A stretch of DNA of 64,000 nucleotides from Chloroflexota bacterium (GTDB lineage: Bacteria; Vulcanimicrobiota; JAMCWD01). Shown piece after piece: positions 1 through 64,000 of this stretch. The translations under genes were made by a program, and so were the position numbers. Under the pieces are notes generated by a model. The model did not search any database. It had not been told where the DNA came from and saw nothing but the letters and a program-made list of their open reading frames with translations. The number at the start of each line of letters is the position of its first letter. Positions within the stretch are counted from its first letter, which is position 1. The stretch covers positions 45,436 through 109,435 of the forward strand of contig JAMCWD010000013.1 in the NCBI GenBank assembly GCA_023475345.1. The letters are read 5' to 3'.

Positions 1-3000
1 TCCTCCACCGGCGATGTAATAGTTACCGTGGGCGGCAACGGCAGCAGCGCCAGGACGCTTACTGTCATCCCGCATATCGACAATATCCAGCCGGGAACCT
101 TCAAGACAGGCAGCCCGGTTACGATAACAGGCTCCGGCTTCGGATCTATACAGGGAACGACGGCGGTCTTCTTTAACGGCGTAAACGCAGACCTTGCCGC
201 TTCATGGAGCAATACCCGCATTACGATTGACGTGCCTGCCGACGCTGCTACGGGCAATGTCAAAGTGGTAAAAGAAACCGACAGCAATGAAGTAGCGTTT
301 ATTGTCCTTCCCACCGTGAACTCATTCTCACCCGGAAACGGTGTCGTAGGTGTAGCCGTAACCATAACCGGGACCGGCTTCGGGACGATTCAGGGATCCG
401 TCAGCATCGGCGGGGCACAGGCGCCTGTCCAATCATGGACGAATACTTCTGTTGTTGCTGCTGTGCCGGGAGGCGCGGATCAGCAAAGCGATTTTATCTC
501 AATTACCAACTCCGAGGGCAATTCCCACCAATCGGCATCACAGTTCACCATTGACGCGCCTTCGATAACGGGGATTACGCCGGACAGCGGCAGGGCCGCA
601 GATGAGATAACAATTGACGGAAACAACTTCGGCGCACAGAAGCCAGCATGGCTTGAGTTCCCCGTAAAATTCTTCGATAGCGTTAACGCTTCGGTCGTGT
701 CATGGTCCGACACGCAGGTCAAGGTAAATGTCCCCGCCGCGGCAAACGGCGGTAAGATTTCACTCCAGACGGCGGGAGGGACGGCTCAAAGCCCGGGCCA
801 GTTTACAGTTTTGATCTCCGTGGAAGTTACGACGAGCATCGGGGCCGGGACATCGGTTCTCATAGACGGGGCCGAATTCGGCGCTCCTTATACAACGGCA
901 TGGACAAAAGGTTCGTCCCATGATATAGGGGTCAATTCTCCACAGACACCCGAAACAGGGAAGAGATACCTGTATGATTCGTGGAGCGACGGGGGCGGTC
1001 AAACCCATACCGTTTCTCCTTCGGCGGATGCCGTTTACACCGCGAGTTTGAATACCCAGTATTACCTGACCGTTGAGACAGGCCCGGCAGATCTTCCGCC
1101 CATACCGGGAGAGGGCTGGTACGACGAGGGACAGAGCGTGAATCTGTCCGCCGGTTCGCCTGTTGATCATGAAGGTGAGGCATATTATTTTTCAGAATGG
1201 AAAGTTGACGATGCGCCCGTACCGGGCAACCCCGTCAGCGTCCAGATGACCTCTGCAAAAAAAGCAAAGGCGGATTACCAGTCCGTTGATCATTTCGAAA
1301 TCGGAAATATACCCGGCCCGCAGACCGCAGGCCAACAGTTCGATGTTACGATATCCGCAAAGGACGCATCAGGCGCAACGATCTCAGGCTTTACAGGAAC
1401 CGCATCTCTTTCGGATTCGACGGGAACCCTTTTGCCGGGAGGCACCGACAGCTTCGCGGGCGGTGTATGGACAGGGAGCCTTACCATAACGAGGGCGCAG
1501 GCCGCCGTAGTCGTAACTGTTTCTGCGTCGGGCAAATCCGGCACGAGCAACGCATTTGACGTCAATTCCGCAGGGCTTGACCACTTCGATGTAAGCAATG
1601 TATCATCGCCGAAGACTGCAGGCCAGGCGTTCAGTGTTACTTTGACCGCGCAGGATGTTTATGACAACACGGTTACTTCGTTCACGAGCACGGCCTCACT
1701 CACAGACACGACAGGAACGATAAGCCCGGCTACTACCACGGCGTTTACAGCAGGAGTCTGGACGGGTGATGTTGCCATTACGAAGTCAGAAGCGGGGGTA
1801 TCGGTAACCGCAACCGCATCGGGCAAGAGCGGGACCAGCAGCCAGTTCGATGTAAACCCGGGGCCGCTTGATCACTTCGATGTGAGCAATATAGCATCGC
1901 CACAGACCGCGGGACAGGCGTTCGGTGTAACTTTAACCGCGCAGGACGCAAATAACAACACGGTTACCTCATTTACAAGCACTGCCTCACTCACTGACAC
2001 GACAGGCACAATAAATCCTATAACGACCGATACGTTCACGGCTGGAGTCTGGACAGGCAGCTTAACAATCACAGGCGCACAATCGAATGTTCAGGTAACC
2101 GCATCCGCATCGGGCAAGAGCGGGACCAGCAGCCAGTTCGATGTTAATCCAGGTGTGCTTGACCACTTCGGTGTAAGCAATATATCATCGCCGCAGACCG
2201 CGGGACAGGCGTTCAGCGTAACTTTGACCGCGCAGGATGTTTATGACAACACGGTTACTTCATTTACAAGCACTGCCTCACTTACAGACACCACAGGCAC
2301 GCTAAGCCCGACGACGACCGCAGCGTTTACAGCCGGTGTTTGGACTGGTGATCTGACCGTTACCGGGGCTGGAACGAATAATACAATTACAGTCTCTGCA
2401 GAAGGCAAGCAGGGGACGAGCAGCCAGTTCGATGTAAACCCGGGGCCGCTTGATCACTTCGATGTGAGCAATATCGGATCGCCGCAGACTGCAGGGCAGG
2501 AGTTCAGTGTTACTTTGACCGCGCAGGACGCAAATAACAACACGGTTACTTCGTTCACGAGCACGGCCTCACTCACAGACACGACAGGAACGCTAAGCCC
2601 GACGACCACCACGGCGTTTACAGCAGGAGTCTGGACGGGTGATGTTGCCATTACGAAGTCAGAAGCGGGGGTATCGGTAACTGCAACCGCATCGGGCAAG
2701 AGCGGGACAGGCAACCAGTTCGATGTTAATCCCGGTGTGCTTGACCACTTCGATGTAAGCAATATCATATCGCCCCAGACGGCGGGGCAGGCGTTCAGCG
2801 TAACTTTAACAGCCCAGGATGCCAATAACAATACGGTTACTTCATTTACGAGCACAGCGGATATCAGTGACACCACAGGCACACTAAGCCCTACGACTAC
2901 CACGGCGTTTACAGCAGGAGTCTGGACGGGTGATGTTGCCATCACGAAGTCAGAAGTGGGAGTATCGGTAACCGCAACCGCATCGGGCAAGAGCGGGACA

Positions 3001-6000
3001 AGCAGCCAGTTCGATGTTAATCCCGGTGTGCTTGACCACTTCGATGTAAGCAATATAGCATCGCCCCAGACCGCGGGGCAGGAGTTCAGTGTTACTTTGA
3101 CCGCGCAGGACGCAAATAACAACACGGTTACCTCATTTACAAGCACTGCCTCACTTGCTGATACGACGGGAACGATAAATCCTATAACGACCGATACGTT
3201 CACGGCAGGCGCCTGGACAGGCAGTGTAACAATCACAGGCGCACAACCGGATGTTCAGATAACGGCAACAGCATCGGGCAAGAGCGGCACGAGCAATCAG
3301 TTCGATGTAAACCCGGGGCCGCTTGATCACTTCACAGTGAGCAATGTGTCATCGCCACAGATCGTCGGGCAGGAGTTCAATGTTACTTTAACCGCGCAGG
3401 ACGCCAATAACAACACAGTTACCTCATTCACAAGCACTGCCTCACTCACAGACACGACGGGAACGATAAATCCTGTAACGACCGATGCGTTCACCGCCGG
3501 AACCTGGACAGGCAGCGTAACAATCACAGGCGCACAACCGGATGTTCAGGTAACGGCAACCGCATCGGGCAAGAGCGGGACAGGCAACCAGTTCGATGTC
3601 GAGCCGGCGGGCCTCCATCATTTCCTTATAAGCAATATCGGATCGCCGCAGACCGCTGGCCAGCCTTTCAGTGTTACTTTGACCGCCCAGGACGCGCATA
3701 ACAATACCGTTACTTCATTTACTAGCACGGCCGCCGTATCCGATATCACCGGCACCGTCACTCCTTCAACGACAACGGCATTTACAGCCGGTGTCTGGAC
3801 TGGTGATCTTACCGTTACCGGCGCTGGAACGAATAATACAATTACAGTCTCTGCAGAAGGCAAGAGCGGGACAAGCAGCCAGTTCGATGTCAATCCCGAT
3901 GTACTGGATCATTTCAATGTAAGCAATATCGGATCGCCCCAGACCGCGGGGCAGGCGTTCAGCGTTACATTAACCGCTCAGGATGCCAATAACAACACGG
4001 TTACATCGTTTACAAACACGGCCTCACTCGCTGATACGACGGGAACCATAGACCCGGCAACGACAGGTGTGTTCACCGCCGGAGCATGGACAGGCAGCGT
4101 AACGATCACAAGCGCGCAGGCGGATGTTCAGATAACTGCAGCCGCATCGGGCAAGAGCGGGACCAGCAGCCAGTTCGATGTTGATCCCGGCGTGCTTGAC
4201 CACTTCGATGTGAGTAATATAGCATCGCCGCAGACCGCGGGGCAGGAGTTCGGTGTAACATTAACAGCGCAGGATGCCAATAACAACACGGTTACATCGT
4301 TTACAAATACCGCCTCACTCACTGATACGACGGGTACGATAAATCCGGGCGCCACGACAGCATTCGCCGCCGGAGCATGGACGGGCAGCGTTACTATCAC
4401 TGGCGCACAATCGAATGTTCAGATAACCGCGACCGCGTCCGGCAAGAGCGGGACGAGCAGCCAGTTCGATGTTAACCCTGGGCCGCTTGATCACTTCAAT
4501 GTGAGTAATATAGCATCGCCCCAGACGGCGGGGCAGGCGTTCAGCGTTACTTTAACAGCCCAGGATGCCAATAACAATACGGTTACTTCATTTACAAGTA
4601 CGACCTCGCTCACAGATACGACAGGCACAATGAGCCCGGGTGCCACGACGGCATTCACCGCCGGGGTCTGGGCGGGCAATGTAACAATCACAGGCGCACA
4701 ACCGGATGTTCAGATAACGGTAACAGCATCGGGCAAGAGCGGGACAGGCAGCCAGTTCGATGTTAATCCCGGTGTACTGGATCACTTCAATGTAAGCAAT
4801 GTATCATCGCCGAAGACTGCAGGCCAGGCGTTCAGTGTTACTTTGACCGCGCAGGATGTTTATGACAACACGGTTACATCGTTTACAAATACCGCTTCGC
4901 TCACTGATACGACGGGAACGATAAATCCTCCAACGACCGGTGCGTTCACTGCAGGAACCTGGACAGGCAGCATAACGGTTACTGCCGCACAACCGGATGT
5001 CCAGATAACGGCATCCGCATCGGGCAAGAGCGGGACCAGCAACCAGTTTGATGTCGAGCCGGCGGGTCTGCATCACTTTGCTTTCGGCAATATTTCTTCG
5101 CCCGTAACTGCAGGGCAGCCGTTCCCCGTTACTATCGAGGCAAAAGATAATTACGACAATACCGTTACCGGGTTCACCGATTCCGCCGAACTTACGGACA
5201 GCACCGGCACCATCATCGTCAATGCAACTACCGGCAGCTTCGCTTCCGGCGTCTGGACAGGCACGGTTACGATAACGAAAGCACAGCAGGACGTTACAAT
5301 GACGGCGGCCGCATCGGGCAAGAGCGGGACAAGCAATTCTTTCGATGTCAACTCCGGCTCGCTTGATCACTTCTCATTCGAAAACATCTCTTCGCCCCAG
5401 GCCGCAGGACAGGCGTTCAGCGTTACAATAACCGCGCAGGACGCCAACGACAATACTGTAACATCATTCGGCGGCACGGCGGACCTTGCCGATATCACCG
5501 GAACGATAAATCCTGCAGCGACCGGAGCATTCACATCCGGCTCATGGACAGGCAACATTACGATAACAGGCACCTCGGCAAGCGACACTATAACTGCAAC
5601 CGCATCGGGCAAGAGCGGGACCAGCAACCAATTCGCCGTCAATCACGCCGGGCTTGACCATTTCTCATTCAACAACGTCTCTTCGCCTCAGGCCGCAGGA
5701 CAGCCGTTCGGCATAACTATAACCGCCCAGGACATTTATAACAATACGGTAACATCTTTTGTATCTACCGCGAACCTTACGGATTCCACGGGTACGATAG
5801 TCGTAAACGCCGTTACCGGCAACTTTACGTCAGGCGTGTGGTCGGGCAATGTTACAATAACAAAGGCCCAGTCAGCCGTTACGATGACCGCGACGGCGCA
5901 GGGCAAGCAGGGGACGAGCAACGCATTCGATGTCAATTCGTCCGGCCTTGATCACTTTGTCATAAGCAACATAGGGTCACCACAGACAAGGGGGGTGTCT

Positions 6001-8052
6001 TTCCCTGTTTCCATAACGGCGGAAGATGCTTACAGCAATATAGTTTCAGGGTTCTCCGGCACCGCCGCCCTGTCGATAACATCGGGGAGCGTGACGCCCA
6101 TAACTACAGGCGCATTTACCGCCGGTGTATGGTCGGGCAACTTGACGGTCAACAGTTCCGGCACAGGCCTTGTTATAACTGCTGAAAGCTCCGGCAAGGA
6201 AGGGACGAGCAACGCATTTGATGTAGAAGAGCCTCCGGCGCTTTCGGTAACCCCGCTTTCTCTGACATTCGATGCAGTCGAAGGGCAGGCCAATCCGCCG
6301 GATCAGGAAGTCGATGTCTCCAATACCGGCGGCGGGACTTTAGGGTTCACCGTCGATAAGGCAGGCAATTGGCTCACGGTATCGCCTCTTTCCGGCAATG
6401 CCCCGCAGACCTTGACGGCATCCGTCGATATAACCGGCATGACCGCGGGCGCTTATAATGGTACCATCACTGTTACGGGCAACCCTGGGACGGAGAATTC
6501 TCCCCAGGTCGTCGATGTAACACTTAACATAGCGCCGCCGCCTTACCTGGAAGTCAGTCCCCAGACGGCGGATTTCATCGCCATGAAGGGCTGGACAGAG
6601 CCTGCCGACAAGACCGTGAATGTAACGAACAGCGGCGGCGGCACGCTCGAATACAACATTATCGAAAACGCCGACTGGCTCAATATCACGCCGCTTTCCG
6701 GCGCCGCCCCGGATACGCTGACCCTTTCGGCGACGATAACAGGTCTTGAAGTGGGCACATATTCGACGATAGTTACGATAACCGGAGCCGGTAACTGCCA
6801 GAATTCGCCACAGTACGTCAATGTAAACGCCGAGGTTACCGAGCCTCCTGAAATATCGCTTACTCCGACCTCGTTCACTTTCAATACCATTTTAGGAGCG
6901 GGAGCGCCGCCGGATCAGAACCTCCGGGTAAACAATTCCGGCGGGAACGACCTGAACTGGACGGCATCGGTGGATGCAGGCTGGCTGTCGGTACTTCCGG
7001 CAAGCGGCACGGCTCCTTCGAATGCTGTTGTTTCGGTTACCCCGGCCGGCCTTTCCGCGGGCACATATAACGGTGTTATAACCATAACGGGCGGCGGCGG
7101 GACAACGAACTCACCTCAGACCGTGCCGGTTACACTGAATATCGCCGGTAACCGGATCCTGCCATGTAATGATAATTTCGAAAGTTACGTGACAGGGGGC
7201 TACCCGTCGCCTTACTTCACGCCTATATTAAGCGGGCAGCCGCCCAATGCAGGCGTTATCTCGGAAGATTATGCCTGGGCAGGAATAAAGAGCTTCAGGC
7301 AAAACGGCGGAGCATTGACACCACGGCTCGATATGTTCCCGCTTTCCACCGCTGCAGGTAATTATATAACCTTTGAAACGGCGTTTTATATTCCTGAAGG
7401 CGAGTCTTCAACGTTGTGGATAGGGTTCGGGCAGTATAACGGAGGCTCCGCTTATGTAAATAACGCGGGCCTGAGGGTCGAAGGAGGCCATATATATTGC
7501 GGCGTCGATGACCTGGGAACAGTCGATACCGGGACATGGTACTCGGTGATATCTAAATGTAATTTCACCACTGCCACTATGGAAATTACGATTGACGGGG
7601 AGTTGAAGGGATACGACCTGCCGATGACGGATACCTCTTTCAACGGCTTCGGGTTGTACACCAAAAACGGCCCGGCATACTTCGACTACGTTCATATATT
7701 CGAAGGCGCAGCCCCGGAAACAGTGGATGTATGGCCCGGCGACCTTAACAATGACGGGGACGCCGATACCTTCGACATCTTGAATGTCGGCGCTTACTGG
7801 AACGAGACCGGGTACGAGCGGTATCCCCAGTCCAGCGCATGGGCCGCACAAAACGCCCGGAAGTGGGCCGATACGAACGCCACTTATGCCGATGCAAACG
7901 GCGACGGCGTTGTTGACGCCGATGACATCACGCCGATCCTGACCAATTACGGCCTTGTTCATACGCTTATCATCACGGGGGCGGCGGGGTTGCTAGCACT
8001 TACAGGGATACCGCTGCTCACGGGCATCATAAGGAGAAAAAAGGACAGGTAA
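1..8052 (+). CDS. Giant secreted/surface repeat protein, 5'-truncated at the window edge. It has N-terminal IPT/TIG-like domains, 17 tandem 97-aa Ig-like repeats, three BACON-like beta domains, a dockerin-like Ca-binding pair, and a C-terminal hydrophobic anchor with a basic tail.
   Basis: The reading frame is open from base 1, so the annotated GTG start at 28 is probably internal. There are repeated 'xTITGxGFG' IPT-like motifs. There is a 291-bp periodicity of 'LDHFDVSNIxSPQTAGQxFSVTLTAQDANNNTVTSFTSTASLTDTTGTI...FTAGVWTGxVTIT...ASGKSGTS.QFDV'. Three modules follow with 'WLxVxPxSGxAPxTLTxS..ITG...GTYxxxITIT' (BACON-like). 'DLNNDGDADTFDI' and 'DANGDGVVDADDITPI' look like dockerin/EF-hand-like loops. 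The terminal 'LIITGAAGLLALTGIPLLTGIIRRKKDR' is followed by a stop at 8050-8052. Confidence 0.8.
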   Translation, partial: SSTGDVIVTVGGNGSSARTLTVIPHIDNIQPGTFKTGSPVTITGSGFGSIQGTTAVFFNGVNADLAASWSNTRITIDVPADAATGNVKVVKETDSNEVAFIVLPTVNSFSPGNGVVGVAVTITGTGFGTIQGSVSIGGAQAPVQSWTNTSVVAAVPGGADQQSDFISITNSEGNSHQSASQFTIDAPSITGITPDSGRAADEITIDGNNFGAQKPAWLEFPVKFFDSVNASVVSWSDTQVKVNVPAAANGGKISLQTAGGTAQSPGQFTVLISVEVTTSIGAGTSVLIDGAEFGAPYTTAWTKGSSHDIGVNSPQTPETGKRYLYDSWSDGGGQTHTVSPSADAVYTASLNTQYYLTVETGPADLPPIPGEGWYDEGQSVNLSAGSPVDHEGEAYYFSEWKVDDAPVPGNPVSVQMTSAKKAKADYQSVDHFEIGNIPGPQTAGQQFDVTISAKDASGATISGFTGTASLSDSTGTLLPGGTDSFAGGVWTGSLTITRAQAAVVVTVSASGKSGTSNAFDVNSAGLDHFDVSNVSSPKTAGQAFSVTLTAQDVYDNTVTSFTSTASLTDTTGTISPATTTAFTAGVWTGDVAITKSEAGVSVTATASGKSGTSSQFDVNPGPLDHFDVSNIASPQTAGQAFGVTLTAQDANNNTVTSFTSTASLTDTTGTINPITTDTFTAGVWTGSLTITGAQSNVQVTASASGKSGTSSQFDVNPGVLDHFGVSNISSPQTAGQAFSVTLTAQDVYDNTVTSFTSTASLTDTTGTLSPTTTAAFTAGVWTGDLTVTGAGTNNTITVSAEGKQGTSSQFDVNPGPLDHFDVSNIGSPQTAGQEFSVTLTAQDANNNTVTSFTSTASLTDTTGTLSPTTTTAFTAGVWTGDVAITKSEAGVSVTATASGKSGTGNQFDVNPGVLDHFDVSNIISPQTAGQAFSVTLTAQDANNNTVTSFTSTADISDTTGTLSPTTTTAFTAGVWTGDVAITKSEVGVSVTATASGKSGTSSQFDVNPGVLDHFDVSNIASPQTAGQEFSVTLTAQDANNNTVTSFTSTASLADTTGTINPITTDTFTAGAWTGSVTITGAQPDVQITATASGKSGTSNQFDVNPGPLDHFTVSNVSSPQIVGQEFNVTLTAQDANNNTVTSFTSTASLTDTTGTINPVTTDAFTAGTWTGSVTITGAQPDVQVTATASGKSGTGNQFDVEPAGLHHFLISNIGSPQTAGQPFSVTLTAQDAHNNTVTSFTSTAAVSDITGTVTPSTTTAFTAGVWTGDLTVTGAGTNNTITVSAEGKSGTSSQFDVNPDVLDHFNVSNIGSPQTAGQAFSVTLTAQDANNNTVTSFTNTASLADTTGTIDPATTGVFTAGAWTGSVTITSAQADVQITAAASGKSGTSSQFDVDPGVLDHFDVSNIASPQTAGQEFGVTLTAQDANNNTVTSFTNTASLTDTTGTINPGATTAFAAGAWTGSVTITGAQSNVQITATASGKSGTSSQFDVNPGPLDHFNVSNIASPQTAGQAFSVTLTAQDANNNTVTSFTSTTSLTDTTGTMSPGATTAFTAGVWAGNVTITGAQPDVQITVTASGKSGTGSQFDVNPGVLDHFNVSNVSSPKTAGQAFSVTLTAQDVYDNTVTSFTNTASLTDTTGTINPPTTGAFTAGTWTGSITVTAAQPDVQITASASGKSGTSNQFDVEPAGLHHFAFGNISSPVTAGQPFPVTIEAKDNYDNTVTGFTDSAELTDSTGTIIVNATTGSFASGVWTGTVTITKAQQDVTMTAAASGKSGTSNSFDVNSGSLDHFSFENISSPQAAGQAFSVTITAQDANDNTVTSFGGTADLADITGTINPAATGAFTSGSWTGNITITGTSASDTITATASGKSGTSNQFAVNHAGLDHFSFNNVSSPQAAGQPFGITITAQDIYNNTVTSFVSTANLTDSTGTIVVNAVTGNFTSGVWSGNVTITKAQSAVTMTATAQGKQGTSNAFDVNSSGLDHFVISNIGSPQTRGVSFPVSITAEDAYSNIVSGFSGTAALSITSGSVTPITTGAFTAGVWSGNLTVNSSGTGLVITAESSGKEGTSNAFDVEEPPALSVTPLSLTFDAVEGQANPPDQEVDVSNTGGGTLGFTVDKAGNWLTVSPLSGNAPQTLTASVDITGMTAGAYNGTITVTGNPGTENSPQVVDVTLNIAPPPYLEVSPQTADFIAMKGWTEPADKTVNVTNSGGGTLEYNIIENADWLNITPLSGAAPDTLTLSATITGLEVGTYSTIVTITGAGNCQNSPQYVNVNAEVTEPPEISLTPTSFTFNTILGAGAPPDQNLRVNNSGGNDLNWTASVDAGWLSVLPASGTAPSNAVVSVTPAGLSAGTYNGVITITGGGGTTNSPQTVPVTLNIAGNRILPCNDNFESYVTGGYPSPYFTPILSGQPPNAGVISEDYAWAGIKSFRQNGGALTPRLDMFPLSTAAGNYITFETAFYIPEGESSTLWIGFGQYNGGSAYVNNAGLRVEGGHIYCGVDDLGTVDTGTWYSVISKCNFTTATMEITIDGELKGYDLPMTDTSFNGFGLYTKNGPAYFDYVHIFEGAAPETVDVWPGDLNNDGDADTFDILNVGAYWNETGYERYPQSSAWAAQNARKWADTNATYADANGDGVVDADDITPILTNYGLVHTLIITGAAGLLALTGIPLLTGIIRRKKDR
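1286..6235 (+). repeat. Coding tandem repeat array: 17 copies of a 291-bp unit (Ig-like domain repeats). Several copies are >90% identical at nucleotide level.
   Basis: The 'gaYcacttcgatgtRagcaat' (DHFDVSN) anchor recurs at 1579, 1870, 2161, 2452, 2743, 3034, 3325 and so on, every 291 bp through about 5944. The many antisense ORFs in the track over this region are repeat artefacts. Confidence 0.85.
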
Positions 8053-8197
8053 CTTTCAAATAACCTAGAAATACTCCTGGCGAGACTGGATACTGCCGGG
8101 GGTATTATTTTTTAAAAAAAATAAAATTTGCCCTTTACCTTTCAATGGTCGGGAGTGATAATAATATTAAGAAATAAGGATTAGGAGGTGAGGCAAA

Positions 8198-8434
8198 ATG
8201 TTAGGTGCAACATCAGCAGCATCAATGTATTCCTTGACCGTAAATGATCAGCAGAATGCAATGACCATTTACACTCAGACCCTGGCCGAAACCCAGAAGC
8301 AGCAGATGCAGCGCTGGCAGATCCTGCAGGATACCCAGACAAAAATCTTCGAGATTCAGCAGGATGTAACTGTCAACAAAGCCAAGACACAGGATAAGAT
8401 GTTCCAGAAATGGGATGAGTACATCCGCGGTTAA
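8198..8434 (+). CDS. Small Gln-rich hypothetical protein (78 aa), predicted coiled-coil-like
   Basis: A strong RBS 'aggaggtgaggcaaaATG' precedes it. An intrinsic terminator follows immediately. There is no recognisable family. Confidence 0.4.
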   Translation: MLGATSAASMYSLTVNDQQNAMTIYTQTLAETQKQQMQRWQILQDTQTKIFEIQQDVTVNKAKTQDKMFQKWDEYIRG

Positions 8435-8455
8435 TGCCTGCAGGGTAAATTTTTA

Positions 8456-8490
8456 AGGGGCGCACAAGCGCCCCTCTTTTTTTACTCGAT
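8456..8490. terminator. Bidirectional rho-independent terminator between convergent genes
   Basis: 'ggggcgcacaagcgcccc' forms a perfect 7-bp GC stem, followed by 'tcttttttt' on the plus strand and an A-run on the minus strand. Confidence 0.65.
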
Positions 8491-9912
8491 ATTTTTATCA
8501 AAAACATGGACGGGGATATTCCTGTCGATGATCGTCCCGTCACCGACCTGGCCGAAGTTATTGCCTCCCCATACCCATATTCCGCCGTTATTATCGACGG
8601 CATAGCTTTGACCCAGTACGGCGGCTATCCCGGCGACATTTTTAATTCTGACGGCTTCAACCGGGACAGTGCTGTTATCTTCTGTCCCGTTGCCGAACTG
8701 CCCCCTCCCGTTCCATCCCCATGCCCAGATGCTCCCGTCATTTTTCAATGCGATGCCATGTGATTTGCCGCCTGCTATTGCGATGATATTATTCAGCTTC
8801 GGGATTTTAATCGGCGCATTCCTGTTATTTTCCGTCCCATCTCCGAGCTGGCTGTCCCCGTTCCATCCCCATGCCCGGACGGTGCCGTCGCTTTTAAGGG
8901 CAAGGCTGTGCCAGACCCCGGCCGCCACAGCGGTTACGCCGTCAAGGTTTCTGACCTGTACGGGGATATTCCTGTCCTTGTTTGTCCCGTCTCCGAGCTG
9001 GCCCTTGATATTTTGTCCCCATGCCCACACCGTGCCGTCGCTTCGAAGCGCAAGGCTGTGGCTGCCGCCTGCCGCGATTTCGGTGATATTATCAAGGTTA
9101 AGGACCCTGACCGGGATATTTTTATCGATGTTTGTTCCATCGCCGAGTTGTCCGTAATTATTGGCGCCCCATGCCCAAACGGTGCCGTCTCCGGAAATCG
9201 CAAGGCTGTGTCCCTCGGTTACTGAAATAAATGTGCCGCCACCGTCAACCTCTATAATGTTTTTGAGGCCCGGCACGCGTACGGGGATATTCTTATCTAT
9301 ATTTGTCCCGTCACCAAGCTGGCCCCTGGCATTACAGCCCCATGCCCAAACGGTGCCGTCTCCGGAAATCGCAAGGCTGTGGAGGCTGCCGCCGTCAACA
9401 GCTACAACATCATTCAGGTTCAATATTCTTACGGGCAATTTTCTCTGGGTATTTGTCCCGTCACCAAGCTGGCCGTTGAAATTCCTGCCCCATGCCCAGG
9501 CTGTGCCGTTATCCCTGACGGCAAGCGTATGATAAAATCCCACCCCTGTGGTGCCGGTTTTATTTATCCTGTAAGTGAATGCCGAATCGGTACTGCCGGA
9601 GCCTGTTGAAACCGTCAGGGGGCCTGTTACTGCGTCCGCCGGGATCCTGCATATAATCTTTTTATCGCTCCACGAAATTACAGGCGCAGCCCCAGAACCG
9701 CTGAAAAATATCTTTCCGGGTTCCTGGCCGAAATCAGTCCCCGTAACGGTTACTGCGGTCCCTGGCGAACCGAAGGCCGGCATTATTTCCTTAATCGCAG
9801 GTACATTTGAAAATCCTGTTTTTGATTTGCCGGTGAACTGTTTCAGGAAAAAAACAGTTGCCGCTATCACTATCAAAAAAATCAACAGGTATAAATAATG
9901 TTTTTTCTTCAT
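8482..9912 (-). CDS. Membrane-anchored IPT/TIG + RCC1-repeat (beta-propeller) protein
   Basis: There is an N-terminal TM segment '[18 protein letters not shown]'. An IPT-like 'VTVTGTDFG' follows. Seven repeats then carry 'WAWGxNxxGQLGDGT', the RCC1/ATS1 signature. Confidence 0.8.
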
Positions 9913-9968
9913 ATCGCCTGTTTCAATCTTTCGGCAGCCGGAAGATTCAATCTAATTTTATCGGGTTT

Positions 9969-10616
9969 TCAGTGTTTTTTCCAGCCGTTTCTGATTAAAA
10001 TGCCTTCGATTACCCGTGAAAGTTTTCCGCAGGATTCCACTGTGAGCTCCATGCGGTCGTATATCTGGATCCACTGGATGGTATTCAAGACGGCGGAGGC
10101 GCCGGATGCGGCTTCTTTATCGAAGAGTTCCCCCAGTCCCAGCCGGAGTAAAAGGTCGCTTTTCTCAAGCTGTTCGTCTATATTGTCGGCCCATTCTTCC
10201 ATCGGGGTTTTCGACTCGATGTTTTCAAGCCATGTTTTTATTTTGCCGGTCATTACCGCGAGATTTTTCCCCAGCTCCCGTGAAGTTTCGGTCGTTTTCG
10301 ATATTTCAAAAAGTCCGAACCTGCCCGATATGCCTCTTATCGTCTTGAGGATCTCCTCCATGCCGTAAGCAAGCGCAAACAGGTCTCCCCGGTCAATAGG
10401 AGTGATCATGGTTTTATTAATTTTCACCAGGATGTCATAAGTTTTGCTTTCACCCTCACGGGTTGTTTCATTTATTTTCCTGCAGGTATCTGCGCTTTCT
10501 TCCGGGTGCTCAAATACCCTGGAAAGCAGCGCTCCGGTTTCGCCGGTAATTGAAGCCTGCTCCTTGAGCAATTCGAAGATGGGGTTGGCTTTCGTCGTAA
10601 AGCTGAAGAAATTCAC
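9969..10616 (-). CDS. DUF47 / PhoU-like (Pit accessory-type) protein
   Basis: It is 215 aa, all helical, with N-terminal 'FFSF..K..IFELLKEQA' and the overall composition typical of TIGR00153/DUF47 phosphate-transport-regulator-like proteins. No pit gene is adjacent. Confidence 0.5.
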   Translation of the reverse strand: MNFFSFTTKANPIFELLKEQASITGETGALLSRVFEHPEESADTCRKINETTREGESKTYDILVKINKTMITPIDRGDLFALAYGMEEILKTIRGISGRFGLFEISKTTETSRELGKNLAVMTGKIKTWLENIESKTPMEEWADNIDEQLEKSDLLLRLGLGELFDKEAASGASAVLNTIQWIQIYDRMELTVESCGKLSRVIEGILIRNGWKKH

Positions 10617-10767
10617 TGTCCTTCCTCCTGAAAAACCTTATCAAGTATAATTCGCCAACTTTATTTAACTCCTCTTTCAACTGACAATTTCGTATGGAGG
10701 AATAATATGGTGTTCTGAAGAACTTCAATATAGTTGAATTCTCTCTATTATTAAGGAGGTTCACCCG

Positions 10768-11187
10768 ATGGCCGCTCCTGATAAAACTGCGAGAAAGCCG
10801 AATCCCCTCAAAAAAGAAGTCGGCCCGAGCATTACGATAAAGATTGGCGGCCTGATTATGTTATTGGGCCTTGTCTGCCTCCCCGTGATGCTGATTATGG
10901 GATTAATGGACTGGGGGCACAGGTTAAAAGAGCAGCAGCTTATCGATCCTTTATACTGGTCAACCGTGATGTGGGCGGGCACCGGCCTTATAGTCCTTGG
11001 AGTGCTTGTCGTTATTATCGGGTATATAAATAAGAAAGCGGCCGCGGAGCAGACGGGGACCGATATCCCATGCCCGAACTGCGGACATACTTACAGGCTG
11101 CCCGAGGGAGTCAAAAAATTCGAGTGTCCTTTATGCAGAAGAAAGGCGGTGGTGGATAGTGGCAAGGCATTTGTATTGCCGGAATAA
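10768..11187 (+). CDS. Membrane protein with C-terminal zinc-ribbon (CPNCG...CPLC)
   Basis: There are two TM helices. The motif 'CPNCGHTYRLPEGVKKFECPLCRRK' has four Cys. Confidence 0.5.
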   Translation: MAAPDKTARKPNPLKKEVGPSITIKIGGLIMLLGLVCLPVMLIMGLMDWGHRLKEQQLIDPLYWSTVMWAGTGLIVLGVLVVIIGYINKKAAAEQTGTDIPCPNCGHTYRLPEGVKKFECPLCRRKAVVDSGKAFVLPE

Positions 11188-13327
11188 ATTTTTATCTGTA
11201 GCAGCAATCATTATAGCAGCGATTCTGATCCTGGGGATTATGAATACGGGTTGTGCCCGGTTGGGATGCCAGAGGGAAAAGCCCCAGGCTGTCCCTTCGC
11301 CAAGCCCGACTATTGTTGAGAATAAGCCTGTCCCGGCTGATGATTCGATGACTCTTACCGACATAGGATCGGTAAATAAGGCCCTGGACAGGGGGAATAT
11401 CGATTCTGCTAAAGCCTGGCAGGTGCTTGAGCCTCTGCTTCAGCAAAATCCCAACGACCCTGGCCTCCTGTTTACAAAATCAAGGTTATTATGGACGGAA
11501 GGCAAATATGCCGAAGCCCAAACAACTGTAAACCAGGTGCTTGAGAAGGATCCTAAGAATGCATCGGCCCTTGCTTTCAAGGCATCTGTCCTTCTGGATA
11601 ATTTCCAGAACAAGGAAGCGGCCGAATATGTAAAAAGGCTTAAGGAAATCGATCCCGGCAGTCAGAAAAGCCAACTGCTCCAGGCCCAGGTGCTTGTTAA
11701 CACCATGGAATATGCCCAGGCTGAAAGCATGCTTAATGCCTTAATAAAAAAATATCCGGACAGCATCGAAGCCTATAAAATTCTTGCCAACGCTTATGAT
11801 CAAAGCCTTCAAACGGATAAAGGGATAGAATTTTTAAATGCTGCCGTTAAAAGGAACTGGTCAAACCCGAAAGACAAGTCTTTCCTGCTCGGAAGAATGG
11901 GTGAAATGTATGAGCGTAAAGGCAACATGCAGGAAGCCGTTAAAGCTATGGATGAAGCAGTTAAGCTGGACCCCGATAACGCCCTTGCCAGTGGAAAGCT
12001 TGCCATGTTTACAGTAGTTCTTGAGAATCCCGGGCAGATGCGTAAAGATGTTGTAAAAGCCGCGGGTGAAAAAAATGCAGATAGTCCTTACCCGTTATAT
12101 GCTCAGGCCCAACTGGCGATGTATGACGGGCAGTTCGGTCCTGCCAGAGTTTTTATAAACGAGGCTATAAAGAGATTCCCGTTGAATATAACGGGGTATT
12201 TTCTGCTGGGCAAATTCAGCCTGGATAACTATGAATACAAAATAGCGCAGAGAGCTTATGCCCAGGCGGAGGTTCGCCGCCCGGGAGATTATGACACCAA
12301 AATGGGAGAAATATTCCTTGCCCTTATACAGAGGGATTTCGACAAAGCAAATAAAATGATGTCCGATTTTGTAATACTGGAACATCGTAAAGCCGAATAT
12401 TACCGGAGGCTGGGCGATGTTTATTATAAGCATTTGAGAGAGCCCGCCAAGGCACGCGAATATTACAACAAAGCCGCGGGAATCACGGGACAGGGACTGG
12501 AGTCCGTCATGGCATCGGTCGCGTTGGGCAAGATAGAACTGGGTGAAGGCAAAGTTACAGAAGCCGAAAAATATTTCAACCTGGCGCTGGCCAAGTCTCC
12601 TGCGATGTATTCGGTTTATGCCGACATTATCGATTGCGCAATTGGAAATAAAAAATTCGACCTTGCCAAAAAATATATGGGGCTGTGGGATCAAGAATCG
12701 GCAAAATTGAAGTCGCCGCCCAGGGCTGTAAGTTCGGCGTATATAAGATTTGCATACATGTACTCGATTGTCGGCGAGGTTGAAGAGGCCAAAAGGCTCA
12801 TAGAACTTGCAAAACGGGCGGAGCCCGGGAACCCCTTGCTTGAGGTCTCTTTAGGCAGGATTGCAATGATGGAAGGAAATAAGGAAGCCGCTAAAGGATA
12901 CTTCGGTACTTCCGTTAAAAATGATAAACACGATGCTTTTTCCTGGGTATGGCTCGGAGTTATTGCCGAACAGGAAGGTAAACAGAAAGAGGCCGAAACA
13001 TGTTTCGATAATGCAAAAAAAGTATTTTCCACTGTGGGGCCGCCGAAATTCATGGAACAACTGGCGCCCTCGATGGTCGATTACCTGAAGGCATGTGATT
13101 ATGCATTCATAAAAGACAGGAAGAATGCCGTCTTGAACCTTAAAAAGGCCATCGAAGAAGACGCCTTCAATGCCCCGAGAGCTTATGCCGATCCCGAATT
13201 TTACTCGATGAGAGTTGATCCTTTCTTTAAGAACGAACTCCCTCAAATATTAAAAACGGTCAAAGACAGGACTCCGCCGCCTACAAAGGACGAACTCACC
13301 TGGGAGTACGAAAGACAGGGGCAGTAA
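11159..13327 (+). CDS. TPR-repeat lipoprotein, paralog 1 of 9
   Basis: It has a signal peptide with lipobox-like 'NTGCARLGC' and multiple TPR-like helical repeats. Conserved N-terminal and C-terminal modules are shared with eight downstream genes. Confidence 0.75.
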   Translation: MARHLYCRNKFLSVAAIIIAAILILGIMNTGCARLGCQREKPQAVPSPSPTIVENKPVPADDSMTLTDIGSVNKALDRGNIDSAKAWQVLEPLLQQNPNDPGLLFTKSRLLWTEGKYAEAQTTVNQVLEKDPKNASALAFKASVLLDNFQNKEAAEYVKRLKEIDPGSQKSQLLQAQVLVNTMEYAQAESMLNALIKKYPDSIEAYKILANAYDQSLQTDKGIEFLNAAVKRNWSNPKDKSFLLGRMGEMYERKGNMQEAVKAMDEAVKLDPDNALASGKLAMFTVVLENPGQMRKDVVKAAGEKNADSPYPLYAQAQLAMYDGQFGPARVFINEAIKRFPLNITGYFLLGKFSLDNYEYKIAQRAYAQAEVRRPGDYDTKMGEIFLALIQRDFDKANKMMSDFVILEHRKAEYYRRLGDVYYKHLREPAKAREYYNKAAGITGQGLESVMASVALGKIELGEGKVTEAEKYFNLALAKSPAMYSVYADIIDCAIGNKKFDLAKKYMGLWDQESAKLKSPPRAVSSAYIRFAYMYSIVGEVEEAKRLIELAKRAEPGNPLLEVSLGRIAMMEGNKEAAKGYFGTSVKNDKHDAFSWVWLGVIAEQEGKQKEAETCFDNAKKVFSTVGPPKFMEQLAPSMVDYLKACDYAFIKDRKNAVLNLKKAIEEDAFNAPRAYADPEFYSMRVDPFFKNELPQILKTVKDRTPPPTKDELTWEYERQGQ

Positions 13328-13494
13328 CCGGAGAATTGAAAAATCGCTTTACGAAACCGGGTCTCCGTCTGAAAGCCGGGAACCCGGTTTGTTTTATACG
13401 GAACTGTCCGGGATATTAACGTTCATGTTATAATTAAAAAGGCCTGCCGCCTGCGGAAGGGGAACCCGGCATTTGAAAATATGGAGACAAAGTC

Positions 13495-15627
13495 ATGAAT
13501 ATTCCTCTTTTGAGATATTCGGAAACCTGTTCGGGCCGAAAAAATTTCAATAGGATTTATCTCGTTTTTGCCTTTCTGAGTTTCATTTCGATGCTTTTAA
13601 TATTCACGGTCGGCTGTGCCGGGATTAGTTGTACCCGGGAAAGACAGCCTGCCGTCGGGCCTTCGCCGGGCGGCCCGTCAGGGAATGCAGCCGCCCCTGT
13701 TTTAAAGGACGATTCTGTCCCCCTCGATAATATCGGGGACTTGAGCAGCGCCCTTGCCCGCGGAAACTTTAATATTGAAAAGGCCTGGGATATCCTGAAC
13801 CCCGAATTGAAGAAAAATCCGGGCGATGTTTCTCTCCTTGTCTTAAAAGCAAGGCTGTTATGGACGTCCGGAAACCTTGACGAGTCGGAAAAAACTCTTG
13901 ATTTTGTCCTGGGAAAGGAACCCCGGAATTCCGCCGCCCTTGCCCTGAAAGCAAAGCTCCTGCTCGACCGCTTCGGGAATGAAAAAGGGCTGGAAACAGT
14001 CAACAGGCTTATCGCCGCCTCGCCAGGCAAATACGAGAACCGGCTCCTGAAGGGCAGGGTGTTGTTTCAGTTGTGTAAGTACGGCGAGGCGGAAAAAATA
14101 TTTCGTTCTCTCATACATGAACATCCTGAAAGGATAGAGGCGTACCTGTGGCTTTCCGATCTTTACGACGCCTCCGTTAAGCCCGATGAAGGACTGAAAT
14201 TTATAAAGGGCGCGTTGAGCAAAACATGGAAGGCTTCCGACAGGTCGCGCCTCCTGGTTGAGCTTGGCGAGATCTATGAGAAAGAAGGCGACACCGGCGA
14301 AGCCCTGAAATATTTTAATGAAGCTGTAAGGCTTGATCCGGGGAATGAGATCGCCGCATCCAAAGTTGCCATTTGCGCCCCCGATTTCGGGGTTGCGGCA
14401 GGCACCGTCGATGAACTCAAAAAAACCATCGGCAAAGGCTCGGACAGCGCTTATCCTTATTTTGCCCTGGCAAGGATATATTACAACGAGGGATGGGTGT
14501 CGTCGGGCAAGGATCTCCTGAATAAGAGCCTGAAAGAATTTCCGCTTGAGATGGAAGGCTACGGCCTCCTGGGATACCTGACTTTCGAATCGAGGGAATA
14601 CCGAGAATCTCAAAAAGCTTATGCCCATGCTAAAGCTCTCCACCCGGGCGATTATAATACAATGATGGGCATAGCGCTCCTGGACATTGTTAGGAGGGAC
14701 AGCGATTCTGCGAAAAAGATCCTTTCGAAACTGAAACCGCCGTCCCTGGTTACCGGCAGGCATTACTGCAGGCTGGGAGATGTTTACATGAATCACATGC
14801 GGGATTATGACACCGCCGACCGGTATTACAGGAAGTCCCTGGAATATAAAGGCCGGGGGGCGGATACGGTCATGACTCTTGCGGCGCTGGGAGAAATTCG
14901 GTTAAAAAAGGGGATGGACAGTGAAGGGGAAGAATATTTCGACCGGGCGATCAGAGATTTCCCCGGCGACATCAGTGTCTATTTCGAGATTATTCCGGGG
15001 TCGGTTCTGAATAAGAAATATAAGATCGCTGAAAAATATCTTGGGAAAATGGAAGGAGAAAAATCCGGAACTAAATGGACTCCCGGCGATCTGAGCGCCG
15101 TATATTTGAGGACGGCCTATGCTTATCTTATAAGCGGGGATCTTGGCGGAGCGCTGAAGATGAGCGAGAAATCGATGAAATATAATCCCGAAGGCCATCC
15201 TTTCGGCGAAGTGTTCCTTGCAAAGCCGGAAAAGAGGAACGAGGCGCGGGCTTTTTATGAAAAAGCGGTAAAGCTGCATCCTGAAAATGCGCTGTCATGG
15301 TTTTTCCTGGGATTCCTTGCCGAAGAATCCGGGGACAAAAAAAATGCGGAATCGTATTATAAGAAAGCCGGAGAAGGGCTGGCATCCCCCGGTGATATGG
15401 ATTATTATAAGGCATGGGTTTATTCGATCAGGAGAAACAGGGAGCAGGCCGCAGCTTACCTCAGAAAAGCATGCGAAAAGGATATATTCAATGCGCCGAG
15501 AGCTTATGCCGATGAATCCTTCGACTGGATGAGAGACGATAGATTCTTCAAAGACGAATTGCCGGAATTATTAAAGCAGGTTAAAGGTAAAAGCCCTTAT
15601 CCTTCGAAAAGCGAGCTTGAATGGTAA
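13495..15627 (+). CDS. TPR-repeat lipoprotein, paralog 2 of 9
   Basis: It has the signal 'TVGCAGISC' and the same architecture, including the conserved C-terminal 'FNAPRAYADESFDWMRDDRFFKDELPELLKQVKGK'. Confidence 0.75.
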   Translation: MNIPLLRYSETCSGRKNFNRIYLVFAFLSFISMLLIFTVGCAGISCTRERQPAVGPSPGGPSGNAAAPVLKDDSVPLDNIGDLSSALARGNFNIEKAWDILNPELKKNPGDVSLLVLKARLLWTSGNLDESEKTLDFVLGKEPRNSAALALKAKLLLDRFGNEKGLETVNRLIAASPGKYENRLLKGRVLFQLCKYGEAEKIFRSLIHEHPERIEAYLWLSDLYDASVKPDEGLKFIKGALSKTWKASDRSRLLVELGEIYEKEGDTGEALKYFNEAVRLDPGNEIAASKVAICAPDFGVAAGTVDELKKTIGKGSDSAYPYFALARIYYNEGWVSSGKDLLNKSLKEFPLEMEGYGLLGYLTFESREYRESQKAYAHAKALHPGDYNTMMGIALLDIVRRDSDSAKKILSKLKPPSLVTGRHYCRLGDVYMNHMRDYDTADRYYRKSLEYKGRGADTVMTLAALGEIRLKKGMDSEGEEYFDRAIRDFPGDISVYFEIIPGSVLNKKYKIAEKYLGKMEGEKSGTKWTPGDLSAVYLRTAYAYLISGDLGGALKMSEKSMKYNPEGHPFGEVFLAKPEKRNEARAFYEKAVKLHPENALSWFFLGFLAEESGDKKNAESYYKKAGEGLASPGDMDYYKAWVYSIRRNREQAAAYLRKACEKDIFNAPRAYADESFDWMRDDRFFKDELPELLKQVKGKSPYPSKSELEW

Positions 15628-15679
15628 TGCCGGATAATCTTATAATACTTATATACCAGGTAATATTGAGGAAATTCAG

Positions 15680-17815
15680 TTGAATCACTTATTGATGAAA
15701 TGCCGCCGGTCGGGATTGAGGATTTATCCCGGTATCGAATCCGGCCTCTTGATTTTGTTTATATTGTTTTTCCTGGCGGTATTTGTTGTAGTTTTCGGAG
15801 GGCCAGGTTGTGCAAGGGGGAGAGGTCCTTCAAGAATAATGAAGCAGCCTCTGCCGAAAAAAATCGATAATTCCATCCCGCTCAATAATGCCGGGGACAT
15901 AAAGAAGGCGCTGGATTCGGAGAACGTTGATTTCGATAGAGCCGGAAAGCTCCTGGATTCGCTCATAAGCAATACACCGGACGACTTATCGCTCCTTATG
16001 CTCAGGGCCAGACTTCTTCGGTCGCAGGGCAGAAACGACGAATCTTTTGCGATCATGGAAGATGTCCTTTCAAAAGCTCCCGAAAATGCGGACGCGCTTG
16101 CTTTTAAAACGGAATACCTGCTCGACCGTTTTAAAAATGGAGAAGCCAGGAAAACAGTTGAGAAATTGATGAGCTTGAAACCGGACGATCCCGGGTGGAG
16201 GCTGCTGGAAGCAAGGGCGCTTACGAGGCTGGGCGAATTCGATAAAGCCGAAAAGATACTCAAGAAACTTATAAAGGAAGACCAGGGCAATATCGCTTAT
16301 TATATCCAGCTTTCGGATGTATATGATTCGAGTCTCAATATCGATAAAGGCATCGGTATCGTTAAGAAAGCCCTAAAGAGAGACTGGCCGGACAAATCCT
16401 CCGAGTCAAGATTAGTTGTCAGGATGGGCGAGATGCTTGAGAGGCAGGGAAAGAAAAAAGAGGCGATGGAAACTTTTAAAAAGGCTCTCGGCGTTGATCC
16501 TGAAAATCTCGATGCCAGGGCGAAACTCGCCCTGTGTATGGATTCGTTTTCAGATCCCGTAAGCAGTTGGGCCGAGGCGGAGAAGGCTATGGAGTTCGAA
16601 AGCAACAGCCCGTACCCCCTGTTTGCCGTTGCGCGGATCTACAGGAACGAAGGCCGGTTCACGCTTGCCATGGCCTCCCTTTATAAGGGCATAGCAAAAT
16701 TTCCCCAGGTGGATACAGGCTACCAGCTCCTGGGTAATTTTGCATTCGAATCGAAAAATTACCGCGAAGCCCTGGATGCTTATGACAGGCTGAAAATCCT
16801 ACGTCCCGGCGATTATAACACCTTACTCGGAGAAGCTCTGCTTGCCATCATATCCAAGGATTTTAAAAAAGCCGATTCCATTCTGGCTGCAATAAAACCC
16901 CCCGAACATCTCAAAGGAGATTTTTACCGTAAGCTCGGAGACGCTTACATGTTTCATCTCCGCGATTACAATAAGGCCGAGGCTTATTACAACAGGTCCC
17001 TGGAATATTTGAATGCGGATGAAAGCGAAGGCTTGAGGGAAGGCCCGGTTGCTGCGCTTATCGGCCTCGGGAAGATCGAGCTTTTAAGGGGTCATGACGA
17101 TAAGGCCGAGGCATATTTTCAACGCGCTATTTCGAAGGCTCCAGAAAATTTTTATGTTTATACGGGGATAATCCGATCCTGCATATCCGGTAATAAATTC
17201 AAGATGGCGAAGAAATATATTAATGAATGGGAACAGAGGAATACTCTCTGGGCGGCAAAAGACAGGATTTCGGCTTATCTGGGTTTCGCCGAGTTGTATT
17301 TGAGCGGCGATATTGAAGAATCCATAAAGATGGCCGGGGAAGCAAGAAAAGTGGATCCCGAAGCGCCGCCTTACGGCAAGCTTCTGATGGTTTTCAAGGA
17401 TGAGAAGAATAATGCAAGATCCTATTATGAACGTACCGTTAAAGTTCAGCCGGATGATTACATGGCATGGTTTTACCTGGGTCTCCTTGCCGAAGAAAAC
17501 GGCGAAACAGATAAGTCAGAACGCTATTACAAGGAAGCAATGAAGGGTCTTCGTTACCCCGGGGATCTCGATTATCAAAAAGCATGGATATATTCCGTCA
17601 GGAAAGACAAGGAAAAAGCGCTTCAATATCTGCGGAAAGCCTGTAATGAAAATGTTTATAACGCCGCAAAAGCTTATTCCGATGAGATGTTTGACTGGAT
17701 GAGAAACGATCCTTTTTTCAAGAACGAATTGCCGGAGATCTTAAAAAAAGTCAAAGACGAAAAACTACAACCGGAGAATGAACTCATCCGGGATTTTGGA
17801 GGCAATAGCCGCTGA
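15680..17815 (+). CDS. TPR-repeat lipoprotein, paralog 3 of 9
   Basis: It has the signal 'GGPGCARGRG' and the same architecture. Its 3' about 480 nt are nearly identical to the 3' end of paralog 4. Confidence 0.75.
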   Translation: MNHLLMKCRRSGLRIYPGIESGLLILFILFFLAVFVVVFGGPGCARGRGPSRIMKQPLPKKIDNSIPLNNAGDIKKALDSENVDFDRAGKLLDSLISNTPDDLSLLMLRARLLRSQGRNDESFAIMEDVLSKAPENADALAFKTEYLLDRFKNGEARKTVEKLMSLKPDDPGWRLLEARALTRLGEFDKAEKILKKLIKEDQGNIAYYIQLSDVYDSSLNIDKGIGIVKKALKRDWPDKSSESRLVVRMGEMLERQGKKKEAMETFKKALGVDPENLDARAKLALCMDSFSDPVSSWAEAEKAMEFESNSPYPLFAVARIYRNEGRFTLAMASLYKGIAKFPQVDTGYQLLGNFAFESKNYREALDAYDRLKILRPGDYNTLLGEALLAIISKDFKKADSILAAIKPPEHLKGDFYRKLGDAYMFHLRDYNKAEAYYNRSLEYLNADESEGLREGPVAALIGLGKIELLRGHDDKAEAYFQRAISKAPENFYVYTGIIRSCISGNKFKMAKKYINEWEQRNTLWAAKDRISAYLGFAELYLSGDIEESIKMAGEARKVDPEAPPYGKLLMVFKDEKNNARSYYERTVKVQPDDYMAWFYLGLLAEENGETDKSERYYKEAMKGLRYPGDLDYQKAWIYSVRKDKEKALQYLRKACNENVYNAAKAYSDEMFDWMRNDPFFKNELPEILKKVKDEKLQPENELIRDFGGNSR

Positions 17816-18032
17816 CCTGAGAATTAACAATCTGCGTTATAAAGAACCGGACACTTTCTTTTAAAAAAGGTCAGGATTTCAGGGAATTGATGATCGATTT
17901 TGATAAAAAAATGGTAAAATTTGGTGTAATATCAGAAACCGTATTATGCCTGAATTTGCCTGTCGATATTATTTTTCATGCTATAATTAATGTAATAAAT
18001 GAAAAACTATCACAGAAAAAGAGTAATAGGGC

Positions 18033-20846
18033 ATGAATAACCGGCTGATGTGGGATACAGGTTCTTGCTTGAATTTTAAAAATTTAAGTTTTACGAATTC
18101 TCTTATGACTCTGCTTATTCTGGCTTCAATGCTTATGATATTTTCGACAGGCTGTGCCGGGTCCGGTTGTAGCAGGGAACGGGAGCCTGTCCGGAGAGAA
18201 CAGTCGAACGGCTCGAAAAAAGATGCTGCGCCCTTATCAAAGGATAACTCCATTACCCTTAATACCATAGAAGATCTGCACATTGCCGTTGACCGTGGAA
18301 ATATCAATATAAAAAAGGCCTGGGACATTTTGAATCCCAGATTGAAAGAAAATTCCGAAGATGTGTCTCTCCTTGTTTTAAAAGCCAAACTTTTATGGAC
18401 ATCCGGGAAACTCAGGGAGTCGGAAAAAACCATTGATATTGTCCTGAAAAAGGATCCGAGGAACGACGCAGCCTTTGCTTTAAAAGCAAAGCTGCTGCTT
18501 GATCGCTTCGGAGGCAAAAAAGGGATGAAATTAATTGACGAACTTATTGCCGGCTCGCCTGATAAATATGAAAACAGGCTTTTAAAAGGCAGGGCGTTAT
18601 TCCAGATGGGCAAATATGATGAGGCCGAGCAGATATATCGTTCCCTCATCGATAAATATCCCGACAGGGTGGAAGCTTACCAGGGGCTTTCTGTTTTGTA
18701 TTATTCAAGCCGCAGACCCGAGGAGGGTTTGAAATTTGTAAAGAGCGCCCTGGATAGAGAATGGAAGAACCCCTCAGACAGAGCGCGCCTCCTGGTTAAT
18801 ACGGGTGAAATTTATCAAAATGAAGATGATATCAACGAGGCGCTCAAGTATTATAATGAGGCGGTCATGACAGACCCGGGAAACAAAGATGCCGTATCGA
18901 AATTTGAAACTTATTCCCCCCTGAAGACGATGAAGACGTCCCCTCTGAAAATGGTTGACAATTCTGTACCGCTCAAAAATGCCGGCGATATTAAGAAGGC
19001 GCTGGATTCCGATAATATCAATATCGACAAAGCGGAAAGGCTGCTGAATTCGCTTATAAGCAAGGCCCCCGGCGATTTGTCGCTTTTCGTGCTTAAAGCC
19101 AGGCTTCTCCGGTTGGAGGATAATAACGACGAATCCTTCAGAACCCTGGAAGGTATTCTTTCGAAAGATCCGGACAATCCGGATGCGCTTGCTTTGAAAA
19201 CGGAAATTCTTCTTGACAGTTTCAAAGATGAAGAAGCTGAAAAAACAGCCGATAAATTGGTGAATTTGAAGCCGGACGTTCGCAAGTACAGGCTGTTAAA
19301 AGCAAGAGCGCTTGCCCGGCTCCGGGATTTCGATGAAGCCGAAAAGATACTGTTGAAACTCATAAAGGAACAACCCGATGAAGTATCTTATTATATATGG
19401 CTTTCAGATGTATATGAATCAAGCCTTCAAGAAGATATGGATATGGACTTCATAAATAAGGCCCTGGCGAGGGGCTGGCCGGACAAGCCCGCCGGCTCAA
19501 AATTAATTACCAGGATGGGCGAACTGCTTGAAAAGCAGGGCCGGTTACATGAATCCACAAATTATTATAAAAAAGCTCTCGCTCTTGATCCTGAAAATGC
19601 CGATGCCAGGGCGAAACTTGCCCTGGGCATTAATGATCCGGTAAGGAACTGGGCTGAGGTTGAGAAAGCAATGGAGCCCGAAACCGACAGCCCGTATCCC
19701 TTGTTCGCCCTGGCCCGTCTTTACAGGAATGACAGGCAGTTTGCACTTGCCAGGGCCATCCTTTATAAGGGAATAAAAAAATACCCCCAGGAAGATGCGG
19801 GCTACCGGATACTCGGTGATTTCGCTTTCGAATTAAAGGATTACCGTGAAGCCAGGGATGCTTATGACAGGCTGAAAATTCTGCGTCCCGGAGATTACAA
19901 CACCCTGGTCGGGGAAGCCCTTCTTGCAACGGCAGGCAGAGATTTTAAAAAAGCGGATTCCATCTTATCAAGAATAAATCCGCCCGAACATCTCAAGGGA
20001 GATTTTTACCGCAGGCTCGGAGACGCCTGCCTGTTCCATCTACGCGATTATGATAAGGCGGCGCTTTACTATAACAGGGCAATAAAAGATATTGATAAAA
20101 GTGAGGATTTGAGTGAAAGGTCTGTTGCCGCGCTTGTCAACCTCGGTAATATCGAGCTTTTAAAGGGTCATGACGACAGGGCTGATAAGTATTTTCGACG
20201 CGCGACAGAGAAAGCGCCGAAAAATTTTTATGTATATACGGGAATAATCCGGACCTGCATACAACGGAAAAAATACGGCCTGGCAAAGAAATATATGAAT
20301 GAATGGGAAAAGGTAAATACCCTCTGGGCCGCAAGGGACAGGATACTGGCTTATTTAAGCTTCGCCGAGCCGTATATGATTAACGGGGACATGGACGAAT
20401 CCATAAATATGGCCGAACAGGCAAGAAAAGTGGATCCCGAAGCGCCGCCTTACGGCAAGCTTCTGTTGGTTTTCAAAAATGAGAAGAATAATGCAAGATC
20501 CTATTATGGAAGGAATGTTGAAGCTGAACCGGACGATTATATGTCCTGGTTTTACCTGGGCCTTCTTTCCGAAGAAGACGGCGAAACAGATAAGTCAGAA
20601 CGCTGTTACAAGGAAGCAATGAAGGGTCTTCGTTACCCCGGGGATCTCGATTATCAAAAAGCATGGATATATTCCGTCAGGAGAGATAAGGCGAAAGCGC
20701 TTCAATATCTGCGGAAATCCTGTAATGAAAATGTTTATAACGCCGCAAAAGCTTATTCCGATGAGGTTTTTGACTGGATGAGGAATGATCCTTTTTTCAA
20801 ACAAGAACTTCCCGGACTGATAAAACAAATAAAGGACAGGGCGTAA
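18033..20846 (+). CDS. TPR-repeat lipoprotein, paralog 4 of 9. It is a chimeric/fused gene: a paralog-2-like N-terminal about 290 aa is joined to a full-length paralog-3-like unit.
   Basis: The conserved N-terminal module occurs twice ('...NTIEDLHIAVDRGNINIKKAWDILNP...' and again '...NAGDIKKALDSDNINIDKAERLLNSL...'). The second copy lacks a signal peptide. At 937 aa it is longer than the roughly 700-800 aa of the other paralogs. Confidence 0.75.
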   Translation: MNNRLMWDTGSCLNFKNLSFTNSLMTLLILASMLMIFSTGCAGSGCSREREPVRREQSNGSKKDAAPLSKDNSITLNTIEDLHIAVDRGNINIKKAWDILNPRLKENSEDVSLLVLKAKLLWTSGKLRESEKTIDIVLKKDPRNDAAFALKAKLLLDRFGGKKGMKLIDELIAGSPDKYENRLLKGRALFQMGKYDEAEQIYRSLIDKYPDRVEAYQGLSVLYYSSRRPEEGLKFVKSALDREWKNPSDRARLLVNTGEIYQNEDDINEALKYYNEAVMTDPGNKDAVSKFETYSPLKTMKTSPLKMVDNSVPLKNAGDIKKALDSDNINIDKAERLLNSLISKAPGDLSLFVLKARLLRLEDNNDESFRTLEGILSKDPDNPDALALKTEILLDSFKDEEAEKTADKLVNLKPDVRKYRLLKARALARLRDFDEAEKILLKLIKEQPDEVSYYIWLSDVYESSLQEDMDMDFINKALARGWPDKPAGSKLITRMGELLEKQGRLHESTNYYKKALALDPENADARAKLALGINDPVRNWAEVEKAMEPETDSPYPLFALARLYRNDRQFALARAILYKGIKKYPQEDAGYRILGDFAFELKDYREARDAYDRLKILRPGDYNTLVGEALLATAGRDFKKADSILSRINPPEHLKGDFYRRLGDACLFHLRDYDKAALYYNRAIKDIDKSEDLSERSVAALVNLGNIELLKGHDDRADKYFRRATEKAPKNFYVYTGIIRTCIQRKKYGLAKKYMNEWEKVNTLWAARDRILAYLSFAEPYMINGDMDESINMAEQARKVDPEAPPYGKLLLVFKNEKNNARSYYGRNVEAEPDDYMSWFYLGLLSEEDGETDKSERCYKEAMKGLRYPGDLDYQKAWIYSVRRDKAKALQYLRKSCNENVYNAAKAYSDEVFDWMRNDPFFKQELPGLIKQIKDRA

Positions 20847-20880
20847 ATCCCTGTTAAAGACAGGCCGGTATAATAATATC

Positions 20881-23058
20881 ATGTCGGATAAATATGCTCG
20901 GGACGATTTTTCGGGAAAGGCGCTCATCACGAAAGGCGGTAAAACTCCGTTCGTAAATTCGTATTGCCGGGGGATTTGCCGGGATGCGGTTTATGCCGCA
21001 CTGCTCCCGCTTCTTATAATCGGGATGTTAATATCAAGCGGTTGTACACGCAGTTGTACCAGGGATGGCGGAATGCCTGTCCCTTCGCCGGAGGAGGCCG
21101 CAGGGGAAAATTATGTTAAAGAAAAATCGCTTCCATTGAATAATGCCGATGATATAAAAAAGGCGCTCGATGCCGAGAACATAAATGAAGCAAAAGCAAG
21201 GGATCTTTTAGAGCCTCTGCTCCAGGCGAATCCCGGCGACCCGTCGCTCCTCCTCCTCAAATCCAGGCTGCTATGGAGCAAAGGCGATCTTAAGACCGCT
21301 CATGAAATTGCCGATGCCGTCCTCCTGAAAGAGCCGGAAAACAGGGACGCCCTTGCTTTCAAGGCCACGATGCTCATGGACCATTTCCGAAACGATGACG
21401 CCGCTTCGTTTATCGACAGGCTTCAGAAAGCCGCGCCCGGCTGGGATCAGGCACAGTTATTGAAAGCCCGGCTCCTGCTTAAAACCTGGAAATATGACCG
21501 GGCGGAGGCCCTTCTGAAGTCGATGATAAAAAAGCACCCGGATAATTTAAAAGCATACAACGCTTTAATCGATGTTTACGATGAGAGTCTCGACATATAC
21601 GGGGGTATGAGATTTATTCAAAACGCGCTTAACAGGAAGTGGGAAGATCCCAAAATCAGGTCGTTTTTTCTAACCCGTCTCGGGGAGCTTATTGAAAGAC
21701 AGGGCAGGATGGAAGTTGCGGTCAAGTATTTTGAAAAAGCCCTCGAGGAGGAGCCTGAAAATACGCTGGCCGGGGGTAAGCTGGCCATGTGTCTGATCCA
21801 CATGGATGATATCGCAGGGGCGCGCATAGAGGTGGAAAAGGCGGCGAAGGATGAAGAGAACCTGGATAACCCGTTCCCGTTATATGCGAAAGCCCAACTA
21901 TTGATGCAGGACGCCCGGTTTTCACAGGCTGAAGACTGCCTGAGACGCGCCATAAAAAAATTCCCGCTGGAGATAACAGGCTATCACATCCTGGGATATT
22001 TCCTGCTTCATTACGGGCAGTACCGGGAAGCTCAGAAGATGTTTGCTCATGCCGCAGCCCGCCGTCCCGGGGATTTCGACGCGATGATGGGCGAGATTCT
22101 CCTGGCCGCCATACGCCGCGATCCCGGGGCACAGGCCGCGCTCATGGCACGGATCCCTCCCCTCGAACACCGCTATGCCGAATATTACCTGAGGCTGGGC
22201 GATATTTATTTACACCACCTCAGGGATACGGACAAGGCTGAATTTTATTACGAAAAGGCGCTTAAAGACAGGGAGCAGGGGCAGTTATCGATTATGCCCC
22301 CCGTCGGGCTGGGAGAAATCGAATTGAAGCGCGGCAGGGATGAAGAGGCGATGAAGCAATTCGGGCGCGCCCTGGCAAGGTCTTCCGAAACGCCTTTTAT
22401 TTACCCGGAAGTTATCGACACCGTGATAGAGAACAAAAGGTTCGATATGGCCGAAAAATATATGGCCGAATGGGAAAAATCGAATAAGACGGCGAAGTCG
22501 TCTTCAATTGATATAAGCTCGATGTATTTACAATTCGCCAATGCTTATGAGAATGCCGGCAATGCTGAGGCCGCAGGCGAGATGGTACGAAAGGCGGGGG
22601 AGGCTTATCCCGATGCTCCCATGCTGGACAGCCACCTTGCAAAAGTTGCGTTAATGCGGGGCGATAAGGAGAAAGCGAAGCGGCACCTGCTGAAATTCGT
22701 GACACGCTTCCCGGAAGAAGGCATTTCATGGCTTTACCTGGGCGTTCTCGCCGGGGAGGAAGGCGACGGCGAAAAAGCCCGGACGTATTCCGGCAGGGCC
22801 GGGGAGATTTTCCTGACGCCCGGCTTCGGGGAATATGAGAAAGCATGGGTTTACTCATTGATGCGCAATAAAGAGGCGGCCGTAAAGGAGCTCAGGAAAG
22901 CATGCGAGGAAGATATATTTAACTCAGCAAGGGCTTATGCCGAAGATTCGTTTGACTGGATGAGAGATGATCCTTTTTTCAAAAACGAGCTCCCGGGGCT
23001 GATAAAACACATTAAGGATAAAACCCCGGTTCCGCAGGAAAAGGATCTTGAATGGTAA
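20881..23058 (+). CDS. TPR-repeat lipoprotein, paralog 5 of 9
   Basis: It has the signal 'ISSGCTRSC' and the conserved N- and C-terminal modules. Confidence 0.75.
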   Translation: MSDKYARDDFSGKALITKGGKTPFVNSYCRGICRDAVYAALLPLLIIGMLISSGCTRSCTRDGGMPVPSPEEAAGENYVKEKSLPLNNADDIKKALDAENINEAKARDLLEPLLQANPGDPSLLLLKSRLLWSKGDLKTAHEIADAVLLKEPENRDALAFKATMLMDHFRNDDAASFIDRLQKAAPGWDQAQLLKARLLLKTWKYDRAEALLKSMIKKHPDNLKAYNALIDVYDESLDIYGGMRFIQNALNRKWEDPKIRSFFLTRLGELIERQGRMEVAVKYFEKALEEEPENTLAGGKLAMCLIHMDDIAGARIEVEKAAKDEENLDNPFPLYAKAQLLMQDARFSQAEDCLRRAIKKFPLEITGYHILGYFLLHYGQYREAQKMFAHAAARRPGDFDAMMGEILLAAIRRDPGAQAALMARIPPLEHRYAEYYLRLGDIYLHHLRDTDKAEFYYEKALKDREQGQLSIMPPVGLGEIELKRGRDEEAMKQFGRALARSSETPFIYPEVIDTVIENKRFDMAEKYMAEWEKSNKTAKSSSIDISSMYLQFANAYENAGNAEAAGEMVRKAGEAYPDAPMLDSHLAKVALMRGDKEKAKRHLLKFVTRFPEEGISWLYLGVLAGEEGDGEKARTYSGRAGEIFLTPGFGEYEKAWVYSLMRNKEAAVKELRKACEEDIFNSARAYAEDSFDWMRDDPFFKNELPGLIKHIKDKTPVPQEKDLEW

Positions 23059-23108
23059 TATGATGAAGACACCTTCAAAAACATCGAATTATTATATATA
23101 TTATTCCG

Positions 23109-25517
23109 GTGCGAAGGTTTCAGGGAAGGAAAAAAGAAGAAAGCCAGGTCGAAACTACGGCAGTCCTATCCGGGTCTTCAAAGGGGATGAATTTTGTGGG
23201 AGCGTTTTTTAACAAAGGCATGAAACTGAAAGGGGTGTTGAAGAATACGGCTCGTGAGCGCCGGTTTTTTCACGCCGGTTTTTTAATCGCCGCCTGTTTC
23301 TTGGTATTATGCGGGATATTGTTCTCAGGCTGCCCGGGACCTGACCGTAACAGGGACAGAATGCCAGGGACGGAGCCGGGCGACAGAAAAGCCGCCGCAG
23401 ACGGCTCTTCCCGGTCTTCCATGCCTGTCGATACATCGGTTCCCATAAACAATATAGAGGATATCAAAAAGGGCCTCGATATGGGCAATATCAGGCTCGA
23501 TAAGGCGTGGAAAATACTTGACTCCGAACTCATAAAAAATCCCAATGACCCGTCTCTTTTGATCCTGAAAGCCCGGCTTTTATGGACGGACGGAAAATTC
23601 AACGAATCCTACAACGCTATACAGGAAGCCCTTGCGATGGATCCGAAGAATACCGGCGCCCTCTCGTTTAAGATCATCCTTTTGCTGGATAATTTCAAGG
23701 GAGAAGAAGCATACGAAACTTTGAAAAAGCTCCTGGAGATAAATCCTGATAGTGATGAAAGCAGGATGCTTCAGGCAAGGGTTATGATGCGGCTGAGAAA
23801 TTATGATGAAGCTCAGAAAGCACTGGAAGATATTATCAGGAAGAACCCTGAGAACCTCAGCGCATATATGTGGCTTATCGATGTTTATGACGAAAGCCTC
23901 CGCATGGATGACGGGATCAGGTTCACCCGGAGCGCTCTAAGAAAGAAATGGGCGGACAAAGACAGGTCGGTGCTGACCGAAAGGCTGGGTGAGTTGTACG
24001 AGCGGATGGGGAATGTAAAAGAGTCGGTCAAGCTCTTTGAAGAAGCGTTGAAGATTGACCCCAATAATAACAAGGCCAGGACGGGGCTTGCGACTTCGGT
24101 GGCCGCGCCGTCGGACCCTCTCCAGATAAGGAGCAATCCTGCAAAGCTACGCGAAAAAGTTGAAGGCGCGATGGAAGGCACTGAAAATGCCCGGTTCAAT
24201 GACGGTGACGAATTTGCGCGCCTTTTTGCCCTGGGTCAGCTCAACGTGAGCGACGGGCACCTGTCTCTTGCCAAGGCCAACCTTTACAGGGCCGTGGAGA
24301 AGTTTCCCATGGAATCTTCTGGATACAAGGCGCTGGGTTATTATACCCTGAATTTCAAAGAATACCGTGAAGCGCAGAAAGCTTATCAATATACCAGGAA
24401 AATCCTTCCCAACGATTATGACGCATTGACGGGGGAAGCCCTGGTAGCTATCGTAAGAAGAGACCCCGAAACTGCGGAGTCGCTTCTTTCGAAAATAAAT
24501 CCCCCGGAGCACCGCAGGGGCGAGCATTATCGCAGGCTCGGAGACGCTTACATGTTCGACCTTCACGATGTTGACACGGCCGAAAAATATTATAAGAAGT
24601 CAGCCGAATACCTGGGACAGGGGGAAGATCCCATAATGTCCATGGTGTTCCTCGGCAATATAGAACTGAAGCGGGGCAATGTCAAGAAAGCGGAAGATTA
24701 CTTCCAGCGCGCCCTGGCAAAACTTCCCGAAGATGTAGAGAATAACATGCTGGCAACGTTCATTTACAAGCATATCCAGAAACACAAGTTCGATATAAAC
24801 ATAATAACCGCGGTAACAGTGGCCTCAATAAGCAACCATAAAGATGATCTGACCCAAAAATATGTTAACGAGTGGAAAAGCGTCGATGACAAATTGACCC
24901 CCAGGGAGCGCGGCGTATATTATTTGAAATGCGCCCGTTATTATCTTTATGACGGGAACATGTCCAAAACACACGAGATGATCGATATAACAAAAAAGGT
25001 GGACCCGACTCATCCCATGATCAACCATTATCTCGGCAGGGCGTACATGATAGAAGGCGACAGGGAAAAGGCAAAAGTCTGTTTCAAAAAGGCGCTTGAA
25101 AATACGCCTGAAGACGCTTATTCGTGGTTTAACCTGGGCATGATAGCCGAAGAAGAAGGGGATAAGCAGCTTGCCCAAACTTACTATAAAGAAGCAAAGA
25201 AAGGCTTCCGCTCGCCCGGCGATATCGATTTCCACAAGGCATGGGTGTATTGCCTGAGAAGAGACAGGAAAAATGCAGTCCGTTCATTGAGAGAAGCGAT
25301 AAAAAAAGATATTTTCAACGCCTGCAGAGCTCATGCCGAAGATTCGTTTGACTGGATGAGAGATGACCCGTTTTTCAAGAATGAGCTGCCCGAAATCCTG
25401 AAGCAGGTTAAAGACAAGACAAGGCTGCCTTCCGAAGGGGAAACGGAATTTGAGAAACACGGATGGAAGAACCTGGAAAATGAAAATACCGGTCCGTCCG
25501 GGGAAAAATCCGATTGA
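23109..25517 (+). CDS. TPR-repeat lipoprotein, paralog 6 of 9. The likely true start is near 23220.
   Basis: It has the signal 'LFSGCPGPD' and the conserved modules. There is an extra insertion 'KHIQKHKFDINIITAVTVASISNHKDD'. The first about 37 aa of the annotated ORF lack signal-peptide character. Confidence 0.7.
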   Translation: MRRFQGRKKEESQVETTAVLSGSSKGMNFVGAFFNKGMKLKGVLKNTARERRFFHAGFLIAACFLVLCGILFSGCPGPDRNRDRMPGTEPGDRKAAADGSSRSSMPVDTSVPINNIEDIKKGLDMGNIRLDKAWKILDSELIKNPNDPSLLILKARLLWTDGKFNESYNAIQEALAMDPKNTGALSFKIILLLDNFKGEEAYETLKKLLEINPDSDESRMLQARVMMRLRNYDEAQKALEDIIRKNPENLSAYMWLIDVYDESLRMDDGIRFTRSALRKKWADKDRSVLTERLGELYERMGNVKESVKLFEEALKIDPNNNKARTGLATSVAAPSDPLQIRSNPAKLREKVEGAMEGTENARFNDGDEFARLFALGQLNVSDGHLSLAKANLYRAVEKFPMESSGYKALGYYTLNFKEYREAQKAYQYTRKILPNDYDALTGEALVAIVRRDPETAESLLSKINPPEHRRGEHYRRLGDAYMFDLHDVDTAEKYYKKSAEYLGQGEDPIMSMVFLGNIELKRGNVKKAEDYFQRALAKLPEDVENNMLATFIYKHIQKHKFDINIITAVTVASISNHKDDLTQKYVNEWKSVDDKLTPRERGVYYLKCARYYLYDGNMSKTHEMIDITKKVDPTHPMINHYLGRAYMIEGDREKAKVCFKKALENTPEDAYSWFNLGMIAEEEGDKQLAQTYYKEAKKGFRSPGDIDFHKAWVYCLRRDRKNAVRSLREAIKKDIFNACRAHAEDSFDWMRDDPFFKNELPEILKQVKDKTRLPSEGETEFEKHGWKNLENENTGPSGEKSD

Positions 25518-27841
25518 GCCGGGATGTATCGCCGGATGGTTTTATAACAACATGTTGGGGGAAAGGTAGTAGAGTAGATATGAAGGATCTTTTAAAAACC
25601 GGACAGGACAGGGGCATTTACAAATCGGTTGCCGCAATCGTTGCCATACTGCTTGCGGTGATTTTGTTTACGGGTTGTGCCAGGATGGGTTGTAATCGTG
25701 AAAAGCCTGTTTCGAAAGAATTTTCGTCCCGCGACGGGGGCAAAGACGGGAGCAATGTTAACAGGCCTGCTCCCGAAGGATTGACGGGGCCGAATAGCCT
25801 GGAGGAACTTAAAAAAGGTCTTGCCGAGGGCGATGTCAACATAGAAAAAGGATGGGAAATCCTGAACCCCCTGCTGAAAAGAAATCCCAAAGACATAAAC
25901 CTCATGGTTCTCCAAGCGGGCCTTACATGGCAGGAGAACAAGCTTGAAGAGGCTCTCAGGCTCCTCGATGATATTTTGAAAAAAAATCCTTTAAACCCGG
26001 AGGCGCTTGATTTAAAGACAAGGATCCTGCTCGACCAGTTCAGGAACAGGGAAGCGATGGAGACCGCGAACCAGTTGATGAAAGTAGATCCCGGCAGTTA
26101 TGAGTACCAGTTGCTTAAAGCAAAAGTGATGATAAAAAATAAAGAGTATGATCAGGTGGAGGGCCTGCTGAAGACACTGGTCAATAATTATCCCGTAAGA
26201 ATCGGAGCTTATCTCGAGCTTGCCGAGCTTTACGATGCGAGCGGCCAGACCGATAGAGGCATAGAATTTGTTAGAAAGTCACTTCAGGGGCAATGGGAGG
26301 ATCCCAATAATGTGAGCCTCCAGGGCGACAGGGGCATAGAATTGAATAAAAAAGATCAGTTTTCTCCCAAGGACAAAGCAAGCCTGATAACGCGGCTCGG
26401 GCAGTTCGTGGAGAAGCAGGGCAATGAAGAAGAATCGTCTCGTCTTTACCAGGTGGCGATTTCGCTTAATCCCAAAGATGTTAAGGCCCAGTCAAGGCTT
26501 TCGATGACGGGGGTCAATCCTTTCGATCCTATCAAGATGGAATCTCATGCGAAAAAAGCAATGGAATACAACAAGGACGAGCCCGACCCGTACGTTGCGA
26601 CGGCGCTATACCAGTGGAACGACGAGATGTTCACCGACGCATACATGACGTTGTACGAAACAATGAAAAAGTTTCCGCTGGAGATGAGGGCATATACCCA
26701 GCTCGGGTATTTCTCGTATTTCATTTACCAGTATAAGATTTCACAAAAAGCTTACTCGTATGCCAATGTTTTGTTCCCCGGCGATTACGACGCGCTTTTC
26801 GGCTTATCGAGAGTGGATACGGTGAGGAGGGATTTTGCCTCCGCCGAGGAGCGCCTGGCGGCGGCATCGAAGAAGATCCCGAAACACCGCTACGGTGAGC
26901 ATTACAGGAAACTTGGCGAGATGTACCTGCTCCACATGCGGGATTACAAGAAAGCCCGTGAGAATTTTTTGGAGTCGATGAAATACGTCAACGAAACGGG
27001 CGATCTGAAAGACGGCCCTGTAATGGCGATGGTCTTCCTGGGAAGCATTGAACTCAGAAACAACAATTATGAAGGGGCGGAAAAACAATTCAAAACGGCT
27101 TTAAAAACGATGCCTGGCGATATCAACATTTATACGAAGATAATCTATGAAATATTGAGGAACCGCAAATATGATCTTGCGGACAAGTATATATCCGAAT
27201 GGGAAAAGCTTCAGACGAACATGAAGATACCGATCCTAAGCCTGTTTTATCTGCGTTATGCCCACATTTTCATGATGCAGGGCGAGCTTGAAAGGGCGGA
27301 AAAAATGATCGAAAGGGCAAAAATATCCGATCCCGAAGATCCCATGATTTATAACAGGCTGGGCCTGCTTTCCCTGATAAAAGGCGATAAGGAAAAAGCA
27401 AAGGAATATTATAAAAAGTGCATCAAGGGCTATCATAACGAATCGTTTTCATGGTTCGGCCTCGGCCTTATCGCAGAAGAAGAAGGCGATAAGGAAGAAG
27501 CCGAAAGATGCTATACCGAGGCAGCAAAACTATTCCGATCTACGGGCGACCTGGATTATCAGAAAGCATGGTTCTACGCGGTGCGCAACAAGAACGACGA
27601 AGCCGTAAAAGCGCTCAAAACTTCTATCAATAAAGATGCTTTCAATGCGTGCAGAGCATACAACGAAATCGCTTTCGACAGGATAAGGAATCGCCCGTTT
27701 TTCAAAAACGAACTGCCGGTGTTGCTAAAGCAGGTTAAAGACAGGACCCAACTGGTCGCAGAGGACATCAAATTTAAAGAAGAAGTGCGGCGGAATGGTA
27801 GCTATGCCAAACCCCTCTCGTCCGGGGACAAGTCCGATTAA
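25514..27841 (+). CDS. TPR-repeat lipoprotein, paralog 7 of 9. An alternative start at 25580 has a better RBS.
   Basis: It has the signal 'LFTGCARMGC' and the conserved modules. There is a short internal duplication 'DRGIEF...DRGIEL'. The annotated start overlaps the stop of paralog 6 (25514-25517). Confidence 0.7.
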   Translation: MSRDVSPDGFITTCWGKGSRVDMKDLLKTGQDRGIYKSVAAIVAILLAVILFTGCARMGCNREKPVSKEFSSRDGGKDGSNVNRPAPEGLTGPNSLEELKKGLAEGDVNIEKGWEILNPLLKRNPKDINLMVLQAGLTWQENKLEEALRLLDDILKKNPLNPEALDLKTRILLDQFRNREAMETANQLMKVDPGSYEYQLLKAKVMIKNKEYDQVEGLLKTLVNNYPVRIGAYLELAELYDASGQTDRGIEFVRKSLQGQWEDPNNVSLQGDRGIELNKKDQFSPKDKASLITRLGQFVEKQGNEEESSRLYQVAISLNPKDVKAQSRLSMTGVNPFDPIKMESHAKKAMEYNKDEPDPYVATALYQWNDEMFTDAYMTLYETMKKFPLEMRAYTQLGYFSYFIYQYKISQKAYSYANVLFPGDYDALFGLSRVDTVRRDFASAEERLAAASKKIPKHRYGEHYRKLGEMYLLHMRDYKKARENFLESMKYVNETGDLKDGPVMAMVFLGSIELRNNNYEGAEKQFKTALKTMPGDINIYTKIIYEILRNRKYDLADKYISEWEKLQTNMKIPILSLFYLRYAHIFMMQGELERAEKMIERAKISDPEDPMIYNRLGLLSLIKGDKEKAKEYYKKCIKGYHNESFSWFGLGLIAEEEGDKEEAERCYTEAAKLFRSTGDLDYQKAWFYAVRNKNDEAVKALKTSINKDAFNACRAYNEIAFDRIRNRPFFKNELPVLLKQVKDRTQLVAEDIKFKEEVRRNGSYAKPLSSGDKSD

Positions 27842-27872
27842 TATTTAAGAGCAACAAAGAAAAGGATACAAC

Positions 27873-30047
27873 TTGAACATGAAAAAGACTGCCGGAACGA
27901 CTGGAGGACCGATGACAGGTGATAAAAGGCGGAAAAGAAATATCCCGCCGTTATTGGCGGCCGTGCTTTTATTCCTTGCCGTTATATTTGCCGTTTTCGC
28001 AGGATGTTCAGGGCCGGGATGCGACAGGGGATCCGGAACGGACAATCGTTCGATGAGACCCGGGCAGGAAGACAAAAATATCCAAAACGATAAAGACGAA
28101 AGGTCCGGCGGCGTCGATAACGGGAACGATACCTCGTCTCCCCTGAATAATATTGAGGATGTCAGGAAAGCTCTGGACAGGGGCGATCTGGACCTTGACA
28201 GGGCATGGCGGATACTTGAGCCTCTCCTTGCGAAGAACCCCGGCGACATGTCTCTTCTGACAATTAAGGCAAGGCTTTTATGGTCAATGGACAAGTATGA
28301 CCAGGCATTGAAAACCTTCGATTATATACTCAGTAAGGAGCCTGACAATGCCTTCGCCCTTTCGTTTAAAACAAGGATATTGCTCGACAATTTTAAGACT
28401 GAAGAAGCAAGAAAGGCGATGGAACATCTCCTGGCGATAGATCCCGGCAGTTTGGAAAACAGGATCCTGAAAGCAAGGGTGTTATTTCAGTCACGGGATT
28501 ATAAAGGAGCAGAGGGTATACTTCTCCCAATCATAAAAAAAGAACCGGGTAATATAGACGCGGCCCTTTTCCTCGTCGATATTTACGACAGGAATAAACA
28601 AACCGATGAAGCAATCGGAGTCGTTCAGAATATATTGAAAACAGGCAGCCCCGGCAATGAGGATAAATCCCAGCTTCTCACAAGGCTAGGCGACCTGATG
28701 GAAAGAAAAGGAAAGACCGAAGAAGAATACATGAAATATTTCCAGGAAGCGTTGAAGCTGGACCCTCAGAACACGCAGGCCAAATCCCGGCTTGCCTTCA
28801 GCATGACCGATATGTCCGACCCGGTAAAATTCCGAAAACAGGTGGAAAAATCGCTGGAGTCGAAAATAACCACCCCTTTCCAGCTTTATGCTCTTGCCGA
28901 ACTCGATTTTAACGACGGCAAGATCCAGATGGGGAAAGCGGCTCTGTTTAAAGCCATAAAAATGTTCCCGCTCGAAGTAACCGGCTATAACATTCTGGGG
29001 TATATAACTTTTGATTTTAAGGAATACTATACCGCACAGACGGCGTATGCGCATTCGAAGCGGCTGAACCCCGGCGACTATAACGAATCCATGGGGGAGG
29101 CGCTCCTTGCCATAGTAAGAAGAGATTTCAAATCGGCAAATACGATCCTTGCATCTATAGACCCTCCCGAACACCGGGAATGCGAGCATTTTCTTCGGCT
29201 CGGGGACTGCTACATGGATCATCTCAGGGATTATGATACGGGACGAAAATATTTCCTCAAAGCGATTGAAAAAGTCGAGAAGAAAGGCGATTCCATCGTC
29301 CCTTACATCAACCTCGGCAATATCGAGCTTCTCAGAAATAACGACGCGGAAGCCGAAAAATATTTCCGAAAAGCTCTGGATCAAGGCGATGTTTATGCTT
29401 ATGCCGGGATACTGCTGGAAGTGATCGAGAACCGGAGATATCAGATGGCGGAAAAATATCTTTCGGAATGGAGAAAGAAAACAGGCGCCTGGGGTCCCAG
29501 GGACAGAAGCACGATTTTCCTCGGCTGTGACGATTCGTACCTCATGAACGGGGACCTGGAATATTCTCAAAAAATGATTGCCCTTGCCCGGAAGGCCGAC
29601 CCCACCGACCCCATGGTTGACCAGCATCTTGCGAAAGTGTATCTTGCGCTGGGGCAGTACGATAAAGCAAAGCCCCTGCTTGAAAAGACCCTGGAAAAAT
29701 TCCCGGACGAATACCAGACAATCTATTACCGGGGATTGATATCGGAAGAAGAAGGCGATATGAAAAGCACCGAAAAATATTATAGCAAAGCAAGGGAATG
29801 CTACAGGGGTCCCGGAGACCTGGATTACCTGAAGGCACAGATCTTTTCCGTCGGCAGGAAGAAGGACAAGGCGTTGAAAGCTCTCCGCAAATCTATTGAC
29901 GAAGATGCCTTCAATGCCTGCAGGGCTTATTGCGACGAGGCATGGGACTGGATGAGAGACGACGATTTCTTCAAGAAAGAGATCCCTGTTTTGATAACGA
30001 AAGTCAAAAACCAGACAATGCCGCCGCCTGAAAACCTGCCCTGGTAA
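27873..30047 (+). CDS. TPR-repeat lipoprotein, paralog 8 of 9
   Basis: It has the signal 'VFAGCSGPGC' and the conserved modules. Confidence 0.75.
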   Translation: MNMKKTAGTTGGPMTGDKRRKRNIPPLLAAVLLFLAVIFAVFAGCSGPGCDRGSGTDNRSMRPGQEDKNIQNDKDERSGGVDNGNDTSSPLNNIEDVRKALDRGDLDLDRAWRILEPLLAKNPGDMSLLTIKARLLWSMDKYDQALKTFDYILSKEPDNAFALSFKTRILLDNFKTEEARKAMEHLLAIDPGSLENRILKARVLFQSRDYKGAEGILLPIIKKEPGNIDAALFLVDIYDRNKQTDEAIGVVQNILKTGSPGNEDKSQLLTRLGDLMERKGKTEEEYMKYFQEALKLDPQNTQAKSRLAFSMTDMSDPVKFRKQVEKSLESKITTPFQLYALAELDFNDGKIQMGKAALFKAIKMFPLEVTGYNILGYITFDFKEYYTAQTAYAHSKRLNPGDYNESMGEALLAIVRRDFKSANTILASIDPPEHRECEHFLRLGDCYMDHLRDYDTGRKYFLKAIEKVEKKGDSIVPYINLGNIELLRNNDAEAEKYFRKALDQGDVYAYAGILLEVIENRRYQMAEKYLSEWRKKTGAWGPRDRSTIFLGCDDSYLMNGDLEYSQKMIALARKADPTDPMVDQHLAKVYLALGQYDKAKPLLEKTLEKFPDEYQTIYYRGLISEEEGDMKSTEKYYSKARECYRGPGDLDYLKAQIFSVGRKKDKALKALRKSIDEDAFNACRAYCDEAWDWMRDDDFFKKEIPVLITKVKNQTMPPPENLPW

Positions 30048-30275
30048 AATCTCATTGTTGTATTGGATCCGGCTTTAAATTAAGAGACCCTTGAGCCCGG
30101 CTCCAAAAATCGTACCAGGGAGTGATTTGAGAAACCGCACAGCGGTTCGCCATATTCCGAAAACCAATATATGGGCCTTAACGGCTATACATAAAATATC
30201 TTTTTTTTGCTAAGATCAGCATGTAAAATGCCCGGTCGCCGATATTTAATTTAAGGGACGGTATTAATAATTTAT

Positions 30276-32375
30276 ATGGCCGGATCTTATAAATTTCAAC
30301 GCGGTAATTTTCGCAGTAGAAATTTAATTTTGCTGGCGGCGGCGGTTATTATTTGCTTGAATTTAACCGGTTGTGGGACGGGCAGTAAAGGCCGGGGAGA
30401 TATTTCCGGGGGGAATATCTCAAATGCTGGCAGCGCCATGGAGCAGTCCGATACTAATTCCCCGATTAACAGCCTGTCCGATATAAAAGAGTCGCTTGAT
30501 AAAGGCGACATCAACCAGGAAAGAGCCTGGCAGATTCTCAACCCTCTGCTGAAGGAAAAGCCCGACGATGCCGGGCTTCTGCTGCTTAAATCAAGGCTTT
30601 TATGGTCTGAAGACAGGCTGGATGAATCCCAAAAAATTCTTGATATTATCCTTGAAAAAAATCCCGATGATAAAGACGCTATTGCGTTTAAAGCCAGAAT
30701 GCTTCTGGATCAGTTCGATAACGAGGACGCCGATAAAATGCTTGAGAATCCCGGCGAGTTCTCGCCCGATGAATATCAGGAACAGCTTTTAGTAGCGCGG
30801 GGTTTATTCCAGGAACAGAAATATAAAAAAGCGGAGACAAAGCTTCTGGATATTATCAAAAAACGCCCTGATTATGTCGATGCTTATTTATTACTTGCAG
30901 ACGTTTACGACGGGGGACTCCAGCCTGAAAAAGGAAAGAAATTCCTTGAGAGTGCTTTAAAGAGGAAATGGCCCAACAATGCAGATAAAACGAACCTCTT
31001 TGTCAGGCTGGGGGAGATTTATGAAAGAAAGGGCAGGGAAGACGAGGCTGTTAAATATTTCAAAAAGGCCTTGAAAGTAAAGCCGGACAACTCATTTGCA
31101 AAGGCTAAAATCTCCATGTGTACCAACGATTTCGAGATCCCGGGGGAACTCGAAGAAGGCATGACAAAATCCCTGGACTCGGCTGACGGCAGTTCTTACG
31201 CTTATTTCGCCCTTGCTAAAATCTATTATAACGACGGCCGCAAGGACAGGGGAAGAAGAATGTTGTACGAGGCATTGAAGAAATTCCCGCTTGAGATGGA
31301 AGGCTATTACCTGCTCGGTCAGTTTTCGTTCGAGGACAAGGAGTACAGCGAGTCCCAGATGGCATACGCTCATTCACGGGCGCTGCAGGTGGAAGATTAT
31401 GATACGTTCCTGGGAAGGGCGCTTCTGGATCTTGTAAGGAGGGATTTCGATTCGGCAAATAAGATCCTGTCTGTCATAAAGATCCCGAAGCTGTTAACCG
31501 TCAGGCACTATCGAAAAGTGGGAGATACATATCTTTTCCACCTCCGGGATTATGAGACCGCCCGCAAATATTACAACAAAGCTCTTAAATACAGGGGTCC
31601 GGATGATGATACCAGTATGGCGCTTGCGAACCTCGGATCGATTGAGCTTAAAGAAAACAGGGACAGTGAAGCTGAAAAATATTTTCAGAGGGCCATCAGG
31701 CAAATACCGGGCGACATCAGTATATACACTCAGATAATTCCCGCCATGATACTGAACCGCCGGTACGATACGGCCAGAAGATATATGTCGTTGTATGAGA
31801 AGAACAAATCCGGGATGAATAAAAAGGTCAGCGACGCTCTGCACGTTCGTTGTGCTTATAGCTACATGATGAACGGAGATTTTGAAGAGGCTCGTAAAAT
31901 TCTTGATAAAGCCATGAAAGTAAATCCGTATAACCCTGTGGTAGAGAACCTCATGGGAAAAATCGAGATGCTCCAGGGCAATAATAAAAAGGCCGGAGAA
32001 TATTTCAAGTGGCTGACCGAGAAAAATATTACAGATACGAGCATGTTGATTTTCCAGGGTTTGATAGCAGAGGAAGAAGGGGATAAGAGCGGGGCCGGGC
32101 AGTATTACAACCGGGCCGGGGAAAGCCTCGGGAACTCCGGCGAAGTAGAATACCAGAAAGCCTGGATATATTCTTTAAAAAGGAACAAGGCCGAATCTTT
32201 AAGGTATCTTCGCGAAGCATGCAATAAAGATATCTATTATGCCGCCAGGGCATACAGCGATGAAGCCTTCGACTGGATGAGAGGCGACCCGTTCTTTCAA
32301 TCCGAACTGCCCGGATTGATAAAGCAGATAAAAAGCAAAAAGCCCTTCCCTTCGGCGAAAGAACTCAAGTGGTAA
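30276..32375 (+). CDS. TPR-repeat lipoprotein, paralog 9 of 9
   Basis: It has the signal 'NLTGCGTGS' and the conserved C-terminal 'YYAARAYSDEAFDWMRGDPFFQSELPGLIKQIKSK'. Confidence 0.75.
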   Translation: MAGSYKFQRGNFRSRNLILLAAAVIICLNLTGCGTGSKGRGDISGGNISNAGSAMEQSDTNSPINSLSDIKESLDKGDINQERAWQILNPLLKEKPDDAGLLLLKSRLLWSEDRLDESQKILDIILEKNPDDKDAIAFKARMLLDQFDNEDADKMLENPGEFSPDEYQEQLLVARGLFQEQKYKKAETKLLDIIKKRPDYVDAYLLLADVYDGGLQPEKGKKFLESALKRKWPNNADKTNLFVRLGEIYERKGREDEAVKYFKKALKVKPDNSFAKAKISMCTNDFEIPGELEEGMTKSLDSADGSSYAYFALAKIYYNDGRKDRGRRMLYEALKKFPLEMEGYYLLGQFSFEDKEYSESQMAYAHSRALQVEDYDTFLGRALLDLVRRDFDSANKILSVIKIPKLLTVRHYRKVGDTYLFHLRDYETARKYYNKALKYRGPDDDTSMALANLGSIELKENRDSEAEKYFQRAIRQIPGDISIYTQIIPAMILNRRYDTARRYMSLYEKNKSGMNKKVSDALHVRCAYSYMMNGDFEEARKILDKAMKVNPYNPVVENLMGKIEMLQGNNKKAGEYFKWLTEKNITDTSMLIFQGLIAEEEGDKSGAGQYYNRAGESLGNSGEVEYQKAWIYSLKRNKAESLRYLREACNKDIYYAARAYSDEAFDWMRGDPFFQSELPGLIKQIKSKKPFPSAKELKW

Positions 32376-32423
32376 ATATTTCAGGTGATGTGCGGTAATC
32401 TGCGATCAAATATCGATCAATAA

Positions 32424-33206
32424 TCACGCCAGGTTATGGAGCGCCTGGTCATCCAGTTCCACTTTCCAGAGGAGTTCTTTCAATTTCCGTAATGCACGAG
32501 AATGGATCTGGGAGATCCTCTGCTTGGAGATCCCCAGTTCCCTGGCCGCGTTTTCGAAAGGCTTGCCTTCAAAATAAAAATTTCTGATTATAAATTGTTC
32601 TCTATCGTCCAGGTAACCCACCGCCGTGCGCAGCAGTTCCTTGATTTCCGCGAATTCCACTTCCTGGGACGGGTCAGGGGAGCGCTGGCTTTCAACCACG
32701 TCCACGATGGTGATATCTTCATCATCCATTCCTGTAACGGGCTGGTCAAGCGATAAAAGGTAGATACAACCGAGGTCAGTGATAAGGTTATAGACTTCTT
32801 CCGAAGAGATTTCGAGGGCTTCTGCGAGTTCCTCGTGAGTAGCCTGGCGGCCGTGGACGAGGGTGAATTCTTCCATTGTATGCTGGAGCTTGCGGGTCTT
32901 CCCCCGTGTTCTTTCGGGGACCCAGTCCAGCGTTCTGAGGCCGTTATATATCGCGCCTCTTATTACGGGGTTTGCATAGGTTTCGAATTTGACGCCGCGG
33001 GACAGATCAAATAATTCAATGGCTCTGATCAATCCGAAGACCCCGTCGCTGACAAGGTCTTCGTACTCAACCCCTGCTCTCATTTTCTTTTTGATTGTGG
33101 CCGCAATATTTTTAACCAGGGGCATATATAGCTCGATCAGAACATCCTTGGCTTCTTTCTGGCCTTGGTTCTTATACGCCTCCCAGAGGGGGCCGAAATT
33201 ATCCAT
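32424..33206 (-). CDS. fliA: RNA polymerase sigma factor for the flagellar operon (sigma-28, FliA/WhiG family)
   Basis: It has sigma-70 region 2 ('YEDLVSDGVFGLIRAIELFD') and region 4 HTH ('LGISKQRISQIHSRALRKL'), is 260 aa, and sits in a flagellar gene context. Confidence 0.8.
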   Translation of the reverse strand: MDNFGPLWEAYKNQGQKEAKDVLIELYMPLVKNIAATIKKKMRAGVEYEDLVSDGVFGLIRAIELFDLSRGVKFETYANPVIRGAIYNGLRTLDWVPERTRGKTRKLQHTMEEFTLVHGRQATHEELAEALEISSEEVYNLITDLGCIYLLSLDQPVTGMDDEDITIVDVVESQRSPDPSQEVEFAEIKELLRTAVGYLDDREQFIIRNFYFEGKPFENAARELGISKQRISQIHSRALRKLKELLWKVELDDQALHNLA

Positions 33207-33236
33207 ATTTACTTGTCTAGGCCGGAAGCTTTACTT

Positions 33237-33536
33237 TTACTTTATGGTATTGCGCATCTGCTGGTAAAGCAGGTTGGCAAGACCGATGCCGTCAGCCTGG
33301 GCCCATGCCTTGGCCCGCTCCTGATCAAGCATGCTCCCGAACATTTCTTCATCCTTTCCCTCTCCGAAGAAATTGCTCTTCGGGATGCTCTTTCTCATCT
33401 GTGTAAAGAGCTGACTGAGGAACAAAGATTCGAACTGCTGACATGTTTCCTTGAGCTTGGCGTCCTCCTGTTGTTTGGAGGGCGCCATATCTGCGGCCTT
33501 CTGGACTTCATGAGGAAGTATTCCCCTGATTTCCAT
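33237..33536 (-). CDS. Rod-binding protein (FlgJ N-terminal domain-like, no muramidase domain)
   Basis: It is 99 aa. 'FESLFLSQLFTQMRKS...FGSMLDQERAKAWAQADGIGLANLLYQQM' matches the Rod_binding/FlgJ-N family pattern. Confidence 0.6.
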   Translation of the reverse strand: MEIRGILPHEVQKAADMAPSKQQEDAKLKETCQQFESLFLSQLFTQMRKSIPKSNFFGEGKDEEMFGSMLDQERAKAWAQADGIGLANLLYQQMRNTIK

Positions 33537-33618
33537 ATAGGCACCTCCTTGATGTTGTTCAAGGCGGAGGAGGCAAGGAGGGACCCGCCCCCTCCGGCTA
33601 TTGTTTAAATATCAGAAC

Positions 33619-34389
33619 TTATGACCCCTGGCTGAGCTGGTTGGCCTGCCTCATCATCTCGTCTGCGGCCTGGACGCTCTTCTGGTTGATTTCATAAGCG
33701 CGCTGGGCCTGGATGATGTTGATCATTTCCTCAACGACGTTTACGTTGGACTGCTCCAGGTAACCCTGTGCAAGCGAGCCCATTCCCGGAGCGGCGGGCT
33801 TGTCTTCCACCTTCTGCCCTGCTACCGGGGTCCATTCGTAAAGGTTGCCGCCGACTGCCCTGAGCCCTGCGGGATTGAGGAAACGGGTCAACTTGATCTG
33901 ACCGATCTCAACAGGCTCCGTGCTGTTCATGGGAATGCCTGAAACGCGTCCGTCCTGGCTGATCTCCACATTGGTAACATCCTTGGGGATCTTGATCCCC
34001 AGCGAATAGCCCGCCGAAGAGGTCAGGTTGCCTTCGCCGTCCAGCTTGAACGCGCCGTCACGGGTATAGACATCCCTGCCGTCGGGCATCTTCACCGAGT
34101 AAAATCCGTCTCCCTGGATCGCTACATCGAAATTATTTCCGGTCTGCCTCAGGCTGCCGGTGGTAAATAATTTCTGCGTGGCGACACTGCGCACTCCCAT
34201 ACCGATCTGGGTGCCTGCGGTCGCTTCGGTGCCGGGATCCTGCGTATGCGCATACAACAGATCCTGGAAGTCCAGCCTTGACTTCTTGAACGATGTTGAC
34301 TGGACATTGGCCAGGTTATTCGATATGTTATCGATACTAGCCTGTTGTGCCATCATGCCCGAAGCCGCGGTGTAAAGTGAGCGCATCAT
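33619..34389 (-). CDS. flgG: Flagellar basal-body rod protein FlgG
   Basis: It has N-terminal 'MMRSLYTAASGMMAQQASIDNISNNLANVQSTSFK' and C-terminal 'QAQRAYEINQKSVQAADEMMRQANQL', the conserved flagellar rod N- and C-terminal heptads. Confidence 0.85.
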   Translation of the reverse strand: MMRSLYTAASGMMAQQASIDNISNNLANVQSTSFKKSRLDFQDLLYAHTQDPGTEATAGTQIGMGVRSVATQKLFTTGSLRQTGNNFDVAIQGDGFYSVKMPDGRDVYTRDGAFKLDGEGNLTSSAGYSLGIKIPKDVTNVEISQDGRVSGIPMNSTEPVEIGQIKLTRFLNPAGLRAVGGNLYEWTPVAGQKVEDKPAAPGMGSLAQGYLEQSNVNVVEEMINIIQAQRAYEINQKSVQAADEMMRQANQLSQGS

Positions 34390-34431
34390 TTTAACATCCC
34401 TCCTAAATTTAATCTTATATATACCGAGAGT

Positions 34432-35199
34432 TTACCTGACACGGCCGATTTCGCCGACTGACTTCGCTACCATCTTGTCCTGCGTTTTCAGCACCTGCTG
34501 GTTTGCTTCATAAGTGCGCATGACAGTCATCATGTCCACCATCTCTTTGATGGCGTTGACATTGGCCATTTCCTGGTAGCCCTGCAAAACCCTTGCATTG
34601 TTCTCAACTTTGCCGCCCTGGGCGATAAAGTTGCTGTCCCCTTCTTTCTTCATGGAGCCCCTGTCATCGAATGTCGTAACAAGGATACGATCCGTTTCCT
34701 TACCGTCAACATTGACGACGCCTTCTTCGCTTACCTCGAAGTTGCTGCCCTTTACCTGGATCGGCCCGTTATGCCCCAGCAGGAACGACCCGTCCGCGGT
34801 AATCAGGTGGCCTGTCGTGCTCAGCCTGAAGGAACCGTTACGCGTATAACGTATCCCGTCCGGCGTCTGGACAGCGAAGAAACCTTTCCCGTTATCATCC
34901 AGGGCAAGGTCGAAGCTGTTCCCTGTCTGCTTCAGAGACCCCTGGGCGAAACTTGTCGAAGAGGAATGGAAAAGCATACCTACCGTATCTACTCCTCCTC
35001 CCGCCTGCATGAATCCCTCGGGCTGTGTCGGGTTAACGTTGGCAAGTTCTTTATTCAGCACTTCGCTGAACGAACTTACCGCAAACTTGTCCTTGCGGAA
35101 ACCCGCCGTGCCCACATTGGCCAGGTTGTTTGCTATGATATTCTGCTGTTCCAGCGAGGCTATCATCCCCTGTGCCGCCATCTTCATTCCGTCTAACAT
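34432..35199 (-). CDS. flgF: Flagellar basal-body rod protein FlgF (or second FlgG-family rod protein)
   Basis: It has 'MLDGMKMAAQGMIASLEQQNIIANNLANVGTAGFRK' and C-terminal 'MRTYEANQQVLKTQDKM'. The RBS 'ggaggtgagataaATG' fits. Confidence 0.75.
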   Translation of the reverse strand: MLDGMKMAAQGMIASLEQQNIIANNLANVGTAGFRKDKFAVSSFSEVLNKELANVNPTQPEGFMQAGGGVDTVGMLFHSSSTSFAQGSLKQTGNSFDLALDDNGKGFFAVQTPDGIRYTRNGSFRLSTTGHLITADGSFLLGHNGPIQVKGSNFEVSEEGVVNVDGKETDRILVTTFDDRGSMKKEGDSNFIAQGGKVENNARVLQGYQEMANVNAIKEMVDMMTVMRTYEANQQVLKTQDKMVAKSVGEIGRVR

Positions 35200-35251
35200 T
35201 TATCTCACCTCCGATTAAATTTCGGCTTTTCCTTCCATTTTGTTTGTAGTC

Positions 35252-35428
35252 TTAAGGATCCTGACCCGCCGCCACCTCCTTTGACCACTCTTTTCCGGTC
35301 CATGCCCGGTTGGCGTCCGACAGGAATTTCACTATCACGCCTACCAGGCCGTATATCTCCCGGGGAAGTGTTTCATTCCCCATGTTTTCCAACTTCTCTA
35401 CCGGCGCGGATTCTCTTTCTTTATCCAT
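35252..35428 (-). CDS. Unannotated small ORF (58 aa), translationally coupled between the FliK-like gene and flgF
   Basis: Its ATG lies 1 nt after the stop of the upstream gene. Hand translation gives 'MDKERESAPVEKLENMGNETLPREIYGLVGVIVKFLSDANRAWTGKEWSKEVAAGQDP'. It falls below the 60-aa cutoff of the ORF track. Confidence 0.3.
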   Translation of the reverse strand: MDKERESAPVEKLENMGNETLPREIYGLVGVIVKFLSDANRAWTGKEWSKEVAAGQDP

Positions 35429-35429
35429 C

Positions 35430-36638
35430 TTATATCTCCATATCCACCCGTTCCAGAGGCTTCTCTTCCGTGAAAATTTCTCTTGTATCTTCTTCCAGGC
35501 TCCGTGTCCTTATCTGCCCGATCCAGTAGCCCAGATTCCTTATGCCCTCCTCGAGAGCCGGGATAAACCGCCTGATAAATTCTTCAACCTGCTGCGTTTC
35601 CGTTTCTATCTCCAGTTCCACCGAGCCTTTCACGATCTCGCCCTTTACGCGGAGCCTTCCCAGGTATTCCATCTCTATTTCGAATTCGAAAGCCGTGTCT
35701 TCGGTCTGCACGATCCTTGCCCCGCCGTCTTCTACACGATATCTCACTTTGAATTCCAGAGTCGGCGTTTCTTCGTCCATCCTGACCGGCATCTGCATGT
35801 AATAATATCCCAATCCTTCCTGGGGGCGGGCCTGGTTGAGAAGCTGCTGGGCCTGTATGTTACTGATCACTTTGCCCAGCAGTCCTGAGAATTCTTCCGC
35901 TCCTTTTTCGCTACTGAGACCTGCCTGAAGCCGTAGGAGCGCCGTTTCAAACTGTTCCTTGCCTTCCCCTGCTTCCACCCCCGCCATGCGGGCCATCCTT
36001 CCGAGCGCTTTCTCCAATTCCTGAGATGTTTGAGAAGGGTCGAGGATGTATTTGCCGAGCAGTGCGGGCAATTCGTCCAGGCCGGAGAAAGACTTCCCTT
36101 CTTCTCCCCTGTTCATGCGGCGGAGGCTTTCATTAAGCTCGAAGAGTTGTGCCCCTATCAACGGGTGTGCTGCGAAGAATTGTGCCAGAAGCGTGATGTT
36201 TTGAGGGGTAAGCGGAAGAGAATTCGCCTTCAGGTAGCAGGCCGCAGCCGTATCCATCGGGCTTTTTTCCGGTACTCTCGAGAGAGCCGCCTGTAGAGTT
36301 ATTAAGTTGTCAAGGTTCAAGGGAACTCCGGACCTTACCATCCCGTTCGCCAGCGTGAGGTTCCCGGTAGTCGCCGGCTGTTTCATCTCCATCAGCGCCT
36401 GGGAAAAATCCTGTTCGGTCATGGGGCTGAAACCTTCCGGCTTCAGGAGTTGGGCCGCTATTCTGCCTGCCGCCTCACCCTGCGCTCCATGTCCTTCTCC
36501 CGTTGCCGGGAGCAGGACACCCTCCCGGAGGATTTCTCCTCCCGGGACTTTTCCCGGCAGAACCTGCCCCGCCTGCGAGAACATCTGCATTATCGATATT
36601 CCCAATCCCTGGATTATCGGGGCGCCTGGAGCTTCCAA
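35430..36638 (-). CDS. Putative flagellar hook-length control protein (FliK-like C-terminal domain)
   Basis: It has a Pro/Gln/Ala-rich N-terminal region. The C-terminal segment 'EFKVRYRVEDGGARIVQ...MEYLGRLRVKGEIVKGSVELEIET' resembles the Flg_hook fold pattern. It leads the flagellar rod operon. Confidence 0.45.
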   Translation of the reverse strand: MEAPGAPIIQGLGISIMQMFSQAGQVLPGKVPGGEILREGVLLPATGEGHGAQGEAAGRIAAQLLKPEGFSPMTEQDFSQALMEMKQPATTGNLTLANGMVRSGVPLNLDNLITLQAALSRVPEKSPMDTAAACYLKANSLPLTPQNITLLAQFFAAHPLIGAQLFELNESLRRMNRGEEGKSFSGLDELPALLGKYILDPSQTSQELEKALGRMARMAGVEAGEGKEQFETALLRLQAGLSSEKGAEEFSGLLGKVISNIQAQQLLNQARPQEGLGYYYMQMPVRMDEETPTLEFKVRYRVEDGGARIVQTEDTAFEFEIEMEYLGRLRVKGEIVKGSVELEIETETQQVEEFIRRFIPALEEGIRNLGYWIGQIRTRSLEEDTREIFTEEKPLERVDMEI

Positions 36639-36995
36639 TCGGACACCCCCTTTTGATTCCGCCGGATTTCCGGTTTGTTCCCATCATCATTATAAAAAAT
36701 GTCTATTGCCATATTATTAACAGAATGTTAAAAAAATGTAACTTTTAGTTAACATAACAGGCTTTTTTCAAGATTCCGTACCCCTTCCTCAAAAGAGCCG
36801 GAAATATCTTCAATTTCCTCCGAAAACTGCTTCAGGACTGATATTTAGACAGGATTTTTTTACGGCTGAATGATTTGAGTGTTTCAGGCAATTACCTGGA
36901 AATAAATTCTTGCTGACGTTGTTAGCAAGGAAACTTTCGGCAGGAATTTAGTTTGCCCCGGATAACTACCGAACCATATTGTTAGGGGGTGAATT

Positions 36996-37898
36996 ATGAA
37001 GCTGGGATTTTTTACCGCGTGCCTTCCTGAACTTTCACTGGAGGATCTCGCCAAATGGGCGTCTGAAAATCATTTTTCTGCGTTAGAAGCAGCCTGCTGG
37101 CCCAGGGGCGAGGGGGCGAACAGGAAATATGCCGGCACCTGCCATATAGACTGTGATTCCATCGACGAAAAAGAAGCCGGACGAATTAAAGCCCTGATGG
37201 ATAAATTTAACCTGGAAATATCCTCCCTCGGCTACTATCCCAACCACCTCGACCCTGATCCAGTCAACAGGGAGTTTTATCACGGCCACCTGAAGAAGAT
37301 CATGAAGGCCGCAAAGCTCCTGGGATGTCCCTTGGTGGGGACTTTCGCGGGAAGAAACCCGGGCAAAAGCCTCGATGACAACCTGGAAGATTTTAAGAAT
37401 GTCTTCTCGGGCTTCCTCGAAGAAGCCGAAAAACTGGATGTAAAGCTCATGATAGAAAATTGCCCGATGATGTTCGACGGCTACCCGGGGACCAATTTCG
37501 CCTACTCCCCGGAGTTGTGGGACCTGATGTTTTCGCTCCTGAACAGCGACAGGCTGGGGCTTAACTTCGACCCGTCCCACCTTTTCTGGCAGGGGATAGA
37601 TTACTTACAGGCGGCAAGAGAGTTCTCTTCGAAGATATTCCATGCTCACGCCAAGGATGCGGAGTTTTTAACGGACGTTTTGAATTGTGTCGGGATCTAT
37701 GGAAAAGGATGGTGGCGCTACCGCATGCCGGGCCAGGGTTCCATAAACTGGGGAAGGTTAATCAGCGTCCTTTACGAGGCGGGGTTTGACCGCGTATTGA
37801 GCATTGAGCACGAAGACCCGGTGTGGGAAGGCTCGGTTGAAAAAATACAACAGGGTCTTGCCCTGGGAAGAAAGACCCTGGCACAGTACATCGCATGA
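36996..37898 (+). CDS. Sugar phosphate isomerase/epimerase (xylose-isomerase-like TIM barrel)
   Basis: It has 'MKLGFFTACLPELSLEDL...' and the AP-endonuclease-2/XylA-like TIM pattern with conserved His/Glu/Asp positions. Confidence 0.7.
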   Translation: MKLGFFTACLPELSLEDLAKWASENHFSALEAACWPRGEGANRKYAGTCHIDCDSIDEKEAGRIKALMDKFNLEISSLGYYPNHLDPDPVNREFYHGHLKKIMKAAKLLGCPLVGTFAGRNPGKSLDDNLEDFKNVFSGFLEEAEKLDVKLMIENCPMMFDGYPGTNFAYSPELWDLMFSLLNSDRLGLNFDPSHLFWQGIDYLQAAREFSSKIFHAHAKDAEFLTDVLNCVGIYGKGWWRYRMPGQGSINWGRLISVLYEAGFDRVLSIEHEDPVWEGSVEKIQQGLALGRKTLAQYIA

Positions 37899-37958
37899 CC
37901 GGCCCTTTTTAAACCGCCCGGTACGATAAAAAAAGCCTGATTTATCCGGAGGTGATTT

Positions 37959-39098
37959 ATGATAAAGGCCGCCGTCATAGGCTGTGGTTTCATAGGCCAG
38001 GCTCACGTCGAAGCCCTGAGGAGACTGGGCGATGTGGAAGTCGCATCAGTCGCCGTTTCCTGTAAAGAATCGGCGGAGAGGGTTTCGAAATCTCTTTGCG
38101 TCCCGGCCGTTACGGATTACAGGGAGATCCTGGCCGATGAAAGCATCATATCCGTCCATATATGCACCCCGAATAACCTCCATTATAAAATGGCGGAGGA
38201 AGCCCTTTCTGCAGGCAAGCATGTTATATGCGAAAAGCCCCTGGCCATGAATTCCGAAGAAGGCCGCAGGATGTGTAAGCTGGCGGAAGAAACAGGCCTC
38301 GTTAACGCCGTTTGCTTCAATTACCGGTATTATCCCATGACTGCGGAAGCAAGGGGGCTGGTATTGAAAGGCGATATCGGGAGGACGTTTCTCGTTCACG
38401 GGAGCTACCTCCAGGACTGGCTCCTTTACAGAGGCGACTATAATTGGCGCCTGGATGTGGGAGCGGGGGGCAGGATGAGGGCCGTCGGAGATATCGGGAG
38501 CCACTGGGCCGACCTGGTAACAAGAATAACCGGGCTTGTTCTCGAGACGGTATGTTCGGATCTCGGCACTTTTCATAAAGAGCGCCTGAAGCCTGCGGGC
38601 ATAAGCCCGACTTTTGAAAAATCGAAGAAATCTGAAGCGGAGCCTTTCCCTGTAGAGACCGAAGATTACGGCGGAGTCCTGGTCAGGTTTAAAGGCGGGG
38701 CCAGGGGTATATTTTATGTTTCACAGGTCAGCGCCGGGAGGAAGAACCGGCTGACTTTCGAGATCGACGGCTCCCTGGGATCGATTGCCTGGAACCAGGA
38801 ACGGCCCGAAGAGCTTTTTCTGGGGAGAAGGGACGGCCCCAATAAAGTCCTCCTCAAATCTCAGGAACTTTTGTCGGAGAACGCCGCAAAACTTGCCCAT
38901 TATCCCGGCGGCCATCCCGAAGGTTATCCCGATGCTTTTAAAAATCTCTTCATATCGGTTTATTCGGCGATCAGGGAAGGAAAGCACAGGGAAGACGATT
39001 ACCCCACGTTCAGAAACGGCCTCAATTCGCTTCTCCTGGGGGAAGCGATTTTGAAAAGCCATGAAACCGGCGGGTGGGAAGAGGTGGAACAGTCATGA
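37959..39098 (+). CDS. Gfo/Idh/MocA family NAD(P)-dependent oxidoreductase
   Basis: It has the N-terminal Rossmann motif 'KAAVIGCGFIGQAHVEALRRL' and 'EKPLA' in the family-typical position. Confidence 0.8.
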   Translation: MIKAAVIGCGFIGQAHVEALRRLGDVEVASVAVSCKESAERVSKSLCVPAVTDYREILADESIISVHICTPNNLHYKMAEEALSAGKHVICEKPLAMNSEEGRRMCKLAEETGLVNAVCFNYRYYPMTAEARGLVLKGDIGRTFLVHGSYLQDWLLYRGDYNWRLDVGAGGRMRAVGDIGSHWADLVTRITGLVLETVCSDLGTFHKERLKPAGISPTFEKSKKSEAEPFPVETEDYGGVLVRFKGGARGIFYVSQVSAGRKNRLTFEIDGSLGSIAWNQERPEELFLGRRDGPNKVLLKSQELLSENAAKLAHYPGGHPEGYPDAFKNLFISVYSAIREGKHREDDYPTFRNGLNSLLLGEAILKSHETGGWEEVEQS

Positions 39099-39381
39099 AG
39101 AGGGAATCTGAAAAATTCAGCGTCCAACTGTTTTCCCTCCTGCGAAAGATGTTGTTCCAAAAGTTTCTGCAAAATATTCCCCTCTTGGGAGTTAGGGGTG
39201 GGTTCTCTATTAAGAAATATTCCGGCAATAATACCCACCCCGGCCTTCGGCCACCCCTCCAATGGAGGGGAATTTCTTTCTGCGGACTTTCAAGCAATCT
39301 CCAATGGAGGGGAATCGTCTCTTCCCCGGCGGGCGGGAAAACCCCGCCCCTACAACAGGCACCTGCCTGTCTGGCGGCCTC

Positions 39382-40893
39382 ATGAAGTGGGAAACCCTTC
39401 TTATAAACGGTGACTTCATCGATCCTGGAGGCGATTCGCCGGGGTTCATAGCCCTGGATGGCGGGAAAATCGCTCATACAGGCCCTGCCCGTGAAGCCGG
39501 TTCTGCAAAATCGCAGGCCAAAAATGTTGTAGACCTTTCGGGCATGACGGTCATTCCCGGCTTTACGGACACCCATAACCACTTTTTGCTTACCGGGCTG
39601 AACCTTTCATTGCCGGGGCTTTTCTTTTGCCGCTCGGTGGAAGATATCCAGGATATATTGCGCCATACCGGGCCGAAACTGGGCGGATGGATGGTCGGGC
39701 TGGGCTTCGATGAGTCCATGTTTCAAAGCATGGCGTTTCCCGTGGCGGCCGACCTGGACAGGGTCAGCAAAAAACTTCCCATCTGTATTTTCCGAAGAGA
39801 CCACCATTCGTGCGTCATCAACAGCCGGGCCATGGAAATCCTTGAAATGGCGCCTGTGAACGATGAAGAAAAATCGGGGATAATCAAGGGCGAAACGGTA
39901 AGCGAAGTCCATGCCGCTGTCTTTGCATCGGTAACGAAAACCGAGAAACTGGAAGCGTTCCAGAGGGCGGCAAGGGCGGCCCTTTCGTTCGGCATAACAT
40001 GCGTCCATGCCCTGGAGGGGGGCGGCCCTTTCGGCGATGACGATATCAGGATCGCCGTAGAAGCATCGGGCTCGGCCCCTCTTTCCATGATCGTTTATCC
40101 CCAGACCCGTAATGTGGAGTGGGTGAAATACGAGCTGGGCCTTCCCAGGATAGGCGGGTGCCTCCTGGCTGACGGTTCCATCGGCTCTAGGACCGCCGCC
40201 CTTTTTGAAGATTACGCCGATGATCCCGGCAATAAAGGCAGGCTTTATTTCAAAGACGAAGAGCTTGAAAGCCTTGTCGAAAAAGCGCATAAGGAAGGCC
40301 TCCAGACGGCCTTCCATGCCATCGGGGACAGGGCTGTAGCACAGGTGGTATCGGTTTATAAAAAAGTTCTGGGCCGCCTCCCGGGAGAAGACCGCCGTTA
40401 CAGGGTGGAACACGCGGTGCTTTCCCGCCCCGAAGATATTGAAGAAATGGCGTCTCTCGGGATCCATGTATCGGTCCAGCCGGAATTTGCACACCTGTGG
40501 GGAGGAGAAGGCGGCCTTTATGAGGCAAGGCTCGGCAAAGACAGGAGCAGGAGATCAAACCCATTCGGGACTTACCTTGAAAAAGGGATCACCCTGGGGG
40601 CAGGCTCGGACAGCGATGTCTGCACTATGGACGTCATGTCGGGGATCAGCTCGGCGGTAAACAGGGCTTATGCAGAAGAATCGATTTCTATTATGGATAC
40701 CATTAAGTTGTACACTTCTGAAGCGGCGAAGCTTGCCTTCATGGAAAGGGAGACAGGGAGGCTCCTGCCGGGGATGCGGGCGGACATTGTAGTTCTTTCG
40801 GAAAATCCCCTGTCGTCTCCGAGGATTGAAGAGATTGAAGTTGTTGGGGTTTTTGCCGGGGGAGATTTGAAATTCGGAAGAATGCCCGGTTAA
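39382..40893 (+). CDS. Amidohydrolase-family metal-dependent hydrolase (Amidohydro_3-like)
   Basis: It has 'VIPGFTDTHNHF' metal-binding HxH and C-terminal 'GAGSDSDV'. The annotated ORF start at 39262 lies in a structured intergenic region. The ATG at 39382 gives a typical N-terminus 'MKWETLLINGDFID'. Confidence 0.7.
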   Translation: MKWETLLINGDFIDPGGDSPGFIALDGGKIAHTGPAREAGSAKSQAKNVVDLSGMTVIPGFTDTHNHFLLTGLNLSLPGLFFCRSVEDIQDILRHTGPKLGGWMVGLGFDESMFQSMAFPVAADLDRVSKKLPICIFRRDHHSCVINSRAMEILEMAPVNDEEKSGIIKGETVSEVHAAVFASVTKTEKLEAFQRAARAALSFGITCVHALEGGGPFGDDDIRIAVEASGSAPLSMIVYPQTRNVEWVKYELGLPRIGGCLLADGSIGSRTAALFEDYADDPGNKGRLYFKDEELESLVEKAHKEGLQTAFHAIGDRAVAQVVSVYKKVLGRLPGEDRRYRVEHAVLSRPEDIEEMASLGIHVSVQPEFAHLWGGEGGLYEARLGKDRSRRSNPFGTYLEKGITLGAGSDSDVCTMDVMSGISSAVNRAYAEESISIMDTIKLYTSEAAKLAFMERETGRLLPGMRADIVVLSENPLSSPRIEEIEVVGVFAGGDLKFGRMPG

Positions 40894-40991
40894 GCTGGTT
40901 TATTTTTCAAAAAAAGGGGTATAATCAGTATGAGGAGAATTTATGGGAGGAGTATAGGTCATTGACTACAGTATCAGTCGGAGGAAGCAAA

Positions 40992-41360
40992 ATGGAAGCA
41001 AGAGTTCTATATGATACTCCAATGTCCGAGGTTCCCAGGGTCAAGCTGGACGGAGATGTTGATCTTTATACTGTGCCTTTATTGAAAGAAACGGTCCAAA
41101 ACCTGATGGATAAAGGGCATGACGATATAGTGATCGACCTGGAAAATGTAATTTACATGGATTCTACCGGCTTGGGCGCGCTCGTGGGGATATACCGCCG
41201 GATGAAGGAGAGAAAGGGCAAAATCCACCTGATCTGCCCGAACCCCCAGGTAGGCAGGATATTTCACAGCACCGGCCTTTACCAGTTGTTTTTCTACTAT
41301 GAAAACGAACAGGATTTCGTTAATGGCATGGAAAAGACGAGGAACGAAGGAAAAGGCTGA
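40992..41360 (+). CDS. STAS-domain protein (anti-sigma-factor antagonist SpoIIAA-like)
   Basis: It has 'IVIDLENVIYMDSTGLGALVGIYRRMKERKGKIHLICPNPQVGRIF'. The RBS 'ggaggaagcaaaATG' fits. Confidence 0.7.
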   Translation: MEARVLYDTPMSEVPRVKLDGDVDLYTVPLLKETVQNLMDKGHDDIVIDLENVIYMDSTGLGALVGIYRRMKERKGKIHLICPNPQVGRIFHSTGLYQLFFYYENEQDFVNGMEKTRNEGKG

Positions 41361-41397
41361 GTTTTCCCGGAGGTTTTTCCGTGTAAGATGTATTTAA

Positions 41398-41432
41398 GGG
41401 CGCATTGTAATGCGTCCTTTTCTTTGCAGCCT
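41398..41432 (+). terminator. Rho-independent terminator after the STAS gene
   Basis: 'gggcgcatt gtaa tgcgtcc' forms a stem (with one G-U pair), followed by 'ttttctttg'. Confidence 0.5.
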
Positions 41433-41609
41433 GTCGGCATCATCATCTCCGCGAACGAAATTGCCCCGCAAATGAATTTATTTTTCGCAAGGTTTCATAA
41501 TTTAAGAAATGCCCAGACGGACTTTTCCGGAAAACCTTGACTCTTTTCCGGCCTGTCGTGATAAAAGAGTAAGAGCATTATCTTCTTTTCATTGAAAGAG
41601 GTGTTGTTT

Positions 41610-42818
41610 ATGGATATCAATTCGGTCGGCCAACTGGGAAAGGCTCAGGAAATCGCGGCCCAGACAGGGCAGGTGAAGCTGCCTTCCAAAATTGATGCTG
41701 AAAAGAAGAGGGAACCGCTTGATCAAGTAAGCATCAGCAGCGAAGCGGCGGAAACGGCCGCAGGCGGCGGAAACAGGGTGGAAGCCCTCATCGACGGGCC
41801 GGCTATCTTTTCATCGGCCAAAGAGATGATAAGTTCGTCAAAAAAGAGCATCCAGGTGGAAATGTACTCTTTTTCACATGCCGAGATGACCGACCTGCTC
41901 TGCAAAGAAGCCAAAGAAGGCAAAACGGTCCAGGTGCTCCTCGATCCCGGCGAGGGCTTGAGCGCAGGCCAGGAAAAGTCAAAGCAGGAAACCGTTGACA
42001 AGCTCAAAGCTTCGGGTGTCCAGGTACTCTTCTACGATACGAACAAGAAACATAACCAGATAGATCACGTCAAGCTCCTTATAGTTGACGGCAAAAAAGT
42101 CCTGATGGGCGGCATGAACTGGGGCGAGCATTCCCCGTCGAACCACGACGTTGACTTGAAAATAGAAGGACCTGCCGTAGATTATTACCAGAAAGTTTTC
42201 GATAACGCCTGGCAAAAGACCGGCGGCGAAGTTATAGAACAGGAAAAAGCAAAGCCCGTAGAGGACGGAAATGCACAGGTCAAAGGTCTCTCCACCGAAC
42301 TGTGGAAATATACAACCGTCAGCCAGCAGGTTCTCAAAGATATCGACGGAGCCAAGAAATCCATCCACCTCGAATCTTTCGTCCTGTCGGACAAGCAGGT
42401 AGTCGATGGGCTTATAAGCGCCAAGGAGCGCGGTGTTGACGTAAAGGTCCTCCTTGCGCCCAACGGTGTCGGGGAAGGATGGAACCCCAACGGCAAAACA
42501 TTTGACAAGCTGAAAGAAGCCGGGGTCGATGTGAAATGGTACCAGACCGATACTTCCGTCCAGGAAAAGCTCCATGCAAAGTGGGGCGTCTTCGACGGCG
42601 AAAAGAGCGTTGTCGGGTCGGCCAACTGGAGCTACAAGGGTCTCCATGTCAACAGGGAGATAGCCGCTGAAGTTACCGATAAGGGAACCGCATCGACACT
42701 TGAAAAGCAGTTTCAGTACGACTGGGAGAACCGCTCGTCCGATACACTGAAGGGCGCCTATGTAAATCTCGGCAATGACAAGCCGGCGATGAAATACAAG
42801 GCGGCCGCCAACGAATAA
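41610..42818 (+). CDS. Phospholipase D-family protein (two HKD motifs)
   Basis: It has 'HNQIDHVKLLIVDGKKVLMGGMNWG' and 'HAKWGVFDGEKSVVGSANWS' (HxK(x)4D). The ATG at 41610 follows the RBS 'gaaagaggtg'. The annotated 41592 start is a TTG. Confidence 0.75.
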   Translation: MDINSVGQLGKAQEIAAQTGQVKLPSKIDAEKKREPLDQVSISSEAAETAAGGGNRVEALIDGPAIFSSAKEMISSSKKSIQVEMYSFSHAEMTDLLCKEAKEGKTVQVLLDPGEGLSAGQEKSKQETVDKLKASGVQVLFYDTNKKHNQIDHVKLLIVDGKKVLMGGMNWGEHSPSNHDVDLKIEGPAVDYYQKVFDNAWQKTGGEVIEQEKAKPVEDGNAQVKGLSTELWKYTTVSQQVLKDIDGAKKSIHLESFVLSDKQVVDGLISAKERGVDVKVLLAPNGVGEGWNPNGKTFDKLKEAGVDVKWYQTDTSVQEKLHAKWGVFDGEKSVVGSANWSYKGLHVNREIAAEVTDKGTASTLEKQFQYDWENRSSDTLKGAYVNLGNDKPAMKYKAAANE

Positions 42819-42827
42819 TATTTCGCA

Positions 42828-42862
42828 GCTTAAAAGCCCGTCTTTGTGACGGGCTTTTAATA
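42828..42862 (+). terminator. Rho-independent terminator after the PLD gene
   Basis: 'aaaagcccgtc tttgtg acgggctttt' forms a perfect stem flanked by A/T runs. Confidence 0.65.
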
Positions 42863-42936
42863 TTGGAGGAAGAATAATATTCAGAAAGGATTTTTTCCTT
42901 CCCTCTGCGAATTTATAAGGCTGAGGAGGGAATACC

Positions 42937-43416
42937 TTGCATAAGTTCTTTACGAGGTTGGGTATCTTAATCATTCTGGCAATCATGCTGCTCGACGGCA
43001 TAATGCTGTTTTCGGCCTATAAGAACAAATCCCACGTAATCCCCGAAGGCGCCCTTAACGATAACAGCAAGCTGCTTTTCATAGAAGCCAAATTCGATTT
43101 GCCCGAAGACGTCCAGAAAGAATATAAAGATGAAGTCGAAGTGGACGGCAGGACGATCCGGTTGTATGAGATACTCAACATGAAAATAATATGCGTGCTT
43201 GACGGCGAGACTTTTATAATAGACCCCGTGGTAACCGAAGAAAACGTCATAGGCGCAAAACTCATACTTTCAAAGCCCATAGGCGATTACCGCAGCGTCA
43301 ACAGTATCCGCTTCAAATTGAGCGGCTACAGGGATACCATGAGGGAACACGTCCCGATCAATAACGGCGAGGTTAACCTGGGTATCATCAGCTTTACTCC
43401 GCCGGGCGGTAAATAA
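42937..43416 (+). CDS. Hypothetical membrane-anchored protein
   Basis: It has an N-terminal TM 'LGILIILAIMLLDGIMLF' and no recognisable domain. Confidence 0.4.
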   Translation: MHKFFTRLGILIILAIMLLDGIMLFSAYKNKSHVIPEGALNDNSKLLFIEAKFDLPEDVQKEYKDEVEVDGRTIRLYEILNMKIICVLDGETFIIDPVVTEENVIGAKLILSKPIGDYRSVNSIRFKLSGYRDTMREHVPINNGEVNLGIISFTPPGGK

Positions 43417-43469
43417 CCCGGCTGATGGCTGTGACGATAATATCGCTGCAGAGTGTACAGGTGAAATAG

Positions 43470-43751
43470 ATGGTCGGTTTTTCAATGTTTGAATTCGCAG
43501 GCAAGAGCTCGCTGCTCCTGGATATCATGAAGTTTTTTTCCGTTTCCCCGTGGCGTTACATAACGGCCCGGGAGCTTTCAGGCACGCTTGACCGCACTGT
43601 TGAAAAAGTAATTGACAGGCTGGAGCAACTCGTCGAGATGGGGCTTGTCGAGAAAAAAGGCGACAGCCTTTACAGATACAACCAGGATGAAAAAAAGATC
43701 AAGGAACTCCAGGATTTTATAGGCAGGGATAGCGGCACTTTCAATTATTGA
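43470..43751 (+). CDS. Hypothetical small protein, possible winged-helix DNA-binding fold
   Basis: 'ITARELSGTLDRTVEKVIDRLEQLVEMGLVEKKGDSLYRY' is HTH/wing-like. The assignment is weak. Confidence 0.3.
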   Translation: MVGFSMFEFAGKSSLLLDIMKFFSVSPWRYITARELSGTLDRTVEKVIDRLEQLVEMGLVEKKGDSLYRYNQDEKKIKELQDFIGRDSGTFNY

Positions 43752-43840
43752 GGCGCCCGCCTTTATCTAATCCGTTTCAAGATTCCCAGGATGAGATTTG
43801 CCCGGGAGCAAATTTTACGATATCATCCCCGTCAACCCGG

Positions 43841-45052
43841 TTAAACTACGGACTCGCTTATATTTATGCCCTTTTCCCGCATCTTCTTCAGGAAAAGCTC
43901 CGCAGGCACGTACAACTCCTGCTTCAGCACGCCCTTTTCCTTGATTGTTCCGTCGGTTATCATCTGCGCGATTATGGATGCAGGGAACGAAGTGGTTTTC
44001 ATCATTGCGCTGAGATCGTTTTCCTCATCATATTTCTCGATCATCTCGTAAGTTACGGAAGCTGTGTTCCCGTCTTTCCTGCCGGACACTTCAACCCGCA
44101 ATAACACTACATCCTTTGCATTATGAGGGAGGAGTGAAACAAACAGGGACTCGGTGATTTCTCTGGCGGAATATTTCCTGCCGGGCAGCTTGAAGCCGCT
44201 CAATCCGAGGACCCCCCGCTCGGCCAGTTCCTTCTCGTTATAAACGCGGTCTCCCATTCTGACTTCTTTCTCGCTGAAAAATCCCAGATCGTATAACTTT
44301 TTGATAAATCCGAAATGGCCGGGGTATCTTATGGTCTTGTAGTCCAGCGAAGGCACTTTGCCTTCGTATGTATCGGGCAGGGTGGATGTGCCGCCCGAAG
44401 TAGTTGCGGCTTCCAGTTTCCCGTAAGGTTCGGGGAACTCGATCTCCTCAAGCTCGGAAAGCGGCTCGACGATTTCTTTTTTACCGTTTTTCAATATGGT
44501 TACAGGCTCGATGTATTCGTTGACGAGGCCTTTTACCGAGAAGAAAAGGGAGTAGCCGATCGGGGAGATATCCCTGTCCTGCGGGAGCCCTCCTACCCTC
44601 AATTTTATGGAATCGACGCTTTCGAGCCTGTTATAGCCGCCTGCCGCAAGGATGCTCACCATGCCGGGCGCAAGTCCACAATCGGGGAATATGGCGACGC
44701 CCGCCTCTTTTGCGGCGTCATGAAGCGTAAACTGCTTTTCGACTATAGTATTATTGCCGCCCAGGTCAACATAGTTGGTCCCGGTTTCTATTGCGGCCTT
44801 CGATATCTCGAAATTATAATGATACGATGCGAACCCCAGCGCGGTATCGACGCTTTTAAGTATCGGGATCAGGGATTCCCTGTTCGAGACATCGACCTCC
44901 TCTGCTTCGACTTTCGGGAACCTCGCGGCCATTGCCTTGGCCCGCTCTAAATCGATATCGCAGGCGTAAACAAGCTCTGTTTCGGGATTTTGAACAAGGT
45001 CGTGTATCAGCGCATTTGCCATCATGCCCGATCCCAGTACTGCAAATTTCAC
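43841..45052 (-). CDS. Saccharopine dehydrogenase-family NAD(P)-binding oxidoreductase
   Basis: It has a GTG start with RBS 'ggaggt' and the N-terminal Rossmann motif 'KFAVLGSGMMANALIHDL'. The about 400-aa length and domain order are typical of Sacchrp_dh (LysDH/carboxynorspermidine DH-like) proteins. Confidence 0.7.
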   Translation of the reverse strand: MKFAVLGSGMMANALIHDLVQNPETELVYACDIDLERAKAMAARFPKVEAEEVDVSNRESLIPILKSVDTALGFASYHYNFEISKAAIETGTNYVDLGGNNTIVEKQFTLHDAAKEAGVAIFPDCGLAPGMVSILAAGGYNRLESVDSIKLRVGGLPQDRDISPIGYSLFFSVKGLVNEYIEPVTILKNGKKEIVEPLSELEEIEFPEPYGKLEAATTSGGTSTLPDTYEGKVPSLDYKTIRYPGHFGFIKKLYDLGFFSEKEVRMGDRVYNEKELAERGVLGLSGFKLPGRKYSAREITESLFVSLLPHNAKDVVLLRVEVSGRKDGNTASVTYEMIEKYDEENDLSAMMKTTSFPASIIAQMITDGTIKEKGVLKQELYVPAELFLKKMREKGINISESVV

Positions 45053-45084
45053 GAGTTGTACCTCCGCAAATTAATATTTTGATA

Positions 45085-45153
45085 TGCTTGAATCGGAATT
45101 TAACTTTTCACTTTCTACCTGTACCGCCTGAATCCCCCCGGGGTTCATAAAAT
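45085..45153 (+). repeat. About 69-bp intergenic element, copy 1 (direct repeat of 46888-46956)
   Basis: Its sequence is 'gcttgaatcggaatttaacttttcactttctacctgtaccgcctgaatccccccggggttcataaaatt'. Confidence 0.7.
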
Positions 45154-45276
45154 TTTGTTGGATGGGCGGCTGATTATAGCCGTTGTATCTTTCCTGTGAA
45201 AGGGGGCCGTTCACTTGACTCCCATGTTCTTTCTGATATTATAAATCTGAGGAACCGGGTAAGAAGAGGTGATGGA

Positions 45277-45537
45277 ATGAAGGCATACATTTTCAAAGTA
45301 GAAATGAGGCAGGAGGAAGATAACCGCTGGAGCGTCTGGGTGCCGTCTTTGCCCGGCTGTTCTTCGTGGGGATATTCCAGTGATGAGGCGCTGAAAAATA
45401 TACAGGAAGCTGTCCAATGCCATCTCGAAGCCATGATTGAGGAGGGCGAAAAGATACCGGAAGAGAAATCCGGTGAAATTCAGATTATCCTGTCTCCTGT
45501 AGCGGTTGCCAATATTCATGATGAAGCTGCTGCGTAA
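45277..45537 (+). CDS. hicB: HicB-family antitoxin (UPF0150)
   Basis: It has 'YIFKVEMRQEEDNRWSVWVPSLPGCSSWGYSSDEALKNIQEAVQCHLEAMIEEGEKIPEE', which is RNase-H-like HicB N-domain, and overlaps the downstream hicA. Confidence 0.75.
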   Translation: MKAYIFKVEMRQEEDNRWSVWVPSLPGCSSWGYSSDEALKNIQEAVQCHLEAMIEEGEKIPEEKSGEIQIILSPVAVANIHDEAAA

Positions 45538-45793
45538 TCGTCCTGCCAGGGAATGGCTTCGCGCCCTTAAAGAAGATGGTTTCCGGCTTATCAGGCAAAA
45601 AGGAAGTCACAGAACTTTTGGAAAAGAGCATCACAAAGTTACTCTGGCATATCACCACCTGAATGATACATTTCCTCCCGGAGTAGTTGACAGTATTCTT
45701 CGGGGAACCGGTTGGACAGAAGAAGATCTTAACCGATTGGGACTATTGAAACAAACCCCCTTTTTTCCCGCGCATGAAGCGCACACTATATGA
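45506..45793 (+). CDS. hicA: HicA-family mRNA interferase toxin
   Basis: It has 'LKEDGFRLIRQKGSHRTFGKE...VTLAYHH' (YcfA/HicA dsRBD-like with catalytic His) and overlaps the 3' end of hicB. Confidence 0.7.
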   Translation: MPIFMMKLLRNRPAREWLRALKEDGFRLIRQKGSHRTFGKEHHKVTLAYHHLNDTFPPGVVDSILRGTGWTEEDLNRLGLLKQTPFFPAHEAHTI

Positions 45794-45826
45794 CCTTCAT
45801 ATATGACCCCATAGCTTAATTTTTTA

Positions 45827-46753
45827 TTAACACAAATTAGGATAATCAGGCAGGTTGACGGGCACCGTTGTATCTTTCCGACCGGGTTCTACCACGGGTC
45901 TCAATCTTTGAGCCAGTGTTTTCAGGCTTATGTGTTCTTTGCGTCTCCTGATATAGTAATATAACAAAACAAAACAGATCAGCATGAAAGGCTCGATAAG
46001 AAGGTTAAACAACCTGAAATATACTGTTACCCATATTGTATGAAGATGCGGCCCGTCCAGGATCTTGAATATCAGTACGAAAAGATAATGTTTAAGCACA
46101 TCCTTGAGCGGGAAAAATAAAATTAATAAAAGCACGAACTCGCCAGAGGAAGATAAGAAAATTCTTATGAAACGTTTCAATGTATTGAATGCATATTTTT
46201 TTTCCGACATGGATATAATGATTGGAAAATATAACAGGGGAATACTTATCATGTCAGACGTGGAGAGCATAAAATAATAGATAAATCTATCCATTGTGTT
46301 TGTGTGCTCATTAAAAGGGCTTATAAAATACATCGGAGGAATATATAAAACTCCCGCTACTATAGACAAGCCCACTATTACAATGTATGTCCATATCAAC
46401 CTCGGAAATCTCCTGAAAACTTGAGAGTAAGCAGATTTTATGGAAAAATGTTCGCCGAAGAAATTCCTGGAAATAGCCCAGGATGCGGCAGATATTACAA
46501 TACACAGCCCGGCATATCCCACCAGATTTCCCGCAAAGGAAGTGATTATTGCTGTTTTCGTTATCGTATCCCCCTCTACGAGTGGATAAATAATTTTCAG
46601 GCTTAAACTTGCGATTTCATTAATAACAATAATCGGGGCGAAGATCCCGATATATGTGAGGAAATTACGACCGTATAAAATTGAAGCCCGAACAAGTATG
46701 TTCCAGGTATTAATGACAATGAAGGCTAAAGAGCCGGAATCTCTCCTCGGCAT
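45827..46753 (-). CDS. Hypothetical polytopic membrane protein (about 8 TM)
   Basis: It has hydrophobic segments throughout and no recognisable family. Confidence 0.45.
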   Translation of the reverse strand: MPRRDSGSLAFIVINTWNILVRASILYGRNFLTYIGIFAPIIVINEIASLSLKIIYPLVEGDTITKTAIITSFAGNLVGYAGLCIVISAASWAISRNFFGEHFSIKSAYSQVFRRFPRLIWTYIVIVGLSIVAGVLYIPPMYFISPFNEHTNTMDRFIYYFMLSTSDMISIPLLYFPIIISMSEKKYAFNTLKRFIRIFLSSSGEFVLLLILFFPLKDVLKHYLFVLIFKILDGPHLHTIWVTVYFRLFNLLIEPFMLICFVLLYYYIRRRKEHISLKTLAQRLRPVVEPGRKDTTVPVNLPDYPNLC

Positions 46754-46887
46754 AACAAAGCCTTCCCTTAATTTATAGTTCGGGTCTTTGATTTTGAATC
46801 CCCCTCCTTTCGTTTTAATTTAACACACGTAATGGAGCAATGCAATTCGAGATGACTTGTTATCTCAAAAACACAAATGAACTCAGA

Positions 46888-46956
46888 GCTTGAATCGGAA
46901 TTCAATTTTTCACTTTCTATCCTTAAAGCCTGAATCCCCCCCGGGTTCATAAAATT
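46888..46956 (+). repeat. About 69-bp intergenic element, copy 2
   Basis: Its sequence is 'gcttgaatcggaattcaatttttcactttctatccttaaagcctgaatcccccccgggttcataaaatt'. Confidence 0.7.
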
Positions 46957-47056
46957 ATACGGGCTGTTTTAAAACAGCGGAAGCTGCCGGAATATCAATT
47001 TGAAAATGTGTCCTTAAAGGGAATTTTTCATGTATAATAAATAGAAACAGGTCATT

Positions 47057-49978
47057 ATGAAGACGATATCATATCTGGCTTTAATCATAATAATTTTATC
47101 TGCGCCGTTTGCCGGCGGCTGTTCCCGTTCGAAGCCGCCTGCGTCGGGAAATACGCCTGTTTCGGTTTCGCCGGAAAAGGCTTCGACCTCGCCGATCCTT
47201 TCGGAGCTTGAAGCCGGGGAGAAAGAAACATTCGATCTCAAGCTGTTCGATGCAAAGAGCGGCAAGCTGGTCCAGGTATTGAAAACGATGCCGGACGATT
47301 TCAGGGATATAGCGTTCAGCCCTGACGGGAGCATTATAGCGGCGGCCTGCGGCGACAACAAACTGAGGTTGTGGGGGAAATCCGGCGGCAGATGGATATT
47401 GAAAAAAGAGTGCGCCGGGCATGAAGACCTGGTGAATTGCGTTGCTTTTTCGCCGGATGGCAGGCTTGTAGCGACGGGTTCCACAGACAGCGTTGTAAGG
47501 CTGTGGACGCCCGGCGGCGAGGCGATAAGAGTTTTGAAAGGTCATCCTGAAACGGTACAGGGAGTTGCTTTCATGCCCGGCGGTAAAATCCTGGTATCCG
47601 TCGATGAGGGCGGCTGGTTGTATTTCTGGGATGTTGAAAGCGGAGAGGCCGTCAGGAAAAAATCTTTCCCAGGGAAAAGGCTTCTTTCAGTTGCCGTTTC
47701 GCCTGACGGCAAGAATATCGCGGCCGGGTTCCAGGGCGGCGACATAATAATCTTTAACGATAAAGGCGAAAAAACAAGGGAGTTCCCGACCGAAGGGTCT
47801 GCAGCGGTGTCCATATCTTTCAGCCCCGACGGGAAACTGCTTGCCGCATCGGGAGGAGAAGGGGAAGTAGTAATACACCCGGTATCCCCGGGAGACTCAT
47901 CCGTGTTCTTGACCGCACACGAAGACAGCGTTTTCAAGGTAAAATTCGCCCCGAACGGCCTGCTTGGAAGCGGAGGAAAAGACAGCGAGGTTAAAATCTG
48001 GGACGTTGAAAATGAAATGGCAATAAATTCTCTCAAGGGGCACAGGGGCGATGTCATGTCGCTTGCTTTCAGCCCCGACGGCAGATATATCGCGACAGGC
48101 ACCGGCCTGGGACAGATACTCCGAACCGATGATCATACGGGCGTATTTCTCGTCGCCGAGCTTGAGCACCAGGACACGATTACAGGGATCCTTTTTTTCC
48201 CCGACGGCAAAAAAATAGCCACCTCTTCAAACGACGGCACTATAAAATTATGGAACACGTTGAAGCCGGGGCTGCTCGGAACTTTCGAGGGACACCAGGG
48301 AAATGTGAAGAGTCTCGGGCTGCTTGATGACGGCAAAACCCTGGTATCCGCCGGTTCGGATGAGACTGTAAGGCTCTGGGATACCGAAAAGCTCAAGCAA
48401 ATTGCGGTTCTGAAAGGGCACGGCGGAGAAGTGAACACCCTTCGGGTACTGCCCGGAGGCGGGGTCATTTCGGCTTCAAGCGATAAAAGCATAATTATCT
48501 GGGATATGAAAAATCTTTCACCTGGAAAAATCCTGCAAGAACACAACGCGCCTGTCCTAAGCCTTGCCGTAAGCCCCGACGGCAGGATGCTGGCCTCCGG
48601 GGACAGGCAGGGCGTCGTATGTATATGGGATCTGCCCGGCGGCTCCCTCATGAGGAAGCTCCCCGGACAATGGGTCTCCGTTAACAGCCTGGTGTTCAGC
48701 CCGGACCAAAAGTATCTTGCGGCAGGAAGCGGAGATCAGGAGATCTTTATAAGGAATACCTCAAACTGGAGCATAGAAGAGATGATAACCGATCATAACT
48801 CGTCCATTACGGCACTGGCTTTTTCCCATAACGGCAAGTATCTTGCCTCGGCTTCCGACGACGAGACGCTCCGTTTATGGGAAGCGCCGTCATGGAAAAA
48901 TATCTGGACGGGCAGGGAACACTTCGGGTCGTTGTCCTCACTTGCTTTCAGCCCTGACGATTCCATGATTGCATCCGGCGGTTTCGACCGTCGTTTCGTA
49001 GTCAACAGAACTGCAGACGGCAAAGTATTACGGATTCAGAAGGGGAGAACCGACGACCGCAAGGACGTTGACCTTTCGCCCGACGGCAGGCTGCTGGCTA
49101 CGATAACGGGCAAATGCGTCGTGATAATGGAAGCATCTACCGGGAAGGTAATACAACGAATAAAGGCTTCCGATCTGACCCAGAACAACGTCGAATTCTC
49201 GCCCGACGGCAAAATGCTTGCCTCCTGCGGGCTGGACAGGAAGGTATATTTCTGGGACTCCGTAACAGGCAAAGCCCTGTTTTCGCTTGTCGGACATACC
49301 GAGGATGTTAATTTCCTGGGCTTTTCGCCCGACGGGAAATATTTAAGCTCGTCGTCATGCGACGATACTGTAAGGGTGTGGGATGTGCCCGGCCGTAAGT
49401 TGAAGTTTACTTTCAGAGAGCATAAAGACGCCGTAGATAGTTGTATTTTTTCACCTGACGGGAAACTCATCGCCACCGCGTGCGAAGATAAAATGGCCCG
49501 GTTGTACGATGCGGAGACGGGCAAATTGATCAAGACTCTTTCGGGCCATACCAACGGCGTAACGAGCGCAGATTTCAGTCCGGACGGGAAGACCCTTGCG
49601 ACGGGGAGCTTCGACAACACAATCCGGTTGTGGGATGTGAAAACAGGGAATTGCCTGAAGATATTGCGGGGGCATAAGGATTCCGTACTGGGCGTCCAGT
49701 TCAGCCCCGACGGGAAAAGGCTTGCATCGGCATCCCTGGACAGGACTTGCAGGGTATGGAAAATGCCCGGCGGTGAGGAGTTGATGAGCCTCCACGTCTT
49801 TTCATGTGCCGTAACTTCTATTGAGTTCGATAAAAGGGGAGACCGGATGATCGTAGGCTCGATAGATCAGTACCTGAGGGTTTTTGATAAAAACGGCGTT
49901 TTATTAAAATCGATCAGGGCATTCGATTCCGAAGATGCGCCGGTGAAGAAGATTTATGACGACGAAGGCGGCGATTGA
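47057..49978 (+). CDS. WD40-repeat lipoprotein (about 20 WD repeats)
   Basis: It has the signal 'LSAPFAGGCS' (lipobox). Repeated units carry 'FSPDG..LA(S/T)...D.TV(R/K)LWD'. Confidence 0.85.
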   Translation: MKTISYLALIIIILSAPFAGGCSRSKPPASGNTPVSVSPEKASTSPILSELEAGEKETFDLKLFDAKSGKLVQVLKTMPDDFRDIAFSPDGSIIAAACGDNKLRLWGKSGGRWILKKECAGHEDLVNCVAFSPDGRLVATGSTDSVVRLWTPGGEAIRVLKGHPETVQGVAFMPGGKILVSVDEGGWLYFWDVESGEAVRKKSFPGKRLLSVAVSPDGKNIAAGFQGGDIIIFNDKGEKTREFPTEGSAAVSISFSPDGKLLAASGGEGEVVIHPVSPGDSSVFLTAHEDSVFKVKFAPNGLLGSGGKDSEVKIWDVENEMAINSLKGHRGDVMSLAFSPDGRYIATGTGLGQILRTDDHTGVFLVAELEHQDTITGILFFPDGKKIATSSNDGTIKLWNTLKPGLLGTFEGHQGNVKSLGLLDDGKTLVSAGSDETVRLWDTEKLKQIAVLKGHGGEVNTLRVLPGGGVISASSDKSIIIWDMKNLSPGKILQEHNAPVLSLAVSPDGRMLASGDRQGVVCIWDLPGGSLMRKLPGQWVSVNSLVFSPDQKYLAAGSGDQEIFIRNTSNWSIEEMITDHNSSITALAFSHNGKYLASASDDETLRLWEAPSWKNIWTGREHFGSLSSLAFSPDDSMIASGGFDRRFVVNRTADGKVLRIQKGRTDDRKDVDLSPDGRLLATITGKCVVIMEASTGKVIQRIKASDLTQNNVEFSPDGKMLASCGLDRKVYFWDSVTGKALFSLVGHTEDVNFLGFSPDGKYLSSSSCDDTVRVWDVPGRKLKFTFREHKDAVDSCIFSPDGKLIATACEDKMARLYDAETGKLIKTLSGHTNGVTSADFSPDGKTLATGSFDNTIRLWDVKTGNCLKILRGHKDSVLGVQFSPDGKRLASASLDRTCRVWKMPGGEELMSLHVFSCAVTSIEFDKRGDRMIVGSIDQYLRVFDKNGVLLKSIRAFDSEDAPVKKIYDDEGGD

Positions 49979-50053
49979 TACGGATTCCGATGGACGCTGA
50001 ATCAGCAAAAATGGTATAATATATTTTCTTAATTCTTAATAGGGAGCGATTTT

Positions 50054-51778
50054 ATGCGTGCCAGACTGGTGCTTGTCAATTCAAACCTTACTTATGAGGC
50101 GGTCTCTAACCCCAACCAGGTGATGAATTTTCCAATGGCGATCCTTGTCGTAGGTGCGCTGGCGGAGCGGGCCGGTTACGATGTTACCTTCATCGATCCG
50201 CAGGTGGATTTTAAAACAGGGAAACTCTCGCTTGACGATTCATTCTTAGACAGGGTTACGGAAACTATACTGAAAGAAGATTCGGACCTGTACGGTTTTT
50301 CATGCCGTTGTGACGCCATCCCCACGGCGTTGAACATCGTGCGCAGGTTGAAAAAAATCCGCCCGGATGCAAAAATCCTGCTGGGCGGCACACAGGCCAC
50401 TTTTGCCGATATGGAGATAATGAAGCATTTCCCCGAAGTCGATTTCATACTCCGCGGGGAAGTTGAAAATTCCCTACCTGAATTCCTGGCCTGCTTTAAG
50501 GCCGACGGGGATTTCTCCGGCGTGCCCGGCCTCACATACAGGGAAGGGGATAGGATAAACAGGACTCCCGACGTTTGTTACCGGGAAAATATAGACGATA
50601 TCCCGATGGCTTATCACCTGATGAAAAGGAAGGTGGAAGAGAACAGGGTTATTTTCGTTCCCATAGGCAGGGGATGCCCGAATAACTGTACTTACTGTGC
50701 GGTTCCGGCATTTAACAGGCAGGACCTGAGATTGAAAAGCCCCCGCAAGATTGTTGAAGAGGTCAATTACTTTGGCGAAAGATTCAAAACGTCTCGTTTC
50801 CTTTTAGGTCATGATCACTTCATGGCGAAACGCGAGTGGGTGCTGGAACTCTGTGATGAACTGAGCAGGAATGAAAGGAAAATAACATTTTTTTCGATGG
50901 GACATATTGTAAATGCGGATGAAGAACTATTGGGAAAACTTGCAGGGGTCGGCTGCCAGGTGCTCCAGTTCGGGCTGGAAAGCATGTCGGAAAATACCCA
51001 GCAGAAGATTGAAAAGAACCTCGATCTTAAAAGAGTATTCCCGGTACTCCAGCTCTGTTATAAATACGGTATCCTTGCTGCGCTGTCCGTAATAGTGGGA
51101 CTGCCGGAAGATAAGGAAGAAGATCTGGACGAGACCCTGGCCTTTCTTTTGAAAGCAAAGCAGCTGCCGACGACCCTCCCGGAGGTACGCCTTCTTGCGC
51201 CTATGGCAGGCACTCCTGCATTCAAGGAATATGCAAAAAATATCAGCGTACTGAAATATACCGGGGTATTCCCCGCGATGCTGGATACCCCGACGGTTAT
51301 TCTGAAAGATAACAGGGATCTCATCAGGCGCTATCCCACCGTATTTACGAGTCACTTTACCTTGAAGCCCCGCTACCTGCCGTTAAGCCTTGTCCTGGAA
51401 GTTTCAAGATCTTTTCAGAGCCTGGTATATTCTTTCCCTGTCTCGGCCCTCATGGCGTTGACGGACCTTAAATGGGGCACCTGTCGGATGCTGAGAGAAT
51501 TGAAAAAATGGCATAGAAAAACGACCGGCAAAAAAACAAAATATCTCCTTTTCTCCAGGGGGGAGCTGGGCGATGTTTTCCCGAAGTTCCTTGAAGACGC
51601 TTATGATAAGAAGGGCATCTCGTTTTACGTCACTTCAAAAATGCTCAAGGCCGAAAAACGCAACGTTGACGCACAGGCGGCGTATTTGAACAAGCTTGTC
51701 GAGCAGGACGGCGCAGAAATCAAAAACCTCTTCAGGAGGGAATCCCTGTACGGCGGTCTTAATATCTTCAATTACTAG
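50054..51778 (+). CDS. B12-binding-domain radical SAM protein
   Basis: It has an N-terminal cobalamin-binding-like Rossmann region ('ILLGGTQATF'). The radical SAM cluster motif is 'GCPNNCTYCAV' (CxxxCxxC). Confidence 0.8.
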   Translation: MRARLVLVNSNLTYEAVSNPNQVMNFPMAILVVGALAERAGYDVTFIDPQVDFKTGKLSLDDSFLDRVTETILKEDSDLYGFSCRCDAIPTALNIVRRLKKIRPDAKILLGGTQATFADMEIMKHFPEVDFILRGEVENSLPEFLACFKADGDFSGVPGLTYREGDRINRTPDVCYRENIDDIPMAYHLMKRKVEENRVIFVPIGRGCPNNCTYCAVPAFNRQDLRLKSPRKIVEEVNYFGERFKTSRFLLGHDHFMAKREWVLELCDELSRNERKITFFSMGHIVNADEELLGKLAGVGCQVLQFGLESMSENTQQKIEKNLDLKRVFPVLQLCYKYGILAALSVIVGLPEDKEEDLDETLAFLLKAKQLPTTLPEVRLLAPMAGTPAFKEYAKNISVLKYTGVFPAMLDTPTVILKDNRDLIRRYPTVFTSHFTLKPRYLPLSLVLEVSRSFQSLVYSFPVSALMALTDLKWGTCRMLRELKKWHRKTTGKKTKYLLFSRGELGDVFPKFLEDAYDKKGISFYVTSKMLKAEKRNVDAQAAYLNKLVEQDGAEIKNLFRRESLYGGLNIFNY

Positions 51779-51922
51779 GTTTCGAAAGCCGGGGGAAGAA
51801 TTGCTCCCGGCAGGCGTCATTCATGACTCCGGCAGCCCTGCGGCATTTTCAAGGCCGAAAACTGTTGACAAATGTTGTATTATTTTTTATACTATATTTA
51901 GTACAAGAGGAAGTACAATAGT

Positions 51923-52132
51923 ATGAACATACTGCCAGTAAGCGAATTGAGAAAAAAAATATCTTCCGTCCTTAAAGAGGTTGAGGAAACAGGGGAGCCT
52001 GTTTTTATCGTCCAGTACAGCAACCCCAGGGCCGTGCTCGTCAATTACGAAGTCTTCAACCAGCTTGTTAAAGACATGGAAGAACTGGAAGCTCTCCGGG
52101 CAAAAGTTTCCGGTCCCCGGCGCTCCGCATAG
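51923..52132 (+). CDS. Phd/YefM-family type II antitoxin (no cognate toxin gene adjacent)
   Basis: It has 'ILPVSELRKKISSVLKEVEETGEPVFIVQYSNPRAVLVNYEVFNQLVKDMEELE', the canonical Phd/YefM fold motif. Confidence 0.7.
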   Translation: MNILPVSELRKKISSVLKEVEETGEPVFIVQYSNPRAVLVNYEVFNQLVKDMEELEALRAKVSGPRRSA

Positions 52133-52371
52133 CGCAGCATCCCGTATCCGGCCCTCCCGCCCGGCAGCACAGTTGTTTTTCTGGTTATGATCTGAACCTG
52201 CCCGAACGGCACATTGAAAAAGGGAAAAAATGAAAGAACAGTGAATTATTCGTCTTGTCATTATGTTGTACCGGGAATATCCGGCCCGGCACGTGAATAC
52301 CGACAATAAATCATGATGCCGGCCGGACTTGAAATCAAGGTCTTTTTATAAAATAAAAGAGGCGGGAAATC

Positions 52372-54432
52372 ATGGCTCGCGGGAAAAATTTAGACAGTAC
52401 CAGGAAGAAAGAAAAAAAACCGGCGCCGAAAGAGGATGTGAAATCCCCGGTATATCTTCCGTCGAAATCGAAGGCCGGCATAGCGGGCGCGGTAATATCT
52501 TTTCTCCTGCCTTTTTCGATATACATATTTTTCCTCTGCCCGACGATTGCCGCGGGAGACAGCGGCGAATTGATAAACTGCGCCGCGTTCCTCGGGATCC
52601 CCCATCCGCCGGGCTATCCTCTTTTCACGATGCTGGGCCATATCTTCACATGGCTCCCTGTGAATTCCATCGCGTGGAGGGTGAACTTGTCATCGGCGGC
52701 ATTTTGCGCCCTGGCATGCCTTTTCGTTTATCTTTCTCTTTTCAGGCTGACAGGCCGGGTATGGGCATCCGTCGGCGGCGCACTGGGGCTTGCATTTTCC
52801 CGCTTCTTCTGGCATTATGCCGAGGTCGCCGAAGTCTTCCCTTTGAATAACCTGTTTGTCGCACTCCTTACTTATCTTGCAGTCATGATAAAGGACAGCG
52901 TTACGGAGAGCGGGACAGGAAGGAAGAGCGGTTTAAAAGCATCTCCCCATACGCGCAAAATGTTCTGGCTTTTTTGTCTTTTCTTCGGCATGTCTCTGAC
53001 GAACCATCAAACTATAATTTTGCTTTTCCCGGCATTTTTGTTTTTCCTGTGGTTTTCAGCCCCCGTGATATTCAAGGAATGGAAGACTTTCGGCACGGGG
53101 GTTTTGATATTCATACTGGGGCTTCTGCCGTATATTTATGCGCCGATTTCGGCTTCGACCGGCCCCCCGGTCAACTGGGACAACCCGACGACCCTGAGAG
53201 ATTTTAAAAGGCTGGTTACGCGCGAGGATTTCGGCAGCCTCTCGCTTTTATCGAAGGAATCGGAGTTGAGAGCCCCGACATCGAGATTGTCTCAGGTCCC
53301 GGCTTTCCTGGGCACGCTGTGGCAGCAGTTTACGCCTTTCGGCCTGGTGCTTGCCGTCCTGGGGATGCTGGGCGCTTACAGGCGGAAAATATTCCAGGGA
53401 TACCTGGCGCTGGCATTTTTCTTCGGAGGCCTTTTCTTTGTTGTCTTTGCCAATATGCCCATACAGAACAAGCTTTTATTCGGCGTCCTCCACAGGTTTT
53501 ATCTCATGCCCGCGGTCATTTTGTCTTTCTGGATAGGGCTGGGCATCGAAAATATAGCAGTATGGATGGAAGACAAAAAAGTTTCCCGGGCGGCGGCGGG
53601 GGCCGTCCCTGCGGCGCTTGTGATTTTGCTTTTTATATGGCAGTTTGCTTCGAACCATGAGGAGGCCGATTTCAGGAACAATTACCTGGCGGAAGATTTC
53701 GTTCATAACCTTATGATGGCTCTGCCGCAGAATTCCCTGTTCTTCGTGCATGGCGACGTGGCATCCATGGGGATGGATTATCTCCAGATGGTCCAGGGAG
53801 AAAGGCCCGATGTAATTACCATGGACCAAGAAAAATTAACATATGAATGGTTTTATGACGAGATGAAAAAAAGATACCCGGATATAACGCTGAGAGGGGA
53901 GCGCTATGACGGCGTAAATGTTTTCAATTTCCATCTTATCAGCGACAATATTCAGAAGCGCCCGGTAATTTTCATGGACTTCAAGGAAGAATCGTACAAG
54001 CAGGCATATAGAGCCATCCCGTTAGGTCTGGCGTATATGATGCTTCCCTTAAATACGCCGTATTCTCTTGTCCAGGCCGAAGAAACCATGAACCGCCTGT
54101 ATTCTCAATTTCAAAAGCGGGGCTGGGACAGGAAATACCCTCCGACCAGCTTCGAATACGACATCATAAAATTTTACGCCAGGCCATATTTCCGGCTCGG
54201 GTATGAATTTGCAAACGAGGGCAATGATGTGAAAGCCGCTGAATATTATAAAAAGGCCATGGAATATGACCCGGATTATTACCCGGCGCTGAAAAACCTT
54301 GCCATTGTTTACTTATATAAGCTTAGCAGGCAGAAGGAAGCGGTGGAATTGTTCAAAAGATATGTAAAAGTCAATCCCGCCGACAAGGATATAGAAAAAG
54401 TAAAGCAGATAATCAAGCAGTTCGGGGGTTAA
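52372..54432 (+). CDS. GT-C-fold glycosyltransferase-like polytopic membrane protein (DUF2723/PMT-like) with C-terminal TPR
   Basis: It has about 11 TM helices. The first loop carries 'AGDSGELI' plus 'GIPHPPGYPLF'. The C-terminal soluble part has TPR 'AEYYKKAMEYDPDYYPALKNLAIVY'. Confidence 0.5.
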   Translation: MARGKNLDSTRKKEKKPAPKEDVKSPVYLPSKSKAGIAGAVISFLLPFSIYIFFLCPTIAAGDSGELINCAAFLGIPHPPGYPLFTMLGHIFTWLPVNSIAWRVNLSSAAFCALACLFVYLSLFRLTGRVWASVGGALGLAFSRFFWHYAEVAEVFPLNNLFVALLTYLAVMIKDSVTESGTGRKSGLKASPHTRKMFWLFCLFFGMSLTNHQTIILLFPAFLFFLWFSAPVIFKEWKTFGTGVLIFILGLLPYIYAPISASTGPPVNWDNPTTLRDFKRLVTREDFGSLSLLSKESELRAPTSRLSQVPAFLGTLWQQFTPFGLVLAVLGMLGAYRRKIFQGYLALAFFFGGLFFVVFANMPIQNKLLFGVLHRFYLMPAVILSFWIGLGIENIAVWMEDKKVSRAAAGAVPAALVILLFIWQFASNHEEADFRNNYLAEDFVHNLMMALPQNSLFFVHGDVASMGMDYLQMVQGERPDVITMDQEKLTYEWFYDEMKKRYPDITLRGERYDGVNVFNFHLISDNIQKRPVIFMDFKEESYKQAYRAIPLGLAYMMLPLNTPYSLVQAEETMNRLYSQFQKRGWDRKYPPTSFEYDIIKFYARPYFRLGYEFANEGNDVKAAEYYKKAMEYDPDYYPALKNLAIVYLYKLSRQKEAVELFKRYVKVNPADKDIEKVKQIIKQFGG

Positions 54433-54525
54433 AAAAAATATTTTTTTGAGGCCGTTCCGGCAGGAAAAACGGCCGGGAGATAGAATTTACCGTTTAACAA
54501 CAATGAATAAGGTGTGTGATCTCCT

Positions 54526-56166
54526 ATGAAGAAAAGCCTGGGGGTAGGGCTATTCTTTGCATTATTGCTTTTATGCATAGTTCCCGTATGGGCTTATCCC
54601 AATGTTGTAATTAAGGGCAATGACCTTCAATATAATACCGATGACCTGATAACTTACGGGAAAGACGGGGTCTCCATATATTACGGAGATATTATAATCA
54701 AGGCGGAGCGCGGCGAATATAACGCCGCCGGGAACAAGGCCGTAGGGCGGCATAATGTGGAATTTTCAAAAGGCAAAGATTTTATTATAAAAGGCGATGG
54801 CCTTGAATACGATTTTGCGTCGGGGAAAGGTTTCATAGTGTCTTTCGGGCCGCCGCGCACTATCATCAACTTCGATACCGGCAAGAACGAAGTAAGCGAT
54901 CCTGTGCCCGATGATAAATGGACAAGCGTAAAGTTCATGTATAATCCGGTGTGCAGCCGCAGGGTCGTCGGGACACGGGTTGTTGTTGCGCCGGGAAAGG
55001 TAGCCAGTATCTACGGGGCCAAATTAAAAGTGCACGGAAAGAACTCGTTTTATCCGCTGCCGTTGTATAATGCCAGCCTTACCGGGAAAACCGCTTACAG
55101 CGCGACCCCGCGTTTCACATATTCCAACAGCGGGTTGAATTACAACATCAGCTTAGCGACCAGCGCTTATACGGCGCCGAAATTGAACTATTCCCAATCC
55201 GGGTTGTACGGCACCGTGCCGTTCGTGTATATAAACAATAAGAGCCTGACAGGCGTGATCAATTATCACTATAACAGTTACCGCGGCGTTCAATCGAGTA
55301 CGTTCAACCTGGATCACACATTTGCCACGTCCCCCAAGGGGCTGCTTAATTTTTCAATTCAGAACGTGCAGGATAACCGCCTCCGGGCTTTCACGTCACA
55401 GTACCAGCATAAGTTCAACAACTCCATGCGCGCTACCACTAATCTTAACTGGAATAACGACAACAGCGCGAATTTCAACATGTACCTGTACAAGCAGTTG
55501 AAAATGGGCAGCTTCAATCTTCAGGTTCGCGGCAATAAGGCTTCCCATGTAACTCAGACCCGCCTGCCTTCTGTAAATATGAACTTTGACCTGGGTTCCA
55601 GGAAACTGCTCGGCAAGTATCTTTCTTTTTCAAGCAGTCTCTCCGGCGGCTATAATTATGCTGAACCTTCGATTACCGCGCCCGGAAAGACCGTATGGTT
55701 CAAATCGCTCAGGCTCGGCCTGGCCCCTGCAAACTTGAGGATCGGCAGTTCCGGCATCTCAACGAGCTTCAGCGCCCAGAGAGTATGGAAAACCGACAGG
55801 AGCATGGATACCAACCTTTACGGCAGTGTTTCTTACGGCCAGAAATTATTCAAATATATTAATTACCGCATCAATTATAATTACAGCTTCTTCGGCGGCG
55901 GCGGCGGGGACGCGGGAGACGTAACCAGCAACCTTAATATGAAATACGCCCTTTCGGTTACCGCGAATCCCAAGCCTTACCTGTCGTTAAGATACGACAC
56001 GTATTATGACCCGCGGGAGAAGAGGTTCACTTACACCAGCGCAAATGCAGGCACATCGCTGAAATTGAACCTGTTCAACGCGATGAGCATAAACCTGAAC
56101 CCGGCTTACGATTTCTATACCCGCAAAATTACGCTCAACTATTATCTCCAGTCCAGCAGCTTCTAG
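54526..56166 (+). CDS. Outer-membrane beta-barrel protein, LptD/OstA-like
   Basis: It has a signal peptide and an N-terminal OstA-like beta-jellyroll ('VIKGNDLQYN...IIKAERGEYNAAGNKAVGRHNVEFSKG...IKGDGLEYDF'). The long amphipathic beta-rich C-terminus ends with an aromatic F. Confidence 0.4.
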   Translation: MKKSLGVGLFFALLLLCIVPVWAYPNVVIKGNDLQYNTDDLITYGKDGVSIYYGDIIIKAERGEYNAAGNKAVGRHNVEFSKGKDFIIKGDGLEYDFASGKGFIVSFGPPRTIINFDTGKNEVSDPVPDDKWTSVKFMYNPVCSRRVVGTRVVVAPGKVASIYGAKLKVHGKNSFYPLPLYNASLTGKTAYSATPRFTYSNSGLNYNISLATSAYTAPKLNYSQSGLYGTVPFVYINNKSLTGVINYHYNSYRGVQSSTFNLDHTFATSPKGLLNFSIQNVQDNRLRAFTSQYQHKFNNSMRATTNLNWNNDNSANFNMYLYKQLKMGSFNLQVRGNKASHVTQTRLPSVNMNFDLGSRKLLGKYLSFSSSLSGGYNYAEPSITAPGKTVWFKSLRLGLAPANLRIGSSGISTSFSAQRVWKTDRSMDTNLYGSVSYGQKLFKYINYRINYNYSFFGGGGGDAGDVTSNLNMKYALSVTANPKPYLSLRYDTYYDPREKRFTYTSANAGTSLKLNLFNAMSINLNPAYDFYTRKITLNYYLQSSSF

Positions 56167-56300
56167 CGGCGGCTCCGGGTTTCTCGATCTACAACCTGAC
56201 AGAGAGACTTTTTTATTTCCGGCATTAATTATCGGCATCGGCTGAATTTTTTCCGGACGCAGGGCTGTTCAATAGTTCGAGAAAAATTTATAATAGGCAC

Positions 56301-58454
56301 ATGCTTAAAGATCCCTTTATCGAGCAGGTCGAAGAATACTTTACAACAGACGGCATACTGGCGAGGGCTTTCCCCCAATTCGAGACCAGGGAAGATCAGG
56401 CCCAGATGGCCCGCCTCGTAGCCGAAAGCTTCATATATGACACGATAAGCATAATAGAGGCCGGGACAGGGGTCGGGAAATCGTTTGCCTACCTCGTCCC
56501 TGCGGCTCTCTATGCGGCATACAAGGGGGAGCCTGTAGTCATATCGACAAAAACATTGAACCTCCAGGACCAGCTCGTCAATAGCGATATCCCGTTCCTG
56601 GCGAAATGTTTCCCCTTCCCTCTCAGGGCTGTGCTGGTCAAGGGCTGGTCGAACTATGTCTGCATCAGGAAGCTTAATCACATATCGCGCCACAAGGGGG
56701 CTGTCCCGTCTCACATGGAAGATGAGATCCTGGATATCGTCCAGCTCCACAAGCAGAAAAAACTTGAAAGCAAGTCCGACCTCCCATACATCCCGAAAGA
56801 TGAGATCTGGAAGCATGTCATGGCGGAAAATGACATGTGCCTTTCTCCCCGGTGCCCGTTTTTTTCCGAGTGCCCTTTCCACCGGGCCAGGGCCAGGATG
56901 GCCGATTCGCATATCCTTGTCGTAAACCATGCTTTCTTATCGACGGATCTCGCCATGAGGAGGGAGGACGAGACCCTTGCGCTGCTTCCTTCGATAAGCC
57001 GCGTGATAATTGACGAGGCGCATCATCTTGAAGAAGTCGCCACGGATTACCTGGGGGTTACGCTCGAAGGCGGAGACCTGGCCGGACTTATGGCGCTTTT
57101 GTACAGGCAGGAAGGTAAAGATAACGAGCAGGGGTTCCTGCCCAACCTCCGGCGCGAGATCCTCAGATCCAATATCCAGTCGCTTGAAAAGGAGGCCATG
57201 AAAGCTGCAATCGACCAGGGCATAATCGTCGGGATGATGAGCCTTAACGATGCATGGGACGGCTTTTTTTCACAACTTTCGAATGTCGTGCCCGGCGGCA
57301 AGGACAGGGTTACCGCCGAGTTGAAAGGGTCAGATTCCTGGCAGGATCTTCTGAAATCGAAGGACAGGCTTTCGTCGATCCTGACAAGGCTTGCATCGAC
57401 ATTCGGCTCACTAAGGGAAGAGTTGAACTCTATCTCTTCCGAACAGTACGAGGAAGCCTCCGACAGGGCGTTTGAAATACACCGCATGGGGAACAGGTTT
57501 TTAAGGATGAAAAACAACCTGGAAATTTTATGCGCCGCAGAGGACGAGGAGTTCATATTCTGGGTGGAGGCCGAAAGCAGGGAGATAAAATACAGGAGGC
57601 TCCGGGCTGTGCCGTTGAATGTAGCCGCCCAGCTTGAGCAATACCTGTTCCGCCCCGCAAAGACGGCGGTTCTGACTTCCGCGACCCTCACCGTGGGCAG
57701 GTCGTTCGATTTCATAAAATCCCGGACGGGACTTTCGGAATTCAAGGACGACAGGCTTTCCGAGGAGATCCTCCAGTCTTCTTTCGATTACGATGACCAG
57801 GCCGAATTATTCATACCTTCCGATTTCCCGTTTCCCGACCATGAAGATTATAGCAGGAAGCTGGGGGAGATCCTGCCGGAGATCTTCGAGATGACAAAGG
57901 GCCGCTGTTTCGTGTTATTCACATCCTATTCGCTTTTGAAGGAGATGGCGGGCAGGGTGTCTCTTTCGATGGCCGGGTCTGATATAAGGGTGCTTGTCCA
58001 GGGAGATAAAGACAGGAGTCAGCTACTGGAAGAGTTCAAGACGGGGAAAGGGAGCGTCCTTTTCGGGACGGATTCGTACTGGGAAGGGGTGGATGTGCGC
58101 GGAGATGCGCTTTCGTGCGTTATAATAACAAGGCTACCTTTCAGAGTCCCAAGCGATCCCGTGGTTGAGGCCCGGGTGGAGTCTATAAAACGGGCTGGGG
58201 GCGATCCTTTCTGGCAGCTTGCAGTCCCCCAGGCCGTGCTGAAACTGAAACAGGGGTTCGGAAGACTGATAAGGAGCAAAGAGGACCGCGGCATAGTCGT
58301 TATCCTGGACAGGAGGATAATCTCCAGGGGATATGGGGAATTATTCTTGAAATCGCTCCCTGAATGTCCCAGGCATATAGGGAAGTGGGAACGCATAAAG
58401 GGGAGGATATCGAGGTTCTTTGCAGAAAACCCGGTTGAAGACGGACGGGGGTAA
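56301..58454 (+). CDS. dinG: ATP-dependent DNA helicase, DinG/Rad3 family (FeS helicase)
   Basis: It has Walker A 'AGTGVGKS', 'DEAHHL', the four-Cys FeS module 'CLSPRCPFFSECPF', 'VVNHAFL' and C-terminal motif VI 'GRLIRSKEDRGIVVILD'. Confidence 0.8.
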   Translation: MLKDPFIEQVEEYFTTDGILARAFPQFETREDQAQMARLVAESFIYDTISIIEAGTGVGKSFAYLVPAALYAAYKGEPVVISTKTLNLQDQLVNSDIPFLAKCFPFPLRAVLVKGWSNYVCIRKLNHISRHKGAVPSHMEDEILDIVQLHKQKKLESKSDLPYIPKDEIWKHVMAENDMCLSPRCPFFSECPFHRARARMADSHILVVNHAFLSTDLAMRREDETLALLPSISRVIIDEAHHLEEVATDYLGVTLEGGDLAGLMALLYRQEGKDNEQGFLPNLRREILRSNIQSLEKEAMKAAIDQGIIVGMMSLNDAWDGFFSQLSNVVPGGKDRVTAELKGSDSWQDLLKSKDRLSSILTRLASTFGSLREELNSISSEQYEEASDRAFEIHRMGNRFLRMKNNLEILCAAEDEEFIFWVEAESREIKYRRLRAVPLNVAAQLEQYLFRPAKTAVLTSATLTVGRSFDFIKSRTGLSEFKDDRLSEEILQSSFDYDDQAELFIPSDFPFPDHEDYSRKLGEILPEIFEMTKGRCFVLFTSYSLLKEMAGRVSLSMAGSDIRVLVQGDKDRSQLLEEFKTGKGSVLFGTDSYWEGVDVRGDALSCVIITRLPFRVPSDPVVEARVESIKRAGGDPFWQLAVPQAVLKLKQGFGRLIRSKEDRGIVVILDRRIISRGYGELFLKSLPECPRHIGKWERIKGRISRFFAENPVEDGRG

Positions 58455-58464
58455 GCCGGTGTGA

Positions 58465-58650
58465 TGCCGGCGCGGTACCCGCCACTGTAAAGGAGAGCCC
58501 GGCGCCGGTTACGCCACCTGGAAACGGGGAAGGCAGGCGGCGGGCACAGACCCTTAAGCCAGGACACCCTGTGCGCCTTCGGGCTTGACTGTCTGCGGGA
58601 TCTCTACAGGAGAAAGCCAGATCTTTATCCGGCGTTCTTTGTAGGGCGCC
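58465..58650 (+). promoter_or_regulatory. Probable cobalamin (B12) riboswitch leader of the btuFCD-like operon
   Basis: The 5' UTR contains 'gccactg', 'gggaaggc' and the B12-box-like 'aagccaggacaccctg' (compare consensus GCCAGGAGACCTGCC) in the expected order. It lies about 40-220 nt upstream of a cobalamin/siderophore-type ABC binding-protein gene. Confidence 0.55.
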
Positions 58651-58685
58651 GGATTTCTTTTTAAAGTGAGGCGGCAGGAACCGGT

Positions 58686-59585
58686 ATGTTTAAGAAACTG
58701 ATATTATGCATGGCTGTCATGTTAATGCTGACCGGCCCGCCGGCCGTTTATGCAGAAAATGACTTCCCTGTTACGGTAACGGATTCTAGGGGGAAAAAGA
58801 TCATAATCGAATCCAGGCCGAAAAGGATAGTATCGCTTGCCCCCAGCCTTACCGAGATCCTCTCCAGCCTGGGCCTTTACGGTTCGCTGGTAGGTGTTAC
58901 CAACCGTTGTAATTACCCGCCTGAAGTAAAAAAGCTCCCCAAAGTCGGCGACGTGTTCATCGACAGGGAAAAGGTGGTTTCATTGAGGCCTGACCTTGTA
59001 ATCGCCGAAGCGGCACTGAGCAGGGGAGTCGTCGCGCCTCTTGAGAAGCTGGGACTTAAAGTGATGCTTATGAATTCGTCCAGTCTGGACGGGTTTGAAG
59101 ATACACTTCTGAAAATAGGGAAGGCTACGGGGAAATCCGATGTTTCGAAAAAACTGCTGGAAGAATTTAGATCCAGGCTTTCGGGTTTTGAAAAAGCAAG
59201 CGCGAAGATCCCGCTGGAAAAAAGGCCCGGCGTGCTGATTGAGATCCAGGCCCGGCCGCTTTTCGCCGCAGGAGAAAGCACATTCATGAGCGACATCGTG
59301 TTCCTTGCAGGAGGCCGGAATATCATCGGCCGTCTCCCTATAGGATGCGGCCCGGTGTCCCTGGAAAAGGTGATAAAAGACGATCCCCAGGTCATTATCC
59401 TGACGGATTCCACGCCCGGCGAATTTTTATCCATGCCCGCATGGAAAAACACGTCAGCCGCAAAAAATAACAGGGTGTTCGCCATCAACCCGGACATCTT
59501 CGTAAGACCGACGCTTCGGCTGCCGGAAGCTTTGAAGCAGTTGAAAGGGTGGTTTTACCCCCGGTCAAAGGAAGCAGGCAGATGA
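58686..59585 (+). CDS. btuF: ABC transporter periplasmic substrate-binding protein, BtuF/TroA-like (cobalamin/iron-complex)
   Basis: It has a signal peptide, 'RIVSLAPSLTEIL', and cluster A-II helical backbone receptor features. Confidence 0.7.
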   Translation: MFKKLILCMAVMLMLTGPPAVYAENDFPVTVTDSRGKKIIIESRPKRIVSLAPSLTEILSSLGLYGSLVGVTNRCNYPPEVKKLPKVGDVFIDREKVVSLRPDLVIAEAALSRGVVAPLEKLGLKVMLMNSSSLDGFEDTLLKIGKATGKSDVSKKLLEEFRSRLSGFEKASAKIPLEKRPGVLIEIQARPLFAAGESTFMSDIVFLAGGRNIIGRLPIGCGPVSLEKVIKDDPQVIILTDSTPGEFLSMPAWKNTSAAKNNRVFAINPDIFVRPTLRLPEALKQLKGWFYPRSKEAGR

Positions 59586-60598
59586 ATTTAAGGATAATTT
59601 CCACCCGTCTCGGGATCTTATTGTTGATACTCCTTGTCAGCATTATCGTTGCGGTTACCCTGGGAACTTCGGGGCTATCGCTGGAAAGGCTATTTTCCGC
59701 CGTAACGGAGTTTTTTCATAAGAAGCAGACCCTATCGCCGGACGAGGTGATACTTTTCCAGATCCGGTTTCCCAGGGTTTTGCTTGCGGCGGTGGTCGGA
59801 GCAGCCCTTGCAATGGCGGGTGTTGTATTTCAGGCCGTGCTGAGAAACCCCCTTGCCGACCCTTACATCGTAGGGACATCATCCGGCGCGGCGCTCGGTG
59901 CGGCGGTGGCGGTGCTCCTACACCTGGGAACAGGCCCGCTGGGCTTATCGTGGCTGCCGATATTTGCTTTTTTAGGTGCGGTAGGAGCGATGTTCCTGGT
60001 TTATTCGCTTGCCCGCGTGGGGGACAAGATCCCCGTCGAAACTTTTCTTCTGGCGGGCGTGGTAGTCGGGTCGCTTGTCTGGGCTATAGTTTCCCTGATA
60101 CTGACAATGGCGGGATCAGGGCTTACGAAGATCGTTTTCTGGATGATGGGGAGCCTCCAGAGCGCCGATTGGATAGGGCTGGCGGTTACCGGGGGCTATC
60201 TTATAACCGGCGGGATATGGATGATGCTCCTTGCCCATCCATTGAACCTCGTAAGCGTCGGCGAGGAGTCCGCCCGCCATTCCGGGGTCAACGTTGAAAA
60301 AGTCAAGGTTTCGGCAGTCCTTGCGGCATCTCTCGTTACGGCCGCAGCCGTAAGCGTCAGCGGCATCATAGGGTTTGTCGGGCTGGTCATACCTCACGCC
60401 GCCCGCATGATACTCGGCGCGGATAACAGGCTCCTCCTGCCCGCTTCGGCGGTTATCGGCGCGGTTTTCCTTGTATGGTGCGATACTTTCAGCAGGGTGG
60501 TCTTTTCGCCCAATGAAATCCCCGTCGGCGTCATTACTGCGCTCATAGGAGCTCCTTTCTTCCTCTTCCTCCTTTATAAAAGGAGGAAATCGATGTGA
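59582..60598 (+). CDS. btuC: ABC transporter permease, FecCD/BtuC family
   Basis: It has about 9 TM and 'RFPRVLLAAVVGAALAMAGVVFQAVLRNPLADPYIVGTSSGAALGA', which is FecCD-typical. The ATG at 59582 follows the RBS 'aaggaagcaggcag'. Confidence 0.85.
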   Translation: MNLRIISTRLGILLLILLVSIIVAVTLGTSGLSLERLFSAVTEFFHKKQTLSPDEVILFQIRFPRVLLAAVVGAALAMAGVVFQAVLRNPLADPYIVGTSSGAALGAAVAVLLHLGTGPLGLSWLPIFAFLGAVGAMFLVYSLARVGDKIPVETFLLAGVVVGSLVWAIVSLILTMAGSGLTKIVFWMMGSLQSADWIGLAVTGGYLITGGIWMMLLAHPLNLVSVGEESARHSGVNVEKVKVSAVLAASLVTAAAVSVSGIIGFVGLVIPHAARMILGADNRLLLPASAVIGAVFLVWCDTFSRVVFSPNEIPVGVITALIGAPFFLFLLYKRRKSM

Positions 60599-61383
60599 TT
60601 CTGAAAGTCGAAAACCTCCATTTCAGCTACCGGGACATGCCGACGATAAACGGGGTAAATTTAACTCTCCCGGAAGGCGGCATGCTCGCCGTTATCGGCC
60701 CCAACGGGGCCGGCAAATCCACCCTCCTCCGCCTTGTTTCAGGCATCCTCAATCCGAAATCGGGAAATATCCTGATAAAAGACAGACCGCTTTGCGAATA
60801 TAACCAGATCCGTCTGGCCCGCACAATAACAATGGTGCCCCAGGACAGCAGGGTCGATTTCCCGTACACCTGCAGGGAATTTGTAATGATGGGGCGTTAC
60901 CCGTACCTGGGGCTGATGGGATGGGAAACGGACGGGGACAGGCGGATAGTCGAAGAGAGCCTTGCATCCGTGGGCGCCGATCATCTTTCGGACAGGAGGC
61001 TGGAAGAGCTTTCAGGCGGCGAGCGCCAGCGGGTGATACTTGCGCGCGCCCTTGCCCAGAAAACGCCTTTGATCCTGCTGGACGAGCCGATATCTCACCT
61101 CGATATCGGCTACCAGGTGGAAAGCATGGAGCTTTTGAAAAAGATCAACAGGGATCAGGGCATAGCGATGATCATCATACTGCATGACCTGAACCTTGCG
61201 GCAAGATATTGTCCCGATTTGCTCCTGTTGTACAAAGGAGAAGTCCTTGCGCAGGGGAAACCCGGACAGGTACTGGTGCCGGAACTTATGAAAACCGCTT
61301 TCAATGTCAATGCAAAGCTTGAAAAAATTCCCGGCTGGGATTCTCCCGTTTTGCTTGTAGAATCCACAGGCAGGAAAACATAA
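60595..61383 (+). CDS. btuD: ABC transporter ATP-binding protein (BtuD/FepC-like)
   Basis: It has Walker A 'GPNGAGKST', signature 'LSGGERQRV' and Walker B 'ILLDEP'. Confidence 0.85.
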   Translation: MILKVENLHFSYRDMPTINGVNLTLPEGGMLAVIGPNGAGKSTLLRLVSGILNPKSGNILIKDRPLCEYNQIRLARTITMVPQDSRVDFPYTCREFVMMGRYPYLGLMGWETDGDRRIVEESLASVGADHLSDRRLEELSGGERQRVILARALAQKTPLILLDEPISHLDIGYQVESMELLKKINRDQGIAMIIILHDLNLAARYCPDLLLLYKGEVLAQGKPGQVLVPELMKTAFNVNAKLEKIPGWDSPVLLVESTGRKT

Positions 61384-61404
61384 AATCGGGCAGAATCAAG
61401 AACA

Positions 61405-62427
61405 TTGAGGGGGGCTATGCCCTCTATTTTATTAAGGCATGTTTGTGAACATAATCACAGGGAGCGGTTTTTGCCTTATACCACAAAGTACCGGGAAGCG
61501 TTGAACAGCGGAAAGCTGCGGCGGAAAGTCGAAGAAGCCTGCAGCATCCTGTCCTCATGCCGTCTCTGTCCCCGGTATTGTGAGGTTGACAGGACAAAGG
61601 GCGAGAAAGGTTTCTGCAAAGTCGGCGCGGAGCCGATGTATTCGAGTTACGGCCCCCATTACGGCGAAGAATCCCCACTTGTCGGGACGGGCGGGAGCGG
61701 AACGATTTTTTTAACCGGTTGTAACCTGGGATGCCTGTTCTGCCAGAATTATGATATCAGCCACGAAATGAACGGTAAGGTAACGGACATCGAGGAGATG
61801 GCCGCAATAATGCTGGCGCTGGAAAAAAAGGGATGCCACAATATTAATTTCGTTACCCCGACTCACCAGATGCCACAGCTTTTGTCCGCCCTGGAACTTG
61901 CTGCCCGCGCAGGGCTGAATACACCGGTGGTGTGGAATTGTAGTGGTTACGAATCACCGGAATCGCTTGCCGTGCTTGACGGGGTAGTCGATATTTACAT
62001 GCCCGATTTTAAATTCAGCATCGATGAAAACGCGTACAATTTCACAGGGGCAGGAAATTTCTGGGAGATAACGCAGAATGCCATAAAGGAGATGTACCGG
62101 CAGGTGGGCGAACTTGTTATCGAAGACGGAATTGGGAAAACCGGCCTACTGGTAAGGCATCTCGTATTGCCGCGCGATCTTGCGGGGAGCGAGGAGGTAT
62201 TCAAATTCATAGCGAAAGAGATAACTCCCGATACTTATGTGAACGTGCTCGGCCAGTACCGTCCGTGCTATAAGGCATGGGAATACGAAGGACTTGAAAG
62301 ATCTTTGAGCAGCGACGAATATTCCTGCGCGCTGGAAACCGCAAAAAAAGCAGGTCTGAGGAGGCTGGATCAGGAAGTTGCCCCGAGAAGAAAACTGCCA
62401 TTATTTGATATTAAGGTGAGAAATTAA
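61405..62427 (+). CDS. Radical SAM enzyme, AmmeMemoRadiSam-system type (PflA-like activase fold)
   Basis: It has N-terminal 'CRLCPRYCEVDRTKGEKGFCKV' and the cluster motif 'GCNLGCLFCQNYDIS', which match the TIGR04337-type pattern. Confidence 0.6.
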   Translation: MRGAMPSILLRHVCEHNHRERFLPYTTKYREALNSGKLRRKVEEACSILSSCRLCPRYCEVDRTKGEKGFCKVGAEPMYSSYGPHYGEESPLVGTGGSGTIFLTGCNLGCLFCQNYDISHEMNGKVTDIEEMAAIMLALEKKGCHNINFVTPTHQMPQLLSALELAARAGLNTPVVWNCSGYESPESLAVLDGVVDIYMPDFKFSIDENAYNFTGAGNFWEITQNAIKEMYRQVGELVIEDGIGKTGLLVRHLVLPRDLAGSEEVFKFIAKEITPDTYVNVLGQYRPCYKAWEYEGLERSLSSDEYSCALETAKKAGLRRLDQEVAPRRKLPLFDIKVRN

Positions 62428-63675
62428 ATGAAAGTTCTTGTATTGAATTGCGGGAGTTCTTCGGTGAAGTTCGAGCTTATCGAAACTTCGCCCGAGCTTA
62501 TGAAGAAAAACGAGGAGCATACCCTTGCAAAGGGGATGGTGGATAAGCTGGGCGAAGCGTATTCGAGGCACGTATATAACGCCGACGGGAAAACCCCTTT
62601 AATGGAAAACGTTCCTACCGAAACGCACGAACAGGCTATTCGCTGGTTTCTCAATGTCCTTGTAGATCCTTTATACGGCGTGATTTCATCCATCGACGAG
62701 ATCCAGGCGGTAGGGCACAGGATGGTTCACGGCGGGGAAGAGTTCAGCGGCAGCATTATCATTAACGAAGATGTAATGGATGGGCTGAGGCGCTGCAGCA
62801 AGCTCGCCCCTCTGCATAATCCTCATAATATCAAGGGATACGAGATTACATCCAAACTTCTGCCCGGCATCCCCGAAGTTGCGGTGTTCGATACGGCGTT
62901 TCATTTTCACATGCCGGAATACGCTTACCTTTACGCGCTGCCTTACGAATTATATATCAAGCACCAGCTCCGCCGTTACGGCTTTCACGGCACATCACAC
63001 AGGTATATTTCACACAGGGCGTCCCAACTGCTCGATAAGCCTTATAAAGATCTCAAGATAGTAACGGCCCACCTGGGAAACGGCTGCAGCATGGCGGCGG
63101 TGAAGAACGGGAAGTCCGTCGATACATCCATGGGATTTACCCCCCTGGAAGGCCTTGTCATGGGGACGCGCTGCGGGGACCTGGACCCGGCAATAGTAAC
63201 CTTTCTGCTCGAAGAGTACAGAACGCCGCGCGAAGTCAACCTCCTCATGAATAAAGAAAGCGGGTTGAGCGGGATATCGGGGATATCCAACGACATGCGG
63301 GACCTCGAGCGGGAATACGAAAAGAAAAACAAGAGAGCAGTCCTTGCGATAGATATTTTCTGCTACAGGATCAAAAAATATATCGGTGCTTATGCCGCCG
63401 CAATGGGCGGGATCGATGTGCTGGTATTCGCAGGCGGCATAGGGGAGAATTCGCCGCTCGTGCGCGAGAGAAGCTGCACGGGCCTTGAGTTTATGGGGAT
63501 AAAGCTGTCCCCTGAAAGAAATGAAGGCAGGGGAGAAAAACTTGTTTCCGCCGATGATTCGAAAGTCGCCGTGTTTGTAATACAGACAAAGGAAGAACTG
63601 GTCATCGCCCGTGATACTGCTGATTGCATCCTGAAGAAGGAGAGGGCCGAGAAGGCCGCATCGGTCAAGAAATAG
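62428..63675 (+). CDS. ackA: Acetate kinase
   Basis: It has 'MKVLVLNCGSSSVKFELIE', 'VGHRMVHGG', 'AVFDTAFH', 'RRYGFHGTSH' and 'VLVFAGGIGENS', all canonical AckA motifs. Confidence 0.9.
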   Translation: MKVLVLNCGSSSVKFELIETSPELMKKNEEHTLAKGMVDKLGEAYSRHVYNADGKTPLMENVPTETHEQAIRWFLNVLVDPLYGVISSIDEIQAVGHRMVHGGEEFSGSIIINEDVMDGLRRCSKLAPLHNPHNIKGYEITSKLLPGIPEVAVFDTAFHFHMPEYAYLYALPYELYIKHQLRRYGFHGTSHRYISHRASQLLDKPYKDLKIVTAHLGNGCSMAAVKNGKSVDTSMGFTPLEGLVMGTRCGDLDPAIVTFLLEEYRTPREVNLLMNKESGLSGISGISNDMRDLEREYEKKNKRAVLAIDIFCYRIKKYIGAYAAAMGGIDVLVFAGGIGENSPLVRERSCTGLEFMGIKLSPERNEGRGEKLVSADDSKVAVFVIQTKEELVIARDTADCILKKERAEKAASVKK

Positions 63676-63767
63676 ACACGGGCAAGCTTAACCGCCTCTT
63701 ACCTTTACAATTGTCAGGCCGCCTGTTCAGGAGGAAATAAACCGGGCTGTTAAGAAAGATCCAGGCG

Positions 63768-64000
63768 ATGGTAGCATTCTTTCTATTTCTTTTAACTGTT
63801 TCCGTTTCATATATCGTAGTCCGCATAGGAGCCATAGCACTAAGGATCACGGGGCTTGAATGGAACGCCGCCAGGTTCGAGGCTCTTTCGGCGTTTTCGC
63901 GTACAGGCTTTACCACGTCGGAAGCCGAGAAAGTAATCGACAGCCCCTTGCGGCGCAGGATAATAATATGGCTCATCGTCCTCGGCAATGCGGGCCTGGT
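63768..64000 (+). CDS. Hypothetical membrane protein, 3'-truncated at the window end
   Basis: An ATG at 63768 opens a frame ('MVAFFLFLLTVSVSYIVVRIGAIALRITGLEWNAARFEALSAFSRTGFTTSEAEKV...') that runs to the window end. Confidence 0.3.
   Translation, partial: MVAFFLFLLTVSVSYIVVRIGAIALRITGLEWNAARFEALSAFSRTGFTTSEAEKVIDSPLRRRIIIWLIVLGNAGL

What the first reader, a model, noticed from the sequence alone, without database searches (positions are those of the whole stretch)
11159..32375. Nine-gene head-to-tail array of paralogous TPR lipoproteins (21 kb)
Nine consecutive same-strand genes encode proteins of 700-940 aa with the same architecture. Each has a signal peptide with a Cys-x(3-4)-Cys lipobox region, a conserved N-terminal module ('D.S.PL.N..D..KALD.....KAW..L.PLL..NP.D..LL.LKARLLW'), a TPR-rich variable core, and a nearly invariant C-terminal about 45-aa module ('DIFNA.RAYADE.FDWMRDDPFFKNELP.LLKQVKDK'). 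Pairwise divergence is high in the core and low at the termini. Gaps between genes are short (-4 to about 230 bp), so the genes may be co-transcribed. Such a large local expansion of a single lipoprotein family suggests a diversifying surface or periplasmic family. It could work in antigenic or phase variation, or as receptor or chaperone-like adaptors. The conserved C-terminal module does not correspond to any domain I can name. The array lies back-to-back with the flagellar sigma-28 gene.
Basis: seen in the sequence. Interest (0 to 1): 0.75.

Follow-up and report, generated by a model that had tools for sequence, protein, structure and literature searches.

The report
Tandem array of TPR lipoprotein paralogues
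Nine neighbouring genes in an uncultured bacterium encode old, individually conserved copies of one membrane-tethered helical-repeat (TPR) protein family found only in this narrow lineage; it is a real but fairly ordinary gene-family expansion, not an antigenic-variation system, and its conserved end is an already catalogued TPR 'cap' domain.

Summary
The array is real. Nine same-strand ORFs of 699-937 aa sit at exactly the stated coordinates, and all are homologous (34-45% identity; g3/g4 66%). All have a hydrophobic leader ending in x-x-G-Cys, a disordered tether and about 18 TPR hairpins. Three details need correcting. The C-terminal module is only about 55% identical, not nearly invariant. 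It matches a named NCBIfam domain (NF047558, TPR end-of-group). The FliA gene is convergent with the array, not divergent. An exhaustive search of 1.84 billion proteins found the family only in this MAG, a sister strain and one related MAG. This MAG holds ten close paralogues plus one distant relative; the related MAG holds at least seven members, some in tandem with conserved order. Orthologue dN/dS is 0.11-0.20, and there are no repeat tracts, inverted repeats or near-identical cassettes, so antigenic or phase variation is not supported. The array changes by recombination in the conserved 3' module: g4 is a g2/g3 chimera, g3/g4 share a conversion tract, and the sister strain lacks g5 at a clean crossover. 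The proteins are most likely extracytoplasmic TPR binding scaffolds with specialised partners. The function is inferred, not shown. Interest is modest.

The parts
10768..11187 (+). Small membrane protein (139 aa) with two TM helices and a C-terminal CPxC...CPLC zinc ribbon. It sits at the head of the array and overlaps the g1 start by 29 nt. It is a possible conserved partner, not a family member.
   Evidence: Pfam Zn_ribbon_FGT1_2. The same order, PhoU_div(-) / Zn-ribbon(+) / TPR member, occurs in the second MAG (L009). The Zn-ribbon proteins are 37% identical and the PhoU_div proteins 51%.
11159..13327 (+). g1, 722 aa. Relaxed lipobox MNTG-C32, TPR solenoid, TPR end-of-group cap at aa 642-692 (nt 13082-13234), and an ELTW tail followed by 7 extra residues.
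   Evidence: (NF047558 32.3 bits). Deposited as MCL5036188. Reproduced at 100% identity in Logan contig L001.
13495..15627 (+). g2, 710 aa. Strict lipobox FTVG-C41, cap at aa 637-686 (nt 15403-15552), tail ending ELEW.
   Evidence: (31.8 bits, just under the cutoff). Reproduced in L001. The NCBI start (678 aa) cuts into the signal peptide.
15680..17815 (+). g3, 711 aa. Atypical lipobox GGPG-C44, cap at aa 632-682 (nt 17573-17725), no W tail. Recent paralogue of the g4 body.
   Evidence: 42.7 bits; 66% to g4; 100% bootstrap with g4.
18033..20846 (+). g4, 937 aa, a chimera. Residues 1-305 (nt 18033-18947) resemble the g2 N-terminal third, including its signal peptide and lipobox FSTG-C41. Residues 306-937 (nt 18948-20846) are a complete g3-like mature protein. 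Cap at aa 874-924 (nt 20652-20804). It ends right after the cap with no tail.
   Evidence: BLASTP: aa 1-305 match g2 at 58%; aa 306-937 match g3 aa 60-693 at 69%. NF047558 33.3 bits.
17305..17604 (+). Probable gene-conversion tract near the 3' ends of g3 and g4; the partner copy is at 20384-20683.
   Evidence: 90% nucleotide identity here, against 73-77% over the rest of g3/g4. dS falls to 0.115 in alignment codons 541-600, against about 0.8-1.0 elsewhere.
20881..23058 (+). g5, 725 aa. Strict lipobox ISSG-C55, cap at aa 652-702 (nt 22834-22986), tail ending DLEW. Absent from the sister-lineage contig.
   Evidence: (34.3 bits). Deposited as MCL5036192. L005 joins a g4-like 3' end to the g5 tail and the g5|g6 spacer, with the crossover inside the conserved C-terminal module.
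23109..25517 (+). g6, up to 802 aa (the true start is probably later: GTG 23196 or ATG 23220). Lipobox LFSG-C75, a 20-aa insertion shared with P0024, cap at aa 709-758 (nt 25233-25382), long tail ending GEKSD.
   Evidence: (44.4 bits). Orthologues: P0023 at 89% in the sister lineage and P0024 at 49% in the second MAG. dN/dS 0.11.
25514..27841 (+). g7, 775 aa from TTG 25514 or 753 aa from ATG 25580. Strict lipobox LFTG-C55, cap at aa 682-732 (nt 27557-27709), tail ending GDKSD.
   Evidence: (37.7 bits). Orthologue P0171 follows P0024 in L003 (90% bootstrap). dN/dS 0.16.
27873..30047 (+). g8, 724 aa. Strict lipobox VFAG-C45, cap at aa 652-702 (nt 29826-29978; 26.3 bits, below the cutoff), tail ending NLPW.
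   Evidence: Reproduced in Logan contig L002.
30276..32375 (+). g9, 699 aa. Relaxed lipobox NLTG-C33, cap at aa 626-676 (nt 32151-32303; 47.7 bits), tail ending ELKW. This is the protein that was modelled.
   Evidence: AlphaFold2 model: mean pLDDT 82, pTM 0.78, disordered residues 29-60, then about 36 helices forming one solenoid. Reproduced in L002.

Best explanation
This is a tandem cluster of nine old paralogues from a lineage-restricted multigene family. This genome holds ten close copies plus one distant relative.

Each protein is most likely made with a lipoprotein signal peptide, acylated on the invariant Cys, and held at a membrane on the extracytoplasmic side by an 18-35-residue Pro/Ser/Gly-rich tether. 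The body is one continuous superhelix of about 18 TPR hairpins. It is closed by a conserved N-terminal capping helix and first repeat, and by a conserved C-terminal cap (NCBIfam NF047558). Most copies then carry a Pro-rich linker with a [DE][LF]xW motif at or very near the C-terminus.

By analogy with other long TPR solenoids, the proteins probably act as non-enzymatic binding scaffolds or adaptors for extended peptides or partner proteins in the cell envelope. The paralogues differ from one another, but each is held constant by purifying selection. This points to a division of labour among partners, not to continuing diversification.

The conserved termini are best explained as solenoid caps. 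At the DNA level, the conserved 3' module also serves as the substrate for unequal crossing-over and gene conversion, which reshape the array.

Shown: homology, architecture, lipobox conservation, family distribution, purifying selection and recombination footprints. Inferred: lipidation, location, scaffold function, and any binding of the tail in a TPR groove.
For: Homology and architecture. An invariant Cys after a hydrophobic segment occurs in all 19 family N-termini examined from both lineages; 6 of the 9 array proteins fit the strict lipobox pattern. AF2 model of g9: pLDDT 82, pTM 0.78, disordered tether at 29-60, about 36 helices. Fold matches are only generic TPR scaffolds and peptide-binding TPRs such as APC/C, TTC7B, Ctr9, OGT, Hop, Tom70, PilW, LpoP and ActH.

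The C-terminal cap matches NF047558 in the array and in outside members, including the distant P0156. Helices 35-38 are the most conserved, at 54-69%.

Exhaustive profile search of 1.84e9 representatives: full-length single-stretch hits are only this MAG's genes, a sister-strain g6 orthologue, members from one other MAG, and P0156. Below them come only giant multi-TPR proteins. There were zero motif matches in 185,579 species genomes and in the JGI metagenomes.

Orthologue pairs g6/P0024 and g7/P0171 keep the same order. The left flank PhoU_div / Zn-ribbon / member is conserved. dN/dS is 0.11-0.20. Recombination footprints: the g4 chimera, the g3/g4 conversion tract and the g5 deletion junction in the sister contig. 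The [DE][LF]xW tail motif occurs in 11 of the 19 C-termini examined, from both MAGs.
Against: No experiment or signal-peptide predictor (SignalP, LipoP) was available. Three array lipoboxes are atypical: Asn at -3 in g1, Asn at -4 in g9, and Pro at -2 in g3. No binding partner was identified. No conserved neighbour with an informative function was found apart from a small Zn-ribbon membrane protein, PhoU_div and an RCC1-repeat protein. A-helices, which line the groove, are slightly more conserved (44%) than B-helices (37%), so there is no direct sign that paralogues differ mainly in the groove. The envelope type of the organism is uncertain, because the submitters' phylum labels conflict. The middle of the array rests on a single assembly.
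Confidence: 0.6

Rival explanations
1. One reading: a diversifying surface family used for antigenic or phase variation, with copies exchanged or switched on and off.
For: There are many tandem copies with conserved ends that can recombine. There are real recombination footprints: the g4 chimera, the g3/g4 conversion tract and loss of g5 in a sister strain. The proteins are putatively surface or envelope located.
Against: dN/dS is 0.11-0.20 between orthologues at 84-90% identity, with no core window above 0.41. The paralogues are ancient (34-45% identity) and have orthologues in a second genome. There are no homopolymer or short-repeat tracts beyond three 8-nt runs, no inverted repeats of 20 nt or more, and no near-identical cassettes. 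All nine are full-length genes with their own leader sequences. The source appears to be an environmental MAG, with no host immune system to evade; this last point is inferred.
Confidence: 0.05
2. Envelope-machine accessory proteins tied to motility. Candidates are periplasmic flagellar scaffold or collar-type TPR proteins (like spirochaetal FlcA) or pilus and gliding TPR lipoproteins (PilW/PilF, Tgl, GltE). The idea comes from the adjacent fliA-flgJ-flgG-flgF-fliK genes.
Against: All these hits are far below the curated cutoffs: PilW 42-94 against 154, FlcA 19-31 against 300, GltE 22-42 against 225. The flagellar genes are on the opposite strand and convergent. No convincing sigma-28 promoter precedes the array genes. 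Family members in the second MAG and the other copies in this MAG lie in unrelated contexts.
Confidence: 0.1
3. Members of the PrsT family (XrtA/PEP-CTERM system TPR-repeat lipoprotein), working in exopolysaccharide and exosortase-dependent protein sorting.
For: TIGR02917 is the best whole-protein NCBIfam hit for all nine copies (118-172 bits). PrsT is also a long TPR lipoprotein. Generic PrsT-named proteins were the next hits in the word-indexed search.
Against: Scores are about half the curated cutoff of 312.2, and each match is broken into 2-5 separate stretches, which indicates generic TPR similarity. No exosortase or PEP-CTERM protein was found among the window ORFs scanned. The giant neighbouring protein ends in a dockerin plus a TM anchor, not PEP-CTERM.
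Confidence: 0.03
4. The copy number is partly an assembly artefact, with mis-joins between similar genes in a short-read MAG.
For: The Logan assembly of the same run breaks inside g3 (at 17371) and resumes in g6 (at 25337), so g4, g5 and the junctions between them rest on one assembly. g3/g4 share a 300-nt stretch at 90% identity. A sister-strain contig lacks g5, so strain mixtures could confuse assemblers.
Against: Both ends of the array (g1-g3 and g6-g9) are reproduced at 100% identity by an independent assembler. The paralogues differ too much (at most about 77% nucleotide identity) to be collapsed or invented. g4 and g6 are confirmed as neighbours of one another's orthologues in the sister contig. 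g5 is a distinct, intact gene with its own leader, not a copy of another.
Confidence: 0.07

Closest known systems
NCBIfam NF047558 'TPR end-of-group domain' (TPR_END_plus)
   Same: The conserved C-terminal ~50 residues of the array proteins align to positions 3-53 of the 56-position model. Seven of nine copies score at or above the curated cutoff, as do outside family members. The domain sits at the end of the TPR run, as the name implies.
   Different: It is only a domain model with no assigned function. It does not define this family, its lipoprotein leader, its N-terminal module or the Pro-rich [DE][LF]xW tail.
PrsT, XrtA/PEP-CTERM system TPR-repeat lipoprotein (TIGR02917)
   Same: A long (700-900 aa) TPR solenoid with a lipoprotein signal. 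It is the best-scoring whole-protein model.
   Different: Scores of 118-172 bits against a cutoff of 312. There is no exosortase or PEP-CTERM context in the window. PrsT is typically a single gene within a polysaccharide locus (from my own knowledge of the TIGRFAM description), not a nine-gene array.
Small envelope TPR lipoproteins that dock or activate machines: PilW/PilF (type IV pilus), LpoP/LpoA (PBP activators), BamD, ActH, BepA TPR domain
   Different: Those proteins have 3-6 TPRs and are single-copy with defined partners. Here there are about 18 repeats and 10-11 paralogues. All the family models fail their cutoffs.
Eukaryotic long TPR scaffolds and C-terminal-peptide receptors (APC/C Cdc27/Cdc16, Ctr9, OGT TPR, TTC7B, Hop/STI1, Tom70, Pex5)
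   Same: These are the best structural matches: superhelical multi-TPR scaffolds. Hop, Tom70 and Pex5 bind short C-terminal peptides in the groove, which offers a precedent for the idea that the [DE][LF]xW tail could be a TPR ligand.
   Different: The resemblance is in fold class only (TM 0.2-0.3, 9-18% identity). There is no common descent beyond the TPR superfamily, and the cellular compartment differs.

Membership tests
TPR repeat superfamily (Pfam TPR clan) | Multiple 34-residue helix-turn-helix repeats detected by the TPR HMMs | tested here: met
   TPR_2, TPR_14, TPR_16, TPR_19 and others score 64-138 bits, above their cutoffs, in all nine proteins. The AF2 model is an all-alpha solenoid.
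NCBIfam NF047558 TPR end-of-group domain | HMM score at or above the curated cutoff (32 bits), located at the C-terminal end of a TPR run | tested here: met
   Scores: g1 32.3, g3 42.7, g4 33.3, g5 34.3, g6 44.4, g7 37.7, g9 47.7. g2 (31.8) and g8 (26.3) fall just below. The match is always the last ~50 residues of the solenoid.
Bacterial lipoproteins (Lgt/LspA substrates; PROSITE PS51257-type lipobox, rule recalled from memory) | Signal peptide whose hydrophobic region ends in [LIVMFWSTAG](2)-[LIVMFYSTAGCQ]-[AGS]-Cys | tested here: met
   The strict pattern is met in g2, g4, g5, g6 (Cys75), g7 and g8. Only a relaxed pattern is met in g1 (MNTGC), g3 (GGPGC) and g9 (NLTGC). The Cys is invariant in all 19 family N-termini examined. 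SignalP and LipoP were not available.
Bacterial lipoproteins | Actual diacylglyceryl modification and signal peptidase II cleavage; presence of lgt and lspA in the genome | not testable with these tools
   Only 64 kb of the genome is available, and no biochemistry can be done.
PrsT (TIGR02917, equivalog) | Whole-protein HMM score at or above 312.2 bits | tested here: not met
   118-172 bits, in 2-5 separate stretches.
PrsT (TIGR02917) | Genomic association with exosortase XrtA and PEP-CTERM proteins | tested here: not met
   None found among the window ORFs scanned with Pfam. The rest of the genome was not examined.
Type IV pilus PilW/PilF (TIGR02521) | HMM score at or above 154 bits | tested here: not met
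   42-94 bits in the nine proteins.
Periplasmic flagellar collar protein FlcA (NF047371) | HMM score at or above 300 bits | tested here: not met
   19-31 bits where it was detected at all.
Phase- or antigenic-variation loci | Simple-sequence tracts, invertible elements, or near-identical donor cassettes; elevated dN/dS | tested here: not met
   No repeat tracts of 5 or more units, and only three 8-nt homopolymers. No significant tandem repeats. No inverted repeats of 20 nt or more. Maximum inter-copy identity is 90% over 300 nt. dN/dS is 0.11-0.20.
Known anti-phage defence proteins (PADLOC) | Specific match to a defence-system model | tested here: not met
   Only weak generic TPR matches, at most 40 bits.

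The most novel reading that the evidence does not exclude
The paralogues may not be independent adaptors. They could instead be subunits of one lineage-specific envelope lattice. In this reading, the conserved Pro-rich linker and [DE][LF]xW tail of one copy docks into the TPR groove of another, as EEVD tails dock into Hop. This would build a hetero-oligomeric, membrane-tethered scaffold that organises the very large TIG/BACON/dockerin and RCC1-repeat surface proteins encoded next to family members in both genomes.
Probability: 0.1. Interest if true: 0.55.

Novelty: new member of a known kind. Interest (0 to 1): 0.3.

Why it matters
If the reading is right, this is an uncharacterised family of long TPR lipoproteins. 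It has no family-level model in Pfam or NCBIfam. It is confined to one poorly classified, uncultured lineage whose RecA is closest to Eremiobacterota/Vulcanimicrobiota, Armatimonadota and Bacillota. The family makes up a visible share of that lineage's envelope proteome, with 10-11 genes per genome. It gives a tidy natural example of how a conserved terminal module drives unequal crossing-over and gene conversion in a tandem array while each copy stays under purifying selection. It does not open a new mechanism or settle a long-standing question. Its practical value is in annotation: correcting start codons that hide the lipoprotein signal, and naming the C-terminal domain. It also provides a candidate set for finding envelope interaction partners in this lineage.

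Tried and rejected
(1) Word-indexed homologue searches with g5 and with a C-terminal profile returned only the query itself or nothing, and missed the window's own paralogues. I judged these negatives unreliable, because generic TPR candidates swamped the index. I replaced them with the exhaustive HMM search.

(2) The search for related loci with A2 in the genome collection found no relatives. With the gappy alignment A4 it could not pick a pattern. My own degenerate motif, F[DN]WMR[DN]D.FF, gave zero matches in genomes and metagenomes. A5 in metagenomes gave 227 pattern matches, none confirmed.

(4) A PDB sequence search with the C-terminal profile found only generic or designed TPRs, at E of 0.005 or higher.

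(5) The PADLOC defence library gave nothing specific.

(6) The sigma-28 promoter scan gave only sites with 2 mismatches. One lies 10 nt from the g5 ATG. This is not convincing.

(7) The g1|g2 and g3|g4 spacers are not demonstrably homologous. They share two short motifs, including CATG[TC]TATAATTAA, but do not align globally, so I make no claim.

(8) Per-helix conservation, used to look for a hypervariable groove, showed none: A-helices 44%, B-helices 37%.

(9) dN/dS among the old paralogues was not attempted, because dS is saturated. Only the orthologue pairs and g3/g4 were used.

(10) Literature searches for the run accession, 'TPR end-of-group', and Eremiobacterota with TPR found nothing relevant.

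(11) The consensus promoter and terminator scan was uninformative beyond one hairpin after g1.
Full report
**Observation.** The window carries nine consecutive + strand ORFs at exactly the coordinates given: 11159-13327, 13495-15627, 15680-17815, 18033-20846, 20881-23058, 23109-25517, 25514-27841, 27873-30047 and 30276-32375. They encode 699-937 aa. The gaps between them are 167, 52, 217, 34, 50, -4, 31 and 228 nt. The nine proteins align over their full length, with BLASTP E-values between 1e-135 and 0. Pairwise identity is 34-45%, apart from g3/g4 at 66%. Pfam finds only generic TPR models, spread along the whole chain.

**Corrections to the observation.** Four points need correcting.
- A sliding identity profile gives about 49% for the N-terminal module, 31-47% for the core and 54-55% for the C-terminal module. 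Only 13 of the last ~120 columns are invariant. The termini are more conserved, but the C-terminus is not 'nearly invariant'.
- The second cysteine (C-x3-4-C) occurs in six of the nine copies.
- The sigma factor at 32424-33206 is a FliA/WhiG-family member (TIGR02479, 195.3 bits against a cutoff of 189.6). It is followed by Rod-binding, FlgG/F-like and FliK-like genes. It lies on the minus strand, tail to tail with g9, so it shares no regulatory region with the array.
- The actual upstream neighbours are a PhoU_div (DUF47) gene on the minus strand and a small protein with two TM helices and a zinc ribbon. The end of that small gene overlaps the g1 start.

**The C-terminal module has a name.** NCBIfam NF047558, 'TPR end-of-group domain', matches positions 3-53 of its 56-position model at the very end of every copy. 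Seven copies reach the curated cutoff of 32 bits; g2 scores 31.8 and g8 26.3. The match also holds in family members from elsewhere, including a very distant one. This is a domain model with no assigned function. The best whole-protein model is PrsT (TIGR02917), at 118-172 bits in several separate stretches against a cutoff of 312. PilW, FlcA, GltE, Tgl, BcsC and PgaA are all far below their cutoffs. PADLOC gives nothing specific.

**Lipoprotein signal.** All 19 family N-termini I could examine, from the window, other contigs of the same MAG, the sister strain and the second MAG, have a hydrophobic segment that ends in x-x-[GAS]-Cys. Six of the nine array proteins fit the strict PROSITE-type lipobox, a rule I recalled from memory. 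g1, g3 and g9 fit only a relaxed version. After the Cys comes an 18-35-residue tether rich in Pro, Ser, Gly and Lys. The invariance of this Cys across paralogues that are only 40% identical is good indirect evidence for lipidation. No predictor or experiment was available. NCBI's start codons for g2 and g9 (678 and 672 aa) cut into the leader and would hide this signal.

**Source and assembly.** The genes are already deposited as MCL5036188-MCL5036196, all named 'tetratricopeptide repeat protein', on a 130-kb contig of a MAG labelled Chloroflexi/Chloroflexota. An independent Logan assembly of run SRR10267473 reproduces window 9352-17371 and 25337-34129 at 100% identity. Both ends of the array are therefore sound. 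The stretch from 17372 to 25336 (the end of g3, g4, g5 and most of g6) rests on the MAG assembly alone. DNA identity between copies is at most about 77% over long stretches and reaches 90% only over 300 nt, so collapse or inflation of copies is unlikely.

**Distribution.** The word-indexed protein search failed even to return the window's own paralogues, so I relied on an exhaustive profile search of 1.84 billion cluster representatives. There were 301,638 proteins with E of 0.001 or better, which is the generic TPR background. There is, however, a sharp cliff. Full-length, single-stretch hits are limited to the following; below them come only giant multi-TPR proteins that match in many stretches.
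- The window's own genes.
- P0023, 89% identical to g6.
- P0024, P0025, P0026, P0027, P0028, P0046 and P0080.
- A distant relative, P0156, at 207 bits and 21-25% identity.

Cluster look-ups show where these come from.
- P0025 and P0156 belong to the same MAG on other contigs. This genome therefore has ten close paralogues plus one distant relative.
- All the other hits come from one MAG, GCA_021159575.1, labelled Candidatus Eremiobacteraeota. It has at least seven distinct members on short contigs.
- One 90%-identity relative (P0170) lies on a JGI metagenome contig.

A family-specific DNA motif had zero matches in 185,579 species-representative genomes and in 241 million JGI metagenome records. 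RecA of the second MAG is 89% identical to RecA MCL5036991 of the window's MAG. It is only 71-76% identical to labelled Vulcanimicrobiota/Eremiobacterota, Armatimonadota and Bacillota sequences. The two MAGs thus belong to one narrow lineage, and at least one phylum label is wrong. The only cultivated Eremiobacterota species has a typical diderm envelope (PMC9758169). If that applies here, the proteins would be periplasmic or surface lipoproteins, but this is not established.

**Contexts elsewhere.**
- In the second MAG, three members lie head to tail on L003. The first is the orthologue of g6 (49% identity against 39-42% to the other paralogues, with a shared 20-aa insertion; 72% bootstrap). 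The second is the orthologue of g7 (90% bootstrap). The overlapping gene junction is the same.
- L009 repeats the window's left boundary: PhoU_div(-), Zn-ribbon(+), then a family member. The PhoU_div proteins are 51% identical and the Zn-ribbon proteins 37%. That member carries an in-frame TAG.
- L008 has two members flanking an RCC1-repeat gene that is 59% identical to the window's RCC1/TIG gene.
- The tenth paralogue and the distant P0156 are solitary, in unrelated contexts.
- The backbone of the family tree is star-like. g3/g4 here, and L008/L009 in the other lineage, are recent duplications.

The family was therefore already multi-copy, and partly tandem, in the common ancestor, and it has continued to turn over.

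**Selection.** A 4971-bp Logan contig from another run (ERR14064718, L005) is about 87% identical in DNA to the window and covers parts of g4, g6 and g7. Nei-Gojobori dN/dS is 0.20 for the g4 C-terminal part, 0.11 for full-length g6 and 0.16 for the g7 N-terminal part. No 60-codon window in the TPR body exceeds 0.41. Only the leader and tether reach 0.4-0.7. There are no simple-sequence tracts, no meaningful tandem repeats and no inverted repeats in the array. This argues against diversifying selection and against phase or antigenic variation. It fits paralogues that each keep their own function.

**Array dynamics.** Three footprints show recombination between copies.
- g4 is a chimera. Residues 1-305 match the N-terminal third of g2 (58%), including its leader. 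Residues 306-937 are a complete g3-like mature protein (69%).
- Between g3 and g4, dS drops from about 0.8-1.0 to 0.115 near the 3' end, where DNA identity is 90% (17305-17604 against 20384-20683). This is the signature of gene conversion.
- In the sister contig, the g4 orthologue runs g4-like up to the conserved GATC(C/T)TTTTTTCAAA core of the C-terminal module. It then switches to the g5-type tail and the g5|g6 spacer, and g6 follows. g5 is therefore missing at a clean crossover inside the conserved module. This is most simply a deletion by homologous recombination, but a short-read mis-join cannot be excluded.

Part of the C-terminal conservation is thus maintained or used at the DNA level.

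After the cap, 11 of the 19 family C-termini examined (18 distinct proteins) carry a Pro-rich linker and a [DE][LF]xW motif. They come from both MAGs.
- In eight of them the Trp is the last residue: g2, g5, g8, g9, P0024, P0171, P0080 and the L008 member.
- In g1 the motif is followed by 7 more residues, and in P0025/P0169 by one.
- g6, g7 and P0023 instead end in G[DE]K[SA]D.
- g3 and g4 lack either ending.

In the g9 model the tail has pLDDT of about 77, so it is not treated as fully disordered. TPR grooves classically bind C-terminal peptides, as in the Hop, Tom70 and Pex5 entries among the structural matches. The tail is therefore a candidate ligand for self-association or association between paralogues. 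This is speculation. I could not inspect coordinates or run multimer predictions.

**Transcription.** The three long spacers (g1|g2, g3|g4, g8|g9), a terminator-like hairpin after g1 (13373-13390) and TATAAT-like elements in several spacers suggest about four units: Zn-ribbon-g1, g2-g3, g4-g8 and g9. This is inference only. No convincing sigma-28 promoter was found.

**Conclusion.** The finding is a real tandem array from a narrow, uncharacterised family of long TPR putative lipoproteins. The paralogues are old, individually conserved, and reshuffled by recombination through their conserved 3' module. The most likely role is as extracytoplasmic protein-binding scaffolds or adaptors with specialised partners. 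The partners, the location and the lipidation all remain to be shown. It is a new family within a very familiar class, so interest is modest.

Noticed in passing
window 28-8052 (+): A giant ORF of 2674 aa, possibly starting before the window. It has N-terminal TIG domains, about 25 tandem Ig-like repeats of roughly 95 aa, BACON domains, a type I dockerin and a C-terminal TM anchor ending RRKKDR. It is a very large cell-surface protein.
   Followed up: partly
window 8482-9912 (-); L008 5701-6927 (-): A TIG plus seven-blade RCC1-repeat protein. A 59%-identical homologue sits between two TPR family members in the second MAG, so RCC1-repeat genes recur next to this family.
   Followed up: partly
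window 9969-10616 (-) and 10768-11187 (+); L009 732-1852: A PhoU_div (DUF47) gene lies divergent from a small gene encoding two TM helices and a zinc ribbon (CPxC...CPLC). The small gene is annotated 'hypothetical' (MCL5036187), and its 3' end overlaps g1. The trio PhoU_div / Zn-ribbon / TPR member is conserved in the second MAG.
   Followed up: partly
window 13900-13987 (-): ARAGORN calls a tRNA-SeC (anticodon tca) antisense inside g2. The Rfam gathering-threshold scan finds no tRNA there, so it is probably a false positive.
   Followed up: partly
window 58449-58569 (+): A cobalamin riboswitch (RF00174, 70.4 bits) lies upstream of a Peripla_BP_2 / FecCD / ABC ATPase transporter operon at 58686-61383.
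   Followed up: no
window 13495 and 30276 (gene starts): The deposited NCBI proteins for g2 (678 aa) and g9 (672 aa) start 32 and 27 codons downstream of the longest ORF start. This removes part or all of the signal peptide and hides the lipoprotein signal.
   Followed up: partly
whole MAGs (MCL50... and GCA_021159575.1): The two MAGs that share this family have RecA proteins 89% identical, yet are labelled Chloroflexota and Candidatus Eremiobacteraeota. The next-nearest labelled RecA sequences (71-76%) are Armatimonadota, Vulcanimicrobiota, Xenobium and Bacillota. At least one phylum label is wrong.
   Followed up: partly
L009 2281-2283: The family member next to PhoU_div and the Zn-ribbon gene in the second MAG has a single in-frame TAG, which splits it into 140-aa and 558-aa calls. 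It is a pseudogene, a sequencing error or a read-through site.
   Followed up: no
L004 6024-8036: The distant paralogue P0156 (670 aa, lipobox IITGC, with its own TPR end-of-group cap) is from the same MAG. It lies beside a GAF-GAF-HD protein and a STAS / HATPase_c_2 (anti-sigma antagonist and kinase-like) gene pair.
   Followed up: no
window 47057-49978 (+): A 973-aa protein made almost entirely of WD40 repeats (multiple beta-propellers). Together with the RCC1, TPR and TIG genes, this makes the region unusually rich in repeat-scaffold proteins.
   Followed up: no
window 13328-13494 and 17816-18032: The g1|g2 and g3|g4 spacers share the motif CATG[TC]TATAATTAA, which resembles an extended -10 element, and a similar opening (CC[GT]GAGAATT). 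They do not align globally.
   Followed up: partly
tool behaviour: The word-indexed homologue search returned neither the eight paralogues of the query nor, for the C-terminal profile, even the query proteins themselves. Its negatives for TPR-rich queries are unreliable.
   Followed up: yes

What the first reader, a model, noticed from the sequence alone, without database searches (positions are those of the whole stretch)
18033..20846. Paralog 4 is a chimeric fusion; its 3' end shows recent gene conversion with paralog 3
The 937-aa product contains the conserved N-terminal module twice. The first copy follows the signal peptide and is most similar to paralog 2. The second starts around residue 300 and begins a full-length unit most similar to paralog 3. 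At nucleotide level, the stretches 17341-17400 versus 20421-20480 and 17506-17600 versus 20586-20680 are nearly identical, unlike the rest of the genes. This points to recent unequal crossover or gene conversion within the array, so the family is actively recombining.
Basis: seen in the sequence. Interest (0 to 1): 0.55.

Follow-up and report, generated by a model that had tools for sequence, protein, structure and literature searches.

The report
Fused TPR lipoprotein paralog, gene conversion
One gene in a row of nine related lipoprotein genes is a fusion of the front third of one neighbour-type gene with a whole second one, and part of its tail has been copied between it and the gene before it; this is real but is ordinary gene-family evolution in proteins of unknown function.

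Summary
ORF 18033-20846 (937 aa) is the fourth of nine tandem TPR lipoprotein paralogs (11159-32375).

- **Chimera:** residues 1-296 are 58% identical to residues 1-296 of paralog 2. Residues 295-937 are 68% identical to residues 49-693 of paralog 3.
- **Junction:** it lies near nt 18921 and joins the end of the N-terminal module to a point just after the next unit's signal peptide. These positions are not homologous, so the join was an in-frame deletion or illegitimate recombination, not a homologous crossover or a repeat collapse.
- **Fold:** the AlphaFold model shows two complete 13-helix modules joined by a disordered linker (residues 295-310).
- **Near-identical stretches:** There are two tracts, 17342-17429 vs 20421-20508 and 17499-17721 vs 20578-20800, with dS 0.11-0.15 against about 0.9 for the rest of the pair.
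- **Timing:** a partial ortholog of paralog 4 from another metagenome groups with paralog 4 outside the tracts (105 vs 29 sites). Inside the tracts paralogs 3 and 4 group together (33 vs 7; p = 4e-12). Conversion therefore happened after the lineages split.
- **Limits:** no other paralog pair shows a long tract, and the fusion cannot be dated. I found no independent assembly across the junction.

This is ordinary gene-family evolution.

The parts
11159..32375 (+). Tandem array of nine paralogous TPR lipoprotein genes: p1 11159-13327, p2 13495-15627, p3 15680-17815, p4 18033-20846, p5 20881-23058, p6 23109-25517, p7 25514-27841, p8 27873-30047, p9 30276-32375
   Evidence: ORF list and translations. 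Pairwise amino-acid identity is 35-45% except for p3/p4 and p2/p4N. Pfam gives only TPR families, and NCBIfam gives the TPR_END_plus domain at the C-terminus. tblastn finds no further copy elsewhere in the window.
18033..20846 (+). p4, the 937-aa chimeric ORF (NCBI start at 18105, 913 aa)
18033..18155 (+). p2-type signal peptide and lipobox of p4 (..MIFSTGC, Cys41), followed by a second conserved Cys
   Evidence: Read from the translation and from alignment A2. The AF2 model has a helix at 19-37 followed by a disordered stretch. Lipidation is inferred from the motif only.
18033..18920 (+). First (extra) N-terminal unit of p4, codons 1-296, p2-like. The folded TPR module is residues 79-294.
   Evidence: 58% amino-acid identity to p2 1-296. 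Sister to p2 in the N-module tree at 65%. dN 0.28, dS about 1.9 versus p2. It appears as a roughly 235-residue insertion relative to all other paralogs in alignment A2. 13 helices at 79-294.
18915..18962 (+). Fusion junction and linker (residues 295-310). The sequence is p2-like up to Pro296 (..TCC CCC) and p3-like from Met300 (ATG AAG..).
   Evidence: Codon-by-codon comparison with p2 14332- and p3 15779-. pLDDT is below 50 for residues 295-310. No exact repeat longer than 17 nt starting in 18800-19050 occurs elsewhere in the window.
18921..20846 (+). p3-like full mature unit of p4 (second N-module at residues 317-532 plus the C-terminal part). It lacks its own signal peptide.
   Evidence: 68% amino-acid and 77% nucleotide identity to p3 residues 49-693 / nt 15866-17736. 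Sister to p3 in both module trees.
20421..20508 (+). Conversion tract A in p4 (partner in p3: 17342-17429)
   Evidence: Exact runs of 45 and 30 nt. dS 0.15 against about 0.9 background. Site patterns: p3=p4 8, p4=ortholog 1. Logan contig L001 ends at 17371, 30 nt into the first shared run.
20578..20800 (+). Conversion tract B in p4 (partner in p3: 17499-17721). It covers the last TPRs and the TPR_END_plus domain (residues 874-924).
   Evidence: Exact runs of 27, 77, 24 and 47 nt. dS 0.11. Site patterns: p3=p4 25, p4=ortholog 6. Domain position.
17342..17721 (+). Partner region in p3 (tracts A and B, with a roughly 69-nt stretch at background divergence between them)
20769..20801 (+). Stretch of nucleotide similarity shared with p5 (22951-22983), coding the conserved FDWMR(N/D)DPFFK motif. 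In the relative's contig the p4 ortholog switches to the p5 tail in or just after this stretch (about 20780-20840).

Best explanation
p4 is a genuine in-frame fusion gene inside an old tandem family of exported TPR lipoproteins.

**Fusion.** Most likely a p2-like gene and the p3-like gene after it once lay side by side, possibly as a duplicate of the p2-p3 pair. A deletion of about 1.4 kb by illegitimate recombination then removed everything from the end of the first gene's N-terminal TPR module (codon ~296) to just past the second gene's signal peptide and lipobox (codon ~50). The product keeps the p2-type signal peptide and lipobox. It then has an extra 13-helix TPR module, a flexible linker, and a complete p3-type mature protein.

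**Conversion.** Separately and later, homologous recombination between p3 and p4, 3.1 kb apart, copied sequence between their 3' ends without changing copy number. This left two patches totalling about 310 nt within a 381-nt span at 95-97% identity, while the rest of the two genes is about 75% identical. At least one round happened after this lineage split from a relative whose genes differ by about 10% in sequence. The relative's unusually small distance to p3 in the same span suggests an earlier round too.

**Shown:** the mosaic ancestry, the continuous ORF, the module architecture, the synonymous-site heterogeneity, and the switch in site patterns.

**Inferred:** deletion as the fusing event, RecA-type conversion, lipidation, and that a single protein is made.

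**Function.** The biochemical role of the family is unknown. The proteins are probably membrane-anchored TPR scaffolds that bind other envelope proteins.
For: - **Different nearest paralogs for the two halves:** p4 1-296 vs p2 at 58%, and p4 295-937 vs p3 at 68%. N-module tree: p4N with p2 (65%), p4's second module with p3 (61%), and the two p4 modules only 38% alike.
- **Junction mapped to within 3 codons,** between p2-like ..SP296 and p3-like M300K.. It joins p2 codon 296 to p3 codon ~50.
- **Structure:** the AF2 model (mean pLDDT 80) has helices 79-294 and 317-532 in the same 13-helix pattern, separated by a low-confidence linker at 295-310.
- **Constraint:** dN/dS is about 0.15 for p4N vs p2, and the ORF is intact.
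- **No shared sequence at the join:** the longest exact repeat starting in 18800-19050 that recurs in the window is 17 nt.
- **Conversion, synonymous sites:** third-position identity is 0.9-1.0 in the tracts against about 0.6 elsewhere. dS is 0.15 and 0.11 against 0.9, with non-overlapping bootstrap intervals. Permutation p <= 1e-4.
- **Conversion, phylogeny:** with the ortholog on L003, informative sites are 105 (p4, ortholog) vs 29 (p3, p4) before the tracts, and 7 vs 33 inside them. Fisher p = 4e-12.
- **Independent assembly:** Logan contig L001 is 100% identical to window 9352-17371. It stops exactly 30 nt (k-1 for k = 31) into the first shared exact run, as expected if that sequence has two contexts in the reads.
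- **No RNA explanation:** there is no Rfam match and no unusual RNA fold in the tract.
Against: - No independent assembly or read set spanning the junction at about 18.92 kb could be retrieved. The fusion therefore rests on one MAG contig.
- dS for p2-p4N (about 1.9, CI 1.26-4.0) is higher than for p3-p4C (about 0.9, CI 0.66-1.34). A single duplication of the p2-p3 pair is therefore not clearly supported, unless older conversion lowered the p3-p4 value. Only the first 82 codons of the p3-like unit, at dS 1.4, match the p2-p4N level.
- p4N carries about twice as many unique substitutions as p2. The extra module may be under relaxed constraint.
- The direction of conversion cannot be determined without a p3 ortholog.
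- The 3-5% residual divergence in the tracts means the event is not very recent.
Confidence: 0.78

Rival explanations
1. The 937-aa ORF is an assembly artefact: two neighbouring genes were mis-joined near 18.9 kb.
For: The source is a metagenome-assembled genome. The array is repetitive, and independent assemblies do break inside it. No second assembly across the junction was found.
Against: - A repeat collapse joins homologous positions and gives a normal-length hybrid. Here codon 296 of one unit is joined to codon ~50 of the next.
- No exact repeat longer than 17 nt starting near the junction recurs in the window. The flanks are at least 25% diverged from every other copy.
- The join is in frame and falls exactly in an inter-module linker.
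Confidence: 0.07
2. The near-identical 3' stretches reflect strong purifying selection on a conserved protein domain or an embedded RNA/DNA element, not gene conversion.
For: The C-terminal region is the most conserved part of the family. In many paralog pairs it gives the best short nucleotide match, 15-48 nt.
Against: - Synonymous sites are homogenised. Third-position identity is 0.9-1.0 and dS is 0.11-0.15, against about 0.9 next door.
- Other pairs have third-position identity of about 0.35 over the same domain.
- The p4 ortholog in a relative is further from p4 in the tract than p3 is.
- There is no Rfam hit, and the RNA fold z-score is -0.55.
Confidence: 0.03
3. The tracts are an assembly artefact. 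Reads from one copy were used to build both copies, or the 3' ends of p3 and p4 were swapped while the assembler traversed a repeat.
For: Exact runs of up to 77 nt are long enough to confuse short-k assemblers. Logan's contig breaks at the tract.
Against: - The two copies still differ at 13 positions spread through the tracts, and by about 25% in the 69 nt between them. Both copies were therefore resolved separately.
- The contig break at k-1 shows that the shared k-mers really have two contexts in an independent read set.
- The relative's p4 ortholog also carries a p3-like tract.
Confidence: 0.05
4. The doubled module arose by duplication within p4 itself (internal tandem duplication of its own N-module).
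For: The same module occurs twice in one ORF.
Against: The two copies are only 38-40% identical and are not each other's nearest relatives. Copy 1 groups with p2 (65%) and copy 2 with p3 (61%).
Confidence: 0.02
5. The fusion is real in the DNA, but the gene is decaying or is not made as one protein. For example, the first module may be a relic, or translation may restart at Met300.
For: p4N has roughly twice the unique substitutions of p2. p4 ends early and lacks the C-terminal tail that most paralogs have. Met300 aligns with a Met in p3.
Against: - The first module has 296 codons without a stop or frameshift, although dS is about 1.9, and dN/dS is about 0.15.
- All 13 helices are predicted.
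- A product starting at Met300 would lack any signal peptide, unlike every other family member.
Confidence: 0.08

Closest known systems
Interparalog (ectopic) gene conversion and concerted evolution in bacterial multigene families, e.g. Helicobacter pylori babA/babB/babC chimeras
   Same: RecA-type intragenomic recombination between diverged paralogs produces mosaic or chimeric genes. PMC5483490 describes this for the bab genes. Here p3 and p4 carry tracts in which the paralogs are closer to each other than p4 is to its ortholog.
   Different: The bab genes lie at separate loci, and the exchange switches adhesin phenotype in a pathogen. Here the partners are neighbours in a tandem array of uncharacterised TPR lipoproteins in an uncultured bacterium. 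The exchanged segment is a conserved C-terminal region, and there is no evidence of phenotypic switching.
Treponema pallidum tpr gene family (chimeric tprGI; tprK variation by gene conversion)
   Same: A paralogous family encoding envelope proteins that includes chimeric members and uses gene conversion (PMC4593590 and its reference 86).
   Different: tprK uses many silent donor cassettes and one expression site. Here all nine genes are complete ORFs with their own export signals, except for the internal unit of p4, and only one pair shows a tract. Tpr proteins are not tetratricopeptide proteins.
Generic bacterial TPR scaffold lipoproteins and TPR solenoids (e.g. PrsT, PilW, LbcA, BamD-like proteins)
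   Same: All-helical TPR solenoid with an N-terminal signal peptide and lipobox. The structural matches are to long TPR superhelices.
   Different: No NCBIfam equivalog reaches its cutoff (PrsT scores 171.7 against 312.2). TM-scores to solved structures are only about 0.2. The family has its own conserved N-terminal motif and was found in only a few metagenomic relatives.
Gene fusion by deletion between adjacent tandem paralogs (domain accretion)
   Same: A continuous ORF made of the 5' part of one family member and nearly all of the next, in the same order as the closest paralogs p2 and p3.
   Different: The classic examples are homologous unequal crossovers that give hybrids of normal length. 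Here the breakpoints are non-homologous, so a whole module was added.

Membership tests
Tetratricopeptide-repeat (TPR) proteins | Multiple TPR motifs detected by Pfam models above the gathering score | tested here: met
   TPR_14, TPR_19, TPR_16, TPR_2, TPR_8 and TPR_1 all score far above their cutoffs for p2, p3 and p4.
Tetratricopeptide-repeat (TPR) proteins | Paired antiparallel helices forming a solenoid | tested here: met
   The AF2 model (mean pLDDT 80) is all-helical with 51 helices. Foldseek matches are only to TPR superhelices.
NCBIfam NF047558 TPR end-of-group domain | Score above the curated cutoff (32 bits) at the C-terminal end of the repeat array | tested here: met
   p4 scores 33.3 bits at residues 874-924. 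p3 scores 42.7 bits at residues 632-682.
XrtA/PEP-CTERM TPR lipoprotein PrsT (TIGR02917) | Score above the equivalog cutoff of 312.2 bits | tested here: not met
   171.7 bits (p4) and 154.3 bits (p3), spread over four partial stretches. This is generic TPR similarity only.
Bacterial lipoproteins | Signal peptide ending in a lipobox with an invariant Cys | tested here: inconclusive
   Read by eye only. p4 has ..LMIFSTGC, and eight of the nine paralogs have a Cys at this position, whereas p3 has Gly. No lipoprotein predictor or experiment was available.
Interparalog gene conversion | A bounded tract with significantly higher identity than the rest of the pair, including synonymous sites | tested here: met
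   dS 0.11-0.15 against 0.9, and permutation p <= 1e-4. The 3' boundary is sharp at about 20801.
Interparalog gene conversion | Phylogenetic incongruence: paralogs within one genome are closer than orthologs inside the tract only | tested here: met
   Site patterns are 105:29 outside the tracts and 7:33 inside. Fisher p = 4e-12.
Interparalog gene conversion | Donor and recipient identified | not testable with these tools
   This needs a p3 ortholog from the relative. Only the 3' part of the p4 ortholog was retrievable.
Cassette-based antigenic variation systems (vls, tprK, pilE/pilS type) | One expression site plus several silent, promoterless partial donor cassettes | tested here: not met
   All nine array members are full-length ORFs with their own N-terminal export signals. 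tblastn finds no partial copies elsewhere in the window.
Chimeric / fusion gene | Segments with different nearest relatives joined in one uninterrupted reading frame | tested here: met
Chimeric / fusion gene | Junction confirmed in independent reads or assemblies | not testable with these tools
   The exact-product and junction-DNA look-ups found nothing. Edge-truncated Logan products are not indexed, as the control showed.

The most novel reading that the evidence does not exclude
The array might be a built-in diversification locus for envelope TPR lipoproteins of an uncultured lineage. In this reading, the conserved 3' motif is made of low-degeneracy codons and so serves as a recombination anchor among otherwise diverged paralogs. 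That would allow repeated conversion (p3/p4), loss of a unit (p5 in a relative) and gain of a module (p4). Strains would then differ in their repertoire of binding scaffolds.
Probability: 0.1. Interest if true: 0.5.

Novelty: new member of a known kind. Interest (0 to 1): 0.3.

Why it matters
This is a clean, well-bounded example of two textbook processes in a protein family nobody has studied: a gene gaining a module by fusion, and concerted evolution by gene conversion.

For annotators, the 937-aa gene should not be split or treated as an error without read evidence. The 3' ends of p3 and p4 are also a likely breakpoint for short-read assemblies.

For biology it says little so far. The function of the family is unknown, recombination is evident in only one pair, and nothing links the events to a phenotype.

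Tried and rejected
- **Independent assembly across the junction: not obtained.**
  - Exact-product look-ups for p4 (937 aa and 913 aa) and p5 found no gene on record.
  - An exact 39-nt junction search in JGI metagenome contigs found nothing.
  - Exact look-ups of eight possible truncated p4 products found nothing. The control, the truncated p3 product known to be called on L001, was also absent, so this test is uninformative.
- **Searches for relatives in large collections.** Profile-based scans of GTDB representative genomes and JGI metagenomes found no family members. Two of the three word-index protein searches returned little more than the window's own proteins or one fragment. The exhaustive representative search and a p6 query did find relatives.
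- **Promoter and terminator scan of the array.** Only consensus noise.
- **Embedded RNA element in the tract.** Rejected: no Rfam match, and fold z = -0.55.
- **Internal duplication of p4's own module.** Rejected by the module tree.
- **Specific functional homolog by fold.** Only generic TPR solenoids with TM of about 0.2.
- **Single duplication of the p2-p3 pair as the origin of p4.** Attractive because of gene order and similar amino-acid identities (65% and 61%), but not established, because dS differs (1.9 vs 0.9).
Full report
**What is there.** Between 11159 and 32375 the + strand carries nine back-to-back ORFs of 699-937 aa.
- They are paralogs, 35-45% identical for most pairs.
- Each starts with a hydrophobic signal sequence. 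In eight of the nine this ends in a lipobox-like ..GC.
- Pfam sees only TPR repeats. NCBIfam adds a C-terminal 'TPR end-of-group' domain above its cutoff, while specific equivalogs such as PrsT fall far below theirs.
- tblastn finds no further copy in the window.
- The proteins are on record as 'MAG: tetratricopeptide repeat protein [Chloroflexi bacterium]', MCL5036189-91, from a 130-kb contig.

**The chimera.** The fourth ORF (18033-20846, 937 aa) has two halves with different ancestry.
- Residues 1-296 match p2 residues 1-296 at 58% identity (next best paralog 38%). Residues 295-937 match p3 residues 49-693 at 68% (next best 43%).
- In a tree of the N-terminal module, the first copy in p4 is sister to p2 (65%) and the second is sister to p3 (61%). 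The two copies inside p4 are only 38% alike. This rules out a duplication within p4 itself.
- In a family alignment the first copy appears as an insertion of about 235 residues that no other member has.
- Codon by codon, p4 follows p2 up to ..Ser-Pro296 and follows p3 from Met300-Lys.., with three ambiguous codons between.
- The join therefore connects the end of the N-module of one unit to a point about six to nine residues after the place where the next unit's lipobox Cys would be. These positions are not homologous.
- The AlphaFold model (17-row alignment, mean pLDDT 80) shows 13 helices at 79-294, a low-confidence linker at 295-310, and the same 13-helix pattern again at 317-532. No helix is interrupted.
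- Foldseek against the PDB returns only generic long TPR solenoids with TM of about 0.2.

**Is the fusion an assembly error?** I could not test this on reads.
- Sequence arguments speak against it. A repeat collapse would join homologous positions and give a gene of normal length, which is not what is seen.
- No exact repeat longer than 17 nt starting in 18800-19050 recurs anywhere in the window.
- The flanks are at least 25% diverged from every other copy.
- The join is in frame and sits exactly between folded modules.
- The first module has kept an open frame over 296 codons, with dN/dS of about 0.15 against p2. It does carry about twice as many unique substitutions as p2.
- All attempts to find a second assembly across the junction failed or were uninformative.

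**How the fusion most likely arose.** The order p2, p3, p2-like module, p3-like unit suggests a history. Either the p2-p3 pair was duplicated, or two older genes of these types lay here. About 1.4 kb was then lost, from codon ~297 of the first to codon ~50 of the second.
- Similar amino-acid identities of the two module pairs (65% and 61%) fit a single duplication.
- The synonymous distances do not fit well: about 1.9 for p2-p4N against about 0.9 for p3-p4C.
- However, the first 82 codons of the p3-like unit have dS 1.4, and divergence falls towards the 3' end. Older conversion may therefore have lowered the p3-p4 figure.
- This step is inference. The age of the fusion is unknown, and nothing shows that it is recent.

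**The near-identical stretches.** At an offset of 3079 the two genes share exact runs of 45, 30, 27, 77, 24 and 47 nt.

| Region | Identity / dS | Source |
|---|---|---|
| p3 vs p4, most of the gene | 62-83% nucleotide identity, third positions about 0.6 | |
| 17321-17720 vs 20400-20800 | 91-99% nucleotide identity, third positions 0.9-1.0 | |
| Tract A, 17342-17429 / 20421-20508 | dS 0.15 | |
| About 69 nt between the tracts | dS 1.1 (background) | |
| Tract B, 17499-17721 / 20578-20800 | dS 0.11 | |
| Rest of the p3-p4C pair | dS about 0.9 | |

- After 20801 similarity collapses.
- Shuffling alignment columns never reproduced the observed segment score (p <= 1e-4 for all sites and for third positions).
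- Of the 45 comparisons among the ten sequence units (p4 split into its two halves), only p3/p4 shows a long tract. The others show only 15-48-nt matches in the stretch coding FDWMRDDPFFK. That motif is built from low-degeneracy codons, so it stays similar at the DNA level without any conversion.
- There is no Rfam family and no unusual RNA fold in the tract.

**Evidence from other assemblies.**
- Logan contig L001 (SRR10267473) is 100% identical to window 9352-17371. It ends exactly 30 nt into the first shared 45-nt run. A k = 31 unitig stops there when the next k-mer has two predecessors, so the repeat exists in an independent read set.
- A second Logan contig, L003 (ERR14064718), comes from a relative. 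Its p6 is 88.6% identical in protein.
- Bases 1-998 of L003 are the ortholog of the 3' part of p4: 87.8% to 19841-20838, against 77.5% to p3.
- Before the tracts, informative sites favour (p4, ortholog) over (p3, p4) by 105 to 29. Inside the tracts they favour (p3, p4) by 33 to 7 (Fisher p = 4e-12).
- In tract B, p3 and p4 are 98-100% identical in windows where p4 and its ortholog are 80-87% identical.
- Paralogs that are closer than orthologs, in a bounded segment only, are the signature of gene conversion after the two lineages split.
- The ortholog is also closer to p3 inside the tract (about 14% different) than outside it (about 26%). This suggests an earlier round of conversion, or a parallel one in the relative.
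- The residual 3-5% difference between p3 and p4 in the tracts, against about 10% between orthologs, places the last event at very roughly a third to a half of the time since the split. This is an inference that assumes a clock.

**How general is recombination in the family?** Evidence beyond p3/p4 is thin but not absent.
- In L003 the p4 ortholog passes, in or just after the conserved motif, into the tail of p5, the p5-p6 spacer, p6 and p7. The body of p5 is therefore missing there. This could be an unequal crossover or a unitig mis-join.
- In a more distant MAG labelled Candidatus Eremiobacteraeota (GCA_021159575.1) the family again forms tandem arrays of 700-761-aa genes next to an RCC1-repeat gene.
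- One contig of that MAG begins with a 99-nt gene tail that is 93% identical to the tail of the next paralog.
- None of the relatives' complete genes has the doubled module.

**Comparison with known systems.** The processes are well known.
- RecA-dependent intragenomic recombination makes chimeric babA/babB genes in H. pylori (PMC5483490).
- The T. pallidum tpr family has chimeric members and uses gene conversion (PMC4593590).
- This locus is not a cassette-type variation system, because all members are full-length genes with their own export signals.
- It is best filed as an ordinary case of gene fusion plus interparalog conversion, in an uncharacterised and narrowly distributed TPR lipoprotein family.

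**Verdict.** Novelty: a new member of a known kind. Interest is modest (0.3).

Noticed in passing
window 15680-15830 (p3 N-terminus): p3 has Gly where the other eight paralogs have the lipobox Cys (..VVFGGPGCARG against ..FSTGCAGSGC..). It keeps only the second conserved Cys, so it may not be lipidated like its relatives.
   Followed up: no
L003 900-1100 versus window 20780-20840 and 22950-23110: In a relative (Logan ERR14064718) the p4 ortholog switches to the tail of p5 in or just after the conserved FDWMRDDPFFK coding stretch, and continues into p6 and p7. The body of p5 is therefore absent. This is either an unequal crossover or a unitig mis-join.
   Followed up: partly
L006 1-99 versus L006 2114-2212: In the MAG labelled Candidatus Eremiobacteraeota, the 3' tail of a truncated upstream paralog is 93% identical over 99 nt to the tail of the next paralog. 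The rest of these genes are 65-75% identical. This hints at 3'-end homogenisation in another lineage.
   Followed up: no
window 8482-9912 (-) and L004 5701-6927 (-): An RCC1-repeat protein (with a TIG domain in the window copy) lies next to the TPR array, both here and in the distant relative. This suggests a conserved linkage.
   Followed up: no
window 28-8052 (+): A giant 2674-aa ORF with BACON, TIG/IPT and dockerin domains lies just upstream of the array region.
   Followed up: no
window 20801-20880: p4 ends early (..IKQIKDRA*). It lacks the TPxPxxxELxW tail found in most paralogs and in the relative's p4 ortholog.
   Followed up: partly
window 32424-35199 (-): A sigma-70-family factor and two flagellar rod (FlgF/FlgG-type) genes lie directly downstream of the array on the opposite strand.
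   Followed up: no
whole window /: The window's proteins are labelled 'Chloroflexi bacterium' in NCBI. The family members found in other NCBI MAGs are labelled 'Candidatus Eremiobacteraeota', so one of the taxonomic labels may be unreliable.
   Followed up: no
window 25514-25517: p6 and p7 overlap by 4 nt: the p7 TTG start lies inside the end of p6. This suggests translational coupling.
   Followed up: no
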